The position numbers were made by a program, and so were the translations under genes. A DNA stretch of 64,000 bases from Nitrospirota bacterium (lineage in GTDB: Bacteria; Nitrospirota; UBA9217), in the NCBI GenBank assembly GCA_963818475.1, contig CAWFSF010000006.1:416001-480000 (forward strand). The letters run 5' to 3'. Below the pieces are notes generated by a model. That model was not told where the DNA came from. It saw nothing but the letters and a program-made list of their open reading frames with translations, and did no database searches. Below are positions 1 through 64,000 of the stretch, piece by piece; within the stretch, counting starts at the first letter, position 1, and every line of letters starts with the position of its first letter.

Positions 1-2
1 CT

Positions 3-3000
3 CCTGCGTGGGGCGCCGGCTATAAAAATTATGATAATTGCACGGTCTGCCACGGCGTTCCGACGACCGGCAACGACGGATCGGTAATTTCGGTCAACCC
101 TGAAAAAACAGCGCCCGGCGGAACGGGTACGGACACCAACGGCGACACGGCGTCAACAGACCCCCAGGTCGGCATGCACCAGGCCCATCTTACGGCGGCC
201 AGAAATTACAGCGATCCCATTGCCTGCGGCGAGTGTCATACCGTGCCAACGCCTGCAACGCTTACCACCCATATTAATGACCTGCTTCCCGCCGAAGTGC
301 CGCTGGCAGGAGGGCTCACGACCACAAATCCCCGCTCACTACCGCAAACGCCGGCGTATTCCGGAGGGCAATGCAACAATACCTATTGCCACGACTACAA
401 CAGGTTCAAAAACGGTTTTCCTGATGACGCAACCCCTCCGTTTGCAACAAACGCGCCGATATGGAACACGACGCTTCTGAACGGAACGAGCGCCGACTGC
501 CAGCAGTGCCATGGATATCCTCCGGGGGGCAGTCACCCGCAGCCCGCTACCGATTGCGCCGGTTGCCATCCTGATGTGGCTCCCAATAATATATCCTTCT
601 CGATCGTTTACCAGCATATAAACGGGTCAATTGAGGGCGGCGGATGCAACGGCTGTCACGGCCAGTCCAATTCGACCGGCGCACCGTACACCTATAACGA
701 TCGGGTAACCACTAATGGTGGGACGGGCCATATAACAGCTGGCGTTGTGGGAGCGCACCAGAAACACGTGGCAACGCTCTTGTACACAGACTGCAATCTC
801 TGCCATGCGGGCAACACCATGCCGACCGTCGATAGCAAGATGACCATGAGCTTCAGCGGCATAGCGAGATTCGGCGGAGCTCCCGGCTTGTACATGGGCA
901 AAACCTTAGCGGGCAGCCCGGCGTATGTCTATGACCCCGGCACGATCTCCACCGCCGGCCCTATGAGCTGTTCCAACATCTACTGCCACAGTGACGGCGG
1001 CAACTATGCGGGAACGAAAGTTTACAGCTCCGTAACCTGGACTGGCGCAGCTCTCACCTGCGATAAGTGCCATGGAAACGGTGCAGGCACGCTCGTGACC
1101 ACGAATGTCCACCCGAAACATGTCACGAGCTACTCCCTGGGCTGCCAGGAGTGCCATTACAACACGACGACGGACGGCGCCACGATCACGACCCCGGCAA
1201 ACCACGTCAATACCGTGAAAAACGTGGACTGGAAAGTTGGCGGACTTAATGCCGGCGGAAGCGCTTATGCGCGGCCGAACTGTTCCACCATATACTGCCA
1301 CAGCCAGGGTATCAGCACCACGGCTCCTTACGGAGGTGCGGCGAACACGACAGCGGCCTGGAATGGAACAGCGTTGACCTGCGAAGGCTGCCACAGCTAC
1401 GATGCAGCGGCAACGAACAAGATGGCCACGGGCAAGCACACCCAGCACATCAACCAGAGCGCCGTGCTCGGTACCAACTACGGCTGTCAGGAATGCCATA
1501 ACACCACCACGACGAACGGCACGACGATCACGACGATAGCTAACCATGTCAACGGGACGCGGAACGTTTCGATGGTCAGAGGCGGCACCTGGACGTCGCC
1601 GAACTGCACGGCCACCTATTGCCACAGCACGGGCCAGGCCACACCGACTTCGGTGAATCCCGGTACCTGGACTGCAGGCGCAGCGCTGACCTGCGATAGC
1701 TGCCACGGCACGGAAGGCGGAACGGCCTTTGGCGAGCCTGCTTATACCAACGGAGTTCAGCCGGCCGTGGCCGAGAACAATGACAACAGCCATGCCGCGC
1801 ACGTGACTGCGGCAGCGGACTGCGTGAATTGCCATACGGACACGGTAAGCGCGACCGGCACGGCGATCAAGGCCGCATCGATACTGCATACGAACCAGGC
1901 GCGGAACGTAAACTTCGCCGCATCCCTGGACACCAACGGCGGAACGAACTCGGACAACTACAATGCCGGTGCCAAGACCTGCTCGTCAATTGTCTGTCAT
2001 GGAGCAGGAACCCCGATGTGGGGCGGCGCGACCCTTGCCTGCGATCAGTGCCATCTGGCGAACAACACCCTGGCCGGCAAGCACGCCAGGCATTACGGCG
2101 TGGCAACAGTAGCCGTGACCGCGGACAAGACACCGTCAAACACCTCGTCCGCAACGGTCTATGAATACAGCTGCGGCGTCTGCCACAACGCGACGCCCCA
2201 TGCCACCGGCAACGCAAGTGCGAACCAGGCGGCCAATGTGGTGTTTGACTCAACCATAGCAGGAGGAGGCACCTATACCGCCGGCGGCGCTCTTGCGGGC
2301 ACTGATACGGGCGGCATGGAGTGGACGAACGGCACCTGCGGGACCACGTACTGCCACAGCCAGGGTGCAAGCACCACGTCTCCGTTCGGCGGAGCGCCGA
2401 ACAGCACGGCCACCTGGAATGGTGGGGCCATGAACTGCGAAAGCTGCCACAACTTCAATGCGGCGGCAACGAACAAGATGGCCACGGGCAAGCACACCGC
2501 GCATATCAACGACGGAACAATCATGCCGAATGTGGCCTGCAGCGCCTGCCACACGTCGACGACGAGCGACAGCACCACGATCACTACTGAATCGAACCAT
2601 GTGAACAAGCTGAGGGATGTAACCATAGCAGCCACCTACGACAGCGACGCGACGCCGGGGAACAACTGGGCGACCAGCACCTGCTCCAATGTCTACTGCC
2701 ACAGCACGGGCGAAGCAACGCCGACGTATAAGCCGGTTCTCTGGACGGCCACGATAACGAACTGCGAAGCCTGCCACAACTACGATGCGGCCGCAACGAA
2801 CAAGATGGCCACGGGCAAACACTCCCAGCACATCAACCAGAGCGCCGTGCTCGGTACCAACTACGGCTGCCAGGAATGCCATAACACCACCACGACGAAC
2901 GGCACGACGATCACGACCCCGGCAAGCCACGTTGATAAAGTACGTGACGTGTCCATGCTCAGGGGCGGCACCTGGACGTCGCCGAACTGCACGGCCACCT

Positions 3001-6000
3001 ATTGCCACAGCACGGGCCAGGCCACACCGACTTCGGTGAATCCCGGTACCTGGACTGCAGGCGCAGCGCTGACCTGCGATAGCTGCCACGGCACGGAAGG
3101 CGGAACGGCCTTTGGCGAGCCTGCTTATACCAACGGAGTTCAGCCGGCCGTGGCCGAGAACAATGACAACAGCCATGCCGCGCACGTGACTGCGGCAGCG
3201 GACTGCGTGAATTGCCATACGGACACGGTAAGCGCGACCGGCACGGCGATCAAGGCCGCATCGATACTGCATACGAACCAGGCGCGGAACGTAAACTTCG
3301 CCGCATCCCTGGACACCAACGGCGGAACGAACTCGGACAACTACAATGCCGGTGCCAAGACCTGCTCGTCAATTGTCTGTCATGGAGCAGGAACCCCGAT
3401 GTGGGGCGGCGCGACCCTTGCCTGCGATCAGTGCCATCTGGCGAACAACACCCTGGCCGGCAAGCACGCCAGGCATTACGGCGTGGCAACAGTAGCCGTG
3501 ACCGCGGACAAGACACCGTCAAACACCTCGTCCGCAACGGTCTATGAATACAGCTGCGGCGTCTGCCACAACGCGACGCCCCATGCCACCGGCAACGCAA
3601 GTGCGAACCAGGCGGCCAATGTGGTGTTTGACTCAACCATAGCAGGAGGAGGCACCTATACCGCCGGCGGCGCTCTTGCGGGCACTGATACGGGCGGCAT
3701 GGAGTGGACGAACGGCACCTGCGGGACCACGTACTGCCACAGCCAGGGTGCAAGCACCACGTCTCCGTTCGGCGGAGCGCCGAACAGCACGGCCACCTGG
3801 AACGGTGGGGCCATGAACTGCGAAAGCTGCCACAACTTCAATGCGGCGGCAACGAACAAGATGGCCACGGGCAAGCACACCCAGCACATCAACCAGAGCG
3901 CCGTACTCGGTACGAACTACGGCTGCCAGGAATGTCATAACACGACCACGACCGACGGCACGACTATCACGAATGAGGCAAATCACGTCAACAAGACGCG
4001 TGACGTATCAATGCTCAGGGGCGGCACCTGGACTTCGCCGAACTGCACGGCCACCTATTGCCACAGCACGGGCCAGGCCACACCGACCTCTGTGAACCCG
4101 GGCACCTGGACTGCCGGCGCGGCAATGACCTGCGACAGCTGCCACGGAACGGAAGGCGGAACGGCCTTTGGCGAGCCCGCGTACACCAACGGAGTTCAGC
4201 CGGCCGTGGCCGAGAACAATGACAACAGCCATGCCGCGCACGTGACCGCGGCAATAGATTGCGTGAACTGTCATACGGACACGGTAAGCGCGACCGGTAC
4301 GGCGATAAAGGCCGCATCGATACTGCATACGAACCAGGCGCGGAACGTAAACTTCGCCGCGACCTTGGACAATAACGGCGGCACAAACTCCGACAACTAC
4401 AATGCTGGTGCCAAGACCTGCTCGTCAATTGTCTGCCATGGAGCGGGAACACCCATGTGGGGAGGTGCCTCTCTCAAATGTTCGGATTGCCACAGCGGAG
4501 CGTCCGATGTGGTTGATTACACAAGCAATGGTACCATCGCAACGATCAACAACACGCAGTGGGGCTACTCCGGCCACGGCAAGCCATCGTCAACCTATGA
4601 TATAACGGGCAATACGGCGGCCAACTTCCCTGGCGCGGTCACCACGGGAGATCCTTGCCAGTATTGCCATGACAGCACTGTTGCGCACAATGACGCGAAC
4701 AACCCGCTCAGACTGCGGAACTTCGCCGACGGGACATACGGCAAAAACGGCGTGTGCATGAAGTGTCACGGAACGGGCCAGACGGGCGTGAACCCGGGCA
4801 CGGGCTACTCACTTAAGACCGCCACCAAGAAGGTCGACAAGTACCACTATGCCGCCAAACACGGCGGGAGCTACACAGGCGGTCAGTACTGCTGGGATTG
4901 CCACGACGGCCACGGCGATTCGACCACCACTGCCGGACCCATCGCCATGATCCAGTTGAACCCGGCCAGCGCGTCCAACAGCACGACGGCGATACCCACG
5001 ACCATCGTGTCGACAGCGGTCACGATGACCGGCCGTACTCTTCCATCGAACTACGGCAAGACCGTTACTCCCTTTAACGGCATATGCAACGTCTGCCATA
5101 CCGCGGGGGCGAACGGTCTCAGCAGCCATTACACGTCAACGACGTCGGACGGACACAACTCGACCACGCTCTGCACCGATTGCCATAAGCACAGTGTAAA
5201 TACGACCTATGAAAACAAGGCATGGGAAGGCGCGGGCGGCGATTGTCTCGGGTGCCACAACTCGGCGCAGAGCGATGGCGCCAACACGGACATCGACAAC
5301 AACGGCGTGCGGGTGGTGGCGTCGGAGTTCACCAAACAGTCGCACCATGTAACCGGCAAGACCTTGTCCAAATTCGACTGCGCGGTCTGCCACGGAGAGG
5401 GCGATTATCTGACCGGCAGCACCACGGCGCTGCATAAGAACGGCCAGATCGATCTGCGAAACGCGGACAACGCGAGCGCCTACTATACCTGGACCGGGTC
5501 CGAGCATACGAACATGGATAACTTCTGCATGAGTTGCCATGATGCGAACGGAGCTTCGGTAACCTATTCACGTGATCCGCTGGCGACAAGTCCGAGCAGG
5601 ACGAACCCTTTCGGTGACACGCGTCAGAACTCCTATGACCAGGTTGTGCGCACGGTCGTGGTCGACGTTTTCACGGCATTCAACCCCGGCACAGGCGGCT
5701 CGGGCACCGGCTACAACGGGAATTACTCGCAGCATGCGGTCCGCGGGGCCCGGTATTCCAATGATGCCGATGCCGGCAGCATGTATACGAACGGCCGGTT
5801 TGATGCCGCCTATACGCCGCTCGGTGGAAGTGTGTCCGTACGTGATTCCTCGACGCTCCACTGCGGCGATTGCCATACGAACGGCCAGTATAGTACGGCA
5901 ACCGCGCCGGTGATCGGCGCTCATGGATCGAACAACGAGTACCTGCTCAGGACAATCAACAGCAGTGACGCGGAGCATACCAAGACGACCTACGGCTGCT

Positions 6001-6422
6001 TCAAGTGCCACCTCCTGGCCAGATATAGCGCCACGCACTCTAATGGAAACGCATCTGACTTCGTCGATTCGTCTACGTTGACCGGCATTGCCGGCCGCGC
6101 CGCGAGCAACGCGAACATTACCGGCATTTCCTGCACGAACTGTCATAACTCCGGAGATGCGAAGTTTGGCGGGGTGCACGGTGGCAACGCCACGTACACG
6201 GACAATCAAGGCTATACGGCGAAGACCTACCGGTTCATGCCGGGTTTGGGCAACAACAAGTACTCACCGACGCAGAGCGGGTCAAGCGCGGAAGCAGACT
6301 GGGAACAGCCCACTGCTTACGGATGCTACACTACGCCGACCGCAAATTGGGGAAGCTGCACCAAGCATAGCGGCGGAGCCAAGACGGTGACAAGAGGCCA
6401 ATCACGGAAACTCAGGTACTAA
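3..6422 (+). CDS. Giant multiheme c-type cytochrome, CxxxxCH/CxxCH-repeat (Geobacter-type) family; 5'-truncated by the window edge
   Basis: The frame is open from position 3 (PAWGAGYKNYDNCTVCHG...) into the 174..6422 ORF. By manual count there are about 38 CXXCH and 12 CX4CH motifs, with recurring CX4CH...W...CXXCH...H..H units. The protein is very rich in Thr/Ser/Gly/Ala/Asn. Confidence 0.95.
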   Translation, partial: PAWGAGYKNYDNCTVCHGVPTTGNDGSVISVNPEKTAPGGTGTDTNGDTASTDPQVGMHQAHLTAARNYSDPIACGECHTVPTPATLTTHINDLLPAEVPLAGGLTTTNPRSLPQTPAYSGGQCNNTYCHDYNRFKNGFPDDATPPFATNAPIWNTTLLNGTSADCQQCHGYPPGGSHPQPATDCAGCHPDVAPNNISFSIVYQHINGSIEGGGCNGCHGQSNSTGAPYTYNDRVTTNGGTGHITAGVVGAHQKHVATLLYTDCNLCHAGNTMPTVDSKMTMSFSGIARFGGAPGLYMGKTLAGSPAYVYDPGTISTAGPMSCSNIYCHSDGGNYAGTKVYSSVTWTGAALTCDKCHGNGAGTLVTTNVHPKHVTSYSLGCQECHYNTTTDGATITTPANHVNTVKNVDWKVGGLNAGGSAYARPNCSTIYCHSQGISTTAPYGGAANTTAAWNGTALTCEGCHSYDAAATNKMATGKHTQHINQSAVLGTNYGCQECHNTTTTNGTTITTIANHVNGTRNVSMVRGGTWTSPNCTATYCHSTGQATPTSVNPGTWTAGAALTCDSCHGTEGGTAFGEPAYTNGVQPAVAENNDNSHAAHVTAAADCVNCHTDTVSATGTAIKAASILHTNQARNVNFAASLDTNGGTNSDNYNAGAKTCSSIVCHGAGTPMWGGATLACDQCHLANNTLAGKHARHYGVATVAVTADKTPSNTSSATVYEYSCGVCHNATPHATGNASANQAANVVFDSTIAGGGTYTAGGALAGTDTGGMEWTNGTCGTTYCHSQGASTTSPFGGAPNSTATWNGGAMNCESCHNFNAAATNKMATGKHTAHINDGTIMPNVACSACHTSTTSDSTTITTESNHVNKLRDVTIAATYDSDATPGNNWATSTCSNVYCHSTGEATPTYKPVLWTATITNCEACHNYDAAATNKMATGKHSQHINQSAVLGTNYGCQECHNTTTTNGTTITTPASHVDKVRDVSMLRGGTWTSPNCTATYCHSTGQATPTSVNPGTWTAGAALTCDSCHGTEGGTAFGEPAYTNGVQPAVAENNDNSHAAHVTAAADCVNCHTDTVSATGTAIKAASILHTNQARNVNFAASLDTNGGTNSDNYNAGAKTCSSIVCHGAGTPMWGGATLACDQCHLANNTLAGKHARHYGVATVAVTADKTPSNTSSATVYEYSCGVCHNATPHATGNASANQAANVVFDSTIAGGGTYTAGGALAGTDTGGMEWTNGTCGTTYCHSQGASTTSPFGGAPNSTATWNGGAMNCESCHNFNAAATNKMATGKHTQHINQSAVLGTNYGCQECHNTTTTDGTTITNEANHVNKTRDVSMLRGGTWTSPNCTATYCHSTGQATPTSVNPGTWTAGAAMTCDSCHGTEGGTAFGEPAYTNGVQPAVAENNDNSHAAHVTAAIDCVNCHTDTVSATGTAIKAASILHTNQARNVNFAATLDNNGGTNSDNYNAGAKTCSSIVCHGAGTPMWGGASLKCSDCHSGASDVVDYTSNGTIATINNTQWGYSGHGKPSSTYDITGNTAANFPGAVTTGDPCQYCHDSTVAHNDANNPLRLRNFADGTYGKNGVCMKCHGTGQTGVNPGTGYSLKTATKKVDKYHYAAKHGGSYTGGQYCWDCHDGHGDSTTTAGPIAMIQLNPASASNSTTAIPTTIVSTAVTMTGRTLPSNYGKTVTPFNGICNVCHTAGANGLSSHYTSTTSDGHNSTTLCTDCHKHSVNTTYENKAWEGAGGDCLGCHNSAQSDGANTDIDNNGVRVVASEFTKQSHHVTGKTLSKFDCAVCHGEGDYLTGSTTALHKNGQIDLRNADNASAYYTWTGSEHTNMDNFCMSCHDANGASVTYSRDPLATSPSRTNPFGDTRQNSYDQVVRTVVVDVFTAFNPGTGGSGTGYNGNYSQHAVRGARYSNDADAGSMYTNGRFDAAYTPLGGSVSVRDSSTLHCGDCHTNGQYSTATAPVIGAHGSNNEYLLRTINSSDAEHTKTTYGCFKCHLLARYSATHSNGNASDFVDSSTLTGIAGRAASNANITGISCTNCHNSGDAKFGGVHGGNATYTDNQGYTAKTYRFMPGLGNNKYSPTQSGSSAEADWEQPTAYGCYTTPTANWGSCTKHSGGAKTVTRGQSRKLRY
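1581..2498 (+). repeat. Intragenic direct repeat, copy 1 (~918 bp)
   Basis: Near-identical to 2964..3881 at offset 1383; shadow ORFs such as 1757..1957 and 3140..3340 are identical. Weaker similarity extends back to ~1397 and ~2780. Confidence 0.92.
2964..3881 (+). repeat. Intragenic direct repeat, copy 2
   Basis: Matches 1581..2498; I spotted only one synonymous difference (2420 t vs 3803 c), without a formal alignment. Confidence 0.92.
4020..4462 (+). repeat. Intragenic repeat, partial diverged copy 3
   Basis: Encodes the same GGTWTSPNCTATYCH...CSSIVCHGAGTPMWGG segment at offset 1056 from copy 2, with many synonymous changes. Confidence 0.85.
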
Positions 6423-6439
6423 CGAAGAGCTGCATTCAC

Positions 6440-6473
6440 GGCGGGAAGTTCGAAAGAACTTCCCGCCTTTTTT
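6440..6473 (+). terminator. Rho-independent terminator of the giant cytochrome gene
   Basis: Perfect 12-bp stem GGCGGGAAGTTC-GAAA-GAACTTCCCGCC followed by TTTTTT, just downstream of the stop codon. Confidence 0.92.
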
Positions 6474-6851
6474 ATTGTCAGCGGGACGTTCTATTCAGGA
6501 GGGGTGTATCATGGTTTCGGCACTAACGCGCCTCATCCCGATAACGATTGTTGACAGGAATATCCGCAGAGAAGGGATGGGGGCTTCACCTTATCCGACA
6601 TGGGTTTAACTGAAAAGTTTTAAAGATGAAGACCATCAAAGGGTGCGGAAGAAGCCGGTTCCGCGATCAATGCCAGATTCAGGAAAAAGAATTATGCGCA
6701 TCAATAGGGATAGAGGTCTGGCAGGCGGCGTTCGGACTGGCGGGGAAAGGTAGAGACAGCATGTCGCTGGTTTCATCGCTCTTTCAGCGCCGCTGTTGTG
6801 TGTGAGATCTATCTTGTGGTTCTTTTACCAGGTACTCTGCTTTGTGCCGGG

Positions 6852-8450
6852 TTAGTCGTTGATTCCCCTGATGATATTATTGACGGTATTGAACTCCAGG
6901 AGGGGCAGATCATCGGTATTTATCGCGACATCGGACCTCTCCACGATTTCCCGCACCTGCTGGGGATCTCTTGAAAGGCTGATTTCGAGGGGGATCCCCG
7001 ACTTATTGAGCGCCGCCACCCGTTTTATGGTTTCATCCCGGGTGAACGGGAACGGCTCTACCGATGCGACCGCGATAAGGTCAAAGCTGTCCCCGACCTT
7101 CCAAAGGTATACATTCTTAAAAACCGAGCCGATCGTTTTGAGCATCATTGTAACGTCGTCGTTGGTGAGCGTGTAATAGGGAAGCCACTGGCAGTATATC
7201 CCTCCCGGCAGGAGCCTGTTTTTGGCCAATTCGTAGTACTCCCGGGTGAACAGATTTGCGACGGCGGACTCCGCAGGATAGGACGGTTCGGAGGAGATGA
7301 TGTCGTACCGTTTTTCCTCGTGGATAAAATGCCGCCTCGCGTCGTCGATATGGACATCTACCCCTTCGAAGATGCCTGGAGGGCCGTACCTGCCAATAGC
7401 CTCCGCCACGCCGGGGTTTATCTCAATGACACCGGTGTCTTTTATGTGCTCTTTCGCCGCCATGAGCGTTACGCCCGCTCCGAGCCCGATCGTCAGAAAA
7501 CTGCCGGGATTCCGGTGAGAGGCTATGGGCAGGTAGGCAAGGAGGAGCGTGTTGGGCATGTCTTCTTTCGTGGTCCCTTCCATTTTCCCGCCGGTCTGGA
7601 GGACAAGATAGCCGTCCCGTTCTCGATAGAGCCTGACGGCGCCCTCGGGAAACTCCTTGTAGTAGAGCAGCTCGTGGCCCATTTTGTTTTTCTGAAGCAG
7701 ATAGCGAGGGGGTATGTTCTGGAACCGACTGAGAGTATAAAAGGTTACGAAGGTTGTTTTTTCCTCTGACCAGGCTGATACGCTTCCCGCCATTAGAACG
7801 AACATCCCAAGTCCTGCGATGACTCTCCGGCTGCCGCCGAGGAGAAGCAGGACCAGCAGCGCAATGGCTAGGTTCATTCCGGCCGCAAAGAAGGTCGTTA
7901 TCTTCAGTCCGAGATGGGGGATGAGAATGAAACCGCCGGAGAGCGCCCCGGCTATGGCCCCCAGGGTATTTACAGCGTAGGCGTTCCCTACCGTTCTCCC
8001 TATTTCCCCCATTTCACCGGCTATCGCCCTCGATACGAGGGGGAATGACATTCCCATGAGGGTCGTGGGAACGATCATGACAGCGGCGGCGAGGAACAAT
8101 TGAACTTCCAGAAAAAGGGCGAGGTCCATATGAAAGAGCCGGTGAAGATGCAGGTAGGCGGTGGGGATAGCGTATATCATCGGAATGGTAAGGAGACCGA
8201 AGATGCCTATACCGGCTTCACAGAAAGCGAACAGCCTGACGGGATCCCTGTCCGTGTCCGCCAGCTTGCCTCCTATGTATCCCCCGAGGGCAAGCCCTGC
8301 CATAAATGTGGAAAGCATTGAAGAAAGGGCATAGGTGGTGGATCCGAAAACGAGTGACAGCGCACGTGTCCACGTAACTTCATAAATAAGCGCGGCGGTT
8401 CCCGATAACCCGAATGCAGCCAGTATCCATTTTTTTTTCATGGGATGCAT
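6852..8450 (-). CDS. Fused membrane (MFS-like) / spermidine synthase-like protein
   Basis: N-terminal TM domain with SGTAALIYEVTWTR...FGSTTY...FMAGLALG and YAVNTLGAIAG. C-terminal SAM/dcSAM fold with IGLGAGVT, IEINP, DDARR and YDIISSEP. Start is ATG 8450 or 8441. Confidence 0.85.
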   Translation of the reverse strand: MHPMKKKWILAAFGLSGTAALIYEVTWTRALSLVFGSTTYALSSMLSTFMAGLALGGYIGGKLADTDRDPVRLFAFCEAGIGIFGLLTIPMIYAIPTAYLHLHRLFHMDLALFLEVQLFLAAAVMIVPTTLMGMSFPLVSRAIAGEMGEIGRTVGNAYAVNTLGAIAGALSGGFILIPHLGLKITTFFAAGMNLAIALLVLLLLGGSRRVIAGLGMFVLMAGSVSAWSEEKTTFVTFYTLSRFQNIPPRYLLQKNKMGHELLYYKEFPEGAVRLYRERDGYLVLQTGGKMEGTTKEDMPNTLLLAYLPIASHRNPGSFLTIGLGAGVTLMAAKEHIKDTGVIEINPGVAEAIGRYGPPGIFEGVDVHIDDARRHFIHEEKRYDIISSEPSYPAESAVANLFTREYYELAKNRLLPGGIYCQWLPYYTLTNDDVTMMLKTIGSVFKNVYLWKVGDSFDLIAVASVEPFPFTRDETIKRVAALNKSGIPLEISLSRDPQQVREIVERSDVAINTDDLPLLEFNTVNNIIRGIND

Positions 8451-8652
8451 TGTACCGGATAGGTGTTTGAATTTCAATTAAAATTGCGACATGAAGGTCC
8501 GAATTCAGAATGACAGGAGCGCATCGGATGGAGACGAACTCCGCCTGTGAGGAGACTTTGCAGGCGGACTGCAACATGCAGCATGGAACTTGCTGTTTTT
8601 CATGACTTGTTTTTAATAGACTTGAACTATTGATTCTGTTATTATAAATTTA

Positions 8653-9852
8653 ATGACTTTCATTGGCTTCCTCAAGAGACTTTTCCATGCGCCTTGGATC
8701 GTTCTCGCCTTTCTGGTCCTTCCCGGCATACTGATTACCCAGCGCATGCTGCATCTCCCCCTTATCGATCCGCGCTTCGTCATGTACGATGTCATTCTGT
8801 TCGTTGTCTATCTGCTTGCGGTGCTCGGCATGCGGATCAGTCGTCTGCGCCGGCGGATCAGGCTGGGAGACACAAAACCCTTTTTCTTAAAGAGAGTCGA
8901 CACCATGGGCAGCCCTGCAGTGATCCGAAAAGCCCTGGAGGCGGACGGATATTTTTTTACCGATCAAGGTAATTATGCCGAAAAGCGGGACCGGGGGTAT
9001 GGGGGCGGCATTCTGTTCCTTGTCGGTTTCGTCATACTGCTCACGGTGGGGTCCTACGATAACCTGCGGAACCTTTCCGGAACGGTTCTCCTGGCGGTTG
9101 GGCAGCCGATCAAGCTTTTTGACCGGGTGTCGTACACAGAGATCGGCGCTGGACCGTGGGCAGACCTCGAAAAGTTTCCTTATCAGCTCCAGGTCAGCAA
9201 TCAGATCCATCCCACGACGCAGGCTCCGAAAGGCGCGGCGGAGATTAACCTGCTCGGGCGCGACGGGGCGCTGATCCGGCAGGCGGCGATTAATCCTGAA
9301 ACACCACTTTCCATCGACGATTTTCGCATCCACATGGCGGGCTTCGTGTATGATGCGTGGGTAGTCATTGTCACGTCGAAGGACCACACCATATTTACCG
9401 ACTGGGTCAAACTGAAGCTCGATAAAAAAAGAGAGGGCGCCTACCTGTATTCCGGGGCTTTTCGCGATGATTTCGCGAAGGTGGAGGGCCGTGCCCGGTA
9501 CGCCCCTGAAACCGAACGGCTTAAAATCGAGGCTGCGCTGGATGGGAAAAAAATCGTCGATGCGGTCCTCGCCTACCGGCATGAGGAAGGCGGGTATATT
9601 ACGACCATGCCGGGGATCGGCAAGTGGTGTGAATTTCGCGTGGTGCGGAAACGCCACCTTTTTATTCTGGCCGCGGGGGCGATCATGACCGTCCTGGGAG
9701 GCGCGCTGCGTCTGTGGTTCAGGCCGAAGCGGGTCTGGATCGAGGAACGAGCGGGAATCAGCCGAATCGCAACAACAGATACGGACGTGAAAAAACTGTT
9801 TTTCCCTAAAGTGTTCCCTGATCAGGAAAGACGACCTAAAATAGAAAGTTGA
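8653..9852 (+). CDS. ResB/Ccs1-like cytochrome c biogenesis protein, divergent copy
   Basis: Three N-terminal TM segments, a large soluble domain and a C-terminal TM followed by RPKRVWI; same architecture as the ResB at 23835-25237. Lacks the TM3 His. Confidence 0.65.
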   Translation: MTFIGFLKRLFHAPWIVLAFLVLPGILITQRMLHLPLIDPRFVMYDVILFVVYLLAVLGMRISRLRRRIRLGDTKPFFLKRVDTMGSPAVIRKALEADGYFFTDQGNYAEKRDRGYGGGILFLVGFVILLTVGSYDNLRNLSGTVLLAVGQPIKLFDRVSYTEIGAGPWADLEKFPYQLQVSNQIHPTTQAPKGAAEINLLGRDGALIRQAAINPETPLSIDDFRIHMAGFVYDAWVVIVTSKDHTIFTDWVKLKLDKKREGAYLYSGAFRDDFAKVEGRARYAPETERLKIEAALDGKKIVDAVLAYRHEEGGYITTMPGIGKWCEFRVVRKRHLFILAAGAIMTVLGGALRLWFRPKRVWIEERAGISRIATTDTDVKKLFFPKVFPDQERRPKIES

Positions 9853-9946
9853 TGCCTTTGATAAAAAAGTCGTCATTCCCGCTTGTTTCCCAGACTGCCC
9901 CGGCATGGGTCCTTTGGCGATTTTCGACTTTTTACGAAACAATAAA
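9849..9946. repeat. Degenerate MITE/REP-like element
   Basis: Inverted repeat AAAAAGTCG (9864-9872) / CGACTTTTT (9925-9933) in a TTGATG...TTTTTACGAAAC context. From memory it resembles small intergenic elements of Desulfobacterota genomes. Confidence 0.4.
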
Positions 9947-9980
9947 ATTTAACATTACCTGACTTGCACGAGGCTTATTT

Positions 9981-10508
9981 ATGATACCGAAACGACACTG
10001 GATACTTCTCCTGACTGCGGGAGCACTGCTTTTTGTCCTGCCGGGATGCAAGAACAAGGGCAAAAATGATCCTGCGGTCATTTTGCAGGAAGGCAACACG
10101 TCTTTTGCGCAAGGGCAATATAAAGAAGCCGCGGAAATTTACACCCGCGCGCTTTCCCTTAAACCCGACTACATCGAGGCATTCGTAAACCGCGGCTTTG
10201 CCAATGAGAAGATGGGCAAGCTGGATGAAGCCCTCCGGGATTATTCCGCGATAATCGCGATCCGGCCTGATTATCATTACGCGTACTTTATCCGCGGCAA
10301 TGTATTTCATCACCGGCATGAATCGAAAGAGGCGATCGCCGATTACACGAAGGCCGTCGAGTTAAAACCCGGTTACCTCGAGTGTTACTATAACCGTGCC
10401 CTTGAGTATCGGGCCATGGGAAAAATGAAGCAGGCGCGCCTTGATTATAAGAAGGCGTGCGACCTCGGGTTCAAGCAGGCCTGCGAGGACTATCGCAAGC
10501 TCCGATAA
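9981..10508 (+). CDS. TPR-repeat lipoprotein
   Basis: Signal peptide with lipobox-like LPG-C, about 4 TPRs (AFVNRG, AYFIRG, CYYNRA), and a C-terminal KACDLG...AC cap. Confidence 0.85.
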   Translation: MIPKRHWILLLTAGALLFVLPGCKNKGKNDPAVILQEGNTSFAQGQYKEAAEIYTRALSLKPDYIEAFVNRGFANEKMGKLDEALRDYSAIIAIRPDYHYAYFIRGNVFHHRHESKEAIADYTKAVELKPGYLECYYNRALEYRAMGKMKQARLDYKKACDLGFKQACEDYRKLR

Positions 10509-10729
10509 ACCCGCGCATGAATTCGACCGTGCGCGTACCGGCATGCATTTCGGCGCTGTAATACCGGAGTGCGGACAGCTTCTTTTCATCGGCACAGGAG
10601 AGGTGGTCCGCCCGGATGCCTCTGTCCCGACGGCCCCGAAGCGGGCAATGGACGATGCTTCAGCGAACCAGGTAGATACAATTAGAAGACTATTAATAAG
10701 TAATTCTTAACGTGTCTGAGGCGAAGTCC

Positions 10730-11920
10730 ATGCGCGAACAATTGAAAAACGGCTTTCTCCTTGTATGTTCCGTTGTTCTCGTGCTCCTGATGCTGGAACT
10801 GGCGCTCGCGCTTTTTTGGCCCCATAAAGTCACGTTTCATCCTTATCAGGCGGAACACTGCCAATACGACGAATTCCTGGGATGGGTAAACAAGCCGGAC
10901 CTCGACGGTTTTGTGAAGGTCAGTGACCGGATCGCTTTTCACCGACGACATAACAGCAAAGGCATGCGGAGTCTCAGAGAGACGGGCTATGAGAAGCTGG
11001 CGGGAGTCAAGCGGGTCCTGGTCCTGGGCGATTCGTTCACCTGGGGGTTCGGGGTTGACGATCAACAGGTCCTGACGCACCTTCTCCAGCAAAAGACCGG
11101 AAGCGGGATCGAGATCCTGAACGGGTCGGTCGTCGGCTACGGTACGGACCAGGAATTCTTGTGGCTCGAGCGGGAGGGGTTGCGCTACTTGCCGGATCTG
11201 GTGGTCCTCGCTTTTTATGTCGGCAACGATTATGAAGAGGTATCCCAGTCTCTCTCCTACGGCTATCCCAAGCCGTATTTCGATATTGACGAGCAGGGAC
11301 TGCTTCTCGGCAATGTGCCGGTGCCGGACACCCGGGAAACCCGCCGGAAAGGGTTTGATAAACCTTCATCGATGTTCGGCAGATTCAAGAAATTCCTGCG
11401 TTACAACACGCATACCTATCCGTTTCTTGCCGGTCGCCTCAATTCTATTCCCCGGCTCCGGCATTTTATTCTGAAGACCGGGATCGGCGAGGAGTTCTCG
11501 CGAAATCTGCCGGGCGTTCCCTATCGCCGTGTCGCACCCGAGAAGGTGAAGCCCATTGTCGAAGCCTTGATCCGGTCGATCCGTGACATTGCGGCCAGCC
11601 GGGGAGCGCAGCTCCTCCTGATGCCGATACCGGCGATCGAGGAAAACCCTAATAAGGCGATCGGCTACCGCGGCCAAGTTGACTGGAATGAGGCGTTTGC
11701 GGATAATGAAAAGGAGAATAACTATCTGAAGTCCTTTGCCAGGGCGAACGGGATTCAATTTCTCGACCTGCTGCAGATAATCAGGGCTCAGCACCGAAAG
11801 GGTTTAGCGCTTTATAATATCAACCCGGACGACCATCACTGGAACTCGGAAGGCCATCGGGTTGCCGCAGAGGCTCTGTATGATTGGATCAAAGCATATG
11901 ACTGGAACCGGAAGAAATAA
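10730..11920 (+). CDS. SGNH/GDSL hydrolase-family protein (AlgJ/AlgX-like transferase), membrane anchored
   Basis: N-terminal TM, GDSFTWG (catalytic Ser), GYGTDQ, GND and DDHHWNSEGH. Confidence 0.88.
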   Translation: MREQLKNGFLLVCSVVLVLLMLELALALFWPHKVTFHPYQAEHCQYDEFLGWVNKPDLDGFVKVSDRIAFHRRHNSKGMRSLRETGYEKLAGVKRVLVLGDSFTWGFGVDDQQVLTHLLQQKTGSGIEILNGSVVGYGTDQEFLWLEREGLRYLPDLVVLAFYVGNDYEEVSQSLSYGYPKPYFDIDEQGLLLGNVPVPDTRETRRKGFDKPSSMFGRFKKFLRYNTHTYPFLAGRLNSIPRLRHFILKTGIGEEFSRNLPGVPYRRVAPEKVKPIVEALIRSIRDIAASRGAQLLLMPIPAIEENPNKAIGYRGQVDWNEAFADNEKENNYLKSFARANGIQFLDLLQIIRAQHRKGLALYNINPDDHHWNSEGHRVAAEALYDWIKAYDWNRKK

Positions 11921-12158
11921 CTGCACCGGCGCGCTAACGGACAGAAAAACGCTTGCGAGACGGCTTTTGCATTGGTGGCGCATTTTTGCCGCGGCGCTGG
12001 GGAGAGTGAATACAATGCTGCTTCTCGGTGTTCTGTTTCTTCTTGTGGTCACGCCGATCGGTCTTTTAGGCCGGCTGTTCCGAAAAGAAAAAATTCTGCG
12101 CGGTAATTCCGCCTGGACCTCACGCAGTGACGATGGCACCTATGAAAGGCAGTTTTGA
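11898..12158 (+). CDS. SxtJ-family small membrane protein
   Basis: WWRIFAAALGRVNTMLLLGVLFLLVVTPIGLLGRLF...YERQF, directly upstream of a carbamoyltransferase. Start uncertain. Confidence 0.75.
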   Translation: MTGTGRNNCTGALTDRKTLARRLLHWWRIFAAALGRVNTMLLLGVLFLLVVTPIGLLGRLFRKEKILRGNSAWTSRSDDGTYERQF

Positions 12159-13847
12159 ATGCATATCCTGGGTCTGTCCTGTTTCTATCACGACGCGGCA
12201 GCATGCCTTATCCATGATGGGAAACTGGTTGCCGCTGCCCAGGAGGAGCGCTTTTCCCGGGTCAAGCATGACTGGCGGTTTCCGGAAAAAGCCATTCAAT
12301 ACTGTCTTAGCGAAGCGGGGATATCGGTCGACGATGTCTCCCTCGTGGCATTTTATGAAAAGCCGATTTTAAAGTTCGAGAGGGTCCTCGAGACCTTTCT
12401 TGCTGTCGCGCCGCGCGGGATCCTGGCCTTCATGGAAACCATCCCCTCCTGGTTGAACCAGAAGCTCCGGGTCCCCGATATTATCCGCAAGAATCTGGGC
12501 TACCGGGGTCCTCTTATCTTCGTTGAACACCACATGGCACACGCTGCGAGCAGTTTTTTTTTCTCTCCCTTTGACGAAGCCGCTGTCCTGGTCCTGGACG
12601 GCGTAGGTGAGTGGGCTACTGCCTCCTATGGAACGGGGAATGGCAACCGATTGTCGCTTTCTCATGAAGTTACTTTTCCTCATTCTCTCGGCCTTTTATA
12701 CAGCGCGTTTACCGCATATCTCGGTTTTGAAGTTAACGATGCCGAATACAAGGTAATGGGCATGGCCTCCTATGGATCGCCCGTTTTCCGGGAAACGATC
12801 ACGCAAAATCTGGCGCATATCAACCCGGACGGCAGCCTGACGTTAAATATGAAGTATTTCTCCTTTCAGCACGGGAAAAAGATGTTTAACGGCCACTTCG
12901 AGCGTCTGTTCGGAAGTCCCGGCCGGACGCCTGAATCGGAACTTTTGCAAAAGCATTTCGACATCGCCGCCAGTATTCAGGCCGTAACCGAAGATGTCGT
13001 GCTTTCCATGGCCCGTTATGTGCATCAGCAGACCGGTATGCGGTGTTTATGCCTGGCTGGCGGGGTGGCCTTGAACAGCGTGAGCAACGGCAAGCTGCTG
13101 CGGGAAGGGCCTTTTGACGAGCTGTTCATTCAGCCGGCTGCGGGAGATGCGGGGGCCGCCCTGGGAGCGGCCTATGCGGGGCATCACCTGTACTTAAAAA
13201 AAGAAGAGCGGCACCGGCTTGGCAATGTGTACCTCGGTCCCTTTTATCAAGACGCAGATCCCTCATCGCTAGCCGGGCCTGGTGTGCTTACGCGTATATT
13301 GGACGATCCTCTTCTGGTTGAGGAAGTCGCCCGGCTCCTTTCAGAGGGGAAGGTCATCGGGTGGCACCAGGGGAGGATGGAGTTCGGCCCTCGCGCTCTG
13401 GGGAACAGGAGTATCCTGGCTGACCCGCGTAAATCCGGCATGAAGGACACCGTGAACAGGATGGTCAAGTTCCGTGAAGCCTTCAGGCCTTTTGCGCCGG
13501 TTGTTACGGTGGAAGACGCAGAACGTTTTTTCTCTATTCGTGGAGAGAGTCCCTTCATGCTCTTGACCTTTCCGGTCAAAACCGATAAACTTCCGGCAGT
13601 GACGCACGTTGACGGCTCCGCGCGGGTCCAGACCGTGTCAAAGGAGCAGAACGAAAAACTCTATGCCCTGCTTCGCGCTTTTGAGCGGCTTACCGGCGTG
13701 CCGGTGCTGCTCAATACCTCGCTGAATCTGCGGGGCGAACCGATCGCCTGCTCTCCCGAGGATGCATATCACTGTTTTGTCCGGAGCGGCATGGACGGCC
13801 TGGTTGTCGGACAGGCCTTGTTCATGAAGGAAGCGGCATCCCCGTAA
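12159..13847 (+). CDS. O-carbamoyltransferase (NodU/CmcH/TobZ/SxtI family)
   Basis: HDAAAC...QEERFSRVKH, EHHMAHAAS, DGVGE, EYKVMGMA, AGGVALN, EFGPRALGNRSIL, FRPFAP, HVDGSARVQTV and LLNTSLN. Confidence 0.95.
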   Translation: MHILGLSCFYHDAAACLIHDGKLVAAAQEERFSRVKHDWRFPEKAIQYCLSEAGISVDDVSLVAFYEKPILKFERVLETFLAVAPRGILAFMETIPSWLNQKLRVPDIIRKNLGYRGPLIFVEHHMAHAASSFFFSPFDEAAVLVLDGVGEWATASYGTGNGNRLSLSHEVTFPHSLGLLYSAFTAYLGFEVNDAEYKVMGMASYGSPVFRETITQNLAHINPDGSLTLNMKYFSFQHGKKMFNGHFERLFGSPGRTPESELLQKHFDIAASIQAVTEDVVLSMARYVHQQTGMRCLCLAGGVALNSVSNGKLLREGPFDELFIQPAAGDAGAALGAAYAGHHLYLKKEERHRLGNVYLGPFYQDADPSSLAGPGVLTRILDDPLLVEEVARLLSEGKVIGWHQGRMEFGPRALGNRSILADPRKSGMKDTVNRMVKFREAFRPFAPVVTVEDAERFFSIRGESPFMLLTFPVKTDKLPAVTHVDGSARVQTVSKEQNEKLYALLRAFERLTGVPVLLNTSLNLRGEPIACSPEDAYHCFVRSGMDGLVVGQALFMKEAASP

Positions 13848-13904
13848 CGGTATCCGCGGACTGCGCAGAGGAAGACATTCACAGATGCATAAATGAGGTG
13901 GCTT

Positions 13905-14063
13905 ATGGGACACATCACACTTCTCAAGGAATTATGGGCATTTCTCCGGGTCAGGAAAAAATACTGGCTCCTCCCTATTATTTTCATGCTGCTGCTGCTG
14001 GGCGCTTTGATCGTATTCACGGAAGGCAGCGCCCTTTCGCCATTCATCTATATTCTTTTCTAA
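13905..14063 (+). CDS. DUF5989/SxtK-like 52-aa membrane peptide (below the ORF-track cutoff)
   Basis: MGHITLLKELWAFLRVRKKYWLLPIIFMLLLLGALIVFTEGSALSPFIYILF*, with RBS GAGGTG at 13895-13900. Confidence 0.88.
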   Translation: MGHITLLKELWAFLRVRKKYWLLPIIFMLLLLGALIVFTEGSALSPFIYILF

Positions 14064-14187
14064 TATAAGTTCGACCCGCCTCATTCAAGCCTCGCCTGTT
14101 GGACTGCAAACTTTAACACAGTTGGGATTCCAACATTATTTGAGCGAAAAAGCTCATCTGATCCCGTTCTTTGTTGCACAAAGCCGC

Positions 14188-14241
14188 TAAGTATTTGATT
14201 TTTAGCTTTATTTAATAAAAGACTATGGCAACTGTATTGCA
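14188..14241 (+). promoter_or_regulatory. Sigma-54 (-24/-12) promoter with upstream IHF site
   Basis: TGGCAACTGTATTGCA at 14226-14241 (GG-N10-GC). TAAGTATTTGATT at 14188-14200 is the reverse complement of AATCAAATACTTA, a perfect WATCAANNNNTTR match. Confidence 0.65.
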
Positions 14242-14503
14242 TGTTTTTTAAATGTTGTAGTTTTCAATTTATCCTGTCCTGCAAGCACTACCATCTTAAC
14301 TCAGTACGAATATCAAGAATTTTACAGCAGTCGGCCGAGGCATAAGCAGCACTCGATAACATGATATTCGATCAGCATATTTTTAAAAGGATACCGCGGC
14401 TATGACCGGCAATTCCGGATTTAGAAGTGCCGAAGAATGCGATGCTCTGATTGACCTGAAACGGCATTTAATCCATTAAACTCGAGCTGATCAGGGAGAA
14501 TGT

Positions 14504-16915
14504 ATGAATGGTCTGTCGCAGGATAGGTTTGCTACCCGGCGTTTAGGCCTTGTCATTTTCATCATAGCCGCGCTGATCTATCTGAATTCCCTGTCGAATG
14601 GCTTCGTCTGGGATGATACTCCTATCATCTCTCAAAACCGCCTGCTGACCGGTCTGGAAAATCTGCCCCGCCTGATCGCCTCCCCGGACAGTGCTCCCGG
14701 CATCGGCACAACTTACTATCGGCCCGTCACGTATCTCTCTTTTTTTGTGAACCGGATGACCGGTGGGGAAAATCCTTTCGGCTTTCATCTGGTAAATATT
14801 CTGCTGCATGCCGCGGTATCCCTGGCGCTGTTCGCTCTCATCACCCTGCTGTTCGGTGACCGTCTCCTTGCGTTCCTGGCGGCAATCCTTTTTGCAGCAC
14901 ATCCGATCAATTCGGAAACGGTCAATTTTCTCTCCGGCGGCAGGAACACCCTGCTCTCGGCGCTGTTTGCGCTACTCACGTTCATCGACTACGTCAAAGG
15001 ACGCAGCCGCAGATCGCTGCTTTGGTTCAGCCTGTCGGTCTTCTCAAAGGAATTCGGACTGGTTTTGCCATTGATGCTGTATGCCCATGACCGGTTGGTC
15101 AGCAGGGAGCGGAAACCTTTCGGCGCCTACGCGCCTTATATCGCGGTTGTTGTTCTGTACCTCGCGGCCCGGACGGTTGTTCTGAAGGGCGCCGGGACCC
15201 TTGACCTCGAGATCCTCGGCGACCGGCTGTTGTTCGTTCCCCGTCAGTTTGCCGACTACCTGCGGGTGCTCCTGTTCTCGGTCGTGCCGCAATTGCCGGG
15301 CAGAACGGAGCTTCCCCTGGCCCTTGATGGGGGCGCCGGTATCGCGGCCCTGATTCTTATTGGCGCCGGAGTTTTTTTCTACCGGTTCCGGTCATTCCCG
15401 GTAGTGCGCTTTGCGGGGTTCTGGCTGCTGCTTTTTTTCCTCCCGGTCAGCAACATTCTTCCCATCGGCTATACTCTTATGGCTGACAGATACGCCTATT
15501 TCATGTCCATGGCCGTGAGCCTGCTCATTGCTTTTGCGCTTCTTTCGGTTTTCCGGAACAGGCAAAAGGCCATTGCGGTCGCTGCACTGATGTGCATAGT
15601 GTTCAGCGTCATGGTCGTGCGTCGCAATATGGTATGGCGCAGCGACGAAACGCTCTATCGGCAAATGATCGTTGATTCACCCGATTCAAGCATCGGCTAC
15701 TATAATCTCGGTCTGCTTCTCTATGAAAAAGGAGAAACGGAACAGGCACTGAATCATCTGCAAAAAGCCGCCTCCACGGTCCCCTATTCCAGTGACGCTC
15801 CCTACCTGCTCGGGTTCGCGTCGGCTGAACTGGGCATGATCGACAATGCGCTGTCTTCATTCCATAAGACCATAGCCCGGGACCCGGAGCATTTTATGGC
15901 ATACCTTCTGCTCAGCCGCCTTTATGAAAGCCGGGGAGACCACGTTTTGGCCGAATCATACCGCTCCAAAGCGCTGGAGCTGTTGCCGAACCTGGAAAGA
16001 ATTATTTCCCCGCGTGCCGAAAGGATAGCAGGCGATGCATGGAGAATGCAGGCCCGTGGAGCGATGGCAAATGCAAAGTCTCTTTTTCAGAGGGCGCTGC
16101 TGTTCGATCCCCTGTTCCCCGAAGCACTCGTAGGATTGACCGCGATTCAGCCGGGAAAGGGCGATTCAGACCCCGGTCCGTTCTTTGAACAGTCCGATAA
16201 CTGCTCTAAGTGCCACTCAATGAGGGAGGCCTATGACAGCTGGAAAGCGTCACCGCATTCAAGGGCCGGATGCCTCGAATGCCACGAGTACGATGCAAAG
16301 CGTATGGCGGGCAATCAGCTTAATCATCTCGAAGGAAATCACGGTGCGAAACACAGAACTATTGTCAATAGAGCGTCTTGCCTTGCCAAGGGATGCCACG
16401 AACAGAGATTGACCGACCCGATCGTTCGTTATTCACGCAGGGATATATTCTTTGATCATACTCATGCAACAGGGATGCGGCGGGGGATCATCTCACTGCG
16501 TTGCCGGAGTTGCCATGCTGAAGTCGGGCATGGAAAAGAAAAAAACGTGGCTAAGGAAGTGTGTTTTCTCTGCCATTTCAAAAATACGGGTAAACCGCAA
16601 CAGGCCTTTACCGGCTGTCCCTCCTGTCATCCGGCCCCGAAGGGGAATATTGTCTTCAAAGGAATGGTTTTTTCGCACGAGAAAAAGCTGCGGCAAGGCT
16701 ATACGTGCCAGGACTGCCATAGGAAAGTTGTGAAGGGGAACGGTAATGTCCCGAGAGAGCGCTGCAGCCATTGCCACCCCGACAGGTCCGCGAAATACGG
16801 TGATAAGGCGTTGATCCACAAAAAACATGTGGAGGGGATGCAGATCTACTGCTTTGAATGCCACGAAAAGATCGAGCACGGGAAGATCGAAGTCTCGGAT
16901 CGAAGCCGCAAATAG
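14504..16915 (+). CDS. TMTC-like GT-C glycosyltransferase + TPR fused to a C-terminal nonaheme cytochrome c domain
   Basis: GT-C motifs FVWDD, YYRP, HPINSETV, GGRNTLL, SKE, ADRYAY and RRNMVW, then TPRs, then CSKCH, CLECH, CLAKGCH, CRSCH, CFLCH, CPSCH, CQDCH, CSHCH and CFECH in one uninterrupted frame. Confidence 0.88.
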   Translation: MNGLSQDRFATRRLGLVIFIIAALIYLNSLSNGFVWDDTPIISQNRLLTGLENLPRLIASPDSAPGIGTTYYRPVTYLSFFVNRMTGGENPFGFHLVNILLHAAVSLALFALITLLFGDRLLAFLAAILFAAHPINSETVNFLSGGRNTLLSALFALLTFIDYVKGRSRRSLLWFSLSVFSKEFGLVLPLMLYAHDRLVSRERKPFGAYAPYIAVVVLYLAARTVVLKGAGTLDLEILGDRLLFVPRQFADYLRVLLFSVVPQLPGRTELPLALDGGAGIAALILIGAGVFFYRFRSFPVVRFAGFWLLLFFLPVSNILPIGYTLMADRYAYFMSMAVSLLIAFALLSVFRNRQKAIAVAALMCIVFSVMVVRRNMVWRSDETLYRQMIVDSPDSSIGYYNLGLLLYEKGETEQALNHLQKAASTVPYSSDAPYLLGFASAELGMIDNALSSFHKTIARDPEHFMAYLLLSRLYESRGDHVLAESYRSKALELLPNLERIISPRAERIAGDAWRMQARGAMANAKSLFQRALLFDPLFPEALVGLTAIQPGKGDSDPGPFFEQSDNCSKCHSMREAYDSWKASPHSRAGCLECHEYDAKRMAGNQLNHLEGNHGAKHRTIVNRASCLAKGCHEQRLTDPIVRYSRRDIFFDHTHATGMRRGIISLRCRSCHAEVGHGKEKNVAKEVCFLCHFKNTGKPQQAFTGCPSCHPAPKGNIVFKGMVFSHEKKLRQGYTCQDCHRKVVKGNGNVPRERCSHCHPDRSAKYGDKALIHKKHVEGMQIYCFECHEKIEHGKIEVSDRSRK

Positions 16916-16967
16916 GCGAATAGAATATGTTCCCGAGGCAACCCAATGATCATGCGCACTCGCGCAG

Positions 16968-18137
16968 CTATTTTGCCAGGTTGTCATCCCTCAGTTTCCC
17001 GGAGATGGCCCTGGCCGCGTAGCGGTGTCCCTCGGCGTTGAAATGATCGTCCATGGGGTGGTACAGGGGCACGCCTTTTCGGGCTGCGGACCTGATCGCC
17101 GGGAGGAGGTCGAGGTAGCTGACTCCGTTCACGTCCGAAAACATTCGCAGGTGATACGCCATTACGTCGTTTTCCTCCCCTTCGATAATAATCCGCTTAT
17201 AGCCGAGGCGGGCGTCGGGTAATTCCTCCTTGCCGGGGATATGCACGAGCAGGAACCCTGCCCCGTTCAGCCGCGCGACAGCGCGCATTTCCCGTATAAG
17301 GGCAAAGGTCAGATCCATTTTGTCTTCGATACTGGGAAGTTCGTAGTAGGATAGGCCGGCATATTTTTTTGTATATTCTTCTCCAAGCCCTGTCGCAAGG
17401 AACAGGCTCCTGAGGAAGGGAACCGAATTTAAGCGGCCCACCAGAAAATTGTACGAGTGGATATTACGGCGAAGGAATTTTTTCAATTTGCCGAAGGCCG
17501 TCGGGGGGTTGTCGAACATCTTCCTCTCTATCTCGGTGGTGTGGGGCACCGGTGTGAACATGAGCCTGAGCGGGGAGCCGAGGCCGAACATGGGCTTGGG
17601 ATACCCATAGCTGATATTCGCGCCATTTTCGCCCACGTCGTTTCCGTAAAAAGCGTAGATGACGACGTCCGGTTGATATTTCAGCCCTTCTTCAAGCAGG
17701 AAGAGGAGGGATTGGTCGGTGCCGTATCCGGAACACCCCATGTTAATGACCTCCGTACCGGTGAGTTCCCGGTTGAGCACCTCTGAAAAAGTTTCGTTAT
17801 CATCGACCGCGGAACCCCAGGCAAAGGAATCCCCTATGACCGCGATCCGCCTCACACCAGGTGGTTTTTCGTAATCCGCTTCGTGCGCCCTCAGCCCCTT
17901 GCTGTTGATGGTCACGTAGGTCGAAAAGTCGGTTGAAGAGAAAACTCCTTCCGTCAGCGGCTTGTTTCTCCAGCCCAGCACGCGGTCGTATTGGCAGAAA
18001 TACCGTTGGATGAAGAATGGCCTGGCAATGAATTTGGAGGGATGGAAGAGGACGAGAGTAATTTCCAGGAAAATAAGGAAAAAGAGGACGCTTCCAAGGA
18101 GCAACAAGGCATTTATGGTCCGTTGCTTAAGTCTCAC
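16968..18137 (-). CDS. SGNH/GDSL hydrolase-family protein, paralog of 10730..11920
   Basis: GDSFAWG, GYGTDQ, GND, SYGYPKP and DDHFNAEGH; shares FGKLKKFLR...GRLNS with the paralog. Confidence 0.88.
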   Translation of the reverse strand: MRLKQRTINALLLLGSVLFFLIFLEITLVLFHPSKFIARPFFIQRYFCQYDRVLGWRNKPLTEGVFSSTDFSTYVTINSKGLRAHEADYEKPPGVRRIAVIGDSFAWGSAVDDNETFSEVLNRELTGTEVINMGCSGYGTDQSLLFLLEEGLKYQPDVVIYAFYGNDVGENGANISYGYPKPMFGLGSPLRLMFTPVPHTTEIERKMFDNPPTAFGKLKKFLRRNIHSYNFLVGRLNSVPFLRSLFLATGLGEEYTKKYAGLSYYELPSIEDKMDLTFALIREMRAVARLNGAGFLLVHIPGKEELPDARLGYKRIIIEGEENDVMAYHLRMFSDVNGVSYLDLLPAIRSAARKGVPLYHPMDDHFNAEGHRYAARAISGKLRDDNLAK

Positions 18138-18198
18138 GACTTATACTATATACAAATTATCAGGTTTCGTCCAATGATTTTTCCCACACGTTTTTTAT

Positions 18199-18227
18199 TT
18201 GACAATAGCAGGCGATTCCTTTAATTT
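18199..18227 (+). promoter_or_regulatory. Putative sigma-70 promoter for the nonaheme cytochrome gene
   Basis: TTGACA-17 nt-TAATTT; the -10 match is weak. Confidence 0.35.
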
Positions 18228-18245
18228 GTAGCATTGCTCTTCTCT

Positions 18246-19067
18246 ATGAAGGTAAAAATTAAAAATAAAAAGCTCAAAATCGTCTTTTTTTTATGCCTCG
18301 CTTTCGCGGTATTTGCCATCCTGGCATTCGCCATTACCAGTGTTGTTTTCAAAAATCCCGACAACTGCATCAAATGTCACTACATGAGGCCTTTTTATGA
18401 CACCTGGAAGTCCTCGGCCCATGCGGGATCCGGCTGCCTTACCTGCCATGATTACGGACCTACGCGAATGATCGGAAATCAACTCAAGTATCTTGCCGGC
18501 ACGTATAACCCGAAACCCCGGACCATTGTGCCGAGGCTGGTTTGTATTGCCGAGGGGTGTCATGACGAGCGACTGGTGGATCCGGTCGTCAAATACTCGC
18601 GCAGGGGGATCTTTTTCAGCCATACTCACGCGACCGAGGTGAGGAGGGACATCATCAAACTTCGATGCCGCAGTTGCCACGTGAGTGTGGGCCATTCGAA
18701 AGGGAAAAGCGTCGCAAAGGAGGTCTGCTTTATCTGCCATTTTATCAATACGGGCGACCTCCAGAAGGCGGTGACGGGCTGTCCGTCGTGTCATCCCTCA
18801 CCGAAGGGGGATATCCTCCACGACGGCAAGAGGTTCTCCCACGAGGCGGCGCTCCGGAAAGGCCGTGTGTGCAGAGATTGCCATGTAAAAATCGTAAAGG
18901 GAAGAGGGGAAGTCCCCCGGGAACGCTGCCATCTTTGCCACGTAGACCGGTTTGACAAATACGGCGATAAAGCGCTGATCCATAAAAAACATGTGGAGGA
19001 CCTGCAGATATACTGTCTTTACTGTCATGAAAAAATCGAACATGGAAAGATAGAAGTCTCGCATTGA
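18246..19067 (+). CDS. Membrane-anchored nonaheme cytochrome c (NapC/NirT-like N-terminus)
   Basis: N-terminal TM, then CIKCH(YM), CLTCH, CIAEGCH, CRSCH, CFICH, CPSCH, CRDCH, CHLCH and CLYCH. Confidence 0.92.
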   Translation: MKVKIKNKKLKIVFFLCLAFAVFAILAFAITSVVFKNPDNCIKCHYMRPFYDTWKSSAHAGSGCLTCHDYGPTRMIGNQLKYLAGTYNPKPRTIVPRLVCIAEGCHDERLVDPVVKYSRRGIFFSHTHATEVRRDIIKLRCRSCHVSVGHSKGKSVAKEVCFICHFINTGDLQKAVTGCPSCHPSPKGDILHDGKRFSHEAALRKGRVCRDCHVKIVKGRGEVPRERCHLCHVDRFDKYGDKALIHKKHVEDLQIYCLYCHEKIEHGKIEVSH

Positions 19068-19077
19068 CCGGCTGGCT

Positions 19078-20733
19078 ATGAGCGAGCAGGAACGCCGTCC
19101 AGTTCTCCGCTACCTTGCCCTCGTCGTTTTTATCGCGGCTGGTTTGCTCTATGTAAATTCGCTTGGTAATGGATTCGTCTGGGACGATTCTTTTATCATC
19201 GTCCAGAACCCCCTGATGCAGGGAATAAAAAATCTGCCTCGTCTCCTGGTTTCCGAGGACACGTTCCCCGGGGTACGGATCGGATGTTACCGTCCCGTCG
19301 CCTATTTCAGTTTTTTTCTCAACCGCCTGATCGGGGGCGGGGGCCCCTTCAGTTTTCATCTCGTAAATCTGCTGCTCCATGCCACAATATCCGCGGCGTT
19401 GTATGTCCTGATCGCCAGGCTGTTTCAGGACCACGTCCTGGGGTTCCTTGCGGCACTCCTCTTTGCCGCCCATCCGATCAACGCGGAAACCGTCAATTTT
19501 CTGTCGGGCGGCAGGAACACCCTCCTTGCCGCGCTGTTTACACTCATGTCTTTTATCACCTATGCGCGGGGACAGCGCCGCTGGTCCATCGTCTGGTTCG
19601 GCCTTTCGGCCTTCTCCAAGGAATTCGGTCTGATCACGCCGGCGATGCTGTATGTTTATGACCGCTTCGTAAAAAAGGAACGGAAGCCCTTCAGGAACTA
19701 CGCTCCCTATATTGCAGCGGGTGTCGTGTACCTCGCTGTCCGGAGCTTTGTTCTGGGCGGTGTCGGCCCCCTGGGGCTCGAAGCTCTCGGCAGCCGGCTT
19801 CTGTTCGTCCCCCGGCTTTTCGCGGACTACATGCGTGTGTTCCTGTTTGCCGTCCAGCCGAAACTCCCTCGCTGGACTGAGTTTCCAGAGGCGTTCGATA
19901 CCGTCGCCATCACCGCCGTGCTGGCTCTTTTCGCCGTAGGAGCGCTTATTTATTGGTTCCGGTCTTTCCCGGCAATCCGCTTTTCCGGCTTCTGGCTGCT
20001 GTTGTATTTTCTTCCTGCTGCCAACATTCAGCCGATCGGTTATATTCTGATGGCCGACCGGCATGCGTATTTCATGTCCATGGGCATCAGCCTGCTGGCG
20101 GCTTTTACAGTTCTCCGTCTGTTCCGGAGCGATCGGCGGGCGATGGCCACGGTCGTCGTTGTTTGTTTGCTGTTCAGTGCCATGGTTGTCCGGCGCAATG
20201 CCGCCTGGCGCAGCAATGAAACACTCTATCGCCAGATGATCGCCGATGCTCCCGACTCCAGCATCGGCTACCAGAATCTGGGAATGCTCCTCTACGACAG
20301 CGGGGAATCGGAGCAGGCGTTGGCCCCGCTTGAACGGGCCGTGGCCACGTCCCCGGTGTCCGAAGACGCGTTGTTTGCGCTCGGCACGTTGTACGCCGAA
20401 CTCGGCATGCCCGACAGGGCGGTAGTCTCCTTGCAAAAAACAGCGGCCCTGAATCCCGATGATTTCAGGGTTTTCCTCATGCTCAGCCGGCTTTATGAGG
20501 GCAGGGGAGAACTCGCGCTAGCGAGGTCGTATCGCGATAAAGCACTTGGGCTCATGCCGCAAATAGAGCGGATTCTCGCTCTCCGCGCGAAACGAATGTT
20601 CGAGCAGGCTGAGGAGGCACGGGCACTTGGCAGCGTCATGAAGGCCGAACGATTTTACCGCCGGGCGTTGCTCTATGACCCCCAGTCCGCGGCCGCACAG
20701 GCCGGACTGAGGGCAGTCGTCACGGAGAAATAA
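19078..20733 (+). CDS. TMTC-like GT-C glycosyltransferase with C-terminal TPRs
   Basis: FVWDD, YRP, HPINAETVNFLSGGRNTLL, SKEFG, ADRHAY and RRNAAW, then TPRs; close paralog of the N-terminal part of 14504..16915. Confidence 0.85.
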   Translation: MSEQERRPVLRYLALVVFIAAGLLYVNSLGNGFVWDDSFIIVQNPLMQGIKNLPRLLVSEDTFPGVRIGCYRPVAYFSFFLNRLIGGGGPFSFHLVNLLLHATISAALYVLIARLFQDHVLGFLAALLFAAHPINAETVNFLSGGRNTLLAALFTLMSFITYARGQRRWSIVWFGLSAFSKEFGLITPAMLYVYDRFVKKERKPFRNYAPYIAAGVVYLAVRSFVLGGVGPLGLEALGSRLLFVPRLFADYMRVFLFAVQPKLPRWTEFPEAFDTVAITAVLALFAVGALIYWFRSFPAIRFSGFWLLLYFLPAANIQPIGYILMADRHAYFMSMGISLLAAFTVLRLFRSDRRAMATVVVVCLLFSAMVVRRNAAWRSNETLYRQMIADAPDSSIGYQNLGMLLYDSGESEQALAPLERAVATSPVSEDALFALGTLYAELGMPDRAVVSLQKTAALNPDDFRVFLMLSRLYEGRGELALARSYRDKALGLMPQIERILALRAKRMFEQAEEARALGSVMKAERFYRRALLYDPQSAAAQAGLRAVVTEK

Positions 20734-20889
20734 TGATCCATGCAGGGATGGTGGTATGATAACTAAAGAATGCCCAGTGCCGGCACTGAACTCTTGTTGC
20801 TCCAGGATGCAGCCTCGGCACCTCTCCGCCAGGGGCGGAGGGACCGGAACGTTTTATTATTGCCTTTTTGAGACGGTTAATGAGGAGCC

Positions 20890-21630
20890 ATGTTGCGCAC
20901 AAGAATGGTTTGGATAATCGCGGTTGCGATACTTCTTTTTTTCCTTGCTACAACGTTCTTCCTGGACCTCAAAGGGCGGAGCGCAAGGTCTTACGGTGAA
21001 CGAGTCCATGATGTTTCGGAAACCCAATTGCCGGTGACCATGATCGCCAGTTCGGGAGAATTGTATCGTCTTTATAAATCCCGCGGTGTGCAGGGAAGGC
21101 TTTTGGTACATATCGGAACGCACCTGCATTTCGTCGACGGCAATGATGACAAAGGACCTTTTTCGCCGCTGCCCCGTCCAGACGCTTTGGGCGTTCTCCA
21201 CGCATACGAACAACGGATAGACTATACTAATGTGTTCTGGGTGGCGATGCAGGCGAATATCGTTCGCGGAATTTATTACGTTTTGCCGGACCAGGTATAT
21301 CAGGAAATAAGAAAGGCGGCGCGCGAGGACGACTTTGATATTGCTTACATGGATACGGAACGTATTGTGGCCCATGAATGGGGTTTCCGCCGCGAAATTT
21401 CCAATTCAATCCCCGTTCTTCCCGAACCGGTGCTGTTGAACATTGACGCCTCGGTGTTCGAGTATCGGGAAGTGTCCGATATCCTTCGCATGGTTAAGCA
21501 GTCGCGCTTGAAAGCCGATCTTATTACGGCGAACCTGTCGGAGGACAGCCCGGACGTATCGCCGGCAAGCAGGGGGAAAATGAGGTTGTTCATATCGCTC
21601 TTGACCGGGGGGGGCAGTGGAAAACAATAA
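20890..21630 (+). CDS. Membrane-anchored protein with a probable degenerate arginase/UPF0489-like fold
   Basis: N-terminal TM, GRLLVHIGTHLH, IVRGIYYVLP and PVLLNIDASVF; paralog of 28121..28723. The fold is inferred. Confidence 0.5.
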   Translation: MLRTRMVWIIAVAILLFFLATTFFLDLKGRSARSYGERVHDVSETQLPVTMIASSGELYRLYKSRGVQGRLLVHIGTHLHFVDGNDDKGPFSPLPRPDALGVLHAYEQRIDYTNVFWVAMQANIVRGIYYVLPDQVYQEIRKAAREDDFDIAYMDTERIVAHEWGFRREISNSIPVLPEPVLLNIDASVFEYREVSDILRMVKQSRLKADLITANLSEDSPDVSPASRGKMRLFISLLTGGGSGKQ

Positions 21631-22843
21631 AAAAGAGTTTCTTGCGCTGCTGCTGTTAATAACCCTGCTTGGCATATGTCTCCGCGTATATGGGGTCTTC
21701 GGGCAGCCTCTCCTGGAGGACGAAACTCTGATGGCCTCCACGGCGCGCAATTACATGGAGCGGGGACATTTCGTGCCTTCCATGCCTCACCACCCCAATT
21801 TGCGCAATATCCTTGTTTTTTTGTCCATGAATACGTTCGGTGAGAACGGCCTCGGGGTACGGTTCTTCAGCCTTCTCTTCGGTATCCTGAGCGTCCCGCT
21901 TCTGGGGCTCCTGCTGTACAGGCTGACCTCGAATGTAACCGCTTCCAGCCTGGCCGCGTTTTTCCTTGCAGTGGATCCCGTCCATATCCTCTACAGCAGG
22001 CACGCCATCCAAGAGGTCCATACGGCATTTTTTTTCCTCGCAGGCACGCTTCTCTTTGTCCATGCGGCGACCCGGAACGATCGTTGGTGGCTTCTACCGG
22101 CAAGCGGGGTATTTTTCGGGTTCGGACTCGCGTCCAAGGCCCATGCCGCATTCCCGCTCCTCGTCTGCCTGGTCTCTGTGTTTTTATCAGCGAAGGAGTT
22201 GAGAAAGAAAGAGTTTCGTATCCTGGCGGTAGTATCTCTTACGGTGCTGCCCCTCACGGTGTTCATGCTGACCGATGCAGCGTGGTTCAGCCGGGGGTAT
22301 GATCTTGCCGACTGGCTGTTCATGAGAAAAACGCTCATTGGCCCCATGACGGCGAAATTTACCCCGCCGACCACGGAAATCAATGTGGACACGTTGGCCT
22401 GGCAGTGGTTCCTTGTTCCCTTTCTCGGGTATCATGAATTTTCCTATGGCAGCGGAAAACCGGTTCTCTTTGTCGCCATGGGGAACCCTCTTGTCTGGAT
22501 GCTCGTGCTGCCCGCCGCTTTTTATATCCTGTACAGGTGGAGGAGCATACAAGGCGCATTGTTTATGCAGGCCCTCTTCTGGCTTTCCTATCTGCCGCTC
22601 GTAGTTGCTCCCCGAAGAATATTTCTACTTTCGTCCATAGCAGTCACGCCCTTCGCCTATGGTCTCGTAGGTCTCGCGGTTTCCCATGCGGCAACGCGTT
22701 GGGGGAAAAAAATAGTATATGTCTATCTCGGCGCTGTTCTGGCAATAAGCCTGCTGCTGTACCCTTTGACCTTGGGGCAGGGATGGAATTATCAGTACCT
22801 CCGTCCGATGGTAGAACGATTTAATCCCCATCAAAACCGTTAA
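21617..22843 (+). CDS. PMT/ArnT-like (GT39/GT83) membrane glycosyltransferase
   Basis: EDE loop, HHPNL, GVRFFS, YSR, ASK, WQWF and GNPLVW, with many TM helices. Confidence 0.8.
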   Translation: MENNKKEFLALLLLITLLGICLRVYGVFGQPLLEDETLMASTARNYMERGHFVPSMPHHPNLRNILVFLSMNTFGENGLGVRFFSLLFGILSVPLLGLLLYRLTSNVTASSLAAFFLAVDPVHILYSRHAIQEVHTAFFFLAGTLLFVHAATRNDRWWLLPASGVFFGFGLASKAHAAFPLLVCLVSVFLSAKELRKKEFRILAVVSLTVLPLTVFMLTDAAWFSRGYDLADWLFMRKTLIGPMTAKFTPPTTEINVDTLAWQWFLVPFLGYHEFSYGSGKPVLFVAMGNPLVWMLVLPAAFYILYRWRSIQGALFMQALFWLSYLPLVVAPRRIFLLSSIAVTPFAYGLVGLAVSHAATRWGKKIVYVYLGAVLAISLLLYPLTLGQGWNYQYLRPMVERFNPHQNR

Positions 22844-22932
22844 CAATTATATATTCGCCGCCTGGTGTATGCGATGGCGGTTGAACGGGAAGAGAGACCT
22901 TGCTTCCGGGCGGACCTCCGGATTCCTTTTAT

Positions 22933-22961
22933 TTGACAAAGTACAGGGGAAAATAGATAAT
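22933..22961 (+). promoter_or_regulatory. Sigma-70 promoter of the resC-resB-TPR operon
   Basis: TTGACA-17 nt-GATAAT; RBS AAGGAG before ATG 23002. Confidence 0.6.
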
Positions 22962-23001
22962 AGCATACTCGGGCAGAATGCCTCACTTTGAAAGGAGTAT
23001 T

Positions 23002-23838
23002 ATGTCTCCCGTAGAAACCGTCTTATTCTGGATATGTCTTCTTGCCTATGCATTGGCAACAGGCGGATATATCTATTCGTTTGTCTTCAAAAACGAAAAG
23101 GTCCTTCCCAAGCTGATGCTCCTGGTTACGGTTGGTTTTGTTCTCCATACCGCTACTATCGCTGCGCGATATTACGCCCAAGGGCATCTTCCCTGGAGCG
23201 GAGATTATGAAAACGGGCTCATGGGGGGCTGGTTCGTCATGGTATTGACGGTGTATGTCGTACGGCAGCAGAAACAACTCCAGGCACTGGCGGCGGTGAC
23301 TGTGCCTTTTACCCTGTTAATGATGGGCTTCGGCGTAATGCGGAACCCGACACTCGGGCCCATGGCGGCTTCTCTCAAGTCCTTCTGGCTGTTGATCCAC
23401 GTATATTTCGCCTGGCTGGCTTTCGGAGCGTTCGCGCTCGCCATGGCCGCCGGCATTCTTTATTTGCTCAAGGAAAAAGACGCTGCGCAGCCGGCACAAA
23501 ACCCGGTTTATGGTCGTTTTCCCTCTATCACCAGACTCGATGAATTGATGTTTCGCTACATAATCTTCGGGTTCATCACCGATGCTATCATGATCGCCGC
23601 GGGCGCCATCTGGGCCAAGGATTTGTGGGGAAGCTACTGGAGCTGGGACCCGGTCGAGACGTGGTCCCTGGTGTCATGGCTCATGTACGGCATCATCATC
23701 CATCTCCGCATGACCTTCGGGTGGCGGGGCCGAAGGCTTTCCTGGCTGACGATTTTCGCTATCGTCGGCATGATCATCACCTTTTTCGGCGTCAACTTCG
23801 TCGTCGAAAGCAGCTTCCACCTTTTTAACGTCAGATGA
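23002..23838 (+). CDS. resC: Cytochrome c synthase subunit ResC/CcsA (system II)
   Basis: WWD motif GAIWAKDLWGSYWSWDPVETW, plus conserved His residues in WLLIHV, IIIHLR and SFHLF. Confidence 0.95.
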   Translation: MSPVETVLFWICLLAYALATGGYIYSFVFKNEKVLPKLMLLVTVGFVLHTATIAARYYAQGHLPWSGDYENGLMGGWFVMVLTVYVVRQQKQLQALAAVTVPFTLLMMGFGVMRNPTLGPMAASLKSFWLLIHVYFAWLAFGAFALAMAAGILYLLKEKDAAQPAQNPVYGRFPSITRLDELMFRYIIFGFITDAIMIAAGAIWAKDLWGSYWSWDPVETWSLVSWLMYGIIIHLRMTFGWRGRRLSWLTIFAIVGMIITFFGVNFVVESSFHLFNVR

Positions 23839-25237
23839 TCCGCAAAGTCCTTTCCATAGCGTCATCACTGCGTTTTACGCTGATCTTGATCGTGGCGCTG
23901 TCGATCATATTCCTTCTCGGCCTATGGATACCCCAGAAGGGGTTGTTCACCCGTGAGGTTTACGTTCAATGGAAGACCAATTCTCCCGGGTCTCGTAACA
24001 GCGCTCGAAACCCTGGGGTTTACGGATATCTATACTGCCCCGATAACCATGGCCCTCTGGGTTCTTTTTTTCCTCAATCTCGTGTTTGGTCATGTTCAGA
24101 CGGCTGGATGTCGTCAAGGCTAAAATACGCCTCTCCGAGGACAAGCAGGAAGACCCGTCGACGAGTTCGCGATACCGGTACCGCAAGAGCATTCCTCTGT
24201 CAACGGAACTAGAACGCGATGCAGTCGCGCGAGCGCTTAAGCAGGAGGGGTATCGGGTTTTCGGACAGCCTGAGCGTTTTTACGCCGTAAAAAATCGTTT
24301 TTCGCCGGTTGCCACGATACTGTTCCATTTAAGTTTTCTTCTCATTCTTGCCGGAGGCATAGTTGGCCTCTATACACGTTTTTCCGCTTATCTCGATTTG
24401 GCTGCCGGAGAAGAGATCGACGGTTCCCTTGACCGGTTCACGAAACCTCTGACAATCCCTAAGATCGGCGCAATCCCGTCGGGAAGCTTCAAAGTCACGG
24501 ATATCCGTCCCGAGATGATTGGTGACACTCCGGCCGGTCTGCAAGTCGACATCCTCGATCCCGCCGGGAAGATCACGACTGCGGATATTAACAAACCATA
24601 CAAACCGGGAAAAGTGTCTTTCGTAGTCAAGGACCTCGGGGTGGCTCCGCTGGTAATTCTGCAGGACCGTTCGGGGAAGGAAGTGGACGGCGCCTATGTG
24701 AAGCTCAATGTGCTGCGCGGTAAGCAGGACCACTTCAAATTGCAGGGCGTCACCTTTACGGTCGATTTTTTCCCGGATTATGCTGTTCAGGACGGCATTG
24801 AAATATCACGTTCTGAAGAAGTTCGGAATCCTGCCTTCAGGTTTGCTTTGCAAGGGAGGGATTCCGTGCCCCTGCAGAGCACGATCCGTCCCGGTGAAGA
24901 GGCAGCGCTCGGCGCTTACCGGCTGAAGGTGCCCTCGGTACTGTACTGGGTCCGCTTCTACGTTGTGAAGGAGGAAGGGCTGGAATTGGTCTACGCAGGA
25001 TTCTTTCTCTCCGTTTTCGCGCTGATCTGGCGTTTTGGCTATTATCAGCGGGAACTCGTGGGCCGCAGGATAAACCAGGAAGGGAAAGAAGTTCTGCTCC
25101 TGGCCGGGCGGGCGGAGTTTTACCCCGCGCTTTACGAGGATGAATTCAATGAGCTGACGGAGAGGATAATGAAATTTTCCAACCGGGTGAACTCAGATAT
25201 GAAGCGGCCAAGTGCGGACAGCCGGGAGCCCTTGTGA
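23835..25237 (+). CDS. resB: Cytochrome c biogenesis protein ResB/Ccs1, with two apparent +1 frameshifts
   Basis: The N-terminus ASSLRFTLILI...GLWIPQ continues at 23992 in the +1 frame (LVTALETLGFTDIYTAP...FFLNLV) and again at 24086 (...ILFHLSFLLILAGG...GLELVYAGF). The extra bases lie in GGG 23988-90 and TTT 24085-87. Confidence 0.85.
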
Positions 25238-26100
25238 AAAGAAAAACTGTTAAAAGCGTAAGCAACTCAACTCAACTCAACTCAACTCAAGGAAGTCATC
25301 CCCTTCAAATCGCCCTCGTGTTCTTGCTGGTAATTGTCCTCTGTGCCGCTGCTTTTAAAAGAAATACGATTTGGCACGATAAAGTTCGTCTCTGGAACGA
25401 CGTGGTCGAGAAAAGCCCGTATATGGCAAGGGGATATATCAATCGCGCCAACGCCTTTAGAGAAGCCCGGCAGTATAGAGAGGCAATCGAGGATTGCGCT
25501 CGTGGGCTTGAACTTCATGAACTAAATCCCCGCCTCAATGAAGCGCACTTTACCTGCGGAATTATCTATTACGAGACCGGGGACTACGGAAACGCTATAC
25601 GGGAATACAGCCGGGAAATAGCTATAAATCCCGGTTTCGCAAGGGCTTATTTCAATCGGGGTAATATCTATTATCTGCAGGGAAATTATGATAGTGCGAT
25701 CCAGGATTACAGCGCGGAAATAGCGATAAATCCGGAGGATGCAAAATCTTACTTCAATCGAGCCAATGCCTTCAATACTATCGGCCTTCACGACAAGGCA
25801 ATCTCGGACTACACCAGAGAAATAACGGTCAATCCCCTGAATTCCGTGGCGTATTGCAATCGTGCGATAGCCTTGAGCGCAAAGGGGCATTATGATGCGG
25901 CGCTTGAAGATTTCAACAAGGCCATAGCTCTGAATCAGGGGAATGCCCAGCTCTTCTTCAGCCGGGGAAATGAATATCTCAGGCGGGCGCAATATGAACT
26001 GGCGATCGAGGATTATAACAAGGCAATCGAAATCAAGCCTGATTACAGGGATGCTGACATCAATAGGGGTATCGCATTGAGGAACATAAGAGGACGCTGA
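25234..26100 (+). CDS. Single-TM TPR protein matching the C-terminal module of TMTC-like transferases
   Basis: GTGA overlap with the resB stop. TM followed by KRNTIWHDKVRLWNDVVEKSPYMAR, then about 6 TPRs. Confidence 0.85.
   Translation: MKRKTVKSVSNSTQLNSTQGSHPLQIALVFLLVIVLCAAAFKRNTIWHDKVRLWNDVVEKSPYMARGYINRANAFREARQYREAIEDCARGLELHELNPRLNEAHFTCGIIYYETGDYGNAIREYSREIAINPGFARAYFNRGNIYYLQGNYDSAIQDYSAEIAINPEDAKSYFNRANAFNTIGLHDKAISDYTREITVNPLNSVAYCNRAIALSAKGHYDAALEDFNKAIALNQGNAQLFFSRGNEYLRRAQYELAIEDYNKAIEIKPDYRDADINRGIALRNIRGR
25263..25290 (+). repeat. Pentanucleotide microsatellite (CAACT)5CAA
   Basis: Directly visible at 25263-25290, about 30 nt into the TPR gene. Confidence 0.92.
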
Positions 26101-26400
26101 GAAAGCAAAAGCTGACGCTCCAAAAGCCTTATAAACTACTCATGGGAAAATAAATGGCAACAGTGACGACCTATCGATTACAGACCACACCGTAACTTAA
26201 AGCTGACCACTGGAAAGCGCGATTCTCCGATTTAGCACACGGCGCGCGATACCGAACAAATGCACTGATTACGGGATTGCTTCCCCGGGTAGCGGCTAAT
26301 TTAAAGAAAGAAGTGATATGAAATTTAGTCAGCAGTTGCCTTATTATCGAAACGTGTTTGTGCACCCTGCCCTCTCCAGTAAATATAGTAGAAAATGTTA

Positions 26401-26471
26401 TTGCATCAAGTATGAACAATGAGTATGATGGCCCTGAGGAGAAAAAATACTTCTTCCAGGGCCACAATTTT
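26401..26471 (+). promoter_or_regulatory. Sigma-70 promoter plus leader hairpin (copy 1)
   Basis: TTGCAT-17 nt-TATGAT, followed by the imperfect hairpin TGGCCCTGAGGAGAA...TTCTTCCAGGGCCA; homologous to 30101..30171. Confidence 0.6.
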
Positions 26472-26492
26472 TATGTTACCCGATATCCGTAA

Positions 26493-27332
26493 ATGTACCG
26501 TAAATTTATGAGCAAATTCTTAAACGTAACTCGCCGCTGGCACATCACGACTGCATTGGCTATTTCTGTGGTTATATTGCTGTCTTACACTGCATACAAG
26601 AGAAATTCCGCCTGGCAAAATGATCTAACGTTAATGACTGATATTACAAACAAATCTCCCCAGAAATCACGCGGATACATCTATCTTGGAAATTATCATT
26701 ATTTTACAGGTTCGTTTGATAATGCAATAATAAATTTTCAGACAGCTTTGCGACTCACCGGCAAGCAGCCGGACTTATTGCCCGGAATATATGTTAGTTT
26801 AGGCAATGCCTATGTCTCTACGGGGCAAATAGAGAAGGCAATCGAATATTATGTGAAAGCCGTAGAAATCAATCCCGATTATGATTCAGCATATGCCAAC
26901 CTCGGCAATGCGTATAGTTCTCAAGGGGCGCTGGATAAAGCAATAGATTATTATCAAATTGCACTGAGGCTTAATCCGAATTCCGCCAATGCTTATAATA
27001 ATATTGCTAATGCCTACTTCAAGAAAAACGAGCTAGATAAAGCCATTGAATATTATCGGCTGTCCTTAAGACTAAATCCCGATTCAGCTTATTTATACAA
27101 TAATATCGCCAGTGCTTATTTTGCAAAAGGACTGCCTAAAGAAGCAATTGAGAATTTTGATAAAGCCATAGAGTTAAAAAATGATATGGCGCTTTTTTAT
27201 GTTAACCGAGGCGACGCGCATCTTAAACTAGGGCAGAGAAGAGAAGCAATGTCAGACTATGGAGAGGCATGCGCATTAAGTGACGAACCGGGATGTAGAG
27301 AACTTCGGAAATTAGGATTTGCTCACGATTAA
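26493..27332 (+). CDS. Second single-TM TPR protein (TMTC C-terminal module), AT-rich
   Basis: TM followed by KRNSAWQNDLTLMTDITNKSPQKSR, then about 6 TPRs and an EACAL...C cap. Confidence 0.85.
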   Translation: MYRKFMSKFLNVTRRWHITTALAISVVILLSYTAYKRNSAWQNDLTLMTDITNKSPQKSRGYIYLGNYHYFTGSFDNAIINFQTALRLTGKQPDLLPGIYVSLGNAYVSTGQIEKAIEYYVKAVEINPDYDSAYANLGNAYSSQGALDKAIDYYQIALRLNPNSANAYNNIANAYFKKNELDKAIEYYRLSLRLNPDSAYLYNNIASAYFAKGLPKEAIENFDKAIELKNDMALFYVNRGDAHLKLGQRREAMSDYGEACALSDEPGCRELRKLGFAHD

Positions 27333-27379
27333 CTTGAACATATTATTATTCCATGACGTTTTTGGCCTAAATATATAAT

Positions 27380-27640
27380 CCGCACGTGAATCAGCCTTTT
27401 ACCGGGCGCTTTGATTATAGCCGGTAAAAAGACTGGACCAGGTTTTTCGTAATGCGCTCCCATTGCATAGCCTACGATTTCACCGTTGAAAAGATTGATA
27501 TCATTGTGACTCGCAAGATATAGCCACTCTTCATCGGTCGGTATATAGGATAATATTCACTCACCCAGACACAGTTGGACGTTGCTTCTCATTCCCCGTA
27601 TGTCGTTTGGACCAATTACTTCTTGATCCTTGACATCTTC
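27380..27640 (-). mobile_element. Degraded IS3-family transposase remnant
   Basis: The minus strand reads NCVWVSE / YIPTDEEWLYLASHNDINLFNGEIVGYAMG across frameshifts, matching the IS3 integrase core W..DITYI.T.EGWLYLA...D.F..EIVG.AM. Confidence 0.72.
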
Positions 27641-27841
27641 AGCCGGGACATAGCCGGCTAGAGGATCGCCTCCAGGGAATCGGCTGCAAAGGAACTCTGT
27701 CCTACGATGGGAGAGGGTAGGTGGTGGTTTGCCGCCTCATGCCAGGCGTACGTCGGCATGCAAATTTTTCTTTTGCATTTGTAAAAACGCAAACCCTCTT
27801 TTCGCAACTCTGCAAAAAAATAACAAAACTTTTTATCATTA

Positions 27842-27875
27842 ATTCAATAAGTTACGTTTTGGCATACGAGATGCA
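27842..27875 (+). promoter_or_regulatory. Putative sigma-54 promoter with IHF-like site
   Basis: TGGCATACGAGATGCA at 27860-27875 (GG-N10-GC). ATTCAATAAGTTA just upstream is one mismatch from the IHF consensus. TTTGC/GCAAA-rich sites lie at 27759-27820. Confidence 0.5.
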
Positions 27876-28120
27876 ATAATCCAGGCAAGACTGCACGTTC
27901 CATTCCCATGATTTGATTGAAAAATACTGCCAATGCTGTCCCAGCAAGACAGCCCTTGGCATGCCCCGCGTTACCTGATTGGTCTCCTTAGTCTCCAGTT
28001 TGAAAATAACACTGGAGCGTCGGCTTAATCTCGGCTGGATTGCGGCAGGCGCTTTTGATCGTCGGAGGAAACGCAGTGCGCCCATCTTATTACTCCCCCA
28101 TAACAATTCAAAAGAAAAGG

Positions 28121-28723
28121 ATGATCATTTTCAATATCCTTATCGTTGTTGTCTCTACTTCAATTTTAGTGTTTTTCTCTCTCTATGGAACGTCCCGGAG
28201 GGTGTTTTTACAAACGGGACTCATTCAGGTGTTGAAGGAACCGAAGGAATGCATATACGCATGGCGCAACGCCGGTGTTTCCGGGCGGGTCCTTTTCCAC
28301 ATTGACAGGCGACTGCGCGCCGAGTATGACCCCGATGATCCGATTCTGGACAATGACAACTATATGTATACCGCGAGGAGCGAGGCTGTTGTCAGAAAAA
28401 TTTACCATATCGTTCCCGAAGAATCTTGGACGGAAGTGGCGTCCAATCTCTCGAAACTCCCAAACGTGGCAGCTGCCGGCCCCGGTTTTCGATATTCGCT
28501 GGAGGGGACCCCGGTGTTCATTATGCGTGCAAAAGACATTGTCCCAATGAAGGAAAAGGTCCTCATCCATATCAACGGTGATTCCTGGGGAGGTGAGGGT
28601 ATTGAACAGATAATCGGGCTGCTTACTGATAACGTCCTCAGCGCAGACTTCATCACAATAACCGGGAAGATGGAAAATAGTCATGTGCAGTCGTTCAAAT
28701 CGTCGATGAATGAGTATCTTTAA
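28121..28723 (+). CDS. Paralog of 20890..21630 (probable degenerate arginase/UPF0489-like fold)
   Basis: TM, GVSGRVLFHIDRRL, VVRKIYHIVP, KVLIHINGDSW and LSADFITI. Start uncertain (28040 or 28121). Confidence 0.5.
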   Translation: MIIFNILIVVVSTSILVFFSLYGTSRRVFLQTGLIQVLKEPKECIYAWRNAGVSGRVLFHIDRRLRAEYDPDDPILDNDNYMYTARSEAVVRKIYHIVPEESWTEVASNLSKLPNVAAAGPGFRYSLEGTPVFIMRAKDIVPMKEKVLIHINGDSWGGEGIEQIIGLLTDNVLSADFITITGKMENSHVQSFKSSMNEYL

Positions 28724-29958
28724 TAGACAAGTTGTGATCGTGGCGCTCCTGACCGTCCTCGCGCTGGGATTACGGTTGTGGGGAATTTCCGACATGGAGG
28801 CCCACACCGGCGACGAGGCGGGGCAGGTGTCTTCAGCAAAGCATTTCATCCGGACCGGCCATACTGATTCTACTTTTTGGCACCACCCTCCTTTTGGTCT
28901 CATTCTCATCGCTGCCAGCATCGAGGTTTTCGGAGACAACCCCGCGGGCTGGCGCCTGCGAAACGCCGTGTTGGGCGGCATGACCCCGCTGTTGTTGTTT
29001 CTGATCGCCGCGGAATTATTTGCCTCGCAACGCGTTGCGTTCATGGCAGGCTTGCTTCTGGCGCTCGACCCCCTCCATATTTTTCTGTCTCGTTCGACCA
29101 TGGACGAGATTCCTGCTGTTTTTTTCTTTCTCCTGGCCCTCCTTGTCGACGTGAAATACCTGAAGGGAAAGATCGAGACGCCGCTTGCGTCAGGGCTCTT
29201 TCTCGGTCTTTCTCTTGCTTCGAAGCAATACTACGCTCTCGCAATATTACCTCTTTTTATTTTCAATCTGGTACTCCCGGCGAAGGGTGAGAAGGCGGGC
29301 TGGTATAAGACCATGCACGTCACGCTGGTGTTTCTCCTGCTGCCGCTGGTCGTTTTTACGGCATGCTACTTCCCGTGGTTTGCCGGAGGGCACGGGCTTC
29401 GCGATTTTTATCGCTTCCAACTTGATGCATATTATGATCTGCAAAGCATGACGTATAACTGGTTTGCGCTGGGAGAACTATTGCGGGAAACAGGTGCGCC
29501 ATGGGAATGGTTCGTGCGGCCGAAATATACCATGCTCTTCGGGGCCGGCTGGGGCCAATGGGGCTGCTATCTCTGCCTGACTAATAATCCGGTCATATGG
29601 CTCTTGACGCTGCCGGCATTGTTCTTCATGACCCTTCGATACAGAAAGGAAAAAGACCGCTGGCTTTTGATGACAGTCGTTCTTTTCCTGGCTGTTTATG
29701 TGCCGTTACTGTTGGCAAAAAGGCCGATTTTTCTGTACTCTGCGACCGCAGTCCTTCCCTTTGCCTTCCTGGCGGTCGCATATCTGGTGACTTCGCTGGC
29801 GCAAAAGGCCAGGATGCATGAATTAGCATATTCTATTTGCCACCGCGTGCGTTATTGCGATAGGTTTATACCATTATCCGTTGGCGACGGCGAAGCCCGT
29901 GCCGGCCGTTCTTTACACCCCCATTCTGACCGAAGAGGTGGCGACGCGGAATCTTTAG
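28710..29958 (+). CDS. PMT-like protein O-glycosyltransferase (GT39-like), with an apparent +1 frameshift near 29831
   Basis: GDE, HHPPFG, GWRL, LSR, ASKQ, PWEWF, NNPVIW and RPIFLY. The final TM (LFATACVIAIGLYHYPLA...) lies in the +1 frame ending at TAG 29958. Confidence 0.8.
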
Positions 29959-30059
29959 CGCGTTGCCGTCTCAAACCCTTCCCCACCACGTAAAGATATT
30001 ATTCTCTCCGCGGCTTTACCAAATGCAAGTATGCCGGAGTTTATGGCGGTAACTATGAT

Positions 30060-30100
30060 CTTATTTCCTGCTCTCTCAAATAAATAAAGCAGGAAATAAG
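30060..30100. terminator. Perfect 13-bp inverted repeat between convergent genes (terminator or operator)
   Basis: CTTATTTCCTGCT (30060-72) / AGCAGGAAATAAG (30088-100) with a 15-nt loop. Confidence 0.5.
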
Positions 30101-30171
30101 TTGCATCGGGTCCGAAGAATAGATATGATGGCCCTCAGAAGAAAAAATACTTCTTTCAGCGCCACAATTTT
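30101..30171 (+). promoter_or_regulatory. Second copy of the promoter + hairpin element
   Basis: Ungapped similarity to 26401..26471 at offset 3700, with TTGCAT-17-TATGAT retained. Confidence 0.55.
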
Positions 30172-31474
30172 AGCGGGAGTTTTCCATAATAAAGTCGAGA
30201 TCGCTCTTGTCCATCAGCAGCTGCGGTTTCACGGGGATATGTGTCTTTTCGTCGACGCCCGACGCCATGCCGATGGCCAGGATGATAGCTTCCGACTGGC
30301 CCGGACGCAGAATTCTCGGCCCCCATTCCAGAAAAATGACCCTGTTGCTGATGCTCGCCAGCGGGACTTTTTCAGATTCCTGCGCGAACCGTCCTATGCT
30401 GTTGGAAAAGTAGACGGTATCGGGCCTGACCTCACCCAGCCATTCGATGAAATTTGCCATACCCGAGAACGTTTTCGATTTCCCTGACGGTATCATCTTA
30501 TTCCCATAGTCATACTGCCCGGCGTACGAGTATTTCGCGGCGTCTACCATTCCTTCATAGTAGAAGAGCCTGTCTTTTACCCACCCCACATTTCCTTCAG
30601 AGGAGCCGAAATTACCGACCCACGGTTCGTCTCCGTAAATATAGAAATAGGGCACGTCATAGCTGTTCCTGTTTTTTAAAACGATCATCAGAATAAAATA
30701 GGCATCATCGGTTCTGAAAACGGCGTACCGGTCCATATGCAGGGGAACCCCCTGGAATTCGACCTTGTGGCTGCTTTTCAGGATCAGCTTTGATTTGCTT
30801 TTATTCAGGATCTTGCTGCCAAGAAATTCCCAATGGGAAGGAGTCAGCATGTGGTCCGGATCAAATCCGATGCCAAGCGCTTCGTTTGCATTGCACCAGA
30901 GATGCTGCCATTCCTTCCCGTTAAAAAAAGCCATCCCGGTTTCGTTTTTTGTGACGTTGGGATCTTCCAGCTTTGCTCCCGGCAATCCGCCTCCGACAAA
31001 AATTCCTTTAGGAGCGACGCCGTTGCCGCTGTCCTTGAACCGGCTGAAACAGGTGATGAGTCTTTTATTGTCTGGAAAATGAGACTCGACATATCCTCTT
31101 CCGGTTCGTTCGCTCCATCGGTAATGGATTTGGGACTCTTCAGTCGCATTGGTATCAACGCCCATCAAGTGCAAAAGAGGGATCAACCCAGGAATGCTTT
31201 TGCGCTTGATTAAGAAATCGAAAACTGGCTGGAAATCCACTCGGAAAATAATTTTATGCTCGTCTCCCAAAAAATCCTCATTCTGAAGATCGAAGACCGC
31301 GCCGTGGCTGCATCTCAGGAGATATATTCCCTCATAATCTCCTGAAAAGTCGAAGTGAGTTATGGAGATGAAGACCGTGAGCGGCAGTATGAGGATTGCA
31401 AGAAAGAGTATAGGGAGGCGGTTACTTGGAACAAGGAAGGAAAGTCTTCTGAGTTGATTTTTAACAGTATTCAT
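30170..31474 (-). CDS. Hypothetical protein with an N-terminal TM and an aromatic-rich soluble domain
   Basis: 434-aa ORF; no motif recognised. Confidence 0.7.
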   Translation of the reverse strand: MNTVKNQLRRLSFLVPSNRLPILFLAILILPLTVFISITHFDFSGDYEGIYLLRCSHGAVFDLQNEDFLGDEHKIIFRVDFQPVFDFLIKRKSIPGLIPLLHLMGVDTNATEESQIHYRWSERTGRGYVESHFPDNKRLITCFSRFKDSGNGVAPKGIFVGGGLPGAKLEDPNVTKNETGMAFFNGKEWQHLWCNANEALGIGFDPDHMLTPSHWEFLGSKILNKSKSKLILKSSHKVEFQGVPLHMDRYAVFRTDDAYFILMIVLKNRNSYDVPYFYIYGDEPWVGNFGSSEGNVGWVKDRLFYYEGMVDAAKYSYAGQYDYGNKMIPSGKSKTFSGMANFIEWLGEVRPDTVYFSNSIGRFAQESEKVPLASISNRVIFLEWGPRILRPGQSEAIILAIGMASGVDEKTHIPVKPQLLMDKSDLDFIMENSR

Positions 31475-31547
31475 GTGAGTGGAATAATTTATTAATGAGG
31501 AAAGGCCTCAGGCCGATAAGGTAAAATCACCATCAACAAAAAGCGTC

Positions 31548-31670
31548 TTTCGCATAGCAGCCAAGGACGGAAAGGAAATGCGTCAATACCGGTTTTAAAC
31601 CCAAAGGATATATCTTTCCTTGCGATCTTTGCGTCTCAGAGAGGGACGCTTAAAGGGCCATTGCGAGAAA
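31548..31670. repeat. Possible degenerate REP-like palindromic element
   Basis: TTTCGCA...CCAAGGACGGAAAG ... CTTGCGATCTTTGCGTC...TTGCGAGAAA with imperfect dyad symmetry. Confidence 0.3.
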
Positions 31671-32042
31671 TTCGCTGGTTTTTTGGTTCAACTCAAAAAC
31701 TTGACTCAAAATTCAGGATGAGACGAACTAAAGTTACCTTTACAGCGTGCGAAATAATACAATACTTTACTGTCAATTGCCAGAACTATTTTGACCCCTC
31801 ATGATTCCGTTCAGAGGACCTTTTGCTATGAATCCGCGCTGCGATTCCGCTGAAAACCTAAGAAAACGAAAGCCCGAAAGAGGCGCCAGAGCGGAATGGG
31901 GATATTCCGCAGTCCAGCCCGCCCGTTAAAAGTCCCTTGATAATTGACGCAAAATGGTTATAATATACCGTGTTGCATCGTGCTGATCTGCCGCTTACGC
32001 ATCCTGCGAGGCTCTCGGCACGGGAATGGTAAGAGGATAGCA

Positions 32043-32489
32043 TTGCGCTATTATTTCAGGGACCGCATCCGTTCGCTCTTTCAGTTGAATGACACCCCGC
32101 ATCGGCTTGCCCTGGCATTCGCTCTCGGCGTGTTTATCGCCTTTTCGCCCACAGTCGGACTGCATTTAATTTCGTGCGTTGTTATCGCCTGGGCATTCCG
32201 GCTGAGCAAGGTCGTGGTGTTCACCGCTTCTCTCATCAACAATCCCTGGACCATCGTGCCGATGTACGGATTTTGCATCTGGTTCGGCAGCAAGCTCATG
32301 GGGCGCGAGATCGCCATGCCGCAGATCGCGTGGAATGAGCTTACCCTGTCCAGTGCCTATGTGGTCATTAAGCCGTACTTCTGGCCTTTTGTTGCGGGAA
32401 CGCTGGTGGCAGGAGGCATTGCCGCTGTCATGGCATACTTTTTAATCTATTGGCTGGTGATCCGCTACAGAAAAGTGGAAGGCAAATAA
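32043..32489 (+). CDS. DUF2062-family membrane protein
   Basis: DTPHRLALAFALGVFIAFSPTVGLH...INNPWTIVP...G; TTG start after AGAGGA. Confidence 0.82.
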   Translation: MRYYFRDRIRSLFQLNDTPHRLALAFALGVFIAFSPTVGLHLISCVVIAWAFRLSKVVVFTASLINNPWTIVPMYGFCIWFGSKLMGREIAMPQIAWNELTLSSAYVVIKPYFWPFVAGTLVAGGIAAVMAYFLIYWLVIRYRKVEGK

Positions 32490-32628
32490 AGCGTTACGGC
32501 AACCTTTGGCTTGGAGCAAAAGACGTATATATTGACTGGATGAATTATATTGATTATGATATGCGTCACTATCCCGATACATTCACGAAGAGCTATCAGC
32601 CTAAGCAGTATCGGATAACAATCTCAGG

Positions 32629-32933
32629 ATGAATGGTGAGAACAGTCCTTTGGCATCCCCCTCGTATCGGTAGTCATCGTGAATTGGAACGGCAGGCATC
32701 TCCTGGAGGAATGTTTGGATTCACTCCAGGCACAGACCTGCCGGGATTTTGAGATAGTTCTTGTTGATAACGGTTCGCAGGATGGTTCCTCTGGGTTTGC
32801 GCGGGAACAATATCCCGGCGTCAAGCTGATCCAGCTGGGAGAGAACCGCGGTTTTTCCGGCGAGAACAACACCGGCAAGCGGGAAAGCTGGTGGCGAATA
32901 AGATTCTCATTCCCCACCCCACCGTGTGAATAG
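32629..32933 (+). pseudogene. Truncated GT2 glycosyltransferase fragment
   Basis: PLVSVVIVNWNG...LEECLDSL...IVLVDNGSQDGS...ENRGFSGENNTG, then similarity is lost and a stop follows; no in-frame ATG upstream. Confidence 0.7.
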
Positions 32934-33015
32934 AACGGCTCTGGTAATAGATCAATAGCAATCTTCGACTGAGCAGCACTGAGCAGCCTTGACTGTTCAC
33001 CGGGAATGGATTATC

Positions 33016-34032
33016 ATGGCCTCCATGTCAACTGAACCGGTCAGCATCGTAATCCCCATGTACAATGCTGAAAAATATATTGCGCAGGTCCTTGACGCTA
33101 TTTTTCAGCAGGAGTATCCCGGCGAACGGGAAGTGATCGTGGTGAATGACGGCAGCCGCGACCGTTCTTTGGAGATCGTGCAAGAGTATGCCTGGCAGCG
33201 GACAGGGATCACGGTCATTGATCAAGCCAATCTGGGTGCCGTGACGGCAACCAATAACGGTTTTAAGGCAGCGCGATACAATACTATCTGCAGTGTTGAT
33301 TCTGACGTAGTATTACACCCGGACTGGCTCGATAAGATTATGGCCGAGTTCGCCGATCCTCGCGTGGGAGCCGTGCAGGGATATTATAAAACCCCGGAGG
33401 GAATATCATTCTGGGCGCGGATGATGGGGTATGACGTGGAGAAGCGGTACGACGACATCAAGGAGAAATACGTATCCCAGGTCTGTACCGGCAATACAGC
33501 CTACCGGAAGTCGGCGCTTGAGCAGGTCGGGCTTTTTGATCCTGCGTTCATTTACGGATATGACAACGATATGAGTTATCGGCTTCAAAAAGCCGGATAT
33601 ACACTCGTTTTCCGCAAAGACGCACTTTGCGATCATTACTGGAAGGCGGACCTTTCAAGCTATATAAAACAGCAATATCGCTCCGCATACGGCAGAATGC
33701 AACTCGTTCAGCGGCACAGGGACCGGGCAGGCGGCGATAGCGTGTCCGGTCTGCGCATGATCCTGCAGGTCCCGCTCACGGTCCTGTCGATCGGGTTGGC
33801 CGGAACCGGGGTCTTCCTCAGCATGTTCGGATGGCCGGGCACACTCCTGCTCAATTCCGCTGCTCTTATCTTCGCCGGGCTCATGGCTGACCGGCTGGCC
33901 TTTGCGTACAGCATCATGCGGAAGCAGCATGATGCGCGTGTTCTGCTCCTGCCATTCGTTCACATACTGAGAAATGGCGTCTGGTGCGTTGCGCTGGTGC
34001 GATGGATGCTGGGGACCCTATGGACAAGATAG
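33016..34032 (+). CDS. GT2 glycosyltransferase with C-terminal TMs
   Basis: VSIVIPMYN, VNDGSRD, VDSD and QQYRSAYG. Confidence 0.88.
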   Translation: MASMSTEPVSIVIPMYNAEKYIAQVLDAIFQQEYPGEREVIVVNDGSRDRSLEIVQEYAWQRTGITVIDQANLGAVTATNNGFKAARYNTICSVDSDVVLHPDWLDKIMAEFADPRVGAVQGYYKTPEGISFWARMMGYDVEKRYDDIKEKYVSQVCTGNTAYRKSALEQVGLFDPAFIYGYDNDMSYRLQKAGYTLVFRKDALCDHYWKADLSSYIKQQYRSAYGRMQLVQRHRDRAGGDSVSGLRMILQVPLTVLSIGLAGTGVFLSMFGWPGTLLLNSAALIFAGLMADRLAFAYSIMRKQHDARVLLLPFVHILRNGVWCVALVRWMLGTLWTR

Positions 34033-34739
34033 CAAAGGCGAAAAAATTCGAACAGGAGCTGGTGCATGGCAAGGGGCTCATCCCAACTCCGTCATCCTGG
34101 ATCGATTATTTTTGGGAAGCACACCGCAATAAGGTCGTGGCTTCGCTGAGCGAACCCTTTCAGCAGGCATCGACGGTATTGTTCATTGGCGTCGGAACCG
34201 GCGATGTGATCCCAAGATTGCGCCCTGTTGGCAAGAGGATCATCGGCATCGATCTGAACAAAACCTGTCTTGCGCAGGCTGCTCAATACTGTGAGGCTGT
34301 TGAGGGGGACGGATCAACCCTTCCTCTTGACGATGAAAGCTGCGACCTGGTCGTGTGCAATATGGTCCTCCACCATATCGTGGAGCAGGGTGGCCTGGAA
34401 AAGACCCTGAGTGAAGCCGCTCGCGTTCTGAGGCCGGGCGGCCGGTTCATGGCCTATGAACCGAACATCTATCATCCTTCAGGAATGGCGTTGACTCTCC
34501 TCAATACCTTTCACCTCTACCATGCGGTAGGGGGGGGGAGCAATTACGAACGAGCGCTATCTCCCTTTTCTCTGGTCAGAGCGTGCCGGCCTTATTTCCA
34601 AAAGGTCCGGGTCCGCACGCTTACATTCGGGCACCCCCGGTTTCCCCTGTTTATGCAAAATACGCTTTTCAGGCTTGATACACCGTGCGCGGCGTTATAC
34701 CCGTTCAGCTTTAGTTTTGCCATCGAAGCAGTCAAATAA
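34020..34739 (+). CDS. Class I SAM-dependent methyltransferase
   Basis: LFIGVGTG, GIDLN, LPLDDESCDLV and RVLRPGG. Confidence 0.85.
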   Translation: MDKIAKAKKFEQELVHGKGLIPTPSSWIDYFWEAHRNKVVASLSEPFQQASTVLFIGVGTGDVIPRLRPVGKRIIGIDLNKTCLAQAAQYCEAVEGDGSTLPLDDESCDLVVCNMVLHHIVEQGGLEKTLSEAARVLRPGGRFMAYEPNIYHPSGMALTLLNTFHLYHAVGGGSNYERALSPFSLVRACRPYFQKVRVRTLTFGHPRFPLFMQNTLFRLDTPCAALYPFSFSFAIEAVK

Positions 34740-34826
34740 TTCTGAAGTACGATGGCGCGCGTGACCGGAAAGGTCTGGATCGCGTAATTCCGCGGTGAAC
34801 CGTTAAGTCGGTTGTGAGGACCCTGC

Positions 34827-36278
34827 ATGAAAATTGGTCTTATCGTCCCCCCTGCAATTTCGCAGGACAGAATCCCTGAACGGGTTTACGGCTGCACGTT
34901 TACGTACTACAAACAGCCCCAGCTTCCGCTCCTGTATGTCGGAGCTGTTCTCGAGAGGGAAGGCCATCAGGTCGTGTTCAGGGACTTCACCGGCAGGAAT
35001 GCTTGGGATGCGTTTGTCAGCTTTGTCGATGCCGCACCCTGCGATCTCTATGTTTTCCATACCGTCCTGCTGGCGGAAAGCGTTGACCTCCGGGCGGCAC
35101 GGCATGTCCTGGAGCATACCGCAGCGAAAATCATTTTCTTCGGCCCCCAGCCGACGCTGAAGCCGCGGAACTTCCTGACGAGCGACCGGTGCTATGTGGC
35201 ACGTGGTGAGGCTGAATTCATAATCCGTGACCTGGCTCGGGCTTTGGAGCACGGTGGTCTTGAGACCGTAAAAGGCATATCCTATCTCAGAACAAGCCAG
35301 ATGGTCGAGGCCGAAAGCTATGGAGTCATCGAGGACCTGGACAGCCTTCCTTTCCCGGCTCGCCATCTGATCGAACGCGGGAAGGATGATTTTTTCAATC
35401 CAAAGCTGCCCTACCGGCCCGTGACGCTGGTCCTGACCTCGCGGGGCTGCAGGTTCCGCTGCTACTATTGCGTGCCCAATGCAATCAGCTGGGCACGCGA
35501 GCTGGAATGGAAGCGGTTTCATCCCGGCACCAAGCCGCCAGTGACGCTCCGGTCTCCCGGGAACATCGCCGCCGAGTTCACGGCCATAAAAGCCCAGGGA
35601 TATCAGGCCGTGTCCATCCTCGATGATATGTTTCTTTTTGGCGGCAAGGAAAGGATTCTGGAGATATGTCGTGGATTAGAACGAGTTCAGCTACCCTTCG
35701 GAGGACTTTCTCGCTGTGAATTTGTGCTCGATGATGAAGTGGGTCAGGCACTGGCACGGGCTGGCTGTAAGTATATCGATCTGGGGATCGAGTCGCTCAA
35801 TCAAAATGTGCTCAATGATATTAAAAAGGACCTGGATATTTCGAAGGTCCGGCAGGCCATCGACCTGCTGAACAAGTATGGGATCGAGCCAAAAGCCAAT
35901 ATCATGTTCGGAGCCTCGCCGCTGGAAACGAAAGACACAATCCGTTCCACGGTTGAGACGATCTCAGCATATCCACTCAATTACTGCATGTTCCTGATTG
36001 CAACCCCATTTCCCGGGACGGAGTTCGATAAGCAAGCAAGGCAGAACGGGTGGGCAATTGAACCAGACATAAATGATCTGGAGAACAATCTTTCGCCTAC
36101 GAACAAGTCACTCGTGGAATACCCACATCTGGGCAAAGGAGACCTGGAACATGCGGTAAAGAAAGCAAATCGGCGATTTTATCTCAGTCCCAGGAGGATT
36201 TGGTTCCAGCTGAGCAAGGTCAGTTCCTGGAAGGCGTTGAAGGATTTGATGGTGACCGGCTGGAAGATCATAAAGTAG
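34827..36278 (+). CDS. B12-binding radical SAM protein
   Basis: ARGEAE, TSRGCRFRCYYC, LGIES and TPFPGT. Confidence 0.9.
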   Translation: MKIGLIVPPAISQDRIPERVYGCTFTYYKQPQLPLLYVGAVLEREGHQVVFRDFTGRNAWDAFVSFVDAAPCDLYVFHTVLLAESVDLRAARHVLEHTAAKIIFFGPQPTLKPRNFLTSDRCYVARGEAEFIIRDLARALEHGGLETVKGISYLRTSQMVEAESYGVIEDLDSLPFPARHLIERGKDDFFNPKLPYRPVTLVLTSRGCRFRCYYCVPNAISWARELEWKRFHPGTKPPVTLRSPGNIAAEFTAIKAQGYQAVSILDDMFLFGGKERILEICRGLERVQLPFGGLSRCEFVLDDEVGQALARAGCKYIDLGIESLNQNVLNDIKKDLDISKVRQAIDLLNKYGIEPKANIMFGASPLETKDTIRSTVETISAYPLNYCMFLIATPFPGTEFDKQARQNGWAIEPDINDLENNLSPTNKSLVEYPHLGKGDLEHAVKKANRRFYLSPRRIWFQLSKVSSWKALKDLMVTGWKIIK

Positions 36279-36319
36279 AAGCGATCTGCGCAGACTGTCG
36301 TGGCTACCTATTCTAATCA

Positions 36320-37015
36320 ATGAAGATCCTGATTATCATACCGGCATACAATGAAGAAAAGAGCCTTCCCGGAGTTATCTCTGAACTGAGGAAAGAGGCT
36401 CCGGAGGCGGACGTGCTTGTCGTGAACGATGGGTCCCACGATAAGACGGTGCATATTGCGCGAGAAATGAGTGCTCAGGTTCTAGACCTGCCGTTCAACC
36501 TCGGGATCGGTGGAGCGATGCAGGCCGGGTACCTCTATGCACAGCGTCGGGGCTACGACATCGCAGTTCAGTTTGATGGCGATGGCCAGCATCTTGCCCA
36601 TGAGATAAAAAAATTGCTGCAGCCCGTGCTGGACGGGAAGGCTGATATTCTTATCGGTTCCCGGTTTCTGGGGCAGGGAGATTACAAACCCTCGTTCTCC
36701 AGAAAAATCGGAATCAAGGTCTTTTCCACTGTGTTATCATGCATCCTCGGAACGCGATTAACGGATACGACATCAGGTTTTCGCGCCGCCAACCGGCGGG
36801 TGATCGAGTTCTATGCCCGCACCTATCCCGACGATTATCCAGAAGTGGAGGCGCTGGTGCTTCTGCACAAGGCCGGGATGCGGATCGCGGAGGTTCCGGT
36901 CCACATGCGTGAGCGCACCAGCGGTCAGTCCTCCATAACAGCGGTGCGTTCGGTGTATTACATGGTAAAAGTGCTCCTGGCGGTCTTGATCGACCTGCTT
37001 AAAAAAACGAGGTGA
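36320..37015 (+). CDS. DPM1-like polyprenol-phosphate glycosyltransferase (GT2)
   Basis: IIIPAYNEE, NDGSHD, NLGIGGA, FDGDGQH, GSRF and DTTSGFR. Confidence 0.9.
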   Translation: MKILIIIPAYNEEKSLPGVISELRKEAPEADVLVVNDGSHDKTVHIAREMSAQVLDLPFNLGIGGAMQAGYLYAQRRGYDIAVQFDGDGQHLAHEIKKLLQPVLDGKADILIGSRFLGQGDYKPSFSRKIGIKVFSTVLSCILGTRLTDTTSGFRAANRRVIEFYARTYPDDYPEVEALVLLHKAGMRIAEVPVHMRERTSGQSSITAVRSVYYMVKVLLAVLIDLLKKTR

Positions 37016-37019
37016 ATCC

Positions 37020-37376
37020 ATGGATATCTTGGGCATATTGGCGATAGTCGGAAACGGGACGATCCTGCTGCTGGTCATAGAACTGATCCGCAGAGGACGA
37101 TTAAAAGAACGGTATTCTCTTGTCTGGCTCTTTGCCTGCGTTTCTCTGCTGATCCTCTCTCTGTCCAGGGAAACGCTTGAGTTCTTTTCGCATCTCGTCG
37201 GGATTTATTATGCCCCGTCCTTCCTGTTTCTTGTTGCCTTCCTGTTTCTGCTGATGATCACCCTTCACTTTTCCGTGGTCATATCGGGTCTGTCTGAAAA
37301 AAACAAAAAGCTTGCTCAGGAACTTTCATTGCTGAGGAACGAGATGGAGGGACGGGCAGCCCGGAAATCAGAGTAG
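37020..37376 (+). CDS. DUF2304-family membrane protein (GacJ-like partner of a polyprenol-P sugar synthase)
   Basis: IRRGRLKERYSLVW...VGIYYAPS...SEKNKKLAQELS, immediately after a DPM1-like GT2. Confidence 0.85.
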   Translation: MDILGILAIVGNGTILLLVIELIRRGRLKERYSLVWLFACVSLLILSLSRETLEFFSHLVGIYYAPSFLFLVAFLFLLMITLHFSVVISGLSEKNKKLAQELSLLRNEMEGRAARKSE

Positions 37377-37515
37377 ATGTACCGCAGGCTAGAGCGGGGT
37401 CCTGAATCGAATAAAACCAATACGAAATCAAAAGAATATACTTTACATGCCCCAATTTCCATGCTAAGTTTCACCACACTATCGAATAGCGACTGGTTTC
37501 AGGGAGGATTTTTCT

Positions 37516-38715
37516 ATGGGCTTCGTACAGACGATGAAGGATAAAATGGAAAGGTTCTATAGCAGCCCGCGGTTCAATGGCGCGGCGTTCATTCTCATTG
37601 CTGCGATGGTGCTTATTGCCTATTCCAATACGTTCACCGCCGCGTTTCATTTTGATGACAACCCGTCCATTGCTGAAAACCCAGTGATCAAGCACGTGAC
37701 CATGGAAAATATCACTCAGATCATTATGGGAATTCGGCCGGTCGTTTACCTGAGTCTGATGCTCAACTATCAGCTCGGCGCTCTGAATGTCGTGGGTTAC
37801 CACATATTCAATATTGCCGTTCATGTCATAAACAGCATGTTCGTCTATACGCTCATGCTCTGGACCTTTGGGATGCCCCTCCTCAGCGCCGCGTATCAGG
37901 CAAAGGCAAAAAGAATGGCATTATTCGGCGCGCTCCTGTTTGCCGTGCATCCGATCCAGACAGAGTCGGTAACGTATATTATAACCCGGACGGAGCTGCT
38001 TGCGACGTGCTTCTATCTTGCCACCTTCCTTCTATTCATCAAAGGGGTAAAAACCAAGAAGTTCGGTTACACTATCGGTGCCTTTTTTACCGCCCTCCTT
38101 GCCATGGGGTCCAAGGAATGGGCGGTAACGCTGCCGGCACTGCTCTTTGTCTATGATTTTCTGTTCCTGTCGGAAGGGAAGTTGAAGCCGATAGTGTCCC
38201 GCTGGCTAACGTATGTGATGGTAACGATTCCGTGCGCCACTGTTTTCCGCAACCTGAATCTGTTTTCGAGCAGCTCTGCCTCAGGCATCGGATTTAATTT
38301 GTCCACCACGAGTGGCATCAATGCACAGACGTACCTGCTCACCTCTTTTAATGTAATCTGGACGTATATCCGGTTGATGTTCCTGCCGATCAACCAGAAC
38401 CTCGACTACGACTATCCTATTGCAAAGACTTTGTTTGAATTCCCGACGATCATTTCTTTCATCGGACATCTGATCGTGGTGGGCGGCGCATTCTGGCTTT
38501 ATGTGAAAAAGAGATGGCTGTTGATTCCCTTTGGTGTGGCCTGGTTCTACATCGGCATCTCCCCGGTCCAGAGCGTCGTGCCGATCGTCGATGTTATTTT
38601 CGAGCACCGCATGTATATGCCGTCAATCGGCGTTTTCATCGTATTTGTTACAGCGTATGAGGGCTTGTTTGACCTCTGGACGGAAAAGAAAAGCGGTGCA
38701 GCGAAGATGCGTTAA
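37516..38715 (+). CDS. TMTC-like GT-C glycosyltransferase lacking the last TM and the TPR domain
   Basis: FHFDD, RP, YHIFNIAVH, HPIQTESVTYIITRTELL, SKE, NLDYDY and EHRMYMPS; the ORF stops shortly after that TM. Confidence 0.82.
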   Translation: MGFVQTMKDKMERFYSSPRFNGAAFILIAAMVLIAYSNTFTAAFHFDDNPSIAENPVIKHVTMENITQIIMGIRPVVYLSLMLNYQLGALNVVGYHIFNIAVHVINSMFVYTLMLWTFGMPLLSAAYQAKAKRMALFGALLFAVHPIQTESVTYIITRTELLATCFYLATFLLFIKGVKTKKFGYTIGAFFTALLAMGSKEWAVTLPALLFVYDFLFLSEGKLKPIVSRWLTYVMVTIPCATVFRNLNLFSSSSASGIGFNLSTTSGINAQTYLLTSFNVIWTYIRLMFLPINQNLDYDYPIAKTLFEFPTIISFIGHLIVVGGAFWLYVKKRWLLIPFGVAWFYIGISPVQSVVPIVDVIFEHRMYMPSIGVFIVFVTAYEGLFDLWTEKKSGAAKMR

Positions 38716-38739
38716 AGCATGAGGTCGCCAGTCCGGGGG

Positions 38740-40173
38740 TCATTTATGCGTTTTATCAAAGATCCGGGCAATAATTCTTTTAGAGTGTTTTATGCTCCAG
38801 AACAGGTGCTCAAACACGTTAAGCGCATCGTACTTGAAAATATTTTTTACCACGTTCACAATATTCGACGTTACTGATTCATGTTCATCCATGAATGCAA
38901 AATAATTTTTGCATTTGATGTTTGCCTCGTAATACGCCTGTAATCGTTCCTCCCTGGTGAAATTATCAGTTTCAAATACCACCTTGGGATTTTTCCCCTG
39001 AGTAAAACCGTCTTTCCAATCCATCAGCATGCGCCCGTTGTTTTTTACCCAGTCCCATACCTCGGTTCCCGGGAAGGGAACAAATAAATTGAAGATACAC
39101 GACTCCAATCTCAGTTTTTTTGCAAATGTAACGGACTCGCGAATAGAATTGAGGTGAGAGCCTGGCAGGCCGATAATAAAATTCCCCATAACCGAGATCT
39201 TATGCCTTCTTGCCATCGCGGCCGCACGCACGATGTCAGATAGCTCTTCTCCTTTTTTGATGGTTTTAAATTCCTCTTCTACGCCGCTCTCGATGCCGAG
39301 AGCAACGGCAAAACATCCAGCGCTCTGCATTTTCCCCATCAGTTCGTCATCGACCTTGTCCGCCCTGATCCCGTTCGGACAGGACCATTTGAGTTCCAGG
39401 TTGTCATGGGTGAGGGAATCGCAGAATGTTTTTGCCCTTTTCATGTCCAGCGAAAAATTGTCATCCTGAATATTGAAGTTGCTTATCCGGTATTGTGCTT
39501 TGGCTTTTTTAAGCTCATCGATAACCGTTTCCACGGTTCGTGGAACCCATGTCCTCCCCATGACCACTTTTACACAGCAGTAGGTGCACAGATAGGGACA
39601 GCCCCGGCTCGTAACGAGCGGGTAATTGTTAATGACGCCGTCCGTAACGCTGTCGAAAATGCCGAATTCAGGGTAGGGGATCGAATCGAGATCGGATATC
39701 CTTCCGGCATTTCCGGTAAAAATGATTTCTGAATTCTTTCTGAAGATAATTCCTTTTATTGACTCGAGGCTCCTGTTCGAAGCAAGTGCGTCGAGCAGCT
39801 GTGAGGTGACGATCTCACCTTCACCTACAACGCCGAAATCAAATAAATCGTGCTCTCTCATAAAATTGACGCCGTCGAGCGTGATGTGGGGGCCTCCGGC
39901 GATCAGGATATTGTTCTTATTTTTGACCTTTCGGGCGATCTCCAATGCATAATCCTTTGTGAAGGATTTCATGGAAAATCCGATGATGTCATAGCCCGCT
40001 ATTTCCCTGATCCTGGAGTCCTTATTCTCTCCATTATTGTTGAAATCAAAGACCTTGATATTTTTCGCCTTATTAACTTTCATTAAATAGGAGGCGACGT
40101 ATCCGATCCCGGTATTCAGTCCGAAATGAACGCCCTTGGGGTCGACAAAACAGATTTTATCATTCTTTGCCAT
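38740..40173 (-). CDS. B12-binding radical SAM protein
   Basis: GGPH, GEGE, TSRGCPYLCTYC, DDNF and GIESG. Confidence 0.9.
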   Translation of the reverse strand: MAKNDKICFVDPKGVHFGLNTGIGYVASYLMKVNKAKNIKVFDFNNNGENKDSRIREIAGYDIIGFSMKSFTKDYALEIARKVKNKNNILIAGGPHITLDGVNFMREHDLFDFGVVGEGEIVTSQLLDALASNRSLESIKGIIFRKNSEIIFTGNAGRISDLDSIPYPEFGIFDSVTDGVINNYPLVTSRGCPYLCTYCCVKVVMGRTWVPRTVETVIDELKKAKAQYRISNFNIQDDNFSLDMKRAKTFCDSLTHDNLELKWSCPNGIRADKVDDELMGKMQSAGCFAVALGIESGVEEEFKTIKKGEELSDIVRAAAMARRHKISVMGNFIIGLPGSHLNSIRESVTFAKKLRLESCIFNLFVPFPGTEVWDWVKNNGRMLMDWKDGFTQGKNPKVVFETDNFTREERLQAYYEANIKCKNYFAFMDEHESVTSNIVNVVKNIFKYDALNVFEHLFWSIKHSKRIIARIFDKTHK

Positions 40174-40195
40174 CGTAATTTGTCCCTTCGCGTAC

Positions 40196-40876
40196 TCAGT
40201 TTGAGAACCGGTATCTCAGCAGCGCCCAGAGGGCGGAGAAGCCGTCGGTCCAGCGTATTTTTTTTCCTTCACGGTAGGTTCTGCCGTAATAGGATATCGG
40301 CATCTCGTAAATTCGGTATTTGTTTTTGCAGAATTTCGCCGTCAGTTCCACTTCGATCTCGAATCGTTTCGAGCGTAAGGTCATGTCCTTCAAGACACTG
40401 CTTCTGAATACCTTATAGCAGCTTTCCATATCTGACAGCGTCGAGTTGTAAAGAATGTTCGCAAAGAGCGTGAGCATCTTATTGCCGACCAGATGCCAGA
40501 ACATATACACCCGCTGCGGTTTTCCCCCGGAAAGCCGCGATCCGTATACCACATCGGCCATACCCCTGAGGATCGGTTCGGCCAGGGCTTGTATCTCCTG
40601 AGGGTCGTATTCCGTATCAGCGTCCTGGACTGCCACGATGTCACCGGTTACGAGTTCGAACCCCTTTCGCAGGGCAGTTCCTTTTCCGCCGTTTTTGGTA
40701 AGGAACGCCTTTTTGAGGCCGACGATATCCAAACGCTCAAGGACATCTTTTGTCCCGTCGGTGGAGCCATCGTCCACTACGATGATCTCTTTGTCGAACC
40801 CAAGCGAGTGGACCTTTCGTATGATCGTTTCGATCGTATTCTTTTCGTTATAAACGGGAATAACAATTGAAATCAT
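40196..40876 (-). CDS. DPM1-like polyprenol-phosphate glycosyltransferase (GT2)
   Basis: VIPVYNE, DDGSTDGT, GKGTA, QDADTEYDP, GSR and EGKKI. Confidence 0.9.
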   Translation of the reverse strand: MISIVIPVYNEKNTIETIIRKVHSLGFDKEIIVVDDGSTDGTKDVLERLDIVGLKKAFLTKNGGKGTALRKGFELVTGDIVAVQDADTEYDPQEIQALAEPILRGMADVVYGSRLSGGKPQRVYMFWHLVGNKMLTLFANILYNSTLSDMESCYKVFRSSVLKDMTLRSKRFEIEVELTAKFCKNKYRIYEMPISYYGRTYREGKKIRWTDGFSALWALLRYRFSN

Positions 40877-43326
40877 GTATGCATTCCTCTCTTTGTGACT
40901 AATTGTTTTCGATTAGCTCCAACGAGATAGGCGAGAGCCAAAACAATGATCGCGCATCCGCTTATCGCGGCGCCGATCGTGAAACTGAGTGGCGTATAGA
41001 TAAATCTGACCCGGGATTTTCCTTTTTCCAGGAACACGGCTCTGAAATTATAGTCCGCCCGGTAGATATCTCGTTTTTTCCCATCCACGAGAGCAGTCCA
41101 TCCCGGGTAGTAAGTGTCGCTCAGTATCAGCAGGCCCCTCTCGGCCATATCAGCATCTATGACGACCTCGCGCGACCCATAGGAGAAGACCGAGGCTAAC
41201 GAACGGCCGGATGCCTGCGACCCCTTCAGCTCCGGCACTGGTGACGGAAGATCGGGGCCCAGAACAGCTTCAGATGCCGGCTTAAAATCAGGCCGATACA
41301 GGATGGCGAGCGCGTCCTCCTTACTGGTTGCCACTTGGGCTTTATGAACAATAAATGCACGCGGAAGCGCATTGAGGTTCTGATAAACATTGATTTCGTC
41401 CGAGTACACTTTTTCCAGAAAGGGAACCTTCAATTCCTGATCTTTCGGTACGAGAAGATATTTGACATTCATGAGGTTGGCAAGAGTGGTGTTCATGGAA
41501 TTGCCGAACATGAAAAAGGTGCCCACGCCTGTTTTCCGGGTCATCAGTTCTTCGTAGCTTTTTAGTGAGATGCCATCGTATCCGCGTACATCCTGAAGAC
41601 CGTAGGGTACCCAGGTATTCATGGCCATGACCTTGCCGATCCCATAGATGCGGTGCAGGCTTTGGTCTTTGCGTAAAAAATCAATGGCCGGCGTTGAAGG
41701 GTATACCTGATCCGGTTTGATGCCCGCCCAGAAGCCGGAAGCAAAAACAAGGAGGTCCGCTATGGTTATCAGGACGAGAAGTGTCTGGAATACCGTCTTT
41801 GTCAGATATTCTTTAGCATAGAGAAATACGGAAAGCGCTGACAGAAGTGCCCAGAGAAGAAAATGCAGCAGTTTGTTGGTAACATATACCGAGAGACCGC
41901 GGCCTGCAACAATCTCCGCAAACGCGCCATACGATATGAGAACCCACAGCAGGAGGGCGATGCCCAGGGAAACAGCGAATAACCGGCTGAACGTTCTGGT
42001 CATGCGTCGTAGATCCGCTTTGTCCGCCATAAGAAGGGAATGCGCGCCAAAGCCGGCGAGCACGGAGACCGAGAAACTGTAAATAAGGACCAGCCGATTG
42101 TTGTTCAGCTTGGCAAAGAGAGGAAGGCTCCAGATCGCATCGCCGATAAGGGGCATACGGTATACCACGGCGAGGGCGAGAATGCCGAGAAACGTAAAGA
42201 AGGCGACCCGTGCCTTACCCGCCGTGTTTCCGGTTATTGCTACGAAAGCCAGAAAAAGCGGCAAGATGCCCGCGTAACCGCTCTGCTCAAGGTAGGTCCA
42301 CATGCCCGCTGCATTACCCCAATAAGTATGCTCAGCGGGATTTCCAAAATAATCGGGGACCACATAGAGCACCAGGCCCTTGAGCGAAGTAACGAATCTG
42401 AAGAACGAATCCGGCGTGACTGAAAAGCCAGCGCCTCCTCTTGCGGCCATCAGTGAACTGAGGTTGATATATTCCCATGCGGGCAACAGCTGGATTGCGG
42501 CAACTGCGACTCCCAGGCAGACCGCTGCGCCATACAGCATTGATGCGTGAAGCGATATGCGTATATCGCGGTTTTCCCGATAGAGCATGAGAATGCGGAA
42601 GAGTGCATACAATCCCGCTGCAGCCAGGACGTGAAAGGTCGTCTCGTAATGGCCGGCCAGAAAGGAACATCCCACCGCAGCGGCCAGGGGCGCAACCGAG
42701 CGAATCGTTTGTGTTGTGAAAACCCGTTCGGAACAAAGAAGAAGGAGGGGGAGGCACAGCGCGGCAAGCACGTGGTTGTGGCCGAGCCAGCCGACCATGA
42801 ATCCGCTGAACATGAAGCTGGCCGCAGCCACAAGTGCGGCGGTGGTAGCGAGCCGTAATTCCTTCAGAAAGAGGTAGGTGAACAGGCCGGCAAAAAATAA
42901 TTTGAGATAAGCAGCCAGCCCGAATGCATACCAGACAGGCAGCATATAAAAGACCGCGTTCAGGGGGAACAAAAACCCCGTGGAATTCGCGAAAAACGGC
43001 CAGCCGCACGAAACCAGAGGATTCCACAAAGGGAATTCACCATGCCGGACCATGTCCGCGGCCTGGTGAAACCAGGGATAGAAGACGAAGGTATTGTCAA
43101 AGAGATTTTCATTGGAAGGTCCGCTGTAGCCGGCTGGAGCGATTGAGCTCCAGGGAGGCACGGTATATAGAAAATCGGCGGGCCACAGTGAATAGCCGAA
43201 AAAAAGCGCCTGACAGAGCAGAAGTGCGGGCAGAACAGCCAGGAGGGCAACAGGCCATCTGTGGTTCCCCGGTATTTCGTGCGTGATAACGCGGCCGTTG
43301 GTTTTGCTGCCGGAACCCTTGCTCAT
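40873..43326 (-). CDS. YfhO-family GT-C membrane glycosyltransferase
   Basis: GEFPLWNP...GWPFFAN, QLLP, GYDG, NVKY, LPRAF and YYPGWTALVDG. Start at MSKGS, overlapping the upstream stop. Confidence 0.88.
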   Translation of the reverse strand: MSKGSGSKTNGRVITHEIPGNHRWPVALLAVLPALLLCQALFFGYSLWPADFLYTVPPWSSIAPAGYSGPSNENLFDNTFVFYPWFHQAADMVRHGEFPLWNPLVSCGWPFFANSTGFLFPLNAVFYMLPVWYAFGLAAYLKLFFAGLFTYLFLKELRLATTAALVAAASFMFSGFMVGWLGHNHVLAALCLPLLLLCSERVFTTQTIRSVAPLAAAVGCSFLAGHYETTFHVLAAAGLYALFRILMLYRENRDIRISLHASMLYGAAVCLGVAVAAIQLLPAWEYINLSSLMAARGGAGFSVTPDSFFRFVTSLKGLVLYVVPDYFGNPAEHTYWGNAAGMWTYLEQSGYAGILPLFLAFVAITGNTAGKARVAFFTFLGILALAVVYRMPLIGDAIWSLPLFAKLNNNRLVLIYSFSVSVLAGFGAHSLLMADKADLRRMTRTFSRLFAVSLGIALLLWVLISYGAFAEIVAGRGLSVYVTNKLLHFLLWALLSALSVFLYAKEYLTKTVFQTLLVLITIADLLVFASGFWAGIKPDQVYPSTPAIDFLRKDQSLHRIYGIGKVMAMNTWVPYGLQDVRGYDGISLKSYEELMTRKTGVGTFFMFGNSMNTTLANLMNVKYLLVPKDQELKVPFLEKVYSDEINVYQNLNALPRAFIVHKAQVATSKEDALAILYRPDFKPASEAVLGPDLPSPVPELKGSQASGRSLASVFSYGSREVVIDADMAERGLLILSDTYYPGWTALVDGKKRDIYRADYNFRAVFLEKGKSRVRFIYTPLSFTIGAAISGCAIIVLALAYLVGANRKQLVTKRGMHT

Positions 43327-44729
43327 GCAGAGATCCACCGCGCCGCTCTCTTGGCCATATAATAGAAATGCTGGGGAGAGCGTACCTGTCTCAGCATATT
43401 GATGAAGATCGCCGGCCTGAGATAGAAGAACCTGAGGAACTTTCTTCTCAGCGACCGGAGCTTTTCCTCGGTCAACGTCGGCGTCACATAGGTGAGGTCG
43501 TGAAGGCTGGTATGGTGCTGTTCGGCCCATTCTTCGGCGATCTCTCCGCTTTTCACGAGTTCGTAGTAGATCGGGGTTCCAGGGAATGGTTGGAAATAGC
43601 TGATCCCCACCCGGTCAAGCGGGAGTGAGCACGCGAAGCGGATGGTCTCCATGATCTCTTCCTCGGTTTCAGAAGGAAAACCGACGATAAAAAAGCCGCC
43701 GATGTCGAATCCCGCTTCCCGGGCCATGTGCAGTTGCTTCCTGATCCCTTCAGGGGTGATGTTTTTTCTGATCAATTTCAGTATTCGTTCAGAACCGGAC
43801 TCAATGCCGAAATTTATCGCATAACATCCCGCCTTTTTCATCAGGTTCAGGAGCGGGGGGTCTATCGTGTCCAGCCGAATGCCATTGGGAAAACTCCAGG
43901 AAAAACCGAGGTTCAGCGACAACAGCCGATCGCAGAAATCCTTTACAAAGGCCGTATTGAAGGTGAAGTTGTCATCCTCGATCTGAAACTCTTTAACGCC
44001 GAATCGATCGTGTAGAAGTTTCAGCTCGTCGATCACCGAGTCCACGGACCGGGAACGGATCTTTTTCCCCGAGGCAGCAGAACCTCCGCAGAAGGTACAC
44101 GGAAACGGGCAGCCCCGTGTGACAACGATGGGCGCCATGGGGAAATTTCTGAAAAAAGCTCCATGAGGCGCTTTCGGATAAGAGTCAGGAGGCATGAGGT
44201 CCCAGGCCGGGATGCCTACACTGTCGAGATCTTCGATAAAACAGTTCGTGTTGACCTGCACGGATTCCCCGCTCCGCCAGACCATGCCTGGTATTGCGGC
44301 GAGTTTTTCAGGCGAGAGCGTTTCTGAGGCGATTGCGTCAAGCAGCTGCAGGAAGCCGATCTCGCCTTCTCCTTTGTAAGCGTAATCAAGTACAGGGCCG
44401 GCGAATTTCAGCGTGCCTTCGGGCGACATTGTCGGATGAATGCCGCCGACGATCGTGATCGTCCGGGGTCGAATTTGCTTGATCTCCAGGAGCGTGCGTT
44501 TGATCTCATGGATGTCCTTGGACCATGCCTGGAATCCCGTCACATCGTACGCTCCATCAGACACCATTTTCGCCACAGCTTTCGCATCCATGCGGTCCTT
44601 CAGCGCGTCTAGAATGGTAACGTCGTGCTTATGACGGATGCTTGAGGCAAGCCAACCCAGGGAAATTGGGGGAATGATTTCGTCCGCTACGCTCAGGGGC
44701 TTCACTAAAAGGACTTTAAGCCTTCTCAA
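43323..44729 (-). CDS. B12-binding radical SAM protein
   Basis: GGIHPT, GEGE, TRGCPFPCTFC, DDNF and GIESG. Confidence 0.9.
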   Translation of the reverse strand: MRRLKVLLVKPLSVADEIIPPISLGWLASSIRHKHDVTILDALKDRMDAKAVAKMVSDGAYDVTGFQAWSKDIHEIKRTLLEIKQIRPRTITIVGGIHPTMSPEGTLKFAGPVLDYAYKGEGEIGFLQLLDAIASETLSPEKLAAIPGMVWRSGESVQVNTNCFIEDLDSVGIPAWDLMPPDSYPKAPHGAFFRNFPMAPIVVTRGCPFPCTFCGGSAASGKKIRSRSVDSVIDELKLLHDRFGVKEFQIEDDNFTFNTAFVKDFCDRLLSLNLGFSWSFPNGIRLDTIDPPLLNLMKKAGCYAINFGIESGSERILKLIRKNITPEGIRKQLHMAREAGFDIGGFFIVGFPSETEEEIMETIRFACSLPLDRVGISYFQPFPGTPIYYELVKSGEIAEEWAEQHHTSLHDLTYVTPTLTEEKLRSLRRKFLRFFYLRPAIFINMLRQVRSPQHFYYMAKRAARWISA

Positions 44730-45919
44730 ACGCCACCTCCATACTGCCTGTATACGCCTTCATAACGCGATCCAATCGTGCGCCATGATAGCATCTCTTT
44801 AATGAATTTACAACCCTTTGCAACCTTCTTCGCGGCGTCCTCTTTGTTCTCTAAAACAAAGCGCATCCTGGCGGCAAGATCGTCGATATCGTTGTATCTG
44901 ACGAGATAACCGATGTCCTGCCTGCCGATGATCTCGCCGCAACCGCAGTCATCAGTCACGATGACCGGCGCCCCGCACAGCATGGCCTCGAAAGGAACCA
45001 AACCGAATATTTCATGGATCGCAGGATAGACCAGCATGTCCGCAGCGCAATAGGCAGACAGCTTGTCTTTGCCTGTCAGAAGGCCGGTGAAGAGAACCCG
45101 GTTCGAGAGGCCTTTTTCGCGTACAATGTTCTCCACCTGGGTCCTGAATCCCATATCATTGCCTGCGATGACGAGTACGGTGTCGGCTGCGTTCATCCGG
45201 TAAAAAGCCTTTACCAGAAAATCAATTCCTTTCCGCGGCGTGATCTTGCCGAGGTAGAGGACCACGTTCTTGTCCAGGATGCCGTACTTCTTTTTAAAGG
45301 CATCGGTTTTCGGAAGGTCGGTGAAGGCGTCGATATCGATACCGTTATAGGTGACATCGATTTTATCGCCTTCAATTCCCATTTCTCGATACTGGCTGAC
45401 TTCATGGTCAGAGACGGCGATGAACCGGGACGCATCTTTTAAAATGCGGTCTCCGAAAATCCTGTCGAAAATAAGCTTAGTGAAGATTCTTCGCTCGATT
45501 CTGAGGATTGTGCCATGGCCGGAGAGCAGGTAGCGCTTACCCTCTTTTTTTGCATAAAAATGGACGATATTGTTCAAAAAATTGCGGTGGCCGTGGAGAT
45601 GAACAATGTCGAAGCCCCTGATCGTTTCACGAACGGCCTTTCGCATTCCCAGCGGCAGGAAAACCTGGTAGTGATATGCGAGGCTGTTGCTGATGTTTCT
45701 GAAGTAGCGGACGGTAATGCCGTCGACCTTCGTTTCTTTGCCGCTTTGGTCGCACCGCCTGTCCTGATCGAGAACGTCTGTGGTATAAACGGTGACATCG
45801 TGCCCCATTTTCGTCAGCTCTCTCGAAAGTTCATACACGACGCGCGGTATGCCGCCGTACGCCCAGGCGGGATAGAAGTAGGGGACCACCTGCAATATTT
45901 TAAGCTTTTTGTCTGACAT
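44726..45919 (-). CDS. GT4 glycosyltransferase
   Basis: YNGID, LGKITPRKG and EIFGLVPFEAM. Confidence 0.9.
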   Translation of the reverse strand: MSDKKLKILQVVPYFYPAWAYGGIPRVVYELSRELTKMGHDVTVYTTDVLDQDRRCDQSGKETKVDGITVRYFRNISNSLAYHYQVFLPLGMRKAVRETIRGFDIVHLHGHRNFLNNIVHFYAKKEGKRYLLSGHGTILRIERRIFTKLIFDRIFGDRILKDASRFIAVSDHEVSQYREMGIEGDKIDVTYNGIDIDAFTDLPKTDAFKKKYGILDKNVVLYLGKITPRKGIDFLVKAFYRMNAADTVLVIAGNDMGFRTQVENIVREKGLSNRVLFTGLLTGKDKLSAYCAADMLVYPAIHEIFGLVPFEAMLCGAPVIVTDDCGCGEIIGRQDIGYLVRYNDIDDLAARMRFVLENKEDAAKKVAKGCKFIKEMLSWRTIGSRYEGVYRQYGGGV

Positions 45920-46721
45920 GGCCGACTCCGATCTTTTTGAATAAGTGCCCCAGGGTGTAAACTCCAAAGATGCGCAGCATCCTCAAACCCAGGGCCACCA
46001 GGGAGTGATACACGAAAAGCCCGAAGGCCCGGAGGAAGGGTACCCCGCAGCCGATCTGAGCCCTGAACAAGTCTTTGCTGACCGAGAATTTGTTGGAATC
46101 GCTTATGCCGCCCAGCCTCATCACGGCCCATATTTCGTCGACAAAAAAAGGTGTTTCCGTCTCCGTGACGCGCAGCAAGTGTTCATAATCCATTGCATAC
46201 CGGTAGTCGAGTTTGTACGGGCCGAAGCGATCGAAGATGCTTCTTCGTATAAAGGCTGATTGATGAGGCATGATATTCCGCTTTCGCATGCTTTTTCGGG
46301 AAAAGGGCAATCCCATCACGCCTACGATCTCATCCGAGTGCTCAGGCACATAACACGTTTTGCCGTAGACGATGTTTGCCTCGGAATGTTCTGAAAATAC
46401 GCGCATCGCCCGCTCAACGACCTCATCGTTGAAATAGTAGTCCTGAGAATTCAGGAAGGCGATTATGTCGCCGGTGCAGGCGCGCAGACCCTTGTTAAAG
46501 GCGTCGGATATGCCCTTGTCCGGTTCACTTATCCAATAGTCTATTTCCTTATCGTGCGCTTTCAGGGTCTCTTGCGTGTTATCCCTGGAGCCTCCGTCGA
46601 TAACGACATATTCGATGTTGCCGTACGTCTGGCTGCGGACGTTCCGGATCGTGCTTTCCATGTACTTTCCGCTGTTCAGGCAGATGGTGATGATGCTGAC
46701 TTTGGGATCCGCGCTATTCAT
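45900..46721 (-). CDS. GT2 glycosyltransferase (WcaE-like)
   Basis: IDGGSRD, SEPDKGISDAFNKG and HQS. Confidence 0.88.
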   Translation of the reverse strand: MNSADPKVSIITICLNSGKYMESTIRNVRSQTYGNIEYVVIDGGSRDNTQETLKAHDKEIDYWISEPDKGISDAFNKGLRACTGDIIAFLNSQDYYFNDEVVERAMRVFSEHSEANIVYGKTCYVPEHSDEIVGVMGLPFSRKSMRKRNIMPHQSAFIRRSIFDRFGPYKLDYRYAMDYEHLLRVTETETPFFVDEIWAVMRLGGISDSNKFSVSKDLFRAQIGCGVPFLRAFGLFVYHSLVALGLRMLRIFGVYTLGHLFKKIGVGHVRQKA

Positions 46722-46803
46722 GATGGTTTCCTGACTTTCGGTGTTGAGTTCCGGTATCTATAAGTGAAACAGGGCGTCCTGTTTTTGCTGAAGATAAAGG
46801 CTA

Positions 46804-47961
46804 CTAAATCGCTTTTCTCAAGATGTCTGCAAAGGTTTCTCCAAACGATTGTATCCTCGATTGCAGCAATGAGCGTGCTTGTTCTTCCATTAATAAATCG
46901 GGTCCCGGAGCGGTCTCCTCCCAGGTCCTCATCAGTTTATCTGCGAGATCTTCGGCGTTCCCGGGGTCGAAATAGGCTCCTCCACCCGGCGCCTGTTCCC
47001 TATGAACAGGGATATCTGAGAGCAGGATCCTCTTTCCCAGGGATTTTACTTCTTCCACGGTCGTGCTCCATCCCTCGAAAAAAGAAGGATTCAGGACCGC
47101 GATCGATTGACGCATAAAAGCATAAACATGCGGCAACGGGACCAAGCCCAGGAATGCGATCTGATCTTGCAGGTTATGCTGCTGGACAATTCTTTTCAGA
47201 TCACCGAAGTGCCCGGGGTTTCTATGATCGTTTTCATTGCCGGTACATATGACAAAGACATTTTCATTCCGTTTTTTGAGAAGGTGTAAAGCTTCGAGTA
47301 CCACAATATGGTTTTTATGCTTCCAAAACTGGTTCGGCAGATAGAAAAACTTTTCCGGCAATCGGTAAGACGATATCGCATCTCGCGGATCTTTATTATA
47401 GATATCCGGCTGGATAGGAACGACAAACCTTAAAATATCCACGGGTGTCTGATAATCGGGGAAAAAGGTCTCGAAGTCTTTTCTGGCATCCTGGCTGCTT
47501 ACCACCAGTCTCTTGCTTTGCTTCGCATACTCTCTCATTAATCGCGTGCGAAATACTCGTTCCCGCTCGGTGAACATCCCGGGGAGGTGGAAGTGCTGAA
47601 AGTCCGCGATCCAGTTCACACAGGGAATGTGGAATCCCGGGCCGAACAAGCCGGCATGAAAAACCACCTTTACGTCATGGTGATCAAAGAGACGGGCCGC
47701 GATACGGTCATTGCCGGGCATTCTCCTGAGCACTTGCCGCATGATCCAGGACGGGCTCCATTCGGTGAAACTTCTTGTTGTTACGACGTCCGCAACGTAT
47801 TGACGGATAGCATCGAGCTCCGCCTGTTTGTTTTCGCCGCTAAAAAGAACAGGCTCGATAGAACCCCGGGTAACGGTCTGGAGGGCGCTCAGAATATTTT
47901 TGAGATAATGGCTTCCCCCGGTCCATCCTTTATGTCCGATCAGTGAAAAGGCAACCCTCAT
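46804..47961 (-). CDS. GT4 glycosyltransferase
   Basis: DFQH, PNQFWKHKNH, PSFFEGW and SDIPVH. Confidence 0.88.
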   Translation of the reverse strand: MRVAFSLIGHKGWTGGSHYLKNILSALQTVTRGSIEPVLFSGENKQAELDAIRQYVADVVTTRSFTEWSPSWIMRQVLRRMPGNDRIAARLFDHHDVKVVFHAGLFGPGFHIPCVNWIADFQHFHLPGMFTERERVFRTRLMREYAKQSKRLVVSSQDARKDFETFFPDYQTPVDILRFVVPIQPDIYNKDPRDAISSYRLPEKFFYLPNQFWKHKNHIVVLEALHLLKKRNENVFVICTGNENDHRNPGHFGDLKRIVQQHNLQDQIAFLGLVPLPHVYAFMRQSIAVLNPSFFEGWSTTVEEVKSLGKRILLSDIPVHREQAPGGGAYFDPGNAEDLADKLMRTWEETAPGPDLLMEEQARSLLQSRIQSFGETFADILRKAI

Positions 47962-47962
47962 G

Positions 47963-48889
47963 TCATCCTCTGCCCGCTCGTTGATGCCATAGGACATAAT
48001 CACGCACGCCCTGTTTCCAGCCCACTGAGGGTTTCCAGCCGAGCGATTCGGCCCTTGTCGTATCAGCCCTGTAATACTTCGGATCGCCCACCTTTATTAT
48101 GCCGTTAAAGCGTATGGGCAGATGCGTTCCGTACTCATTGCTCACATATTCAAGGATGTCCCGAACCGTGATCGCTTCACCGCTTCCTCCGTTTATGATG
48201 GTGAACCGGTCAGATGTTTCGGAGAGCAGCAGTATCAACCGTGCTGCATCGAGAACGGAAAGCCAGTCCCTCGTTTCCTCCCCCGAGCCAAAGAACATGA
48301 GTTCTTTTTCATTGCGAGAGAACTTTTCGCACGCTTCCCAGAGCAGCTGCTTTTTCAGCCCTTCTCCGTACAGGGAGAAAAATCTGATTATGGATACTTT
48401 CAGGGCGAAATTGTCAGAATAGGATTTACAAAGCTCCTCGGCAATCTTTTTGTGAAAGCCATAGGGCGAAACAGGGGATAGCAATTCGTCCTCTTGCAAC
48501 GGGCGATCGTTCTTCACCCCGTATACTGCTGCACTCGAAGGGTAAACGAGCACTGCGTCCTTGTTAAAAAGGCGCACATATTCAAGTACGGCCAGCGTCG
48601 TGTTCACGGTCCGGTTAAAATCCTCCATGGGATGGGAAACGGAATAGCCTACAGATCCGGAACCGGCGCAATGAACGATGAGGTCGAATTTTCCCTGCAA
48701 CCCGACGAGCGTGTCCACCGTAATGTCTGCCTCTGTCCAGACATCGAGCCCGATCGCGTTGGCGGAGTCCTCTTCCACACTCCCATGACCGACGCCCGTC
48801 ACCACAAAGCCGTTTTGCTTCAGCTCGCGTGCGGTATTTCTGCCGAGAAATCCTGCTGCGCCTGTGATCAGGGCGGTTCTGGTTTTCAT
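47963..48889 (-). CDS. NAD-dependent epimerase/dehydratase
   Basis: ITGAAGFLG, SSAAVYG, PYGFHK and TRD. Confidence 0.88.
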   Translation of the reverse strand: MKTRTALITGAAGFLGRNTARELKQNGFVVTGVGHGSVEEDSANAIGLDVWTEADITVDTLVGLQGKFDLIVHCAGSGSVGYSVSHPMEDFNRTVNTTLAVLEYVRLFNKDAVLVYPSSAAVYGVKNDRPLQEDELLSPVSPYGFHKKIAEELCKSYSDNFALKVSIIRFFSLYGEGLKKQLLWEACEKFSRNEKELMFFGSGEETRDWLSVLDAARLILLLSETSDRFTIINGGSGEAITVRDILEYVSNEYGTHLPIRFNGIIKVGDPKYYRADTTRAESLGWKPSVGWKQGVRDYVLWHQRAGRG

Positions 48890-49686
48890 GCGGGTTTCCT
48901 TCCGATAAATGAATACAGACGACCCGGAGTCTGGATAAGGGACCCCATCAGGGTCAGCAGCGTGTCAGGAAGCAGCTTCGGCCATGGCCATCTTACCCTG
49001 GCGGATATTCTTCGCTTGACGGACTCCCGGCTCTCCGGGAACAGGTTGATGTCTGACTGCAGCGGGTTGAGAACGCGCTCCACGTCGAGGCCGGCCTCCT
49101 TCATCGCATTGGTATATTCAGAAAGCAGGAATGCATGTTCACCACCGTAAAGACGGTGCAAGGGATGAGCATCAAGAAATATCTGCAGATCGTTCTTTTT
49201 GCTGATCACGTGTTCCCGCGTGGCCACGAACAGTCCCCGCGGCTTCAGAACCCTGTAGACCTCACGGCACAACGCGCGCAAATCGTGCGCGTGGTGGAGC
49301 ATCTGCCTGGCATAGACCAGGTCGAAACTATTATCCGTAAAAGGCAGCTTTTCTCCCCAATCTTCGATCACGGTAATGTCAAGGTTCGTTTCATTCGCCA
49401 GCATCCGGATGGCTCCGGCGCCTACTATGGCACTCTTATCCGGTTCGAGGGCCGTTACTCTCCAACCGTCTCGCGTCAAGGCATAAGATGAAATGCCGCG
49501 TCCCGCGCCAAGGTCTAAAGCCCTTGCGGGAGGATGGGGGAGCACATTCCTGACCGCCTGCCACTCGGTACTATGGTAATACCGATTCGCTGCTGTTGAT
49601 AAGGGGTCGTCGTAAAAACAATCTTTGACCAATTCTGCTTTGTCAGGCTGTTGCCGCAGCCAAAGCACTGCTTCTTCCCAAGTCAT
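48886..49686 (-). CDS. Class I SAM-dependent methyltransferase
   Basis: LDLGAGRG, LPFTDNSFDLV and RVLKP. Confidence 0.88.
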   Translation of the reverse strand: MTWEEAVLWLRQQPDKAELVKDCFYDDPLSTAANRYYHSTEWQAVRNVLPHPPARALDLGAGRGISSYALTRDGWRVTALEPDKSAIVGAGAIRMLANETNLDITVIEDWGEKLPFTDNSFDLVYARQMLHHAHDLRALCREVYRVLKPRGLFVATREHVISKKNDLQIFLDAHPLHRLYGGEHAFLLSEYTNAMKEAGLDVERVLNPLQSDINLFPESRESVKRRISARVRWPWPKLLPDTLLTLMGSLIQTPGRLYSFIGRKPA

Positions 49687-49888
49687 TTTCGCCGGCCTTT
49701 ATCTGGAAAAATGTAATTCTCTGTAGCTCATTCGCAATGCCGTCTCGTTCGGCAGAGTTTGAGAAACCGTCGGTTAAAACGAGGATAATGATCATCATCA
49801 GTAACAGCAGACCGTCTGTTTGCTGCGTAAAGATTCAGCAGGGGTGGAAAAATGACGATCCGGGCATGCTTTCGAAATGAATCATCGG

Positions 49889-51313
49889 TTAAAACCGGAT
49901 TTTCCCGGCGCTGAGGCATTTGCTCAGTCTAGAGCGCGCTCTTTTGGGATCCAGAAAATTGAATATGCTGCTGAACAAAATAATGTTCTTGTTGTCCGCG
50001 GTATTTGCGGATGTATTCGCAGAAAAATTCCAGAAATGCCTATTCTTGTCAAATGGGATCCTATTTCCACTACGATTTATTTGTTTAGACCATTTGAATA
50101 ATTTCAGGAACGAATTTTCAAGCGTATAATACGGGATAGTGTCATAGTTTGCCCACGATTCATCCTGAATATGCCCTTCTTTTTTAAGCTTTTCATAGAG
50201 CAATGTTCCTGGAAGGACGTACAGGATTGAACTGCTCAAAGGGTCTGTCAAGGACAGGGAGTTCAAAAATTCTATTGTTTCACGAATTGTGGCTTCCGTT
50301 TCTCCAGCGTTGCCAACCATGATGAAAGCACTTGTCGCTAAAACGCCACTAAATTTCTTCGAAAGATCGAACGCGTTTCGTATTTGCGGCAAAGAAATTT
50401 TTTTGTTTATGCTTTTCAACATTGTTTCAGAGCCTGTTTCAATTCCCCAACCGATATGTCGACAGCCTGCTTCGACCATGTATGCTATCATCTCTTCAGA
50501 AACAGGCACGACCCTGCATGAGCACGCCCATTCCACCCTGATTCCCCTATCAATGATCTCCTTGCAGACCGCTTTGACCCGTTCAATGCCGAGATTGAAC
50601 GTATCGTCATGAAAAAAAATCTTTTTGACATTGAAGTTTGAGACCAGCATTTCCATTTCGTCGACGACTCTTTGCGGGGAGCTAATACGAACCCGCTGGC
50701 CCCAATAGCTGCTGGTCGAACAAAAGGTACATCTCACCGGACAGCCTCGTGAACCGATGAGAACGCCAATGGAGGATCGATTAATATACTCTCGCGCATA
50801 TGAATAATCCGGCATGGGAAGATCATCGAGATTTGAGATGCTTTCCTGAGGCTGCGTAACTACGACCTCGCCATTATTCTTATACGCAATTCCTCTGACC
50901 TGTTGTAAGAGCGTATTCTTTTCAAAAGCATCGCAGAGATCGCTAAAGGTTTTTTCGCCCTCGCCGATCACAACGACATCAGCATCATAATTATTAAGCG
51001 CTTGTTCATAAAGAAAAGACACATGAACTCCGCCCACCACAATCTTTACGTCTTTGTTGATGGATCGTATCAGCCGTATGCCATCTCTCACAAAACCTCT
51101 GTTAAATGATGTGCAGGTCAGTCCAACGACACGGGGAGCGAAGGAAGCCATCTCTCTTTTAATTTCCCGCACTGCATGGTGCATTTTATTGAAGTGAAAA
51201 GCTTTAACCTCATGTTTCTGTTTTAATGCGCCGACAAGATAGCCGATCCCGAGAGGGAATAGATATTCATCATATTCCTGCAATCCGGGCAAAGACAATA
51301 ACATGATTTTCAT
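49889..51313 (-). CDS. B12-binding radical SAM protein
   Basis: PLGIGY, GGVH, GEGE, SRGCPVRCTFC and DDTF. Confidence 0.9.
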   Translation of the reverse strand: MKIMLLSLPGLQEYDEYLFPLGIGYLVGALKQKHEVKAFHFNKMHHAVREIKREMASFAPRVVGLTCTSFNRGFVRDGIRLIRSINKDVKIVVGGVHVSFLYEQALNNYDADVVVIGEGEKTFSDLCDAFEKNTLLQQVRGIAYKNNGEVVVTQPQESISNLDDLPMPDYSYAREYINRSSIGVLIGSRGCPVRCTFCSTSSYWGQRVRISSPQRVVDEMEMLVSNFNVKKIFFHDDTFNLGIERVKAVCKEIIDRGIRVEWACSCRVVPVSEEMIAYMVEAGCRHIGWGIETGSETMLKSINKKISLPQIRNAFDLSKKFSGVLATSAFIMVGNAGETEATIRETIEFLNSLSLTDPLSSSILYVLPGTLLYEKLKKEGHIQDESWANYDTIPYYTLENSFLKLFKWSKQINRSGNRIPFDKNRHFWNFSANTSANTADNKNIILFSSIFNFLDPKRARSRLSKCLSAGKIRF

Positions 51314-51387
51314 TCTGAATCCTCCACTGCCCTCTAATTATTTTCCTTCATAGGCCGATCTGCTTTAGTACAAAAAAACGTTACGAT

Positions 51388-52611
51388 TCATTTCAGTTTC
51401 TTTTTGATGATTTCATTCAACTGTACGGACCTTTTAAGAAAAGTATGGTCTTTTAACGTCCTTGCCTGTCCGGCTTTTGCGATTTCCGTCATTTTCTCCG
51501 GGTTGTTGAAAAGCCAGTTTATTTTATCAATACATTCATCGGCCGTTCTATACGCAACTATTTCATAATCCGGCAAGAAAAGATCTGGCAGATTTATTTT
51601 CCAGTCTGTCAATAAACATGAGCCAACTCCTGTGACTTCAAACAGTCTTGAGTTCCCGGCATACGCGCCCGCAACATCAATATGCGAATTAAATCCAATT
51701 TTTGCACGGGAGACGGCTTTAAGCATGTCCAATCCATACACCGGTGGTTTCACTCGAGTTTGAAGGGCGCTGCTATACGCTGTTTTGCGAGGCAAGGAGC
51801 TCCATGCCTCGGCCATATTCAGGATCGGCAACTTCTTAACAACGCGCCCAAATCCGAGCGTCTTTAAGAGGCCGGCGGCTGCATGGATTCCCTGTTTGAG
51901 GCGGGTTGTCAAAAATCGCTGATGATGCAGCTGTGTGTAAATATTAAGATCAATGCCACGGTCAATGAGTTCGTTAATGATTTTGATTCGTTCATTATGA
52001 AAACCTTCGCCGCCGATTAATGATCCTAGAAAAATCAAGTCGATAGTGGGGTAGGTGTTATTCTGGCCGATTTTTGATAAAAGCGACGGTTCAAAGGCAT
52101 GGTGCATTAAATATGATTCGATTCCTTTTTTGTTAAAATAGGTTACGAAATCCGGTGAACATGCCAAAATATAATCGAATGCTTTGAGCTTCTCTAAATG
52201 GTTATCGGAGAAAGGGGCCGAACACCAGCCGATTGCTTGTTTAATAGAAGAGGTTTTGTTTTTTACATGCTCAATCCATTCCCCATTCGCGTAAAAGCTG
52301 TCCTGGAACAGCACAATGTCGGGCTTCAAATCAATTATTTGAGCGAGGACTAATTCTTTCCCCGATAGTTTTATCCCGTGTTCATCTGCCCATCGTTGCT
52401 GCAAACAGTCGGCGTTCGCGACAATCTCATGTGCATCTACTCCCAGCGTTTTTAAATTACGTTCAAAAAAATCAGCCCAGCCGTACGCCGCAGACATAAG
52501 ATGGTTTTTTTGGTCAGCATACGTCATATCCCTGACGAGTGGATTGCGTTGATAATATTCGTTCAGAAATTCTTTGTAAAAAGTGGTAACTTTTAGAAAG
52601 CGATAACTCAT
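51388..52611 (-). CDS. CgeB-like glycosyltransferase (Glyco_trans_1_2)
   Basis: C-terminal FNSHID...NSRLFEVTGVG...IAKAGQARTLKDHT. Confidence 0.8.
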   Translation of the reverse strand: MSYRFLKVTTFYKEFLNEYYQRNPLVRDMTYADQKNHLMSAAYGWADFFERNLKTLGVDAHEIVANADCLQQRWADEHGIKLSGKELVLAQIIDLKPDIVLFQDSFYANGEWIEHVKNKTSSIKQAIGWCSAPFSDNHLEKLKAFDYILACSPDFVTYFNKKGIESYLMHHAFEPSLLSKIGQNNTYPTIDLIFLGSLIGGEGFHNERIKIINELIDRGIDLNIYTQLHHQRFLTTRLKQGIHAAAGLLKTLGFGRVVKKLPILNMAEAWSSLPRKTAYSSALQTRVKPPVYGLDMLKAVSRAKIGFNSHIDVAGAYAGNSRLFEVTGVGSCLLTDWKINLPDLFLPDYEIVAYRTADECIDKINWLFNNPEKMTEIAKAGQARTLKDHTFLKRSVQLNEIIKKKLK

Positions 52612-52682
52612 TCGGCGTCTCGTTTTATTCTCGCTGTAGCATGCATTGAATCCCGTTAGTATCTAACGTTGCGGCGTAAAAA

Positions 52683-53600
52683 TCAGGCGTGAACATACGG
52701 GTTTTCGGGGAGCAGAATGACATCATAACCCGCATTCCTGAGATCATCTGCCAACCGTTGAGCCGGCTCATCTTTAAAAAGAATGGCAACCGTCAAAACA
52801 GGTTCGTAAAGCCTGATTTTAGCCAGGATATTGAGAAGGGCAATTCTGAATTTCACTTTTCGATACAATCTGCCTTTCGCGGCAAGTTTTTCATATTCGA
52901 CTCCTTTCTCGTAGAAGTCATTAATTCCACGGAAAGCGACGACTCTGTAATTCATGCCCAGAGCAACTTTCTCGATTTCCCGCCGTGAGATCCCATAGAC
53001 ATAGTTCCCTGTACCTTCTTCAAAAGCATGCTTCTCCACCTTTTTTCCGACGAGGGTTTTGCCAAGATTTACCAGATATCTGAATAATTGATATGAGAAT
53101 CCATAGCTAATATAAGAATCAGTCGGCTCAATTAATACGACTCCTTTCGCCGCTACGCGCAGCATTTCGTACAAAGCGATCATCGGTCTTGGAAAATGAT
53201 GATAGGCCTCCTTGCACAAAACGAAATCAAACTCTGAGTCCTTGAACGATAATGACTCGGCATTTTCTTGGCGATACTTTTTAACGTACCCCATTTCCTT
53301 TGCTTCTTTAAGTAATTTGTCAGTTATATCTGTCGCTAATACATCGATGCCTTTGTCCTGCATATACTTGGCGTCGCATCCATATCTTCCATCTCCAACC
53401 GTGAGCCATTTAGCATCAGGCTCTGATTCCAGGAGCGGATCGAGAAGTCTGTACATGCGATCAAAACGCCATGCGCCAACCGACTCCGTTTCAATCCAAG
53501 TCTTGCCGTGAGCCTCTTTTTTGCCACCAATAGAATAATCGTCAAAATTGGCAGCATGGATCTTATAGCTTAAGGTACGGAAATCATCTTTTTTCCCCAT
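52683..53600 (-). CDS. Class I SAM-dependent methyltransferase
   Basis: WLTVGDGRYG, ENAESLSFKDSEFDFV and YEMLRVA. Start is 53600 or 53663. Confidence 0.8.
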   Translation of the reverse strand: MGKKDDFRTLSYKIHAANFDDYSIGGKKEAHGKTWIETESVGAWRFDRMYRLLDPLLESEPDAKWLTVGDGRYGCDAKYMQDKGIDVLATDITDKLLKEAKEMGYVKKYRQENAESLSFKDSEFDFVLCKEAYHHFPRPMIALYEMLRVAAKGVVLIEPTDSYISYGFSYQLFRYLVNLGKTLVGKKVEKHAFEEGTGNYVYGISRREIEKVALGMNYRVVAFRGINDFYEKGVEYEKLAAKGRLYRKVKFRIALLNILAKIRLYEPVLTVAILFKDEPAQRLADDLRNAGYDVILLPENPYVHA

Positions 53601-53663
53601 GGTTATACGCTCCTCGGTACAATGTTCTGGATCTATGGACGGTTTCAGAATTTCTATCGTCAT

Positions 53664-55599
53664 TTACCGCATTTTCACAAAGGTTTTTTCAAACCAGAGG
53701 AAGTGAAGAAGTCTCCATGCTGTTACGGTGTTTGGCCATGTCCACGATCGCTTGTCCATGTTGTTTTTCAGGAACTTCTGAAACTGCGGCATGTCGATCA
53801 ATTCGTGTTCGGTGCTTTTTCCCAGAAAACCGTTCACCCATGGCTGGAGCGGGCCGTTGAACCATTCAGGCAGCGGCGAATTAAACCCGATCTTTCTTTT
53901 TGAAAGACGAATACTGTCCGGCATTTTCCCGGACATGCCGATGCGTGCTACTCGTTTGGTAAATCCGTCGCCTAACTTGCTGCTGTCCGGCAAAGAAAAA
54001 ACGAAGGTTACGAGCCGCCAGTCCATAAAAGGCATCCGCACTTCCACGCCGTGCGCCATGGAGAGCCGGTCGAAGTTCCGCAGGATCGTCGGCAAGATCG
54101 TGGAATGGAACATCGGATAGAGCATCCGGTTTGCCTCTCCCCAGTGGGACGGCAGCTTGTCGTTCGAGGGAGGGGCCACAAAATCGTCATGCGGAAAGCG
54201 GACGCTTCGCATCAGGAAAGAGCCGACCTGATCCGGACGCATGCTCCTCTTGATGCGGCGCAGGAAAGCAAGGTCGGGATGATAGAGGAGGGCGGACATG
54301 CCGGTGGTTGCAAGCGTATGCAGCAGACCTTTGTCATCCGTTGATAATGATGCCATGTGTTCCTTCATGATCCGCATGTTCCGTAGTGGCGAGAATAACA
54401 GGGATGGGGCATTATGGAATTTCAGGAAATCCGCCTGTTTATACCCGCCCATCAGTTCGTCAGCACCATGCCCGTCCAGAGAAACGACCACCTTTGCCTT
54501 GCGCAGTTCACGATAGATGAGCCAGACGGGTGTTGGAAGTCCAATGTACACATCATCAAAATCCATCAGGATTTTGTCTATGTTCAGGAGGGCATCGTTC
54601 TCTGTTACCGGCATGTATCTCGCCTTGATGCCCGCAAACCGCACTGCCTCCTCGGCCTGGACGCGTTCATCGTTGGACGCGCCGGGAAAGGTTGCAACAA
54701 AGGCCTGTTGCCAGTCCTGCGCCTGGCGCGGGTCTTTTCCCTGCCTGCCGATCTCCGCCAGAGCGCATACGATCGCGGTGGAGTCAAACCCTCCGCTTAA
54801 ACAGGTGCCGATCGGCACATCGCTTCGCATGCGGATCCGGATGGAGTCGTAGAACAATTCCCGAAACTGCTCCGCCTGAGCCTCAAGCGATGACGGCGGT
54901 TCGATGAGATGGTCAAGCGTATTCCACCAACGGACGATGGAGAGCCGGCCATCCTTGATTATGCCGTAATGCCCGCCGGGAAGGCGTCGCAGGCCTTTGA
55001 GCATCGTCCGGTCCGTGCCCTCAATGCCAAAGCCATTGCGCAGGAAAACTGAAGCGCTCTCTTTGTCAACAACAGGTTCGAACCCGTCGAGATACGAGAA
55101 TGCCTTCATTTCCGAGGCAAAGGCGAAACGCGAAGCGGTAAAGGTGTATAAAAAGGGCTTGATCCCGAACCGGTCACGGGAGATAAAGATCGTTTGTTCC
55201 GCCCGGTCATAAATAGCAAAGGCCCACATGCCGTTAAAACGCAGCAGCATCTCAGGCCCCCACTCCCGATAGGCTGCCAGGATAACTTCCGTATCGCTTT
55301 GCGACCGGAAGACATGGCCTTTTTGTTCCAGATCCGCGCGCAGTTCAAGGAAATTATAGATCTCGCCGTTGTAGGTTATCCAATACCGGTTGTCGCGCGA
55401 GGACATCGGCTGGAGCCCTTCCTCGGAAAGATCGAGGATAGCGAGACGACGATGTCCGAAAGCGATTCCCGCATTGTCGATGAACCCATGTTCCGCGGCC
55501 ATCCGGCCCCCGGTGCGCAAGGGAGTCGGTAAACCGCTCGAATCGCGGCGCGATCACGGGTTTATTATCGAAGTTCCATATGCCGGTAATTCCACACAT
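53664..55599 (-). CDS. asnB: Asparagine synthase-family amidotransferase (AsnB/WbpS-like), with an apparent +1 frameshift at ~55486
   Basis: MCGI...HRGPDG in ORF 55354..55599 joins FIDNAGIAFGHRRLAILDL, NGEIYN, LSGGFDS, DGHGADE and EVRMPF after removing one base of CCC 55485-87. Confidence 0.88.
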
Positions 55600-55727
55600 A
55601 TTTTATCCTGTTAGCTAAATTTCCCCAACCAGTACCACTCTTTGGCTGAAACTATTTCTCCGTAGGACTCTACTGGGAGTTTTCAAGTCCCTCCCTGCAG
55701 TTATGAATCATTTTATTACCGTTCGTG

Positions 55728-57545
55728 TCAAGGTCCCCAGATCTCTAATTCATAAAGGTTGGTGTTCCAGTAATGGCTGGGATCAGTACCCTTGACCGCA
55801 GTTACTACATAGCGCAGATAACGACACGAAACGGGGGCAAAGCTCTCCTTGGTGATCCATGAGTTGTTGCCGGTGACCGAGGCGGCAATAGTGTAGCTGC
55901 CGTCGGCAAAGTTGGGATCGTTGCCGACCCATATCTGAAAATCTACCGCTTTGTTCTCGTCTGCCATGAGTGCATAGCCGCCATAGTTAAAGGTGGCCAC
56001 ACGGCTAATCAGATTCTCGCCGCCCAAGTCTGCCTGTATCCATTTGGGGAAGGTATCAGTGCTATTGACGTGCCAGTAGTCATTATATTGTCCGTCAAAC
56101 ACATTGATCGGGGCAGTCCGGGGCAGATCATTGGATGAGCTTGCGGTAGCGCTGGTTACGGCGTATTTGACCTCGTTGGATGGTAGGTCCGATCCATAGA
56201 TGCGCATATCAGCGACCTGGTAAGAGCCGGCAACAGCCGAGATCAGCAGTCGTACCCATCGGCCGTTTATAACGGGACTGACCGGCAGATTCACTTCCGC
56301 CTGGCTGTTATTGGTCACAGTAGCGGCAACAGTGTAGCGCCCGGGTGCGAAGGTCGGATCGTCCCCGATCAACACCTGGAAACTGGTTGCGACAGCATTT
56401 TGATCGATGCCAAAATTCAGGTAAATCTCGTTGATTGCCTTGCTGTCCCCCAAATCAGCCTGCAGCCATCGGTCAGGGTAACCAAAGTTATCCTGACCGA
56501 TCTTCCAATAAGTGGCAGCATTGCCGTCAAAAGCCTTTATCGGCCAGTAAGGGTCTGTGTCGCTGGACCCGTATGCCGAACTGGCAATAGCAGCCACGAC
56601 AGGCAGCGATGGTGGCGGTACCGGCAACTGGTTTTCAGCGTCAATCTGCAACAAAACAGCAAGGTTCTGCTGGGCTGTCTTGAACATATTGTTCCAGTCC
56701 AGCTTATCCAGCGTATCGCCGCATCCACCATCATTGGATGTACCGTGATAGCCGGGAGCCAGATAAGGAGTTCCGCCGATACTTAGTACTGCTGTTAATC
56801 CAAGGTTCCAGTATGACTGATTATCTGAATAACAGCCTGTTGTCTCGCGCCAGTTGATATCTATACCATATTGGCCGGAAACGGTGTTGAACAAACTGGA
56901 GATCCGTTCTGATTCGGAATTGTTATACCAAAGCACGTTCATGTTTTGACCAAGCACCTCTGACCACCCTATCCCATCCATAATCAGGCCGGTTTTAATA
57001 GTTTCCCCACGTGCAAGTGCCTGGTTTAAGTGCAAATTGCTGCCAATATTGAAAGCGGTTTGTTCATGTCCGACAAAGTTAATAAAGCGGATTGAATAGC
57101 GGCTAGGGTAATCTTTGAGAACACGGGCCAACTCGAGTATCGCAGCGGATCCGGACGCGTTATCGCCAGCCCCAGGCGTGGTGGGTTGGGTATCTAAGTG
57201 ACCGCCCACCTCAATGAATACATTTGGGTAAATACTGCCGATCTTGGTAGCAACAACATTGTGACCAACCCCACCAGTACCATGAAGATTACTGTAGTCA
57301 GCAGAATCACAACCATTACCACCAGTACCTCCTAGATCCACCTGTTCCATAGTCACCTGGTAGCCCCAGGACTCATAGAGTGACTTGGCATAATCGGATG
57401 CCATCTCAAGATTGCTCTTAGGATAAATGACGGAGGTATCCACGGTGCAATTGTCGTCAATAAAAGGGCTGAAATATAGGGCGTGACGCGGGCCGTACTG
57501 ATTGACCAGGATACTAGCAATATTATGTAGATTCTGTTGATTCAC
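55728..57545 (-). CDS. M28-family peptidase-like domain + two F5/8 type C (discoidin) domains
   Basis: GGHLDT, PGAGDNASG, MDGIG and YH, followed by two AFDG...W...WLQADLG...GRWVRL-type domains. No signal peptide seen. Confidence 0.78.
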   Translation of the reverse strand: MNQQNLHNIASILVNQYGPRHALYFSPFIDDNCTVDTSVIYPKSNLEMASDYAKSLYESWGYQVTMEQVDLGGTGGNGCDSADYSNLHGTGGVGHNVVATKIGSIYPNVFIEVGGHLDTQPTTPGAGDNASGSAAILELARVLKDYPSRYSIRFINFVGHEQTAFNIGSNLHLNQALARGETIKTGLIMDGIGWSEVLGQNMNVLWYNNSESERISSLFNTVSGQYGIDINWRETTGCYSDNQSYWNLGLTAVLSIGGTPYLAPGYHGTSNDGGCGDTLDKLDWNNMFKTAQQNLAVLLQIDAENQLPVPPPSLPVVAAIASSAYGSSDTDPYWPIKAFDGNAATYWKIGQDNFGYPDRWLQADLGDSKAINEIYLNFGIDQNAVATSFQVLIGDDPTFAPGRYTVAATVTNNSQAEVNLPVSPVINGRWVRLLISAVAGSYQVADMRIYGSDLPSNEVKYAVTSATASSSNDLPRTAPINVFDGQYNDYWHVNSTDTFPKWIQADLGGENLISRVATFNYGGYALMADENKAVDFQIWVGNDPNFADGSYTIAASVTGNNSWITKESFAPVSCRYLRYVVTAVKGTDPSHYWNTNLYELEIWGP

Positions 57546-57708
57546 TTGGTTAAGGTAGGAAGAAAGAGCTGAACAGCGTTATTCCGCACACAGTATTCTC
57601 CCGTTTCCCGAAGCCGACCGAAGAGGCCACATGCTTTTCATAAGTGTGATCCTATAACTATTTCGCTCCCACCGTGGGGCAAATGGCGGGATGGCCGAGT
57701 GCATGTCA

Positions 57709-58386
57709 TTAATTTCCTGATCCCGTACCAACGGGCTCGAGACGGTGAACGATGTCGTCGATATCCCGCAACGTACTCACGATGAAGTCCGGTTCATATG
57801 TCTTGAGCAAAGACTCATTTCTGATGCCGGTCGTGACCGCGCAGGTCGCGATCCTGAGCTTTTTACCGGTAATGATGTCCATGCCGCTGTCACCCACGAT
57901 TAACGACGGCGACGTAATCACGAGTTTTGCCAAAGTTTCGGCTTTTGAGGAAAGAACAGACTCACTCCGTGCATCCGCGGAAACTTTCGGGGTAAGAACT
58001 GCTGTGAAAAAATGTTCTATATTGAGCCAATGAAGCTGTTTATGAAGCATCACGCGGTCCCGTCGCATTGATACAAGATAGCACGTATGCCTGGATGAAA
58101 GCCGGTCTAAGACAGCTGCTGCTGCATCGAAGAGTTGATCGTTTTGAAGGACTTGTTCCAACTCGATATTCTCTCGTACATACCGGCGCAGCAGATCCGG
58201 GTCAAGATCGGGCAAATGTGACGCGTCTAATATTGCCCTATCGGTGTCATTTGAACGCTTACGTTCCCAGTAGAGCCTCTGCGGCAAGGCGGTTCCGCCA
58301 TGCATGCGTACAAAATTTGAGTACACGCAAAAATATTTCCGGGAAATTTCGACAATCGTTCCATCAAAATCGAAAAAAAGCATCAT
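57709..58386 (-). CDS. HAD-superfamily hydrolase
   Basis: FDFDGT, K and VGDSGMDI. Confidence 0.88.
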   Translation of the reverse strand: MMLFFDFDGTIVEISRKYFCVYSNFVRMHGGTALPQRLYWERKRSNDTDRAILDASHLPDLDPDLLRRYVRENIELEQVLQNDQLFDAAAAVLDRLSSRHTCYLVSMRRDRVMLHKQLHWLNIEHFFTAVLTPKVSADARSESVLSSKAETLAKLVITSPSLIVGDSGMDIITGKKLRIATCAVTTGIRNESLLKTYEPDFIVSTLRDIDDIVHRLEPVGTGSGN

Positions 58387-58390
58387 GGCA

Positions 58391-59140
58391 TCAAGTCACC
58401 GGTCCGGTTCGGAGTGACGCGACAATAATGAGGCTCGAACAGTATTCCGGAAGTTCTTTGCCGACCTCGTACAAGGCATCAACAATCCTGGGGTCCCAGG
58501 ATTCCATCTGCTTGTGAGAAAGCGGTTTGAGAAGAATCCCTCCGATCTGGTTGACCTGATAGCCGGCATTGATAAAATCGTTCTTCAGTCGTTCACTGTC
58601 ATAGATGCGCTTGTGACCTTTTTGAATATCGGCATCGGAGAGGTCGTAAAAATCATGAAGTAAGCCCATTGCCTTGCCGATCCTTTTATGAAGGCCAAGA
58701 GCGTTCGGCACGGTCATCACGAGCAGTCCGTTTGGTGAGAGCCATGATTTCAGTCGCTGGAGAAATGCTACGGGATCATGAACATGTTCTAAAACATTAG
58801 TGGACACGATAAAATCAAAAAGGCGCGCTGGTACATAGTCTTCGAACAGCGTGCACAGGTACGATATATTGTGTGCCGCATTGTACTGCCGGGCTTTTGA
58901 AATCTTGATGTCTGAACCGTCGATCCCGACGACCTGGTTGAATTTGGGGGCCAGCGTCCTGGTAAGCGCTCCGACTCCGCAGCCGATATCGAGCATCGAA
59001 TCACCGATGCAAAAGCCGCTGATCGCCGATATCTTATATTTCATCAATACTTTTTCAAAGCCCTCGTCTTCGGAGAAGTTGAGGGCTATGCCGTCCAGTT
59101 CGCTCAAAGAGACGTGTTTTCCCGTATCGTTTTCGTTCAT
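58391..59140 (-). CDS. Class I SAM-dependent methyltransferase
   Basis: LDIGCGVG, NVLEHV and TVPN. Confidence 0.88.
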   Translation of the reverse strand: MNENDTGKHVSLSELDGIALNFSEDEGFEKVLMKYKISAISGFCIGDSMLDIGCGVGALTRTLAPKFNQVVGIDGSDIKISKARQYNAAHNISYLCTLFEDYVPARLFDFIVSTNVLEHVHDPVAFLQRLKSWLSPNGLLVMTVPNALGLHKRIGKAMGLLHDFYDLSDADIQKGHKRIYDSERLKNDFINAGYQVNQIGGILLKPLSHKQMESWDPRIVDALYEVGKELPEYCSSLIIVASLRTGPVT

Positions 59141-59141
59141 C

Positions 59142-60017
59142 TTAGTTGCTTTCGCAGTATATTTTTTTTAAAGCTGCTTGCAGGGGGGTTAGTTCCAGCG
59201 CACCCAAAGCTTCAGTGAGTTTCCGGATGTCGTACACGTAATCTATCCTCGGTTTAGTCCGGACACGATATTCAATTCGGAAATCTTTGTCTGCAATCTC
59301 TCGTACAATATTCACGATTTGAATCAAGGATTGACTTTTGCCGCTTGCGATGTTAAAAATTCCGGCAGTTTTACGTTCGCAGAACTCAGCTGTTATTCGC
59401 CCTACGTCCTCGATGAAGAGATAATCCCTCAGATCCATTCCATCGCCGTTCAGGATAACGGTGCCTGTCTTCTTGATGCTTTTTATAATTGACGGAATAA
59501 ACTTTTTGCTCCGGTCGTCCTCGCCAAAAATCTGGCACAGCCGCAGGATACACGTCGGCACGCCGAAATTTGATCCCCAAAGTTCCACAAACTGCTCTCC
59601 GATTCGTTTGCTCAGTGAATAGTAATTTTGCGGTGAAACTTCACTTGATTCCGTAATAATACCGCTGATCTTATAAACGTCGACCGTGCTCAGTTTTACA
59701 AAATAAAGTGGAGGATGGTTTTCCAGTGCTTTTAATATATTCCGAGACATTACTATGTTGTCGAAATAATCCTCGTGCTCTCCTGCGCCTGGAGGGATCT
59801 TTGCCGCAGCATCTACAATAACATCGAAGGTGCGACCTCCCAATGCATCTTTCACTGATTCGAAACTCGTCAGATCTGCAAAAATAGATTCCATCCCGAG
59901 AGGTGTCTGCGCGTCGGCGCGACGCACGATACCCGCTGTTTCAAATCCCCGGCTGATCAGCTCCATCGCAACAGCATTGCCTATGAATCCACTCCCCCCT
60001 GTTATCAACACCTTCAT
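59142..60017 (-). CDS. NAD-dependent epimerase/dehydratase
   Basis: ITGGSGFIG, YSLSK and RDY. Confidence 0.88.
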   Translation of the reverse strand: MKVLITGGSGFIGNAVAMELISRGFETAGIVRRADAQTPLGMESIFADLTSFESVKDALGGRTFDVIVDAAAKIPPGAGEHEDYFDNIVMSRNILKALENHPPLYFVKLSTVDVYKISGIITESSEVSPQNYYSLSKRIGEQFVELWGSNFGVPTCILRLCQIFGEDDRSKKFIPSIIKSIKKTGTVILNGDGMDLRDYLFIEDVGRITAEFCERKTAGIFNIASGKSQSLIQIVNIVREIADKDFRIEYRVRTKPRIDYVYDIRKLTEALGALELTPLQAALKKIYCESN

Positions 60018-61111
60018 GAATCAATCTCTTCGATTTCTCTTACTAGCTTCTGATACTCATCAACCTTTGTAGTGATTTCATGTTCATGCAAAAGCACCGG
60101 GAGCACATCAATACCCCGTATCCAATACATATTGGGCTTGCACGGATTGACGATGTTGTAGGCCCCGTTGTATTCCCCGAAAGCCAGCTCTGCAAGAATG
60201 TCCGGCATATTGCACCCTGTTTTTGTGATGAAATGGTGTGTTGTAAAAAATTTAGAGATATTGATCTCCGTAGGATTTGGCATGCCATCCCCGTCATAGG
60301 TAAAGTCAACGCTGAAAATTCCGTGTGGGTGCTGGTCGGCAGCCATAATACATCTTCGCGAGATCTCATCGATAATCGGGTCAGCAATAGTTACACCGAC
60401 TCCCGTAAGTCCGGTTACACCCGATTGGGCCCTGTTTCCAAAAGCCCAGTTCAATCGTTTTCTTCCCTGGGCAACCACAAGCCGTCCATGGTGCCAGATC
60501 GATTGCCACGTGACCGTATCGCTCGTTAAATGCTCTGCGGCAACTGCTTTGCCCCACATATTCCTCGCACTGATATGCGCCAGCGCCATATCATACGTCG
60601 GTCTTGACAGAGAACCTTTGCCCGCTGCCCCGATTGTCTCCCGTATCCAGATATTCTGATTGAACTTCTCAAATGCCAGTTTCAGATCGCGTTCTTCGTT
60701 GAGATCAATAGTTTCGGGAACTTTGATCCCGGCATCTTTCCAGATTTTTGCAGATTTGCCTTTGTCTCTCAGAAGTTCGATCGTTTGTTGCGCAGGCATA
60801 TAGAGCTTACAACCCGTCGAAAGAATCTCCTCGCGGTGTTTGCCGATAATGAACGCCTCGATCTCCGGTTGCGAGTGCAGGAAGTCGATCTTCTCTTTTT
60901 TGATAATGTGCTTGATAAAGGGAATGTACTCGCTGTCGGTCGCCCGGGGGCAGAGATATGATCTATCGGTTTCCGCGCGGTGGATATTGTATTTATCGCA
61001 GTCTGTACCGACGATATGATAAAGCTTCCCTTCAGGATCAGCGTCCCGAAGACTCCTCGTGAAACTCAAGGTGGAGGGGCCGCCGCAGGCAGTGGCAAGA
61101 ATATGTCTCAT
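60014..61111 (-). CDS. ATP-grasp protein (carbamoyl-phosphate-synthase-related, polysaccharide-cluster type)
   Basis: ILATACGG, DKGKS, GIKVPET, GAAGKGS and PTEIN. Confidence 0.7.
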   Translation of the reverse strand: MRHILATACGGPSTLSFTRSLRDADPEGKLYHIVGTDCDKYNIHRAETDRSYLCPRATDSEYIPFIKHIIKKEKIDFLHSQPEIEAFIIGKHREEILSTGCKLYMPAQQTIELLRDKGKSAKIWKDAGIKVPETIDLNEERDLKLAFEKFNQNIWIRETIGAAGKGSLSRPTYDMALAHISARNMWGKAVAAEHLTSDTVTWQSIWHHGRLVVAQGRKRLNWAFGNRAQSGVTGLTGVGVTIADPIIDEISRRCIMAADQHPHGIFSVDFTYDGDGMPNPTEINISKFFTTHHFITKTGCNMPDILAELAFGEYNGAYNIVNPCKPNMYWIRGIDVLPVLLHEHEITTKVDEYQKLVREIEEIDS

Positions 61112-62151
61112 TTGCTGGATTCTCCAGATGCTCCGGCGAGAATTCTCACAACATTCAGCGTATGCGCTATACCGGTCAAACAGGTTGCTCCATTCAGGAT
61201 GCAGTCGAAGAAGTGATCGACCTCAACCTTCAGAGGCTCTTTGAAATCGATCTGCGGCAGCAGCACGTCACCGGACCGGTGGTTGAACGTTTGCGGCGCG
61301 GGAACGTCGAAGTCCATGTTCTCGCCCAAGCGCGCAATCCGGTCGATGCCTTTATCGTATATCGCTATCTTGTTATCGGCGACATCGTCATACACCACCA
61401 TTTTCTTCGATCCGACAACCGTGATGCGCCTGATCTTGTGCGGGTCGAGCCAGCTCACATGGATATTGGCCATGACTTTGTTTGGATACCTGATGTTCAG
61501 GAATACGACATCATCAACGCCTTTTTGAATAAAGTCCATTCCGTGCCGGTGAACAGCAAGCGGCGGGTCGTCATGCAGCCAGTATTGAATAATGCTGATA
61601 TCATGCGGGGCAAAGTTCCACAGGGCGTCCACATCGGAACGGATGCGCCCGAGATTGAGCCGCTGGCTGTAGATATATCTGATCTCTCCCAGGTCGCCTG
61701 AATCGATAAGCCCCTTCACATAGCGGACAGCAGCGTTGTAGAGAAACGTATGCCCGGACATGGCCACGAGTTCCTTCTGCTTTGCCAGCGCTCCGATCTG
61801 TTCAACTTCCTTGACGGTTGTGGCCATCGGTTTTTCGACGAGAATGTGCTTCCCGGCACTCAGGGCCTTGATGGCCAGATCATAGTGTGTGGCAAGCGGG
61901 GTCGCGAGTACGACCGCATCGATATCGCGGTCGTTGAAAATATCAGCAGGGTCTGTTGACGTAAGTACGGACGGATACAGGCCGTTCACATACCGTTGGC
62001 GTTCGGGAGACGCATCGACTACCCTGCTGACCTGACAGCGCTTGTTGGAAATCAGGTTCCGGAGGAGGTTGGGGCCCCAATATCCGACGCCGATCTGCGC
62101 TATTCTCAGGAGCTTTTTTTCATCTGCGTTTTTCTGCGGTACCATTGGCAT
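61108..62151 (-). CDS. Gfo/Idh/MocA oxidoreductase (WbpB/WlbA-like)
   Basis: GVGYWG, ATP, HILVEKP and APHD. Confidence 0.88.
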   Translation of the reverse strand: MPMVPQKNADEKKLLRIAQIGVGYWGPNLLRNLISNKRCQVSRVVDASPERQRYVNGLYPSVLTSTDPADIFNDRDIDAVVLATPLATHYDLAIKALSAGKHILVEKPMATTVKEVEQIGALAKQKELVAMSGHTFLYNAAVRYVKGLIDSGDLGEIRYIYSQRLNLGRIRSDVDALWNFAPHDISIIQYWLHDDPPLAVHRHGMDFIQKGVDDVVFLNIRYPNKVMANIHVSWLDPHKIRRITVVGSKKMVVYDDVADNKIAIYDKGIDRIARLGENMDFDVPAPQTFNHRSGDVLLPQIDFKEPLKVEVDHFFDCILNGATCLTGIAHTLNVVRILAGASGESSK

Positions 62152-62161
62152 CCTCGCAAAT

Positions 62162-63259
62162 TCATAGAGTTGACGATTTTACCTGCTCAATAACATACTG
62201 TACCTGCTCATCGGTCATATCTCCGTGGATGGGCAGGCTCAGGATCTCGTCCTTCAGGGAATTGGCAACGGGGAAATCTCCGGGTTGATGGCCCAGATAC
62301 GCATAGGCTTTCAGGAAGGGCAGGGGAATAGGGTAGTGGATCCCGGTGCTGATGCCCTTGTCTTTCAGCTGTTTGATAAGCTGGTCCCGTTGCTTGACAC
62401 GGATCACGTAAAGATGGTAGACGTGTCTCATGTCCGGACTTACGTGCGGCGTCCCGACGACAGCGCGCAAGCCTTCATCATACTGTTTCGCTATTGCGCG
62501 TCTCCGTTCGGTCCAGAGGTCCAGATATTTCAGTTTAACGTCCAGGACCGCCGCCTGCATGCCGTCGAGCCTGCTGTTCATGCCCTCAAATTCATGATTA
62601 TATTTTTCGATCCTTCCGTGATTGGCGAACATGCGCGCTTTTTTTGCCAATTCACCATTATTGGTCACGATGGCGCCGCCATCACCATAGGCCCCGAGAT
62701 TTTTGCCCGGGAAAAAGCTGAAACAGGCGAAATCGCCAAACGTTCCGATGTTTTTCCCGTTGCAGCGCGCGCCGTGCGCTTGCGCGGAATCCTCGATCAC
62801 GTGGAGGTTATATTTTCCGGCAATCCTCATTATTGCTTCCATGTCCGCAGCTTGCCCGTACAGGTGGACGGGGATGATGGCCCGTGTTTTTGACGTTATT
62901 GCCGATGACAGCTTGTCCACATCGATATTGAATGTTGCTTCGTTGCAATCGACAAAGACCGGATGGGCGCCGGCCAGGGTAATGGATTCCGATGAGGCGA
63001 TAAATGAGTTTGCCGCAGTGATGACCTCATCTCCTTCTTTCATGCCTAAAACCTTCAACGCAATAAACAACGCATCAGTCCCGTTGCCCACACTGATACA
63101 GTGCTTGACTCCGACATAACTTGAAAAGCTTGATTCAAATTGCTGGACATATTTCCCCCCGATAAAAGCGGAATTCATAATAACCTCGTGAATCGCCTTA
63201 TCAAGCTCGGACTGGATGTTTATATATTGCGCTTTTAAATCGACGAACGGTATGTTCAC
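62162..63259 (-). CDS. DegT/DnrJ/EryC1/StrS sugar aminotransferase (WbpE-like)
   Basis: IPFVDL, GNGTDAL, PVHLYG, EDSAQAHG, SFFPGKNLG and NSRLD; GTG start after GAGGAG. Confidence 0.92.
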   Translation of the reverse strand: MNIPFVDLKAQYINIQSELDKAIHEVIMNSAFIGGKYVQQFESSFSSYVGVKHCISVGNGTDALFIALKVLGMKEGDEVITAANSFIASSESITLAGAHPVFVDCNEATFNIDVDKLSSAITSKTRAIIPVHLYGQAADMEAIMRIAGKYNLHVIEDSAQAHGARCNGKNIGTFGDFACFSFFPGKNLGAYGDGGAIVTNNGELAKKARMFANHGRIEKYNHEFEGMNSRLDGMQAAVLDVKLKYLDLWTERRRAIAKQYDEGLRAVVGTPHVSPDMRHVYHLYVIRVKQRDQLIKQLKDKGISTGIHYPIPLPFLKAYAYLGHQPGDFPVANSLKDEILSLPIHGDMTDEQVQYVIEQVKSSTL

Positions 63260-63643
63260 GGTATCTTCTCCTCTTCGAAACAGGTGCTGCACGATTGAAC
63301 GAGTAAACAAGAAAAAAAGTTTAGGGAAGCGTGAAAAGTTGCTGTATCAAATGCTTATCAAGGTCATGGTGAATCGCGTCCGTCTAAACTACATTTTCAC
63401 TTCGCTCGCTGGCACGCGCCCTGAGCGCCTCCAGAAGCTGCGCCGCGTATCGGCCGGAAGCTGCTCCTGGGAGTGCCAGAACGTAACTACGGATGCCTCA
63501 TTTCAAGCTTGTTCACCTCGACGATATTGCACATCCGACAGGAGAGGTGGCAATGTTTCGTCACATAAAACTGGACATAAAACAGGGAATCCGTGGTAAA
63601 AAAACACGCAGCAAGAATGTTTTGTCTGCCAACTGAACTTAGA

Positions 63644-64000
63644 TTATCCCTGATGCGCCGAAATTATTCTTGACAGACGAAAGGGCAAAAGCAGGCTCTT
63701 GCCATACATCTGCATACTTTTCCTGATCGGCCTGGAAAAACAGGCCGCAATAAAATTTGCCCCGAATGCAGCAACAAGTGAAGCCATCGAAGCACCGATA
63801 GCGCCATATTGCGGTATAAGATACAGATTGACGATAACATTGATCATCATCCCCGCAATATCAACATACAGACCATCCTTCAGATATCCTTCCGCGGTGA
63901 GCCATTTCTGCCGGGCCACTCCGAAAAAAACCGACGTGGCAATCCAGGTCTGAATCGAAAGTATTGTTGCGGCGTTGCGGTATTGTTCACCGTACAACGT
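63644..64000 (-). CDS. Wzx-type oligosaccharide flippase, C-terminal part (truncated by the window edge)
   Basis: YGEQY..AATILSI...NVIVNLYLIPQYGAIGASMAS, typical of a polysaccharide flippase C-terminus. Confidence 0.8.
   Translation of the reverse strand, partial: TLYGEQYRNAATILSIQTWIATSVFFGVARQKWLTAEGYLKDGLYVDIAGMMINVIVNLYLIPQYGAIGASMASLVAAFGANFIAACFSRPIRKSMQMYGKSLLLPFRLSRIISAHQG

Follow-up and report, generated by a model that had tools for sequence, protein, structure and literature searches.

A stretch of 64,000 nucleotides from a Nitrospirota bacterium (the window) carries genes that we read as a composite envelope island, in which a 63-haem cytochrome, a System II haem-attachment set and a periplasmic glycosylation machinery are brought together, with the giant cytochrome as the leading candidate substrate. 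We give this reading a probability of about 40%. The gene arrangement points to, without proving, a sugar coating of the giant cytochrome, and the coupling of haem ligation to O-glycosylation is for this protein only guilt by association. Linkage of cytochrome, Ccs and GT-C genes recurs in other genomes, those of distant bacteria included, and is therefore more than chance or a single adjacency.

Parts of this idea have precedents. The available text of PMC9473688 reports glycosylation of the OmcS and OmcE filaments. In Desulfuromonadia, according to the accessible portion of a description published in 2026 (PMC13712944), omcE clusters adjoin resB/ccsB and are commonly followed by 15–70 genes, which include GT2, GT4 and GT39 glycosyltransferases, sugar modification genes, methyltransferases and TPR proteins; such islands are said there to be absent where OmcE is without extra density. 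As far as these texts go, insulation has already been proposed in print, and an island combining haem maturation, nanowire cytochrome and glycosylation genes has been described (PMC9473688, PMC13712944). The islands described there are tied to omcE, whereas that of the window lies beside a giant cytochrome.

A giant multihaem cytochrome at the start of the island

The giant cytochrome gene (3..6422, + strand) is open at its 5′ end, and the window holds the C-terminal 2139 aa of the protein. This part contains 38 CxxCH and 12 CxxxxCH motifs (50 by motif count) and is composed of 14.8% Thr and 7.7% Ser, in agreement with the initial annotation, which had described a Thr/Ser-rich cytochrome of at least 50 haems. 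The full-length protein (P0272), taken from the window's own 2.35-Mb contig, has 2778 aa and 48 + 15 = 63 haem motifs, with a signal-like segment at its N-terminus. In a profile search, TIGR01904 matches the giant cytochrome with 295 bits over 12 stretches (cut-off 27), which places this predicted secreted protein in the CxxxxCH/CxxCH family. It also contains long, near-identical internal repeats. Threonine makes up 9.6–15.1% of all 15 sampled family members, irrespective of gene context; a composition so widely shared is not a specific sign of glycosylation. Our literature search found no glycan data for any member of the family.

A terminator-like hairpin (6440..6467, + strand; 12-bp stem with 8 GC pairs and a T-run) begins 18 nt past the stop codon of the giant cytochrome. 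The gene that follows lies on the opposite strand (6852..8477, −) and encodes a fused MFS/spermidine-synthase-like membrane protein (NF037959, above cut-off).

Haem-attachment genes

The initial annotation had listed ResC and two ResB-like proteins. All three are present, with corrections to both ResB-like genes. The ResC/CcsA-type haem exporter-synthase (22978..23838, +) has an intact WWD motif, matches TIGR03144 with 189.2 bits (cut-off 187.6) and PF01578 with an E value of 5e-41, and can be aligned to solved CcsBA chains. A promoter-like site (11 of 12) belonging to resC is found at 22933–22961. The ResB/CcsB gene (23835..25237, +) occupies three reading frames in the assembly; its two frame changes, near 23987 and 24060–24085, lie within about 100 bp at homopolymer runs. 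The ResB-like paralogue (8653..9852, +; 399 aa; PF05140 25.6 bits, cut-off 24.6) is colinear with ResB, but its version of the conserved LFH membrane motif has no His. Judged from their sequences, ResC, ResB and the His-less paralogue make up a predicted System II haem-attachment set.

Three TPR proteins are encoded in the window, as previously noted. One of them, membrane-anchored (25234..26100, +), appears translationally coupled to resB: its start overlaps the resB stop codon in the four letters GTGA (25234–25237), with GGGAG 5 nt upstream. The others are a small protein with a lipoprotein-like N-terminus (9981..10508, +) and a family match at 26493..27332 (+).

GT-C transferases and a nine-haem fusion

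The six GT-C genes proposed earlier (three TMTC-like, two PMT-like and one YfhO) were all recovered, the TMTC-like ones with our own custom profile and the others by family matches. Two TMTC-like proteins combine the GT-C domain with TPRs, one of 803 aa with an additional C-terminal domain (14504..16915, +; E = 7e-153) and an unfused paralogue of 551 aa (19078..20733, +; E = 3e-155), while the third, of 399 aa, is without TPR (37516..38715, +; E = 2e-34). The PMT/PMT_2-like proteins have 408 aa (21617..22843, +) and 427 aa (28710..29993, +); hhalign finds the latter homologous to our TMTC-like profile (probability 97.7%). The YfhO-family protein has 885 aa (40873..43530, −).

In the 551-aa protein, the GT-C region matches animal TMTC3 (E = 2.5e-16 and 7.3e-13). 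Among 19 and 28 aligned relatives, D36 D37, Y71 R72 P73, K181 E182 and R328..Y331 are invariant or nearly so. These residues fit the TMTC motifs M1 (DD), M2 (..SYRP), M4 (KE..) and M7 (ERxxY) as given in the available text of PMC7801869. An AlphaFold model of the N-terminal domain (pLDDT 87.8, pTM 0.90) has a predicted GT-C fold: the best match among solved structures is Pmt4, a protein O-mannosyltransferase (9i5k_A, E = 4.3e-4, TM 0.56), followed by the GT-C enzymes ALG12, STT3, AglB, AftB, ArnT and PglB.

The C-terminal domain of the 803-aa protein is a NapC/NirT-like domain with nine haem motifs, a rare fusion. Directly before the 551-aa paralogue lies a separate gene for a membrane-anchored 9-haem cytochrome (18234..19067, +; 277 aa; 8 CxxCH and 1 CX4CH), which is 66% identical to the domain of the fusion over 238 aa. 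All 22 aligned rows of this family keep the CX4CH motif, which also occurs in each of the window's three cytochrome genes. The initial annotation mentioned neither the fusion nor the separate gene, nor the sugar genes past 43326 described below.

Lipid-sugar synthases, tailoring genes and extent of the island

Two DPM1-like GT2 genes had been reported, one next to a DUF2304 gene, and both are found. The PpgS-like one (36320..37015, +) probably encodes a polyprenyl-phosphate-sugar synthase and is directly followed by a small DUF2304 membrane protein (37020..37376, +). The AglJ-like one (40196..40876, −) overlaps the start of yfhO by 4 nt. Matches to the PpgS and AglJ NCBIfam equivalogs fall below their cut-offs, so both names hold at the family level only.

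The tailoring enzymes proposed earlier are likewise in place, all by family match: two SGNH/AlgX-like proteins, one a membrane-anchored esterase or acyltransferase (10712..11920, +) and the other at 16968..18137 (−), a carbamoyltransferase with NodU-like fold (12159..13847, +), a SAM methyltransferase (33984..34739, +) and B12-binding radical SAM proteins (34827..36278, +; 38740..40173, −; 43323..44729, −). Further family matches are a DUF2062 membrane protein (31944..32489, +) and a GT2 glycosyltransferase with C-terminal membrane segments (32989..34032, +). Three membrane-anchored proteins were assigned to no named family. Two of them lie upstream of the PMT_2-like genes (20890..21630, +, just before 21617–22843; 28040..28723, +, before 28710–29993) and match the same region of the Geobacteraceae locus L002; the third (30170..31474, −) has a homologue in L014 (46%).

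The island end at 43326 was not borne out. Sugar genes run to at least 63310, which makes that boundary arbitrary. The continuation (44726..63310) lies entirely on the minus strand and encodes GT4, GT2 and GT1 transferases, methyltransferases, a DegT aminotransferase, epimerases/dehydratases, a B12 radical SAM protein, an AsnB-type amidotransferase, a HAD protein, an M28 peptidase with two F5/8 type C domains, an ATP-grasp-like protein and a UDP-GlcNAc 3-dehydrogenase-like protein.

Recurrence in related loci

We compared 75 loci that contain a TMTC-like gene, with 10-kb flanks. They hold 148 such genes in arrays of 2–6 paralogues, and DPM1-like GT2 genes accompany them in 23 loci. The linkage anticipated by the initial annotation is found in a minority: 13 loci have a ResC homologue no more than 10 kb from a TMTC-like gene, and 62 have none. 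PF01578 confirms ResC in 11 of the 13; for the other two, L022 is backed by 67% identity and a WWD motif, and L017 is a weak match at 26%. Over 12 loci, the nearest ResB/ResC gene is 28–59 bp away on the same strand (n = 3; L035, L043, L053), 1.1–3.7 kb away (n = 7) or 7.3–7.6 kb away (n = 2). ORFs with at least three haem motifs occur in 6/75 loci, and a giant cytochrome homologue in only three, all ResC-linked and with the homologue at the locus edge (L022, L023, L032), for a flank length too short to reach even the window's own giant cytochrome.

L022, from a Geobacter MAG, is syntenic with the window. It begins with the last 135 aa of a giant cytochrome orthologue (48% identity, same C-terminus) and continues with ResB-like, ResC, ResB, the MFS/spermidine-synthase-like gene (51% identity), three TMTC-like genes and an SGNH gene. 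In the Nitrospirota loci L032 and L023, a Thr-rich CX4CH homologue (16.4–16.6% T) comes first in a same-strand series of cytochrome, PD40, ResB, ResC, radical SAM, LuxE-like and two to three TMTC-like genes, with gaps of at most 200 bp in L032; both clusters look operon-like.

When linkage to ResC is mapped as a label onto a tree built from 141 TMTC-like domains, 21 changes are required. The two main TMTC-like enzymes of the window fall in a Geobacteraceae clade with 23 other rows, of which ResC-linked loci contribute just 4. ResC-linked loci form about two lineage groups, which implies few independent events.

Candidate acceptors of the sugars

If the giant cytochrome is the substrate, DPM1-like GT2 enzymes would attach sugars to polyprenyl phosphate on the inner side of the membrane, and the six GT-C enzymes would pass the lipid-linked sugars on at its outer side. 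The TPR domains of the TMTC-like enzymes may hold secreted Ser/Thr-rich cytochrome chains for O-glycosylation, in the same compartment where ResBC would attach haem and might have a special role for CX4CH. The sugars could be tailored by the carbamoyl-, acyl- and methyltransferases, B12 radical SAM proteins and amino-sugar genes, and the 9-haem membrane cytochrome probably connects the TMTC-like transferase with the traffic of cytochromes at the inner membrane. The pathway of haem ligation and O-glycosylation put forward initially is partly supported, with the recurrent linkage and the one fusion speaking for it. Against it count the terminator-like hairpin and the opposite-strand gene behind the cytochrome gene, the family-wide Thr-richness, the promoter-like site of resC, the broken resB frame in this assembly, the missing His of the paralogue, the many loci lacking ResC, and a right half of glycopolymer-like character.

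PpgS/Rv3632 works with a GT-C enzyme on arabinogalactan, and the window's PpgS-like GT2, DUF2304 and GT-C genes (36320–38715) resemble such glycopolymer-decorating systems. The GT2 and YfhO pair (40196–43530) resembles CsbB/YfhO, which glycosylates lipoteichoic acid according to the available text of PMC5836110 and PMC8035078. It is thus possible, though on balance unlikely, that a glycopolymer or lipid (LPS core or O-antigen, exopolysaccharide, peptidoglycan) receives its sugars from the GT-C enzymes in the customary three steps, with GT2 making a polyprenyl-P-sugar that is flipped and then transferred by GT-C, and that the cytochrome and ccs genes are mere neighbours in a single variable locus where envelope genes have accumulated. 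Polysaccharide tailoring is typical of enzymes such as the two AlgX-like SGNH proteins and the NodU-like carbamoyltransferase, 20 kb more of GT4/GT2/GT1, epimerase and amino-sugar genes follow, GT9 heptosyltransferase genes occur in related clusters (L020, L047), and the 62 loci without ResC fit as well. Nevertheless, the scan of 49 window ORFs gave no match to Wzx, Wzy, O-antigen ligase, ABC exporter or priming transferase families, and the nearest characterised relatives (animal TMTCs) and the best structural match (Pmt4) act on proteins. A glycopolymer acceptor would also leave unexplained the fusion to a multihaem domain, the ResB/ResC genes within 28–59 bp of TMTC-like genes and the giant cytochromes heading three clusters.

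Protein acceptors other than the giant cytochrome seem rather improbable as the main substrates. General O-glycosylation would be directed mainly at other surface proteins with genes elsewhere, such as OmcE/OmcS-type filaments, pilins or lipoproteins, the giant cytochrome being an incidental neighbour and at most one substrate among many. The omcE association of the Desulfuromonadia islands, as far as described in the available text (PMC13712944), agrees with this, and arrays of 2–6 paralogues fit several acceptor specificities. Geobacteraceae loci such as L002 likewise favour this reading; they share with the window TMTC-like genes, the pair of unnamed protein and PMT_2, GT2+DUF2304 and GT2, and have no cytochrome or ResC within 10 kb. 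The window itself, however, contains no OmcE-like gene, only three of its ORFs have more than one haem motif, and its ORF scan gave no match to beta-propeller or beta-barrel families; the three loci with a flank long enough past ResB show the giant cytochrome family, not OmcE. Finally, the TMTC-like and TPR proteins might serve chiefly as holdases or scaffolds that support apocytochromes in the periplasm while haem is attached, a role likened to that of TPR subunits in System I lyases, with sugar transfer lost or secondary. PF23914, the CcmH/CycH TPR model, is likewise matched by the TPR domains in many members of the family, and both the TPR gene coupled to resB and the cytochrome fusion would suit such a role. 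We consider it very improbable, given the conservation of the catalytic and donor-binding GT-C/TMTC motifs in both sets of relatives; the DPM1-like GT2 genes that accompany TMTC-like genes also argue for active transferases.

Gene content and extent of the island

We inventoried 49 ORFs in the window by ORF listing combined with Pfam and NCBIfam scans. The inventory bears out, with corrections, the genes that the initial annotation had assembled into an island for maturation and glycosylation of a giant cytochrome. The cytochrome gene (3-6422, open at the window start, 2139 aa in the window) is followed by an MFS/spermidine-synthase-like gene on the opposite strand and then by genes for a ResB-like protein, a TPR lipoprotein, an SGNH/AlgX-like protein and a carbamoyltransferase. 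Next come the gene for an 803-aa TMTC-like protein (14504-16915), a second SGNH gene on the opposite strand, and the genes for a 277-aa 9-haem cytochrome (18234-19067) and a 551-aa TMTC-like protein (19078-20733). An unknown gene paired with a PMT_2-like gene, then resC, resB and two TPR genes follow; a second unknown and PMT_2-like pair is succeeded by a 434-aa unknown gene on the opposite strand (30170-31474). The series continues with DUF2062, GT2, methyltransferase and B12 radical SAM genes, a DPM1/PpgS-like GT2 with DUF2304, and a TMTC-like gene without TPR (399 aa, 37516-38715), before switching to the opposite strand with a B12 radical SAM gene and a DPM1/AglJ-like GT2 with YfhO.

Between 43.3 and 63.3 kb there are more B12 radical SAM genes on the minus strand, together with GT4, GT2, GT1, epimerase, methyltransferase, amidotransferase and amino-sugar genes. 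The gene content proposed for the island therefore holds, and its right-hand border, placed at 43326, is arbitrary because the sugar genes go on to at least 63.3 kb. Neither tRNA genes nor Rfam families were found within the window, so the island boundary is not definable that way. For the 434-aa protein and a 246-aa protein of the window, the protein atlas gave no identity.

A transferase fused to a 9-haem cytochrome

The 803-aa TMTC-like protein terminates in a 9-haem NapC/NirT-like domain that is 66% identical to the separate 277-aa cytochrome, the gene for which directly precedes that of the unfused 551-aa paralogue (14504-16915 for the fused gene, 18234-20733 for the separate pair). This fusion argues, Rosetta-stone fashion, that the unfused 277-aa cytochrome and the 551-aa TMTC-like protein work together. 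By the same argument, the 277-aa cytochrome may bind the TPR domain.

Such a fusion is rare. A TMTC-cytochrome combination was found in 1 of the 120 matches listed and in 1 of the 22 relatives of the fusion C-terminal part, in both cases P0002, the protein cluster to which the fusion of the window itself belongs (identity at 802 of 803 residues); among the 22 relatives, TPR and cytochrome are combined only there. The family of the 277-aa cytochrome has 749 matches at E <=1e-3, most of them forming the N-terminal membrane-anchored part of 650-690-aa multihaem proteins. The 16 members sampled from the 150 listed include fusions to response-regulator, cNMP or CBS domains; TPR and GT-C domains occur in none of them.

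More than one haem motif is encoded by only three genes of the window, with 50, 9 and 9 motifs, respectively. All three cytochromes carry CX4CH, and the single CX4CH of the 277-aa protein is invariant in all 22 aligned rows of its family.

TMTC-like and PMT_2-like transferases

The TMTC-like label of the initial annotation stands on sequence matches, motif residues and a fold model. The membrane domain of the 551-aa protein (residues 1-380) has 176 relatives, including TMTC3 of Drosophila and of a spider (E 2.5e-16 and 7.3e-13). In two alignments, with 19 and 28 relatives, D36 and D37 never vary, and Y71 R72 P73, K181 E182, R328 and Y331 either do not vary or reach at least 90% conservation. 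These residues match the TMTC motifs DD (first outer loop), M2 ..YRP, M4 KE.. and M7 [DE]RxxY. The motifs DD, ..YRP, KE.. and ERxxY have been tied to catalysis, metal binding and donor binding (PMC7801869, in part). By similarity and motifs, we classify the window genes as predicted TMTC-like GT-C glycosyltransferases; their putative activity is sugar transfer from a polyprenyl phosphate donor to protein Ser/Thr.

The AlphaFold model of the whole 551-aa protein has a pLDDT of 84.0, and Foldseek against the PDB matched it to TPR proteins only. The membrane domain was therefore folded separately (pLDDT 87.8, pTM 0.90). For this model, ranks 1-42 among the matches listed are GT-C enzymes or the GT-C-like PIG-U. 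The closest is the protein O-mannosyltransferase Pmt4 (E 4.3e-4, TM 0.56), followed by ALG12, STT3, AglB, AftB, ArnT and PglB, and the model thus predicts a GT-C fold. Sequence searches of the PDB returned no match for the TMTC-like membrane domain, the TMTC-like profile or the PMT_2-like protein.

The window enzymes share with the eukaryotic TMTC1-4 O-mannosyltransferases a GT-C membrane domain followed by TPR, together with the motifs DD, YRP, KE and [DE]RxxY. The C-terminal TPR domain is present in two of the three copies (803 and 551 aa) and absent from the 399-aa copy, so that, unlike TMTC1-4, one copy lacks TPR, and another carries a multihaem domain. As bacterial enzymes, those of the window would draw the sugar from polyprenyl phosphate instead of dolichyl phosphate. 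No characterised bacterial TMTC member was found in the literature searched.

PMT (GT39) enzymes, known from fungi and Actinobacteria, act on Ser/Thr-rich secreted proteins. Besides the GT-C fold and the structural match to Pmt4, the window shares with them two PMT_2-like proteins that match PF02366, and the PMT_2-like protein is also homologous to the TMTC-like profile (hhalign probability 97.7%). Unlike PMT enzymes, however, the PMT_2-like proteins are short (408-427 aa), show no MIR-domain family in the Pfam scan, and score 69.7 against the NCBIfam Pmt cut-off of 800 bits. The YfhO protein scores 91 bits with PF09586 (cut-off 28.5), and its start is overlapped by 4 nt by a GT2 gene (40196-40876); we accordingly annotate it as a predicted YfhO-family GT-C with an adjacent GT2.

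The giant cytochrome

The part of the giant cytochrome in the window has 38 CxxCH and 12 CxxxxCH motifs, 14.8% Thr and 7.7% Ser. It scores 295.4 bits with TIGR01904 (CxxxxCH/CxxCH cytochromes) in 12 stretches (cut-off 27) and 104.8 bits with PF09698 (cut-off 21.7), scores that place it as a predicted member of the CxxxxCH/CxxCH domain c-type cytochromes. The full-length protein, P0272, was recovered in a protein collection from the window's own 2.35-Mb contig; it has 2778 aa, a signal-like N-terminus and 48 + 15 = 63 haem motifs. This count may be inexact, because the gene contains three long DNA repeats (1287-4302, spacing 1383 and 1056 nt, identity 88-99%), and repeats so long and alike could collapse or expand in assembly. 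About 350 aa are duplicated almost exactly. Tandem Repeats Finder with period <=500 returned nothing in this gene, the real periods being 1383 and 1056 nt.

We found 125 relatives of 1176-3744 aa, many given this family name by their sources. Giant members are already known to databases, as a Geotalea daltonii relative is annotated under a name with 53 haem-binding sites; the cultured strain FRC-32 of that species also has a 26-haem protein of this kind. Thr makes up 9.6-15.1% of all 15 sampled family members from many lineages; Thr-richness is hence a family trait, and we dropped it as a non-specific sign of glycosylation. N-x-S/T sequons of the cytochrome are in weak excess (49 versus 40.3 +/- 5.5 in shuffles), and an STT3/PglB gene is absent.

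Co-transcription of the cytochrome gene with resC is unlikely, given the strong terminator-like hairpin at the end of the former (6440-6467) and a separate promoter-like site for the latter. P0272 and many relatives end in a basic residue, P/A, L/I, any residue and a final Tyr (window 6380-6419), and other family members terminate in YTPGGxY. This short shared motif might be a sorting or assembly signal.

Haem attachment genes

A resC gene and two ResB-like genes are present as the initial annotation had it. ResC scores 189.2 bits with TIGR03144 (cut-off 187.6), its WWD motif is intact, and in an alignment with the solved CcsBA chain 25vk_A this motif and three His positions correspond; these features identify a predicted CcsA/ResC with WWD and flanking conserved His. 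The adjoining resB gene (23835-25237) keeps the conserved membrane His of the LFH motif, though it spans three frames in the assembly. Its two frame changes fall inside a stretch of ~100 bp, each at a homopolymer run, one of C/G near 23985 and the other of T7 at 24065-24071; they may reflect an indel error in a long-read assembly or a true pseudogene. The proposed translational coupling of resB to a TPR gene is real: the resB stop and TPR start overlap in GTGA, with GGGAG 5 nt upstream.

The second gene (8653-9852) encodes a protein that is colinear with ResB and very divergent (22% identity, E 0.005). We rejected it as a working ResB, as the conserved LFH His is absent. This His is missing in all three ResB-like orthologues (from the window, the Geobacteraceae locus L008 and the Geobacter MAG locus L022) and kept in 10 of 10 canonical ResB rows. 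PDB sequence searches with the ResB-like protein and with ResB found no match.

Motif-dedicated System II lyases have a precedent in Wolinella, where NrfI and CcsA1 serve CXXCK and CX15CH (PMC12285233, in part). As in Wolinella succinogenes, CcsA/CcsB-type genes of the window lie beside a cytochrome with a non-standard motif, here CX4CH. That all three window cytochromes carry CX4CH prompts the idea that the island ResBC set might serve CX4CH sites; unlike the specificity of NrfI and CcsA1, this one is a conjecture from adjacency.

Linkage across genomes

The initial annotation called for a gene-neighbourhood comparison. One scan of species-representative genomes, the window's own genome not among them, with the TMTC-like alignment gave 75 loci, taken with 10-kb flanks (top identity 30-40%). 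They contain 148 TMTC-like genes, which tend to occur in arrays. The expected linkage recurs in part: a ResC homologue is present in 13 of the 75 loci, giant-cytochrome homologues occur in three (L022, L023 and L032), and 62 loci have no ResC within the flanks. ORFs with at least three haem motifs are found in six loci.

The ResC-linked loci comprise four from Geobacteraceae/Pelobacteraceae at 62-68% identity, five from Nitrospirota and three from Desulfuromonadales at ~36%, and one weak case at 26%. Pfam confirms ResC in 11 loci, and L022 is backed by identity and the WWD motif. Genomes carry one to a few ccsA genes, so that about one would be expected in the 1.2 Mb examined versus 15 found, the expectation being a rough estimate. 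In 12 loci, the nearest gap between ResB/ResC and TMTC genes is 28-59 bp on the same strand (three loci), 1.1-3.7 kb (seven) or ~7.4 kb (two).

For example, L022 opens with the last 135 aa of a giant-cytochrome orthologue (48% identity, same C-terminus) and continues with ResB-like, WG-repeat protein, ResC, ResB, MFS/SpdSyn, three TMTC-like genes and SGNH. By predicted gene content, this is the window's gene set with its order changed. A homologous cytochrome with 16.4-16.6% Thr and two CX4CH motifs leads a same-strand series in the Nitrospirota loci L032 and L023, where it is followed by PD40, ResB, ResC, radical SAM, LuxE-like and 2-3 TMTC-like genes; intergenic gaps in L032 are <=200 bp. 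In L020, L043 and L044, the sequence stops at or just before the gene preceding ResB, which encodes a PD40 protein in L020 and in L043 and has no family match in L044, so that any cytochrome ahead of it would fall outside the sequence covered. A 10-kb flank around the window's own 551-aa gene would likewise miss its giant cytochrome.

A FastTree phylogeny built from 141 TMTC-like domains shows the ResC-linked label dispersed over the tree, with 21 changes. One 27-row clade has 20 rows from ResC-linked loci. The Geobacteraceae clade that contains the window's two main TMTC-like enzymes has 23 other rows, 4 of them ResC-linked. Since the linked loci form about two lineage groups and the copies from Desulfuromonadales nest within those from Nitrospirota, independent events are few.

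A cluster recurs in eight Nitrospirota and Desulfuromonadales loci (L020, L023, L032, L035, L043, L044, L047 and L053): (PD40), ResB, ResC, radical SAM, LuxE-like acyl-protein synthetase or methyltransferase, 2-5 TMTC-like genes and B12 radical SAM. Some members add carbamoyltransferase, GT9, a beta-lactamase-fold protein or a SurA-like PPIase. We know of no name for this cluster. Three Geobacteraceae loci, L006 and L011 (1-10000 in both) and L008 (15400-21568), have ResC-ResB, then a WG-repeat protein, a MacB-like ABC transporter, an FtrD-like iron-sulfur membrane protein and TMTC-like arrays, and no cytochrome within the flank.

Comparison with known cytochrome islands

OmcS and OmcE filaments of Geobacter are reported to be glycosylated, and insulation by the glycan has been proposed (PMC9473688, in part); archaeal OmcZ-type wires carry putative N-glycans (PMC13748539, in part). 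According to the available part of a recent report (PMC13712944, mBio 2026), a region shared in Desulfuromonadia starts with purHDE and resB/ccsB and includes the omcE cluster in many genomes, followed by 15-70 genes for GT2/GT4/GT39, sugar modification, methyltransferases, exporters and TPR. The sugar island is reportedly missing in a strain whose OmcE lacks extra density; the link between omcE and glycosylation is drawn there from gene presence versus extra cryo-EM density.

The window has resB/ccsB beside GT2, GT4, GT39-type, methyltransferase and TPR genes, as the omcE islands do. Like the omcE locus as described in that part of the report, it unites an extracellular multihaem cytochrome, System II genes, sugar-modifying enzymes and these transferase types in one region of a Geobacter-like lineage. 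It differs in having no OmcE, beta-propeller lipoprotein or beta-barrel gene and no visible purHDE or ffh flanks, in a much larger, 63-haem CX4CH-type cytochrome, and in having resC/resB within the island, flanked left and right by sugar genes, plus an additional ResB paralogue that lacks the His. No propeller or barrel families matched among the 49 ORFs (three of which are without assignment), and none of the three cytochrome genes is omcE. We therefore rejected the window as the published omcE locus; what the two share is the type of arrangement, here built around another and far larger cytochrome.

The TMTC-like enzymes and the cytochrome fusion are features of the window not mentioned for the omcE locus in the available part of PMC13712944. 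Our full-text literature search found no paper tying TMTC-like enzymes to bacterial cytochromes or giving a bacterial TMTC-like enzyme a substrate, and the enzymes that glycosylate extracellular cytochrome filaments are nowhere named in the literature searched. While the concept of an omcE-type island is already in print, the novelty lies in a giant cytochrome of the CX4CH type as the presumptive partner, in the TMTC-like enzymes, in their recurrence with ResBC across phyla, and in the fusion of a transferase with a cytochrome.

Possible roles of the island

Our leading reading, which we put at roughly 40%, is that the island encodes a periplasmic O-glycosylation machinery whose substrates are secreted cytochromes, chiefly the giant one encoded next to it, together with a System II set for haem attachment. 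The main rival, that the GT-C enzymes decorate LPS or another glycopolymer, is somewhat less probable. ArnC/ArnT and PpgS/Rv3632/GT-C are multi-component transmembrane glycosylation systems that target glycopolymers or lipid A. CsbB/YfhO glycosylates lipoteichoic acid, and modules of GT2, small membrane protein and GT-C, or of GT2 and YfhO, are known from such systems (PMC5836110, PMC8035078, both in part). The window resembles them in that a GT2 polyprenyl-phosphate-sugar synthase adjoins a GT-C, with a DUF2304 small membrane protein in one module, and GT9 heptosyltransferase genes in two related clusters keep the LPS-directed reading alive. Unlike those systems, the window modules sit with a cytochrome and ccs genes in a Gram-negative lineage. 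In addition, flippase, polymerase, ligase, exporter and priming-transferase families had no match among the 49 ORFs, which speaks against a complete polysaccharide pathway.

It is unlikely that the island is a general protein glycosylation system with main substrates other than the giant cytochrome. We are equally doubtful of the joint reading, in which the TMTC-like GT-C/TPR proteins would be dedicated O-glycosyltransferases for giant CX4CH cytochromes, forming an assembly line with a specialised CX4CH-handling ResBC at the outer face of the inner membrane, with the 9-haem domain as a tether. The module would then be ancient or mobile, shared by Geobacterales and Nitrospirota, and would supply the missing enzymes of cytochrome-wire glycosylation.

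The glycans of OmcS/OmcE-type filaments are thought to insulate the filaments or keep them apart. If the TMTC-like and PMT_2-like enzymes of the island act on cytochromes, the identity of the enzymes that add these glycans would become testable by knock-outs in a tractable Geobacter or Geotalea. Glycosylation of cytochromes by the island would also give bacterial relatives of the animal TMTC enzymes a first substrate, and would suggest possible coordination between haem attachment and glycosylation in secreted chains that are very long and poorly folded. It would further have consequences for making or expressing conductive protein wires in hosts of other kinds. If LPS or EPS is the actual target of the enzymes, the island would be an ordinary envelope locus, with the cytochrome-fused transferase as the sole remaining curiosity.

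Composition and other genes of the island

Between the window and a Nitrospirae MAG locus (L027, 18827-21400), protein identity is 72% for DUF2062, 65% for the DPM1-like GT2 and 56% for DUF2304 (31944-32489 and 36320-37376 in the window). This is far above the 30-40% of the TMTC-like genes to any relative, and hints at recent cross-phylum transfer of the module. The island looks mosaic on the basis of its G+C dips: 0.42-0.47 at 26001-28000, 30001-32000 and 50001-54000, compared to 0.50-0.62 elsewhere in the window.

Amid the sugar genes lies a gene (55728-57545) for an M28 peptidase that has two carbohydrate-binding-like domains of the F5/8 type C family. Finally, the window has four B12-binding radical SAM genes (34827-36278, 38740-40173, 43323-44729 and 49889-51313), a family that also occurs in 14-18 of the 75 TMTC-like loci.

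Follow-up and report, generated by a model that had tools for sequence, protein, structure and literature searches.

A candidate carbamoyl-tyrosine relay without an MBOAT: an SxtI/J/K-type module beside predicted outward-facing SGNH proteins in a Nitrospirota bacterium

Described tyrosine shuttles and the carbamoylation locus

Acyl-tyrosine relays are described for D-alanylation and O-acetylation, and the published shuttle motif is FXYXXF. In L. plantarum, the motif forms the FIYNEF tail of DltX, a microprotein of about 50 aa that binds DltD, and in NgPatA it reads FIYANF. Two further systems combine a carbamoyltransferase with small partners or SGNH-type proteins. The sxt cluster encodes the carbamoyltransferase sxtI, sxtJ (405 bp), sxtK (165 bp), and the GDSL-type sxtL (1281 bp). 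SxtL is a proposed decarbamoylase, while publications dated 2009 to 2026 assign SxtJ and SxtK no function beyond working with SxtI; we found no mention of DUF5989 in the literature searched. The crocagin cluster (CgnD, CgnI) also encodes a carbamoyltransferase, and CgnD is reported to cleave the leader from a natural-product precursor, though so slowly in vitro that the authors were puzzled.

We used open reading frames and Pfam to evaluate a locus in the window, that is, the whole stretch of 64,000 nt that was analysed. Four co-oriented genes on the forward strand were confirmed at the positions given in the earlier note. They encode SGNH1 (10730..11920; 396 aa from an ATG, with the longest ORF starting at a GTG at 10712), a short SxtJ-like membrane protein (11898..12158; 86 aa, or 98 aa from a TTG at 11862), a cytoplasmic O-carbamoyltransferase of the GdmN/NovN/TobZ type (CT; 12159..13847; 562 aa), and a DUF5989 (SxtK-type) microprotein (13905..14063; 52 aa). 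The end of SGNH1 and the start of SxtJ (ATG) share 23 nt, the TGA of SxtJ is immediately followed by the ATG of CT, and 57 nt separate CT from the peptide gene; these junctions fit an operon arrangement. A GAGGTG Shine-Dalgarno sequence lies 6 nt upstream of the peptide ATG. The second SGNH gene proposed earlier was also found, on the reverse strand at 16968..18137; its product, SGNH2 (389 aa), has the same architecture as SGNH1 and is 43% identical to it. We refer to CT, SxtJ, and the DUF5989 peptide together as the trio.

The locus resembles sxtI-sxtJ-sxtK-sxtL in having the same four kinds of genes at similar sizes, where SxtK is equated with DUF5989 and SxtL with the SGNH family by size, order, and Pfam naming only. 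It differs in that other sxt genes are absent from the window, where the neighbours are instead glycosyltransferases (including the PMT type) and cytochromes. The resemblance to Dlt is one of parts: a single-span microprotein of about 50 aa with a C-terminal FxYxxF (FIYNEF in L. plantarum, FIYILF here), an outward SGNH-type partner of roughly 400 aa that has a single membrane helix at its N-terminus (DltD, 425 aa; SGNH1, 396 aa), and an ATP-dependent cytoplasmic activating enzyme upstream. Unlike Dlt, however, the locus has neither an MBOAT nor a carrier protein, the small SxtJ occupies the place of the MBOAT DltB, and the group carried would be carbamoyl rather than D-alanyl. Dlt is a Firmicutes system, whereas the system described here occurs in phages as well as in Gram-negative phyla, cyanobacteria, and SAR11-type genomes. 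PatA/PatB, AlgI/AlgJ/AlgX, and other MBOAT-SGNH systems for polymer O-acetylation also have this motif at a C-terminus, behind a membrane helix (NgPatA, FIYANF; MBOAT tails, F[IL]YFxF), but there the motif is part of the MBOAT and the donor is acetyl-CoA, while here it lies on a free-standing peptide and the donor would be carbamoyl-AMP.

No MBOAT was found in the 64,000-nt window, and the single match in the rest of the genome lies about 740 kb away. The tail piece of this distant MBOAT ends in FLYFNF, and its neighbour was judged to be AlgX-like by reading the sequence, without a Pfam scan. Three of the five genomes with both the trio and SGNH likewise yielded no MBOAT, among genomes whose completeness is not established, so the locus appears MBOAT-free, as had been claimed, in the sense that none is linked to it. 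The MBOAT tails of two trio-bearing genomes read F[IL]YF[QE]F in five of six cases.

The microprotein tail and its partners

The peptide matched PF19451 (DUF5989) at 1e-23 (83.6 bits, cut-off 27) over profile positions 2-49 of 49 and is the sole copy in its genome. It consists of a basic N-terminal helix, a single 20-residue membrane span, and the tail TEGSALSPFIYILF-COOH, whose last residues are SPFIYILF and thus end in FIYILF. Searches for relatives returned 619 sequences in one case and 3028 in another, and tails were counted in sets of 120 and 150 relatives. FxYxxF stood exactly at the C-terminus in 118/120 and 121/150 (239/270 in total), and in a further 28/150 an odd extension followed the motif. 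All 80 genome loci and every inspected relative had the core PF[IV]Y; in one divergent clade of picocyanobacteria, PFIY is retained and the tail ends in TII. The aligned family is invariant at R17, K18, W21, L22, P24, P46, F47, I48, Y49, and F52, which bears out the earlier expectation of an unchanging tyrosine in a C-terminal motif. A terminal F.Y..F by itself is too common to mean much (2 of 21,870 ORFs of at least 45 aa in this genome, close to the expectation from composition). What gives the motif weight is that the whole family conserves it.

The comparison with DltX was less favourable. The Tyr/Phe motif is conserved, as proposed, but a Pfam search detected no DltX homology: five DUF5989 members gave no hit to PF12459 at E ≤ 10, in a search where HMMER filters discard most weak hits. 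As to topology, the charge bias of 112 sequences (+3.8 on the N side and -1.7 on the C side of a 20-residue uncharged span) predicts an N-in/C-out orientation. The tail would accordingly lie outside the cell, on the same side as the SGNH domain and in agreement with the side assigned to it earlier.

Phages carry a soluble counterpart. In 17 of 80 phage loci, a 38-aa peptide ending DPF[ITV]Y[NK]H (e.g., DPFIYNH) directly follows the same type of CT. The tyrosine tail therefore goes with CT itself even where the peptide has no membrane anchor. In a profile comparison with DUF5989, only PFIY aligned, at a probability of 14.6%. SxtJ accompanies the membrane form of the peptide only. Radical-SAM and 2OG-oxygenase genes were also present at phage loci that encode the soluble peptide.

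CT matched PF02543 (2.1e-92) and PF16861 (3.5e-71), corresponding to a Kae1-like N domain and a YrdC-like C domain. Its translation contains GPRALG, which is named as a motif in the literature on the enzyme. Residues 8-558 aligned full-length to GdmN (6e-104), and TobZ matched at 6e-84. The cytoplasmic enzymes of this family form carbamoyl-AMP from carbamoyl phosphate and ATP, and judging from these similarities CT probably transfers carbamoyl from the same two substrates. Dedicated carbamoyl-phosphate synthase genes adjoin the trio in four loci (L056, L070, L074, and L093). The SxtJ-like protein matched PF19588 at 1.6e-6 (29.2 bits, cut-off 24.4) over profile positions 51-93 of 99 only. An alignment of 55 relatives showed that, at 86 aa against the roughly 135 aa of a full-length three-helix SxtJ, it is missing the first two helices and retains only the long third helix and a C-terminal tail ending YERQF. 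A full-length relative was modelled as three helices, the third of 44 residues, and another locus (L078) has a similarly short SxtJ in the same gene order.

The SGNH proteins and their distribution

SGNH1 matched Lipase_GDSL_2 (8.6e-10), Lipase_GDSL (4.6e-8), and ALGX (3.9e-7; 30.5 bits, cut-off 26.5), and SGNH2 matched Lipase_GDSL_2 (7.5e-12) and ALGX (2.9e-8; 34.2 bits, cut-off 26.5). In both proteins, the ALGX match is limited to the C-terminal region, and the half with the GDS, at the N-terminus, matches ordinary GDSL esterases. The SGNH1 sequence places GDS at residues 100-102 and D368 and H370 in a DxHW block. Across 1120 relatives, G100, D101, S102, and H370 were invariant and G136 and D368 nearly so. 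SGNH2, the second-best match in its own genome (1.1e-141), keeps all of the family invariants. The likeness to AlgJ and AlgX, partners of the MBOAT AlgI, falls on the DxHW catalytic region, where a profile of the SGNH family matched AlgJ at 3e-12 and AlgX at 7e-11 over residues 272-392, which contain the catalytic His. AlgX has its catalytic residues in a different order, whereas the nucleophile of SGNH1 is, as predicted from its sequence, the canonical N-terminal GDS serine.

An AF2 model of SGNH1 (pLDDT 92.7) has an N-terminal helix at residues 3-29, the predicted anchor. SGNH1 and SGNH2 are predicted to have an N-terminal anchor and an outward-facing SGNH domain, for which a transferase role is putative. 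The closest solved fold to SGNH1 was CgnD (Foldseek 3.5e-9; Z 21.7, rmsd 3.4, 250 residues aligned), ahead of a next-best Z of 16.3. The folds after CgnD were ordinary SGNH esterases, many at Z 14-16; PatB ranked 22nd (Z 13.9) and OatA 44th (Z 12.4). Both SGNH1 and CgnD come from loci with a carbamoyltransferase. They differ in that CgnD is reported to act as a peptidase on a natural-product precursor, and its sequence similarity to the SGNH family is marginal (0.0031).

Among 56 related loci with 3 kb of sequence on each side, the trio was complete in 50, spanning more than 10 phyla, and in all five genomes where CT did not adjoin the peptide it was encoded elsewhere. The SGNH family was the commonest neighbour of the trio. 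A member lay within 300 nt at 23 of 80 loci, or at 18 of 55 when only loci with flanks of at least 2 kb are counted. Among 401 cyanobacterial genomes, 50 had a strong SGNH match (E ≤ 1e-25) and all 50 also held the peptide, SGNH occurring alone in none. Of the 74 cyanobacterial genomes with the peptide, 25 have the SGNH gene no more than 50 nt from the peptide gene and 33 have it within 1 kb (examples pair a peptide frame of about 54 codons with an SGNH frame of about 421 codons). In the genome's own phylum, 70 genomes had both at E ≤ 1e-15, 9 had SGNH only, 17 the peptide only, and 205 neither. The peptide was thus present in 70 of 79 SGNH genomes, an odds ratio of about 94; this test and the cyanobacterial one treat the genomes as unrelated.

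The co-occurrence of DUF5989, NodU-type, and SGNH genes that the earlier note proposed to test was found in part. The trio is largely intact and SGNH is co-distributed with the peptide, often adjoining it, but many loci and genomes have no nearby or strong SGNH: no SGNH adjoined the trio in 57 of 80 loci, and strong matches were missing from 24 of the 74 peptide-bearing cyanobacterial genomes and from 17-44 of the 87 such genomes in the own phylum, where SGNH without the peptide occurred in 5-9 genomes. Up to six SGNH paralogs per genome accompany a single trio. Seven paralog loci in two genomes lay away from any trio, and paralogs at other loci adjoin sulfatase or PMT_2 genes.

A possible relay and its competitors

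We tentatively read the locus as an SxtI/J/K-type carbamoylation module joined to outward SGNH proteins and working as a carbamoyl-tyrosine relay that dispenses with both MBOAT and AT3, a reading that we consider plausible while placing it somewhat below an even chance. CT would make carbamoyl-AMP in the cytoplasm and pass the carbamoyl group to the invariant Tyr49 of the DUF5989 microprotein, whose basic N-terminal helix may sit with CT and SxtJ at the cytoplasmic face and whose PFIYxLF tail would be exposed on the outside. The anchored SGNH proteins would accept the carbamoyl group on the GDS serine and deliver it to hydroxyls of envelope glycans, candidate acceptors being those made by the PMT-type glycosyltransferases encoded nearby. 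SxtJ may be the membrane partner that enables loading or presentation of the tail. To cross the membrane, the tail might be loaded before insertion, or the short tail might be flipped with the help of SxtJ; both routes are guesses. The shuttle proposed earlier thus gains from the invariant C-terminal tyrosine, the predicted outer tail, the absence of a linked MBOAT, the co-distribution of SGNH, and the match to sxt genes, and loses from the missing DltX homology and the many trios without SGNH. The profile match to AlgJ and AlgX, the carbamoyl-phosphate synthase genes beside some trios, and the soluble phage peptides also speak for the relay, and the esterase folds ranking after CgnD, the paralog loci away from any trio, and the PFIY-only alignment with the phage peptides speak against it. 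Three further points stand against it. A tyrosine predicted outside the cell cannot reach the active site of a cytoplasmic CT, and no loading route is evident; SxtJ, with its 86-138 aa, would make a small conduit; and an enzyme carbamoylated on serine usually stays so for a long time, a property that would make a relay slow.

The membrane-crossing problem is avoided if SxtJ and DUF5989 are a scaffold that holds CT at the membrane with no covalent relay. CT would then modify a lipid-linked glycan or an export-bound metabolite on the cytoplasmic side, and the tail would only dock an SGNH hydrolase that trims or strips carbamoyl or acyl groups from the exported product, the kind of role suggested for SxtL. 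We regard this as possible, if on the unlikely side. Solved relatives of CT (GdmN, NovN, and TobZ) act directly on small-molecule hydroxyls and are not known to use a carrier, a point that also weighs against the relay. SxtL is in print as a proposed decarbamoylase, most fold neighbours of SGNH1 are esterases, and a hydrolase acting on the product would likewise occur only with the trio. However, the anchor-less phage peptide has the same PFIY core beside the same type of CT, which argues that anchoring is not the core function of the tail, and the exact match to the acyl-shuttle motif would have to be a coincidence. The presence of up to six SGNH paralogs per trio also suits acceptor-specific transferases better than one trimming enzyme.

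A rather improbable reading makes the microprotein itself the substrate, a precursor whose tail is modified by CT and cut by a CgnD-like SGNH protein to give a small product derived from the tyrosine, along the lines of crocagin or mycofactocin-type pathways. The lead of CgnD among solved folds (Z 21.7 against 16.3) and the radical-SAM and 2OG-oxygenase genes of the soluble-peptide phage loci would suit it. The peptide, however, is 55-83% identical over its whole 52 aa across more than 10 phyla and is mostly present once per genome, SAR11-type and picocyanobacterial genomes among them, which looks more like machinery than the precursor of a natural product; its membrane span and the outward SGNH paralogs beside glycosyltransferases suit envelope modification; and CgnD itself was a very slow peptidase in vitro. 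That the SGNH genes are unrelated neighbours, with the trio working alone and the esterase-fold proteins serving another envelope pathway, is very improbable: the 57 of 80 loci without an adjoining SGNH and the paralogs beside sulfatase or PMT_2 genes would fit, but none of 50 cyanobacterial strong matches lacks the peptide, the own-phylum odds ratio is near 94 (kinship ignored), 25 of 74 cyanobacterial genomes have a gap of at most 50 nt between peptide and SGNH, and the SGNH1 and SxtJ genes overlap in the window.

Returning to the carbamoyl-tyrosine relay, its broadest form is doubtful but worth stating: a tyrosine relay of a third class, needing neither MBOAT nor AT3, where CT loads the invariant tyrosine of a PFIY-tailed microprotein and CgnD/AlgJ-like SGNH proteins hand the carbamoyl group to their targets, ancient, spread over more than 10 bacterial phyla including SAR11-type and picocyanobacterial genomes, and with soluble phage versions. 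Should the relay prove wrong, one SGNH family that depends strictly on a 52-aa peptide would still stand as a new and solid genomic association. If it is right, SxtJ, SxtK, and SxtL would gain long-missing roles, a carbamoyl-tyrosine would be predicted at position 49 of the microprotein, and the pairing of CT with a tyrosine-tailed peptide in phages would have a reason. The acyl-tyrosine relay of D-alanylation and O-acetylation would then extend to carbamoyl and to a new kind of loading enzyme, and O-carbamoylated envelope glycans would be predicted in very abundant environmental bacteria.

The gene cluster and its conserved trio

Four genes in one orientation occupy positions 10730-14063 on the forward strand of the window. 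The first, SGNH1 (10730-11920), encodes a 396-aa protein with GDSL Pfam matches and an ALGX match of 30.5 bits (cut-off 26.5). It is followed by an SxtJ-like gene (11898-12158; 86 aa), whose PF19588 match (29.2 bits) covers profile positions 51-93 of 99 only, and by a carbamoyltransferase gene (CT, 12159-13847; 562 aa; PF02543, 2.1e-92; PF16861, 3.5e-71), whose product matches GdmN over its full length (6e-104) and also TobZ. The last gene encodes a 52-aa DUF5989 peptide (13905-14063; PF19451, 1e-23). The first two genes share 23 nt, CT starts directly after the SxtJ stop, and the peptide ATG lies 57 nt after CT with GAGGTG ahead of it; these junctions are compatible with an operon. SGNH2, a paralog with 43% identity to SGNH1, lies on the reverse strand at 16968-18137. 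Pfam matches and coordinates thus bear out the gene set described in the earlier note, including its second SGNH paralog and the absence of an MBOAT gene from the window. The only MBOAT match in the genome lies some 740 kb off, with a tail of its own, FLYFNF. That gene (locus L002, C6 about 1,170,000-1,174,000) reads as two frames: the shuttle tail is missing from a 448-aa ORF and instead ends a 104-aa ORF that overlaps it, which reflects a frameshift or an assembly error.

The trio of CT, SxtJ, and DUF5989 peptide is widely conserved. In a species-genome scan for the peptide, 581 of 600 pattern matches were confirmed; over 10 phyla are represented among the best 80 loci. Of 56 loci flanked by 3 kb on either side, 50 have CT and SxtJ adjoining the peptide; in the rest, SxtJ was adjacent and CT farther away (three), only CT was present (one), or neither was (two). 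Where the peptide lacked an adjacent CT, such a gene was found elsewhere in the genome (5/5 genomes). In four loci (L056, L070, L074, and L093), the trio has carbamoyl-phosphate synthase genes beside it. L093, from the genome that also carries L070, holds a second CT-peptide pair followed by both subunits of this synthase, by two to three genes of the SGNH family (Pfam calls only one), and by two GH18 genes, the second with a T9SS sorting tail. An AT3-family acyltransferase gene adjoins the peptide, or the trio and an SGNH gene, in two further loci (L051, L068). Within the genus of the window, DUF5989 occurred in none of five other genomes (65-92% complete), and in only 9 of 63 in the family; this patchy distribution may reflect horizontal transfer.

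The invariant tail of the peptide and its counterparts

The peptide ends FIYILF, with Tyr49 in this tail. A word-indexed search returned 619 relatives and a full scan 3028 cluster representatives (E<=0.001). F.Y..F was terminal in 118 of the 120 relatives listed from the 619; among the best 150 of the 3028 representatives, 121 ended in F.Y..F, 28 had the motif plus an odd extension, and one had FIYTFS. The earlier note had made its shuttle depend on a conserved Tyr in the peptide tail, and a diverse 13-sequence alignment has Y49, F47, and F52 invariant, together with R17, K18, W21, L22, P24, P46, and I48. PF[IV]Y was present in all 80 fetched genome loci (best 80 of 581). Since terminal F.Y..F occurs in 2 of the 21,870 ORFs of 45 aa or more in the same genome, about chance level, the argument rests on conservation rather than on a single match. 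The 20-residue uncharged span is flanked by a charge of +3.8 N-terminally and -1.7 C-terminally (112 sequences), which by the positive-inside rule places the tail outside the cell, the side that the earlier note had needed; this placement is a prediction.

Tail variants showed no link to SGNH adjacency across the 80 loci. A divergent clade from small cyanobacterial genomes (1.7-2.5 Mb; L137-L145, L146) ended in PFIYT[IV]I in 8 of 9 loci (for example, ending TII), with VFVYPFF in L145; here the order was peptide-SxtJ-CT, and SGNH was absent within 4 kb in 9/9 loci. One 1.7-Mb genome carried two trios 5.8 kb apart. A search for fused or longer peptide forms gave five proteins, none of them convincing as a fusion with CT, SxtJ, or SGNH; these five were rejected, as they look like mis-called starts or read-through. 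The ESM Atlas search gave no usable match.

In the published descriptions consulted, FXYXXF is the acyl-shuttle motif of DltX and MBOAT tails. NgPatA ends FIYANF, its tyrosine handing acetyl to PatB, and L. plantarum DltX ends FIYNEF, its tail peptide binding DltD (425 aa, a single N-terminal helix) at the outer domain. The window peptide is built like DltX, with similar size, topology, and tail, and SGNH1 is built like DltD. Among MBOATs from two trio-bearing genomes, five of six had F[IL]YF[QE]F tails. Homology of the peptide to DltX was not detected, either against Pfam at E<=10, where five peptides matched DUF5989 alone and not DltX, or by peptide profile against PDB sequences, which gave a chance match only (E 3.1).

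A viral scan with the CT alignment confirmed 589 of 601 pattern matches; scans with a single CT sequence (0/2) and with the SGNH alignment (0/79 stretches) confirmed none. In 17 of the best 80 of these 589 loci there was a lysine-rich 38-aa peptide without a membrane span, ending DPF[ITV]Y[NK]H; its start lay 2-100 nt after CT in the 14 measured, and the remaining three had it farther downstream. The tail therefore accompanies the enzyme with or without a membrane anchor. SxtJ was found in just 2 of these 80 loci and therefore accompanies the membrane form of the peptide; DUF5989 was found in one and an SGNH profile match in four. A soluble 207-aa GDSL protein was present in two viral loci examined. 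Profile-profile comparison did not show homology between DUF5989 and the phage 38-mers, aligning PFIY alone (probability 14.6%). We initially judged likeliest that the peptide is an anchor only, and marked this reading down because soluble PFIY peptides were found beside phage carbamoyltransferases. Other small tyrosine-tailed ORFs recur near phage CTs (L183, L204, L230, L231, L234, L238; L214, L216, L221, L222; L172, L173), among them one of 24 aa ending FLYINI 33 nt after CT, one of 23 aa ending FISYIQ, and an acidic 64-aa protein whose last residues are EGSAENFVYVYEH; some of these ORFs may exist by chance, the DNA being AT-rich.

The SGNH partner and a possible carbamoyl relay

Our leading reading, held tentatively, is a carbamoyl-tyrosine relay without an MBOAT, in which Tyr49 would be carbamoylated and would pass the group to the SGNH serine. 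One misfit is location, with a cytoplasmic CT and a tail predicted to face outward; SxtJ, modeled as two short helices, one 44-residue helix, and a loose tail, is small for a conduit.

The AF2 model of SGNH1 (pLDDT 92.7) comprises an N-terminal helix, a small beta subdomain, and an SGNH core. The best PDB matches by sequence profile were AlgJ (3e-12) and AlgX (7e-11), over the DxHW catalytic-His region. By structure, the closest was CgnD (Z 21.7; next best 16.3), with PatB ranked 22nd and OatA 44th among many esterases, and the predicted fold leaves transferase and hydrolase undistinguished. CgnD is described as the hydrolase of crocagin biosynthesis, a pathway with a carbamoyltransferase of its own, CgnI, and the accounts of CgnD call it strikingly slow as a peptidase in vitro. 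The predicted complex of SGNH1 with the peptide (score 0.02, mark 0.32) is neutral on binding. Rather than serving a relay, the peptide might be a non-covalent scaffold beside a hydrolytic SGNH protein, which we consider rather unlikely; that the peptide is itself the substrate seems more doubtful still. Along the SGNH-family anchor helix, Glu23 and Pro31 (SGNH1 numbering) are nearly invariant. A conserved acidic residue within a membrane anchor is unusual, and Glu23 might pair with a partner helix.

SGNH was the most recurrent trio neighbor in the flanking-gene scan. By the SGNH1-family profile, 23 of 80 loci had a member no more than 300 nt from the trio, and 28 had one no more than 2 kb away; for the 55 loci flanked by 2 kb or more, the counts were 18 and 22, respectively. 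In its distribution, the SGNH family depends on the peptide: among 401 cyanobacterial genomes (SGNH E<=1e-25), 50 had both, none SGNH only, 24 the peptide only, and 327 neither. At least 25 of the 74 peptide-holding cyanobacterial genomes had an SGNH gene no more than 50 nt from the peptide gene, and at least 33 had one no more than 1 kb away, on a comparison of 64 SGNH places among the 150 matches listed (36 more exist). In 301 genomes of the window's own phylum, the corresponding counts were 70, 9, 17, and 205 at E<=1e-15, and 43, 5, 44, and 209 at E<=1e-25. Raw Fisher values overstate this association because related genomes are not independent. The co-occurrence of DUF5989, NodU, and SGNH anticipated in the earlier note holds for CT and peptide and extends to SGNH at the genome level, but in many trio genomes no SGNH match is strong, and some SGNH paralogs have sulfatase or PMT_2 genes as neighbors, away from the trio. 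No MBOAT was found in three of five genomes with trio and SGNH. It is very improbable that the SGNH genes are unrelated neighbors.

Genomic surroundings and implications

SxtJ and SxtK are still termed uncharacterised. In the literature searched, DUF5989 was not named, FXYXXF led to PatAB work only (preprint and journal versions), and there was no prior link of a carbamoyltransferase to the shuttle motif or to SGNH and MBOAT together.

Downstream of the peptide, an 803-aa protein (14504-16915) joins a PMT/GT-C-like membrane domain, TPR repeats, and a C-terminal NrfH/NapC-like multihaem cytochrome, an unusual glycosyltransferase-cytochrome fusion. A split version adjoins SGNH2, as a 277-aa cytochrome (18234-19067) and then a 551-aa GT-C/TPR protein (19078-20733). 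The neighbors at 174-6422, 21617-22843, 22978-25237, and 28710-29993 include a multihaem cytochrome exceeding 2000 aa, another two glycosyltransferases of the PMT/PMT_2 type, and genes for cytochrome maturation of the CcsA/ResB type. As the last step of the carbamoyl-tyrosine relay, the SGNH protein would transfer carbamoyl to envelope glycans, with PMT-type glycosyltransferases as neighbors, and extracellular cytochromes may carry the glycans that the module decorates.

Follow-up and report, generated by a model that had tools for sequence, protein, structure and literature searches.

A TPR-less TMTC-like GT-C core and stand-alone TM-TPR modules in a Nitrospirota bacterium suggest a split glycosyltransferase

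The stretch of Nitrospirota DNA analysed here (64,000 nucleotides, GCA_963818475.1 CAWFSF010000006.1:416001-480000; hereafter the window) holds a TMTC-like glycosyltransferase gene that ends without TPRs and two small genes that encode a transmembrane (TM) helix followed by TPRs, which raises the question of whether one enzyme has been divided between them. The relevant features are:

14504..16915, + strand: P0004, full-length paralogue (GT-C, TM11, RRNxxW and TPR) fused to an octahaem cytochrome c domain
18234..19067, + strand: separate octahaem cytochrome c, directly upstream of P0005
19078..20733, + strand: P0005, full-length paralogue (GT-C, TM11, RRNxxW and TPR)
22978..23838, + strand: ccsA/resC-like cytochrome c assembly gene, upstream of resB and P0002 (Pfam Cytochrom_C_asm, E 5.2e-41)
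23835..25237, + strand: resB-like gene, in three reading frames in this assembly (Pfam ResB on the 3' ORF)
25234..26100, + strand: P0002, stand-alone module of TM11, KRNxxW linker and TPRs (Pfam TPR_1, E 2.5e-43)
26493..27332, + strand: P0003, stand-alone module of TM11, KRNxxW linker and TPRs (Pfam TPR_1, E 3.3e-48)
36320..37015, + strand: GacI/Dpm1-like GT2 glycosyltransferase (Pfam Glycos_transf_2, E 8.4e-23)
37020..37376, + strand: GacJ-like DUF2304 small membrane protein (Pfam DUF2304, E 6.8e-24)
37516..38715, + strand: P0001, TPR-less TMTC-like GT-C catalytic core, TM1-TM10, with a cytoplasmic C-terminus (399 aa)

Translation and alignment with the paralogues placed the C-terminus of P0001 11 residues past the helix starting EHRMYMPS. 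P0001 aligned with the GT-C part of P0004 and P0005, both of which continue past this end point with one TM helix, the motif RRNxxWRSxETLYRQMIxDxPDS and TPRs. In P0002 and P0003 alike, a short N-terminus of basic character precedes a single hydrophobic helix, the segment KRNTIWHD.../KRNSAWQN...KSP and TPRs; both were aligned by BLASTP to P0005 from residue 355/356 on, that is, from its last TM. The alignments thus agree with the original prediction that the two small ORFs begin with the segment missing from the core, that the break points are complementary and that all three genes are intact. We reject a simple truncation of P0001, whether caused by a mobile element or by the convergent radical-SAM gene: the latter is an ordinary neighbour of the B12-binding type, and short cores are conserved. 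Among the 120 best matches to P0001, identity was 63-85% and nearly all lengths were about 400 aa, which answers the objection, anticipated in the original prediction, that orthologues might always be full length. When all seven genomic paralogues were used as tblastn queries, neither a decayed TPR sequence after P0001 nor a decayed core upstream of P0002 or P0003 came to light, the latter having been named beforehand as evidence against a split.

Modelled alone with AF2, P0001 folded with a pLDDT of 85.2 and a pTM of 0.88. VIA-align matched the model best to STT3 (Z 18.8, rmsd 4.8, 310 aa), followed by Pmt4 (Z 17.3, rmsd 4.2, 300 aa), Pmt1/2 (Z 16.8), ArnT (Z 16.1) and PglB (Z 16.0), and its top 49 entries were GT-C enzymes plus the GPI-transamidase subunit PIG-U. 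Foldseek against the PDB returned nothing at E ≤ 0.001, the best value of 3.7e-3 being weak by itself. Residues H45-F46-D47-D48, invariant across 57 sequences, form the acidic motif of the first outer loop after TM1, and the same DD is present in P0004 and P0005. By its predicted fold and acidic motif, P0001 is a member of the GT-C superfamily (GT-C_A fold). Its PMT_2 score of 20.1 bits lies under the cut-off of 26.1 for assignment to PMT/GT39, and a MIR match was not found.

Eukaryotic TMTC1-4 are protein O-mannosyltransferases with a GT-C fold, 11 TM helices and lumenal TPRs; enzymes of this type use polyprenyl-phosphate mannose as donor and Ser/Thr of proteins as acceptor. The GT-C fold, the cytoplasmic N-terminus and the acidic pair in the first outer loop recur in the proteins described here, and the full-length paralogues P0004 and P0005 likewise carry TM11 and then outer-side TPRs in one chain. 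In addition, P0001 contains LLFAVHPIQTE (H145 and P146 invariant in the 57 sequences), which resembles by eye the motif LLFAVHPIHT of human TMTC3 (PMC7801869). Unlike TMTC1-4, however, P0001 lacks TPRs and stops after TM10, the division of the enzyme into two genes falling between TM10 and TM11; these are bacterial genes, and the operon of the core also encodes a GT2 and a DUF2304 protein. Pfam DUF1736, the TMTC loop between TM7 and TM8, had no match at E ≤ 0.01 in P0001, P0004 or P0005. Fused bacterial GT-C-TPR proteins, among them the paralogues in this window and genome, correspond part by part to core and modules, with a homologous GT-C portion and the same TM11, RNxxW...KSP linker and TPRs, but consist of one polypeptide and are mostly encoded away from GT2-DUF2304 genes. 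A literature search, with most subscription journals outside its coverage, found no description of split or bacterial TMTC-like enzymes.

The original prediction proposed surveying whether the split point recurs across genomes, and it does. Among 92 related GT-C ORFs, 25 stop 0-18 residues past the TM10 helix and the other 67 extend at least 109 residues further, through TM, RNxxW and TPR, with zero intermediate lengths; the break point is sharply bimodal, more than chance. A stand-alone module was present in 9 of 24 short-core loci, lying within 21 nt of the core in five (L017, L020, L033, L061 and L077), and in 4 of 51 loci with fused enzymes only. Module genes lie inside the core operon in L017, L020, L033 and L077. 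The genes of L020 run GT2-DUF2304-module-core, with an overlap of 20 nt, which rules out a frameshifted fused gene. Tandem modules follow one short core in L077 (four) and L028 (three). On the core tree the short state needs five changes, at least four of them forced by well-supported branches, and therefore arose more than once; the L077/L033/L028 clade is separate from that of P0001. Gene fission is thus real and recurrent. None of the 15 closest core loci, the subclade of P0001, has an adjacent module; L012 has two on the opposite strand, 2-4 kb away, and L011 has one at a distance of 7.4 kb. Modules also adjoin fused, complete enzymes (L014, L017, L044/L047/L064 and L063), which should not need one, and this counts against the split-enzyme reading. 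A profile search of 1.84 billion representatives gave 18,863 module matches, the best 150 of which comprised 42 without a core, 54 with a whole core and 54 with a partial core. The idea that 24 "intermediate" matches were modules fused to another membrane domain was discarded after a Pfam scan that showed TPRs only; a core-profile search identified them as fragments of fused enzymes.

The genome itself holds 12 stand-alone modules, not just the two originally noticed, together with one short core, and a congener has about 26. The R-N-aromatic signature is conserved in all 12. That the assembly might be two genomes binned as one, which would explain its 4.66 Mb and the duplicate module copies, is unlikely at a contamination of 6.2%. 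Among 31 genomes surveyed, stand-alone modules occurred in 14, of which 13 also had the short core (intact in 11, in pieces in G003 and G014), and were absent from the nine fused-only genomes and from the eight genomes without any match. A 100% complete genome, G015, combines a single short core with a single module and has no fused form, and its module type was found in 13 of 13 core-holding genomes. The representative of this type here (G000:C6:89233-90045) is a likelier standing partner of the core than P0002 or P0003. The co-occurrence may reflect few independent events, since it is confined to one family of genomes. Twelve modules to one core, and tandem modules beside one short core, fit swappable adaptors; the former ratio fits independent function just as well.

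Complex modelling, suggested at the outset for the core with the TPR modules, was run for P0003 and gave an ipSAE of 0.87 in three runs, against 0.00 for the best of three controls. Of solved complexes, 116 of 157 attain this level, and of mismatched pairs 2 of 215, counts that hold only roughly here given that our own alignments were used for this pair. The three runs share at least 91% of contacts, with a partner pLDDT of at least 87. The interface involves residues 12-64 of P0003 (the TM, R37, N38, W41 and the linker) and residues 31-46, 137-154, 291-299 and 381-389 of P0001, and overlaps invariant columns of both alignments. No solved structure resembling the core or a TMTC-type enzyme by sequence was found, so that the model is not the memory of a solved complex; it might only reproduce packing within a single chain, as learnt from fused homologues, of which there are many. 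The model indicates that P0003 retains a docking surface, rather than that it binds the core in a cell.

We consider it somewhat probable that P0001 provides the catalytic part (TM1-TM10) of a split TMTC-like GT-C enzyme, completed in trans by TM-TPR modules; fission would probably have given a two-subunit enzyme and possibly exchangeable TPR subunits. The anatomy, the conserved short form, the recurrent split with its neighbourhood and the co-occurrence of core and modules are established; we infer that modules bind the core, that catalysis depends on one, that modules are exchanged, and what donor and acceptor would be. The donor would be a polyprenyl-phosphate sugar made by the upstream GacI-like GT2 with the GacJ-like DUF2304 protein. 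What the core lacks (TM11, the RNxxW linker and a TPR domain in the periplasm) would come in trans from small type-II membrane proteins, with the helix packing on TM1, TM3 and TM10 of the core, the R-N-aromatic linker lying on conserved periplasmic loops beside the catalytic DD motif, and the TPR solenoid presenting the acceptor. P0002 and P0003 would be two fast-diverging, lineage-specific modules, G000:C6:89233-90045 the likeliest standing partner, and the remaining modules may serve as alternatives that turn the enzyme towards other acceptors. A stronger version, in which any of the 12 modules completes the core, one at a time, each adding a helix and a different acceptor-binding solenoid, so that the module expressed sets which periplasmic proteins are glycosylated, acceptors that may include multihaem cytochromes, is conceivable but rather doubtful.

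The operon of P0001 lends itself to another explanation. Its first gene presumably encodes a polyprenyl-phosphate-sugar synthase and the second, by analogy, is presumed to encode the activator subunit of this GT2; a GT2 orthologue adjoins the short core in related loci, and GT2 and DUF2304 genes accompany it in 19 of 23 loci, vs 3 of 61 fused ORFs. Three-component systems of this kind include GacI-GacJ-GacL of Streptococcus pyogenes and PpgS-Rv3632 of M. tuberculosis; GacJ is described as an activator of its GT2 and the GT-C enzyme of GacIJL as acting on polysaccharide (bioRxiv 10.1101/180810). P0001 shares with GacI/GacJ/GacL its encoding together with a GT2 synthase and a DUF2304 partner, whereas the GT-C enzymes of those systems are not TMTC-like, have no TPR partner and use polysaccharide acceptors. 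A general domain scan identified no GtrA- or Wzx-type flippase among the ORFs that it covered. P0001 might then be the self-sufficient GT-C of a periplasmic system with a glycan or lipid target and no use for TPRs, the TM-TPR proteins being independent scaffolds descended from fused enzymes. Its confident folding alone and the lack of adjacent modules in its own subclade are in line with this, yet we regard it as fairly unlikely in view of the four operons that include a module gene, the co-occurrence of core and module in the same genomes, the R-N-aromatic signature kept throughout the modules of this genome, and the contrast between the P0003 complex model and its controls.

The status of P0002 and P0003 themselves is a separate matter. 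They sit 10-12 kb from the core in different operons, 30 relatives, same genus included, yielded no orthologue of either at more than 37% identity, and their nearest relatives are the C-terminal halves of fused enzymes of 681 and 699 aa, so they could be recent leftovers. As truncation remnants of fused GT-C-TPR genes they would have no role with P0001; a word-based search with residues 1-80 of P0003 gave zero homologues, P0003 has a low, atypical GC of 0.39 and no evident ribosome-binding site, and in G011 a fused GT-C-TPR gene follows resB-ccsA in the corresponding place. Against such an origin, which we deem improbable, both reading frames are unbroken, their TPRs are well formed and the docking segment is complete, there is no remnant of a core upstream, P0003 docks in the complex model, and the GTG start of P0002, preceded by GGGAG, overlaps the resB stop (GTGA). 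This overlap, the richness of the window in multihaem cytochromes linked to TMTC-like genes, and weak matches of P0003, though not of P0002, to CcmH/NrfG TPRs would suit P0002 as a glycosyltransferase-independent accessory of the upstream ResB/CcsA (System II) paralogue, an apocytochrome TPR chaperone like CcmI/NrfG. That role is the least probable: matches to named TPR families were all under cut-off (P0003 scored 44.5 bits with the NrfG model, cut-off 306, and 41.6 with TPR_CcmH_CycH, cut-off 42; P0002 had no NrfG/CcmH-type match listed), and P0002 retains the GT-C docking motif. The resB gene changes frame twice in this assembly, near 23985 and again near 24085, with window frames 1, 2 and 3 matched in turn by the intact ResB of G011 (493 aa) in tblastn, and the encoded paralogue is divergent, with a best relative at 35% identity. 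The idea of a conserved resB-module operon was dropped, since 24 other ResB-like loci had zero modules in flanks of about 1.5 kb, which leaves the predicted cytochrome-specific, resCB-linked module weakly founded. The two-subunit, swappable enzyme of the original prediction fares better, gaining from the recurrent split, the tandem modules and the P0003 complex model and losing from the distance of P0002 and P0003, their lack of close orthologues and the co-occurrence of a different module with the core.

Enzymes of the TMTC type are poorly understood, even those of animals, and next to nothing has been described of the bacterial relatives. The naturally occurring division into catalytic bundle and TM11-TPR part separates catalysis from acceptor recognition, which offers a handle for experiments, and would let a GT-C enzyme gain targets by duplicating a 200-300-aa gene, not the whole enzyme. 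In yeast oligosaccharyltransferase, a GT-C catalytic subunit works with the exchangeable membrane-anchored Ost3p/Ost6p, which set substrate range; these are two thioredoxin-like alternatives that supply no helix of the catalytic bundle, whereas the modules here are of TPR type and number 12 or more. Given how widespread stand-alone modules are (the 42 without a core among the best 150 matches), many annotated "TPR repeat proteins" may be glycosyltransferase subunits. As to the cytochromes of the window, P0004 carries eight CxxCH motifs, and the haem-motif spacing of the separate octahaem protein upstream of P0005 is that of the P0004 C-terminal domain.

The window (contig C6, 416001-480000) encodes three TMTC-like GT-C proteins, two of them full length (P0004 and P0005) and the third, P0001, consisting of the core only by alignment, as well as two stand-alone modules (P0002 and P0003) and two genes upstream of P0001:

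14504-16915, P0004, 803 aa, full length: membrane core, last TM helix, RRNxxWRSxETLYRQMIxDxPDS, TPRs
19078-20733, P0005, 551 aa, full length, with the same elements as P0004
25234-26100, P0002: basic N-terminal stretch, single hydrophobic helix, KRNxxW...KSP, TPRs
26493-27332, P0003, with the same elements as P0002
36320-37015, GT2, upstream of P0001
37020-37376, DUF2304 protein, upstream of P0001
37516-38715, P0001, 399 aa, core only

Alignment with the full-length paralogues placed the end of P0001 11 residues past the helix starting at EHRMYMPS, and BLASTP matched P0002 and P0003 to P0005 from residue 355/356, in the last TM, onward, confirming the original observation of a core cut after this helix and of modules starting at the next one. 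Decayed GT-C sequence upstream of the TPR genes, named beforehand as evidence against a split enzyme, was sought with the genome's seven GT-C paralogues as tblastn queries, which detected no core remnant upstream of P0002 or P0003 and no TPR remnant 3' of P0001.

The short form is shared by relatives of P0001, with nearly all of its 120 best database matches (63-85% identity) being about 400 aa long. Among 92 ORFs from 78 related public-genome loci and the genome's own paralogues (leaving out L022, L023 and L051, represented only by fragments or a frameshifted gene), 25 stop 0-18 residues past TM10 and 67 run at least 109 residues past it, through TM11, RNxxW and TPRs, with no intermediate lengths. 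D47/D48 and LLFAVHPIQTE were invariant across 57 sequences. The AlphaFold2 model of P0001 (pLDDT 85.2, pTM 0.88) has ten TM helices, a long TM7-TM8 outer loop and a cytoplasmic C-terminus, and corresponds to helices 1-10 of the 11 that excerpts of a published study (PMC7801869) propose for human TMTCs. Compared with GT-C structures it gave Z-scores of 18.8 (STT3), 17.3 (Pmt4), 16.8 (Pmt1/2) and 16.1 (ArnT), with weak Foldseek E-values, and the predicted fold is that of a GT-C.

Fission of the gene is real, old and recurrent. A survey across genomes, as originally suggested, found the split elsewhere: a stand-alone TM-RNxxW-TPR gene is present in 9 of 24 short-core loci, and a module lies at most 21 nt from the short core in five loci (L017, L020, L033, L061 and L077). 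Only 4 of 51 fused-only loci, three of them orthologous, have a stand-alone module. In L020 the gene order is GT2-DUF2304-module-core with a 20-nt overlap, an arrangement that a frameshift in a fused gene could not produce. In L061 the two parts are separated by an in-frame stop, a split that may be recent or erroneous. Four modules follow a single short core in L077, and three in L028. The maximum likelihood core tree (quick IQ-TREE search, 91 rows without the contig-end fragment L016, SH-aLRT support only) requires five state changes, of which well-supported branches force at least four, and places a second short clade (L077/L033/L028) far from that of P0001. GT2-DUF2304 neighbours occur at 19 of 23 short-core loci versus 3 of 61 fused ORFs, all three in L069; their presence in both short clades argues against fully independent origins of the short state.

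In excerpts of a report on S. pyogenes (bioRxiv 10.1101/180810), GacI, a GT2 that is bound and activated by the DUF2304 protein GacJ, makes GlcNAc-P-undecaprenol, the donor then used by the GT-C enzyme GacL. By analogy, the donor would be a polyprenyl-phosphate sugar made by P0001's own operon. The main rival reading regards P0001 as a self-sufficient three-component GT-C, with modules that act independently; we consider this rather improbable. The most likely reading, to which we give slightly better than an even chance, is that of a two-subunit GT-C enzyme in which a separate protein, possibly one of several alternative modules, provides TM11, linker and TPRs in trans. No published description of such a split core and module was found in the literature searched.

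P0001 (alignment A4, 57 rows) and P0003 (A3, 49 rows), the single pair folded, scored 0.87 in three runs, as against 0.00 for the best of three controls, in agreement with the proposed pairing of core and module as far as P0003 is concerned. Of 157 solved complexes 116 scored this high, as did 2 of 215 mismatched pairs; these counts are only roughly applicable here because custom alignments were used. Contact agreement between runs was at least 91% and partner pLDDT at least 87. The modelled interface comprises the helix and linker of P0003 (residues 12-64, including R37, N38 and W41) and, in P0001, TM1 with the start of the first loop (31-46), residues 137-154, the PINQNLDYDY loop (291-299) and TM10 (381-389), residues that are largely invariant columns of both alignments. 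No solved structure resembling the core by sequence was found, so the model does not reproduce a known complex; packing learnt from the many fused homologues may be what the score reflects. The model shows that P0003 retains a predicted docking surface, short of binding in a cell.

P0002 and P0003 are plausible putative partners of P0001. Neither had a relative above 37% identity in 30 related genomes, where their best matches were the C-terminal halves of fused enzymes, and a word-based search found no word-sharing homologue of the P0003 N-terminus. The GC content of P0003 is 0.39, and the stretch containing it (26001-28040; 0.39-0.45 versus about 0.52 around), with ORF-poor gaps at 26101-26492 and 27333-28039, may be acquired DNA.

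The genome also holds far more than the two stand-alone modules claimed. A 60-column profile of the TM and linker, built from alignment A2, found 17 sites, 12 in open frames of 141-315 aa and five in fused enzymes; RNxx(Y/F) replaces RNxxW in five of the stand-alone modules. Four stand-alone modules, three in tandem, lie within 4.7 kb on the same contig (C6:380195-384847), just upstream of the gene for a 1246-aa CARDB/sortilin/BACON protein that may be an acceptor or a neighbour with no connection to them. Stand-alone modules are greatly expanded in G003, of the same genus, with 34 matches: 26 in frames of 134-352 aa, six fused, and the last two in frames of 416 aa and 103 aa, the latter with a stop.

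Modules were found in 14 of 31 genomes searched, all in one family, so that co-occurrence counts are not independent events, and were absent from all nine fused-only and all eight no-match genomes. Thirteen of the 14 carry a P0001 orthologue, intact in 11 and in pieces in G003 (C8:455293-456463) and G014, few-contig assemblies in which the breaks may be indel errors; none was found in G002 (90% complete, 490 contigs). In G015 (100% complete) a single short core accompanies a single module (RNxxY...HENYGQAL), and no fused form is present. Every one of the 13 core-holding genomes, and G002 as well, has an orthologue of this module (identity 44-83%, but 35% in the incomplete G004). The source genome's representative (C6:89233-90045; a copy 75% identical to it lies on C2) is the best candidate for P0001's standing partner. 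Within C6:84000-96000 the conserved module (5234-6046) is flanked by an MtrC-like multihaem cytochrome gene (3411-4397, minus strand) and a metallophosphoesterase, followed by a PocR-GAF-GGDEF gene; a GAF-like gene is also 3' of the module in G015.

The suggestion that P0002, through resCB, is specific for cytochromes fared less well. Its GTG start does overlap the stop of a resB-like gene preceded by a ccsA-like gene, but the reading frame of this resB (23835-25237) shifts twice, near 23985 and, at a run of seven T, near 24085, so that three frames are used in turn. Either the gene is a pseudogene or both shifts are indel errors, the assembly being one of few contigs. As a paralogue this resB is divergent, its best relative sharing 35% identity, and no module was found near resB at 24 other ResB-like loci. 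Independently of P0002, a connection of TMTC-like enzymes with cytochromes is plausible in this lineage, given two arrangements. In G011 (C41:135500-155400) three fused GT-C-TPR genes (11778-13835, 13968-15944 and 16932-18911) come after an intact resB (9483-10964) and ccsA (10961-11800), the first of them overlapping ccsA. P0004 bears at its C-terminus a fused octahaem cytochrome c domain with 8 CxxCH, and the spacing of all 8 haem motifs is identical to that in a separate cytochrome (18234-19067) directly upstream of P0005, a fusion/fission pair tying TMTC-like enzymes to a cytochrome.

Stand-alone modules have a wide distribution. Searched with the profile, representative proteins gave 18,863 matches at E <= 0.001 among 1.84 billion (5,174 at E <= 1e-10); the best 150 comprised 42 without a detectable core (72-422 aa), 54 with a whole core and 54 with a partial core, the last most likely gene fragments.

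The surroundings of P0001 (32989-44729) form a dense envelope-glycosylation island with three GT2 genes, one methyltransferase, B12-binding radical SAM genes (34827-36278, 38740-40173 and 43323-44729) and an 885-aa YfhO-like GT-C (40873-43530). Elsewhere in the window, each of two PMT/PMT_2-type GT-C genes (21617-22843 and 28710-29993) is preceded by a membrane-anchored protein (246 and 227 aa; 21% identical, E 1e-07), and 20890-22843 and 28040-29993 are a second duplicated two-gene glycosylation unit.
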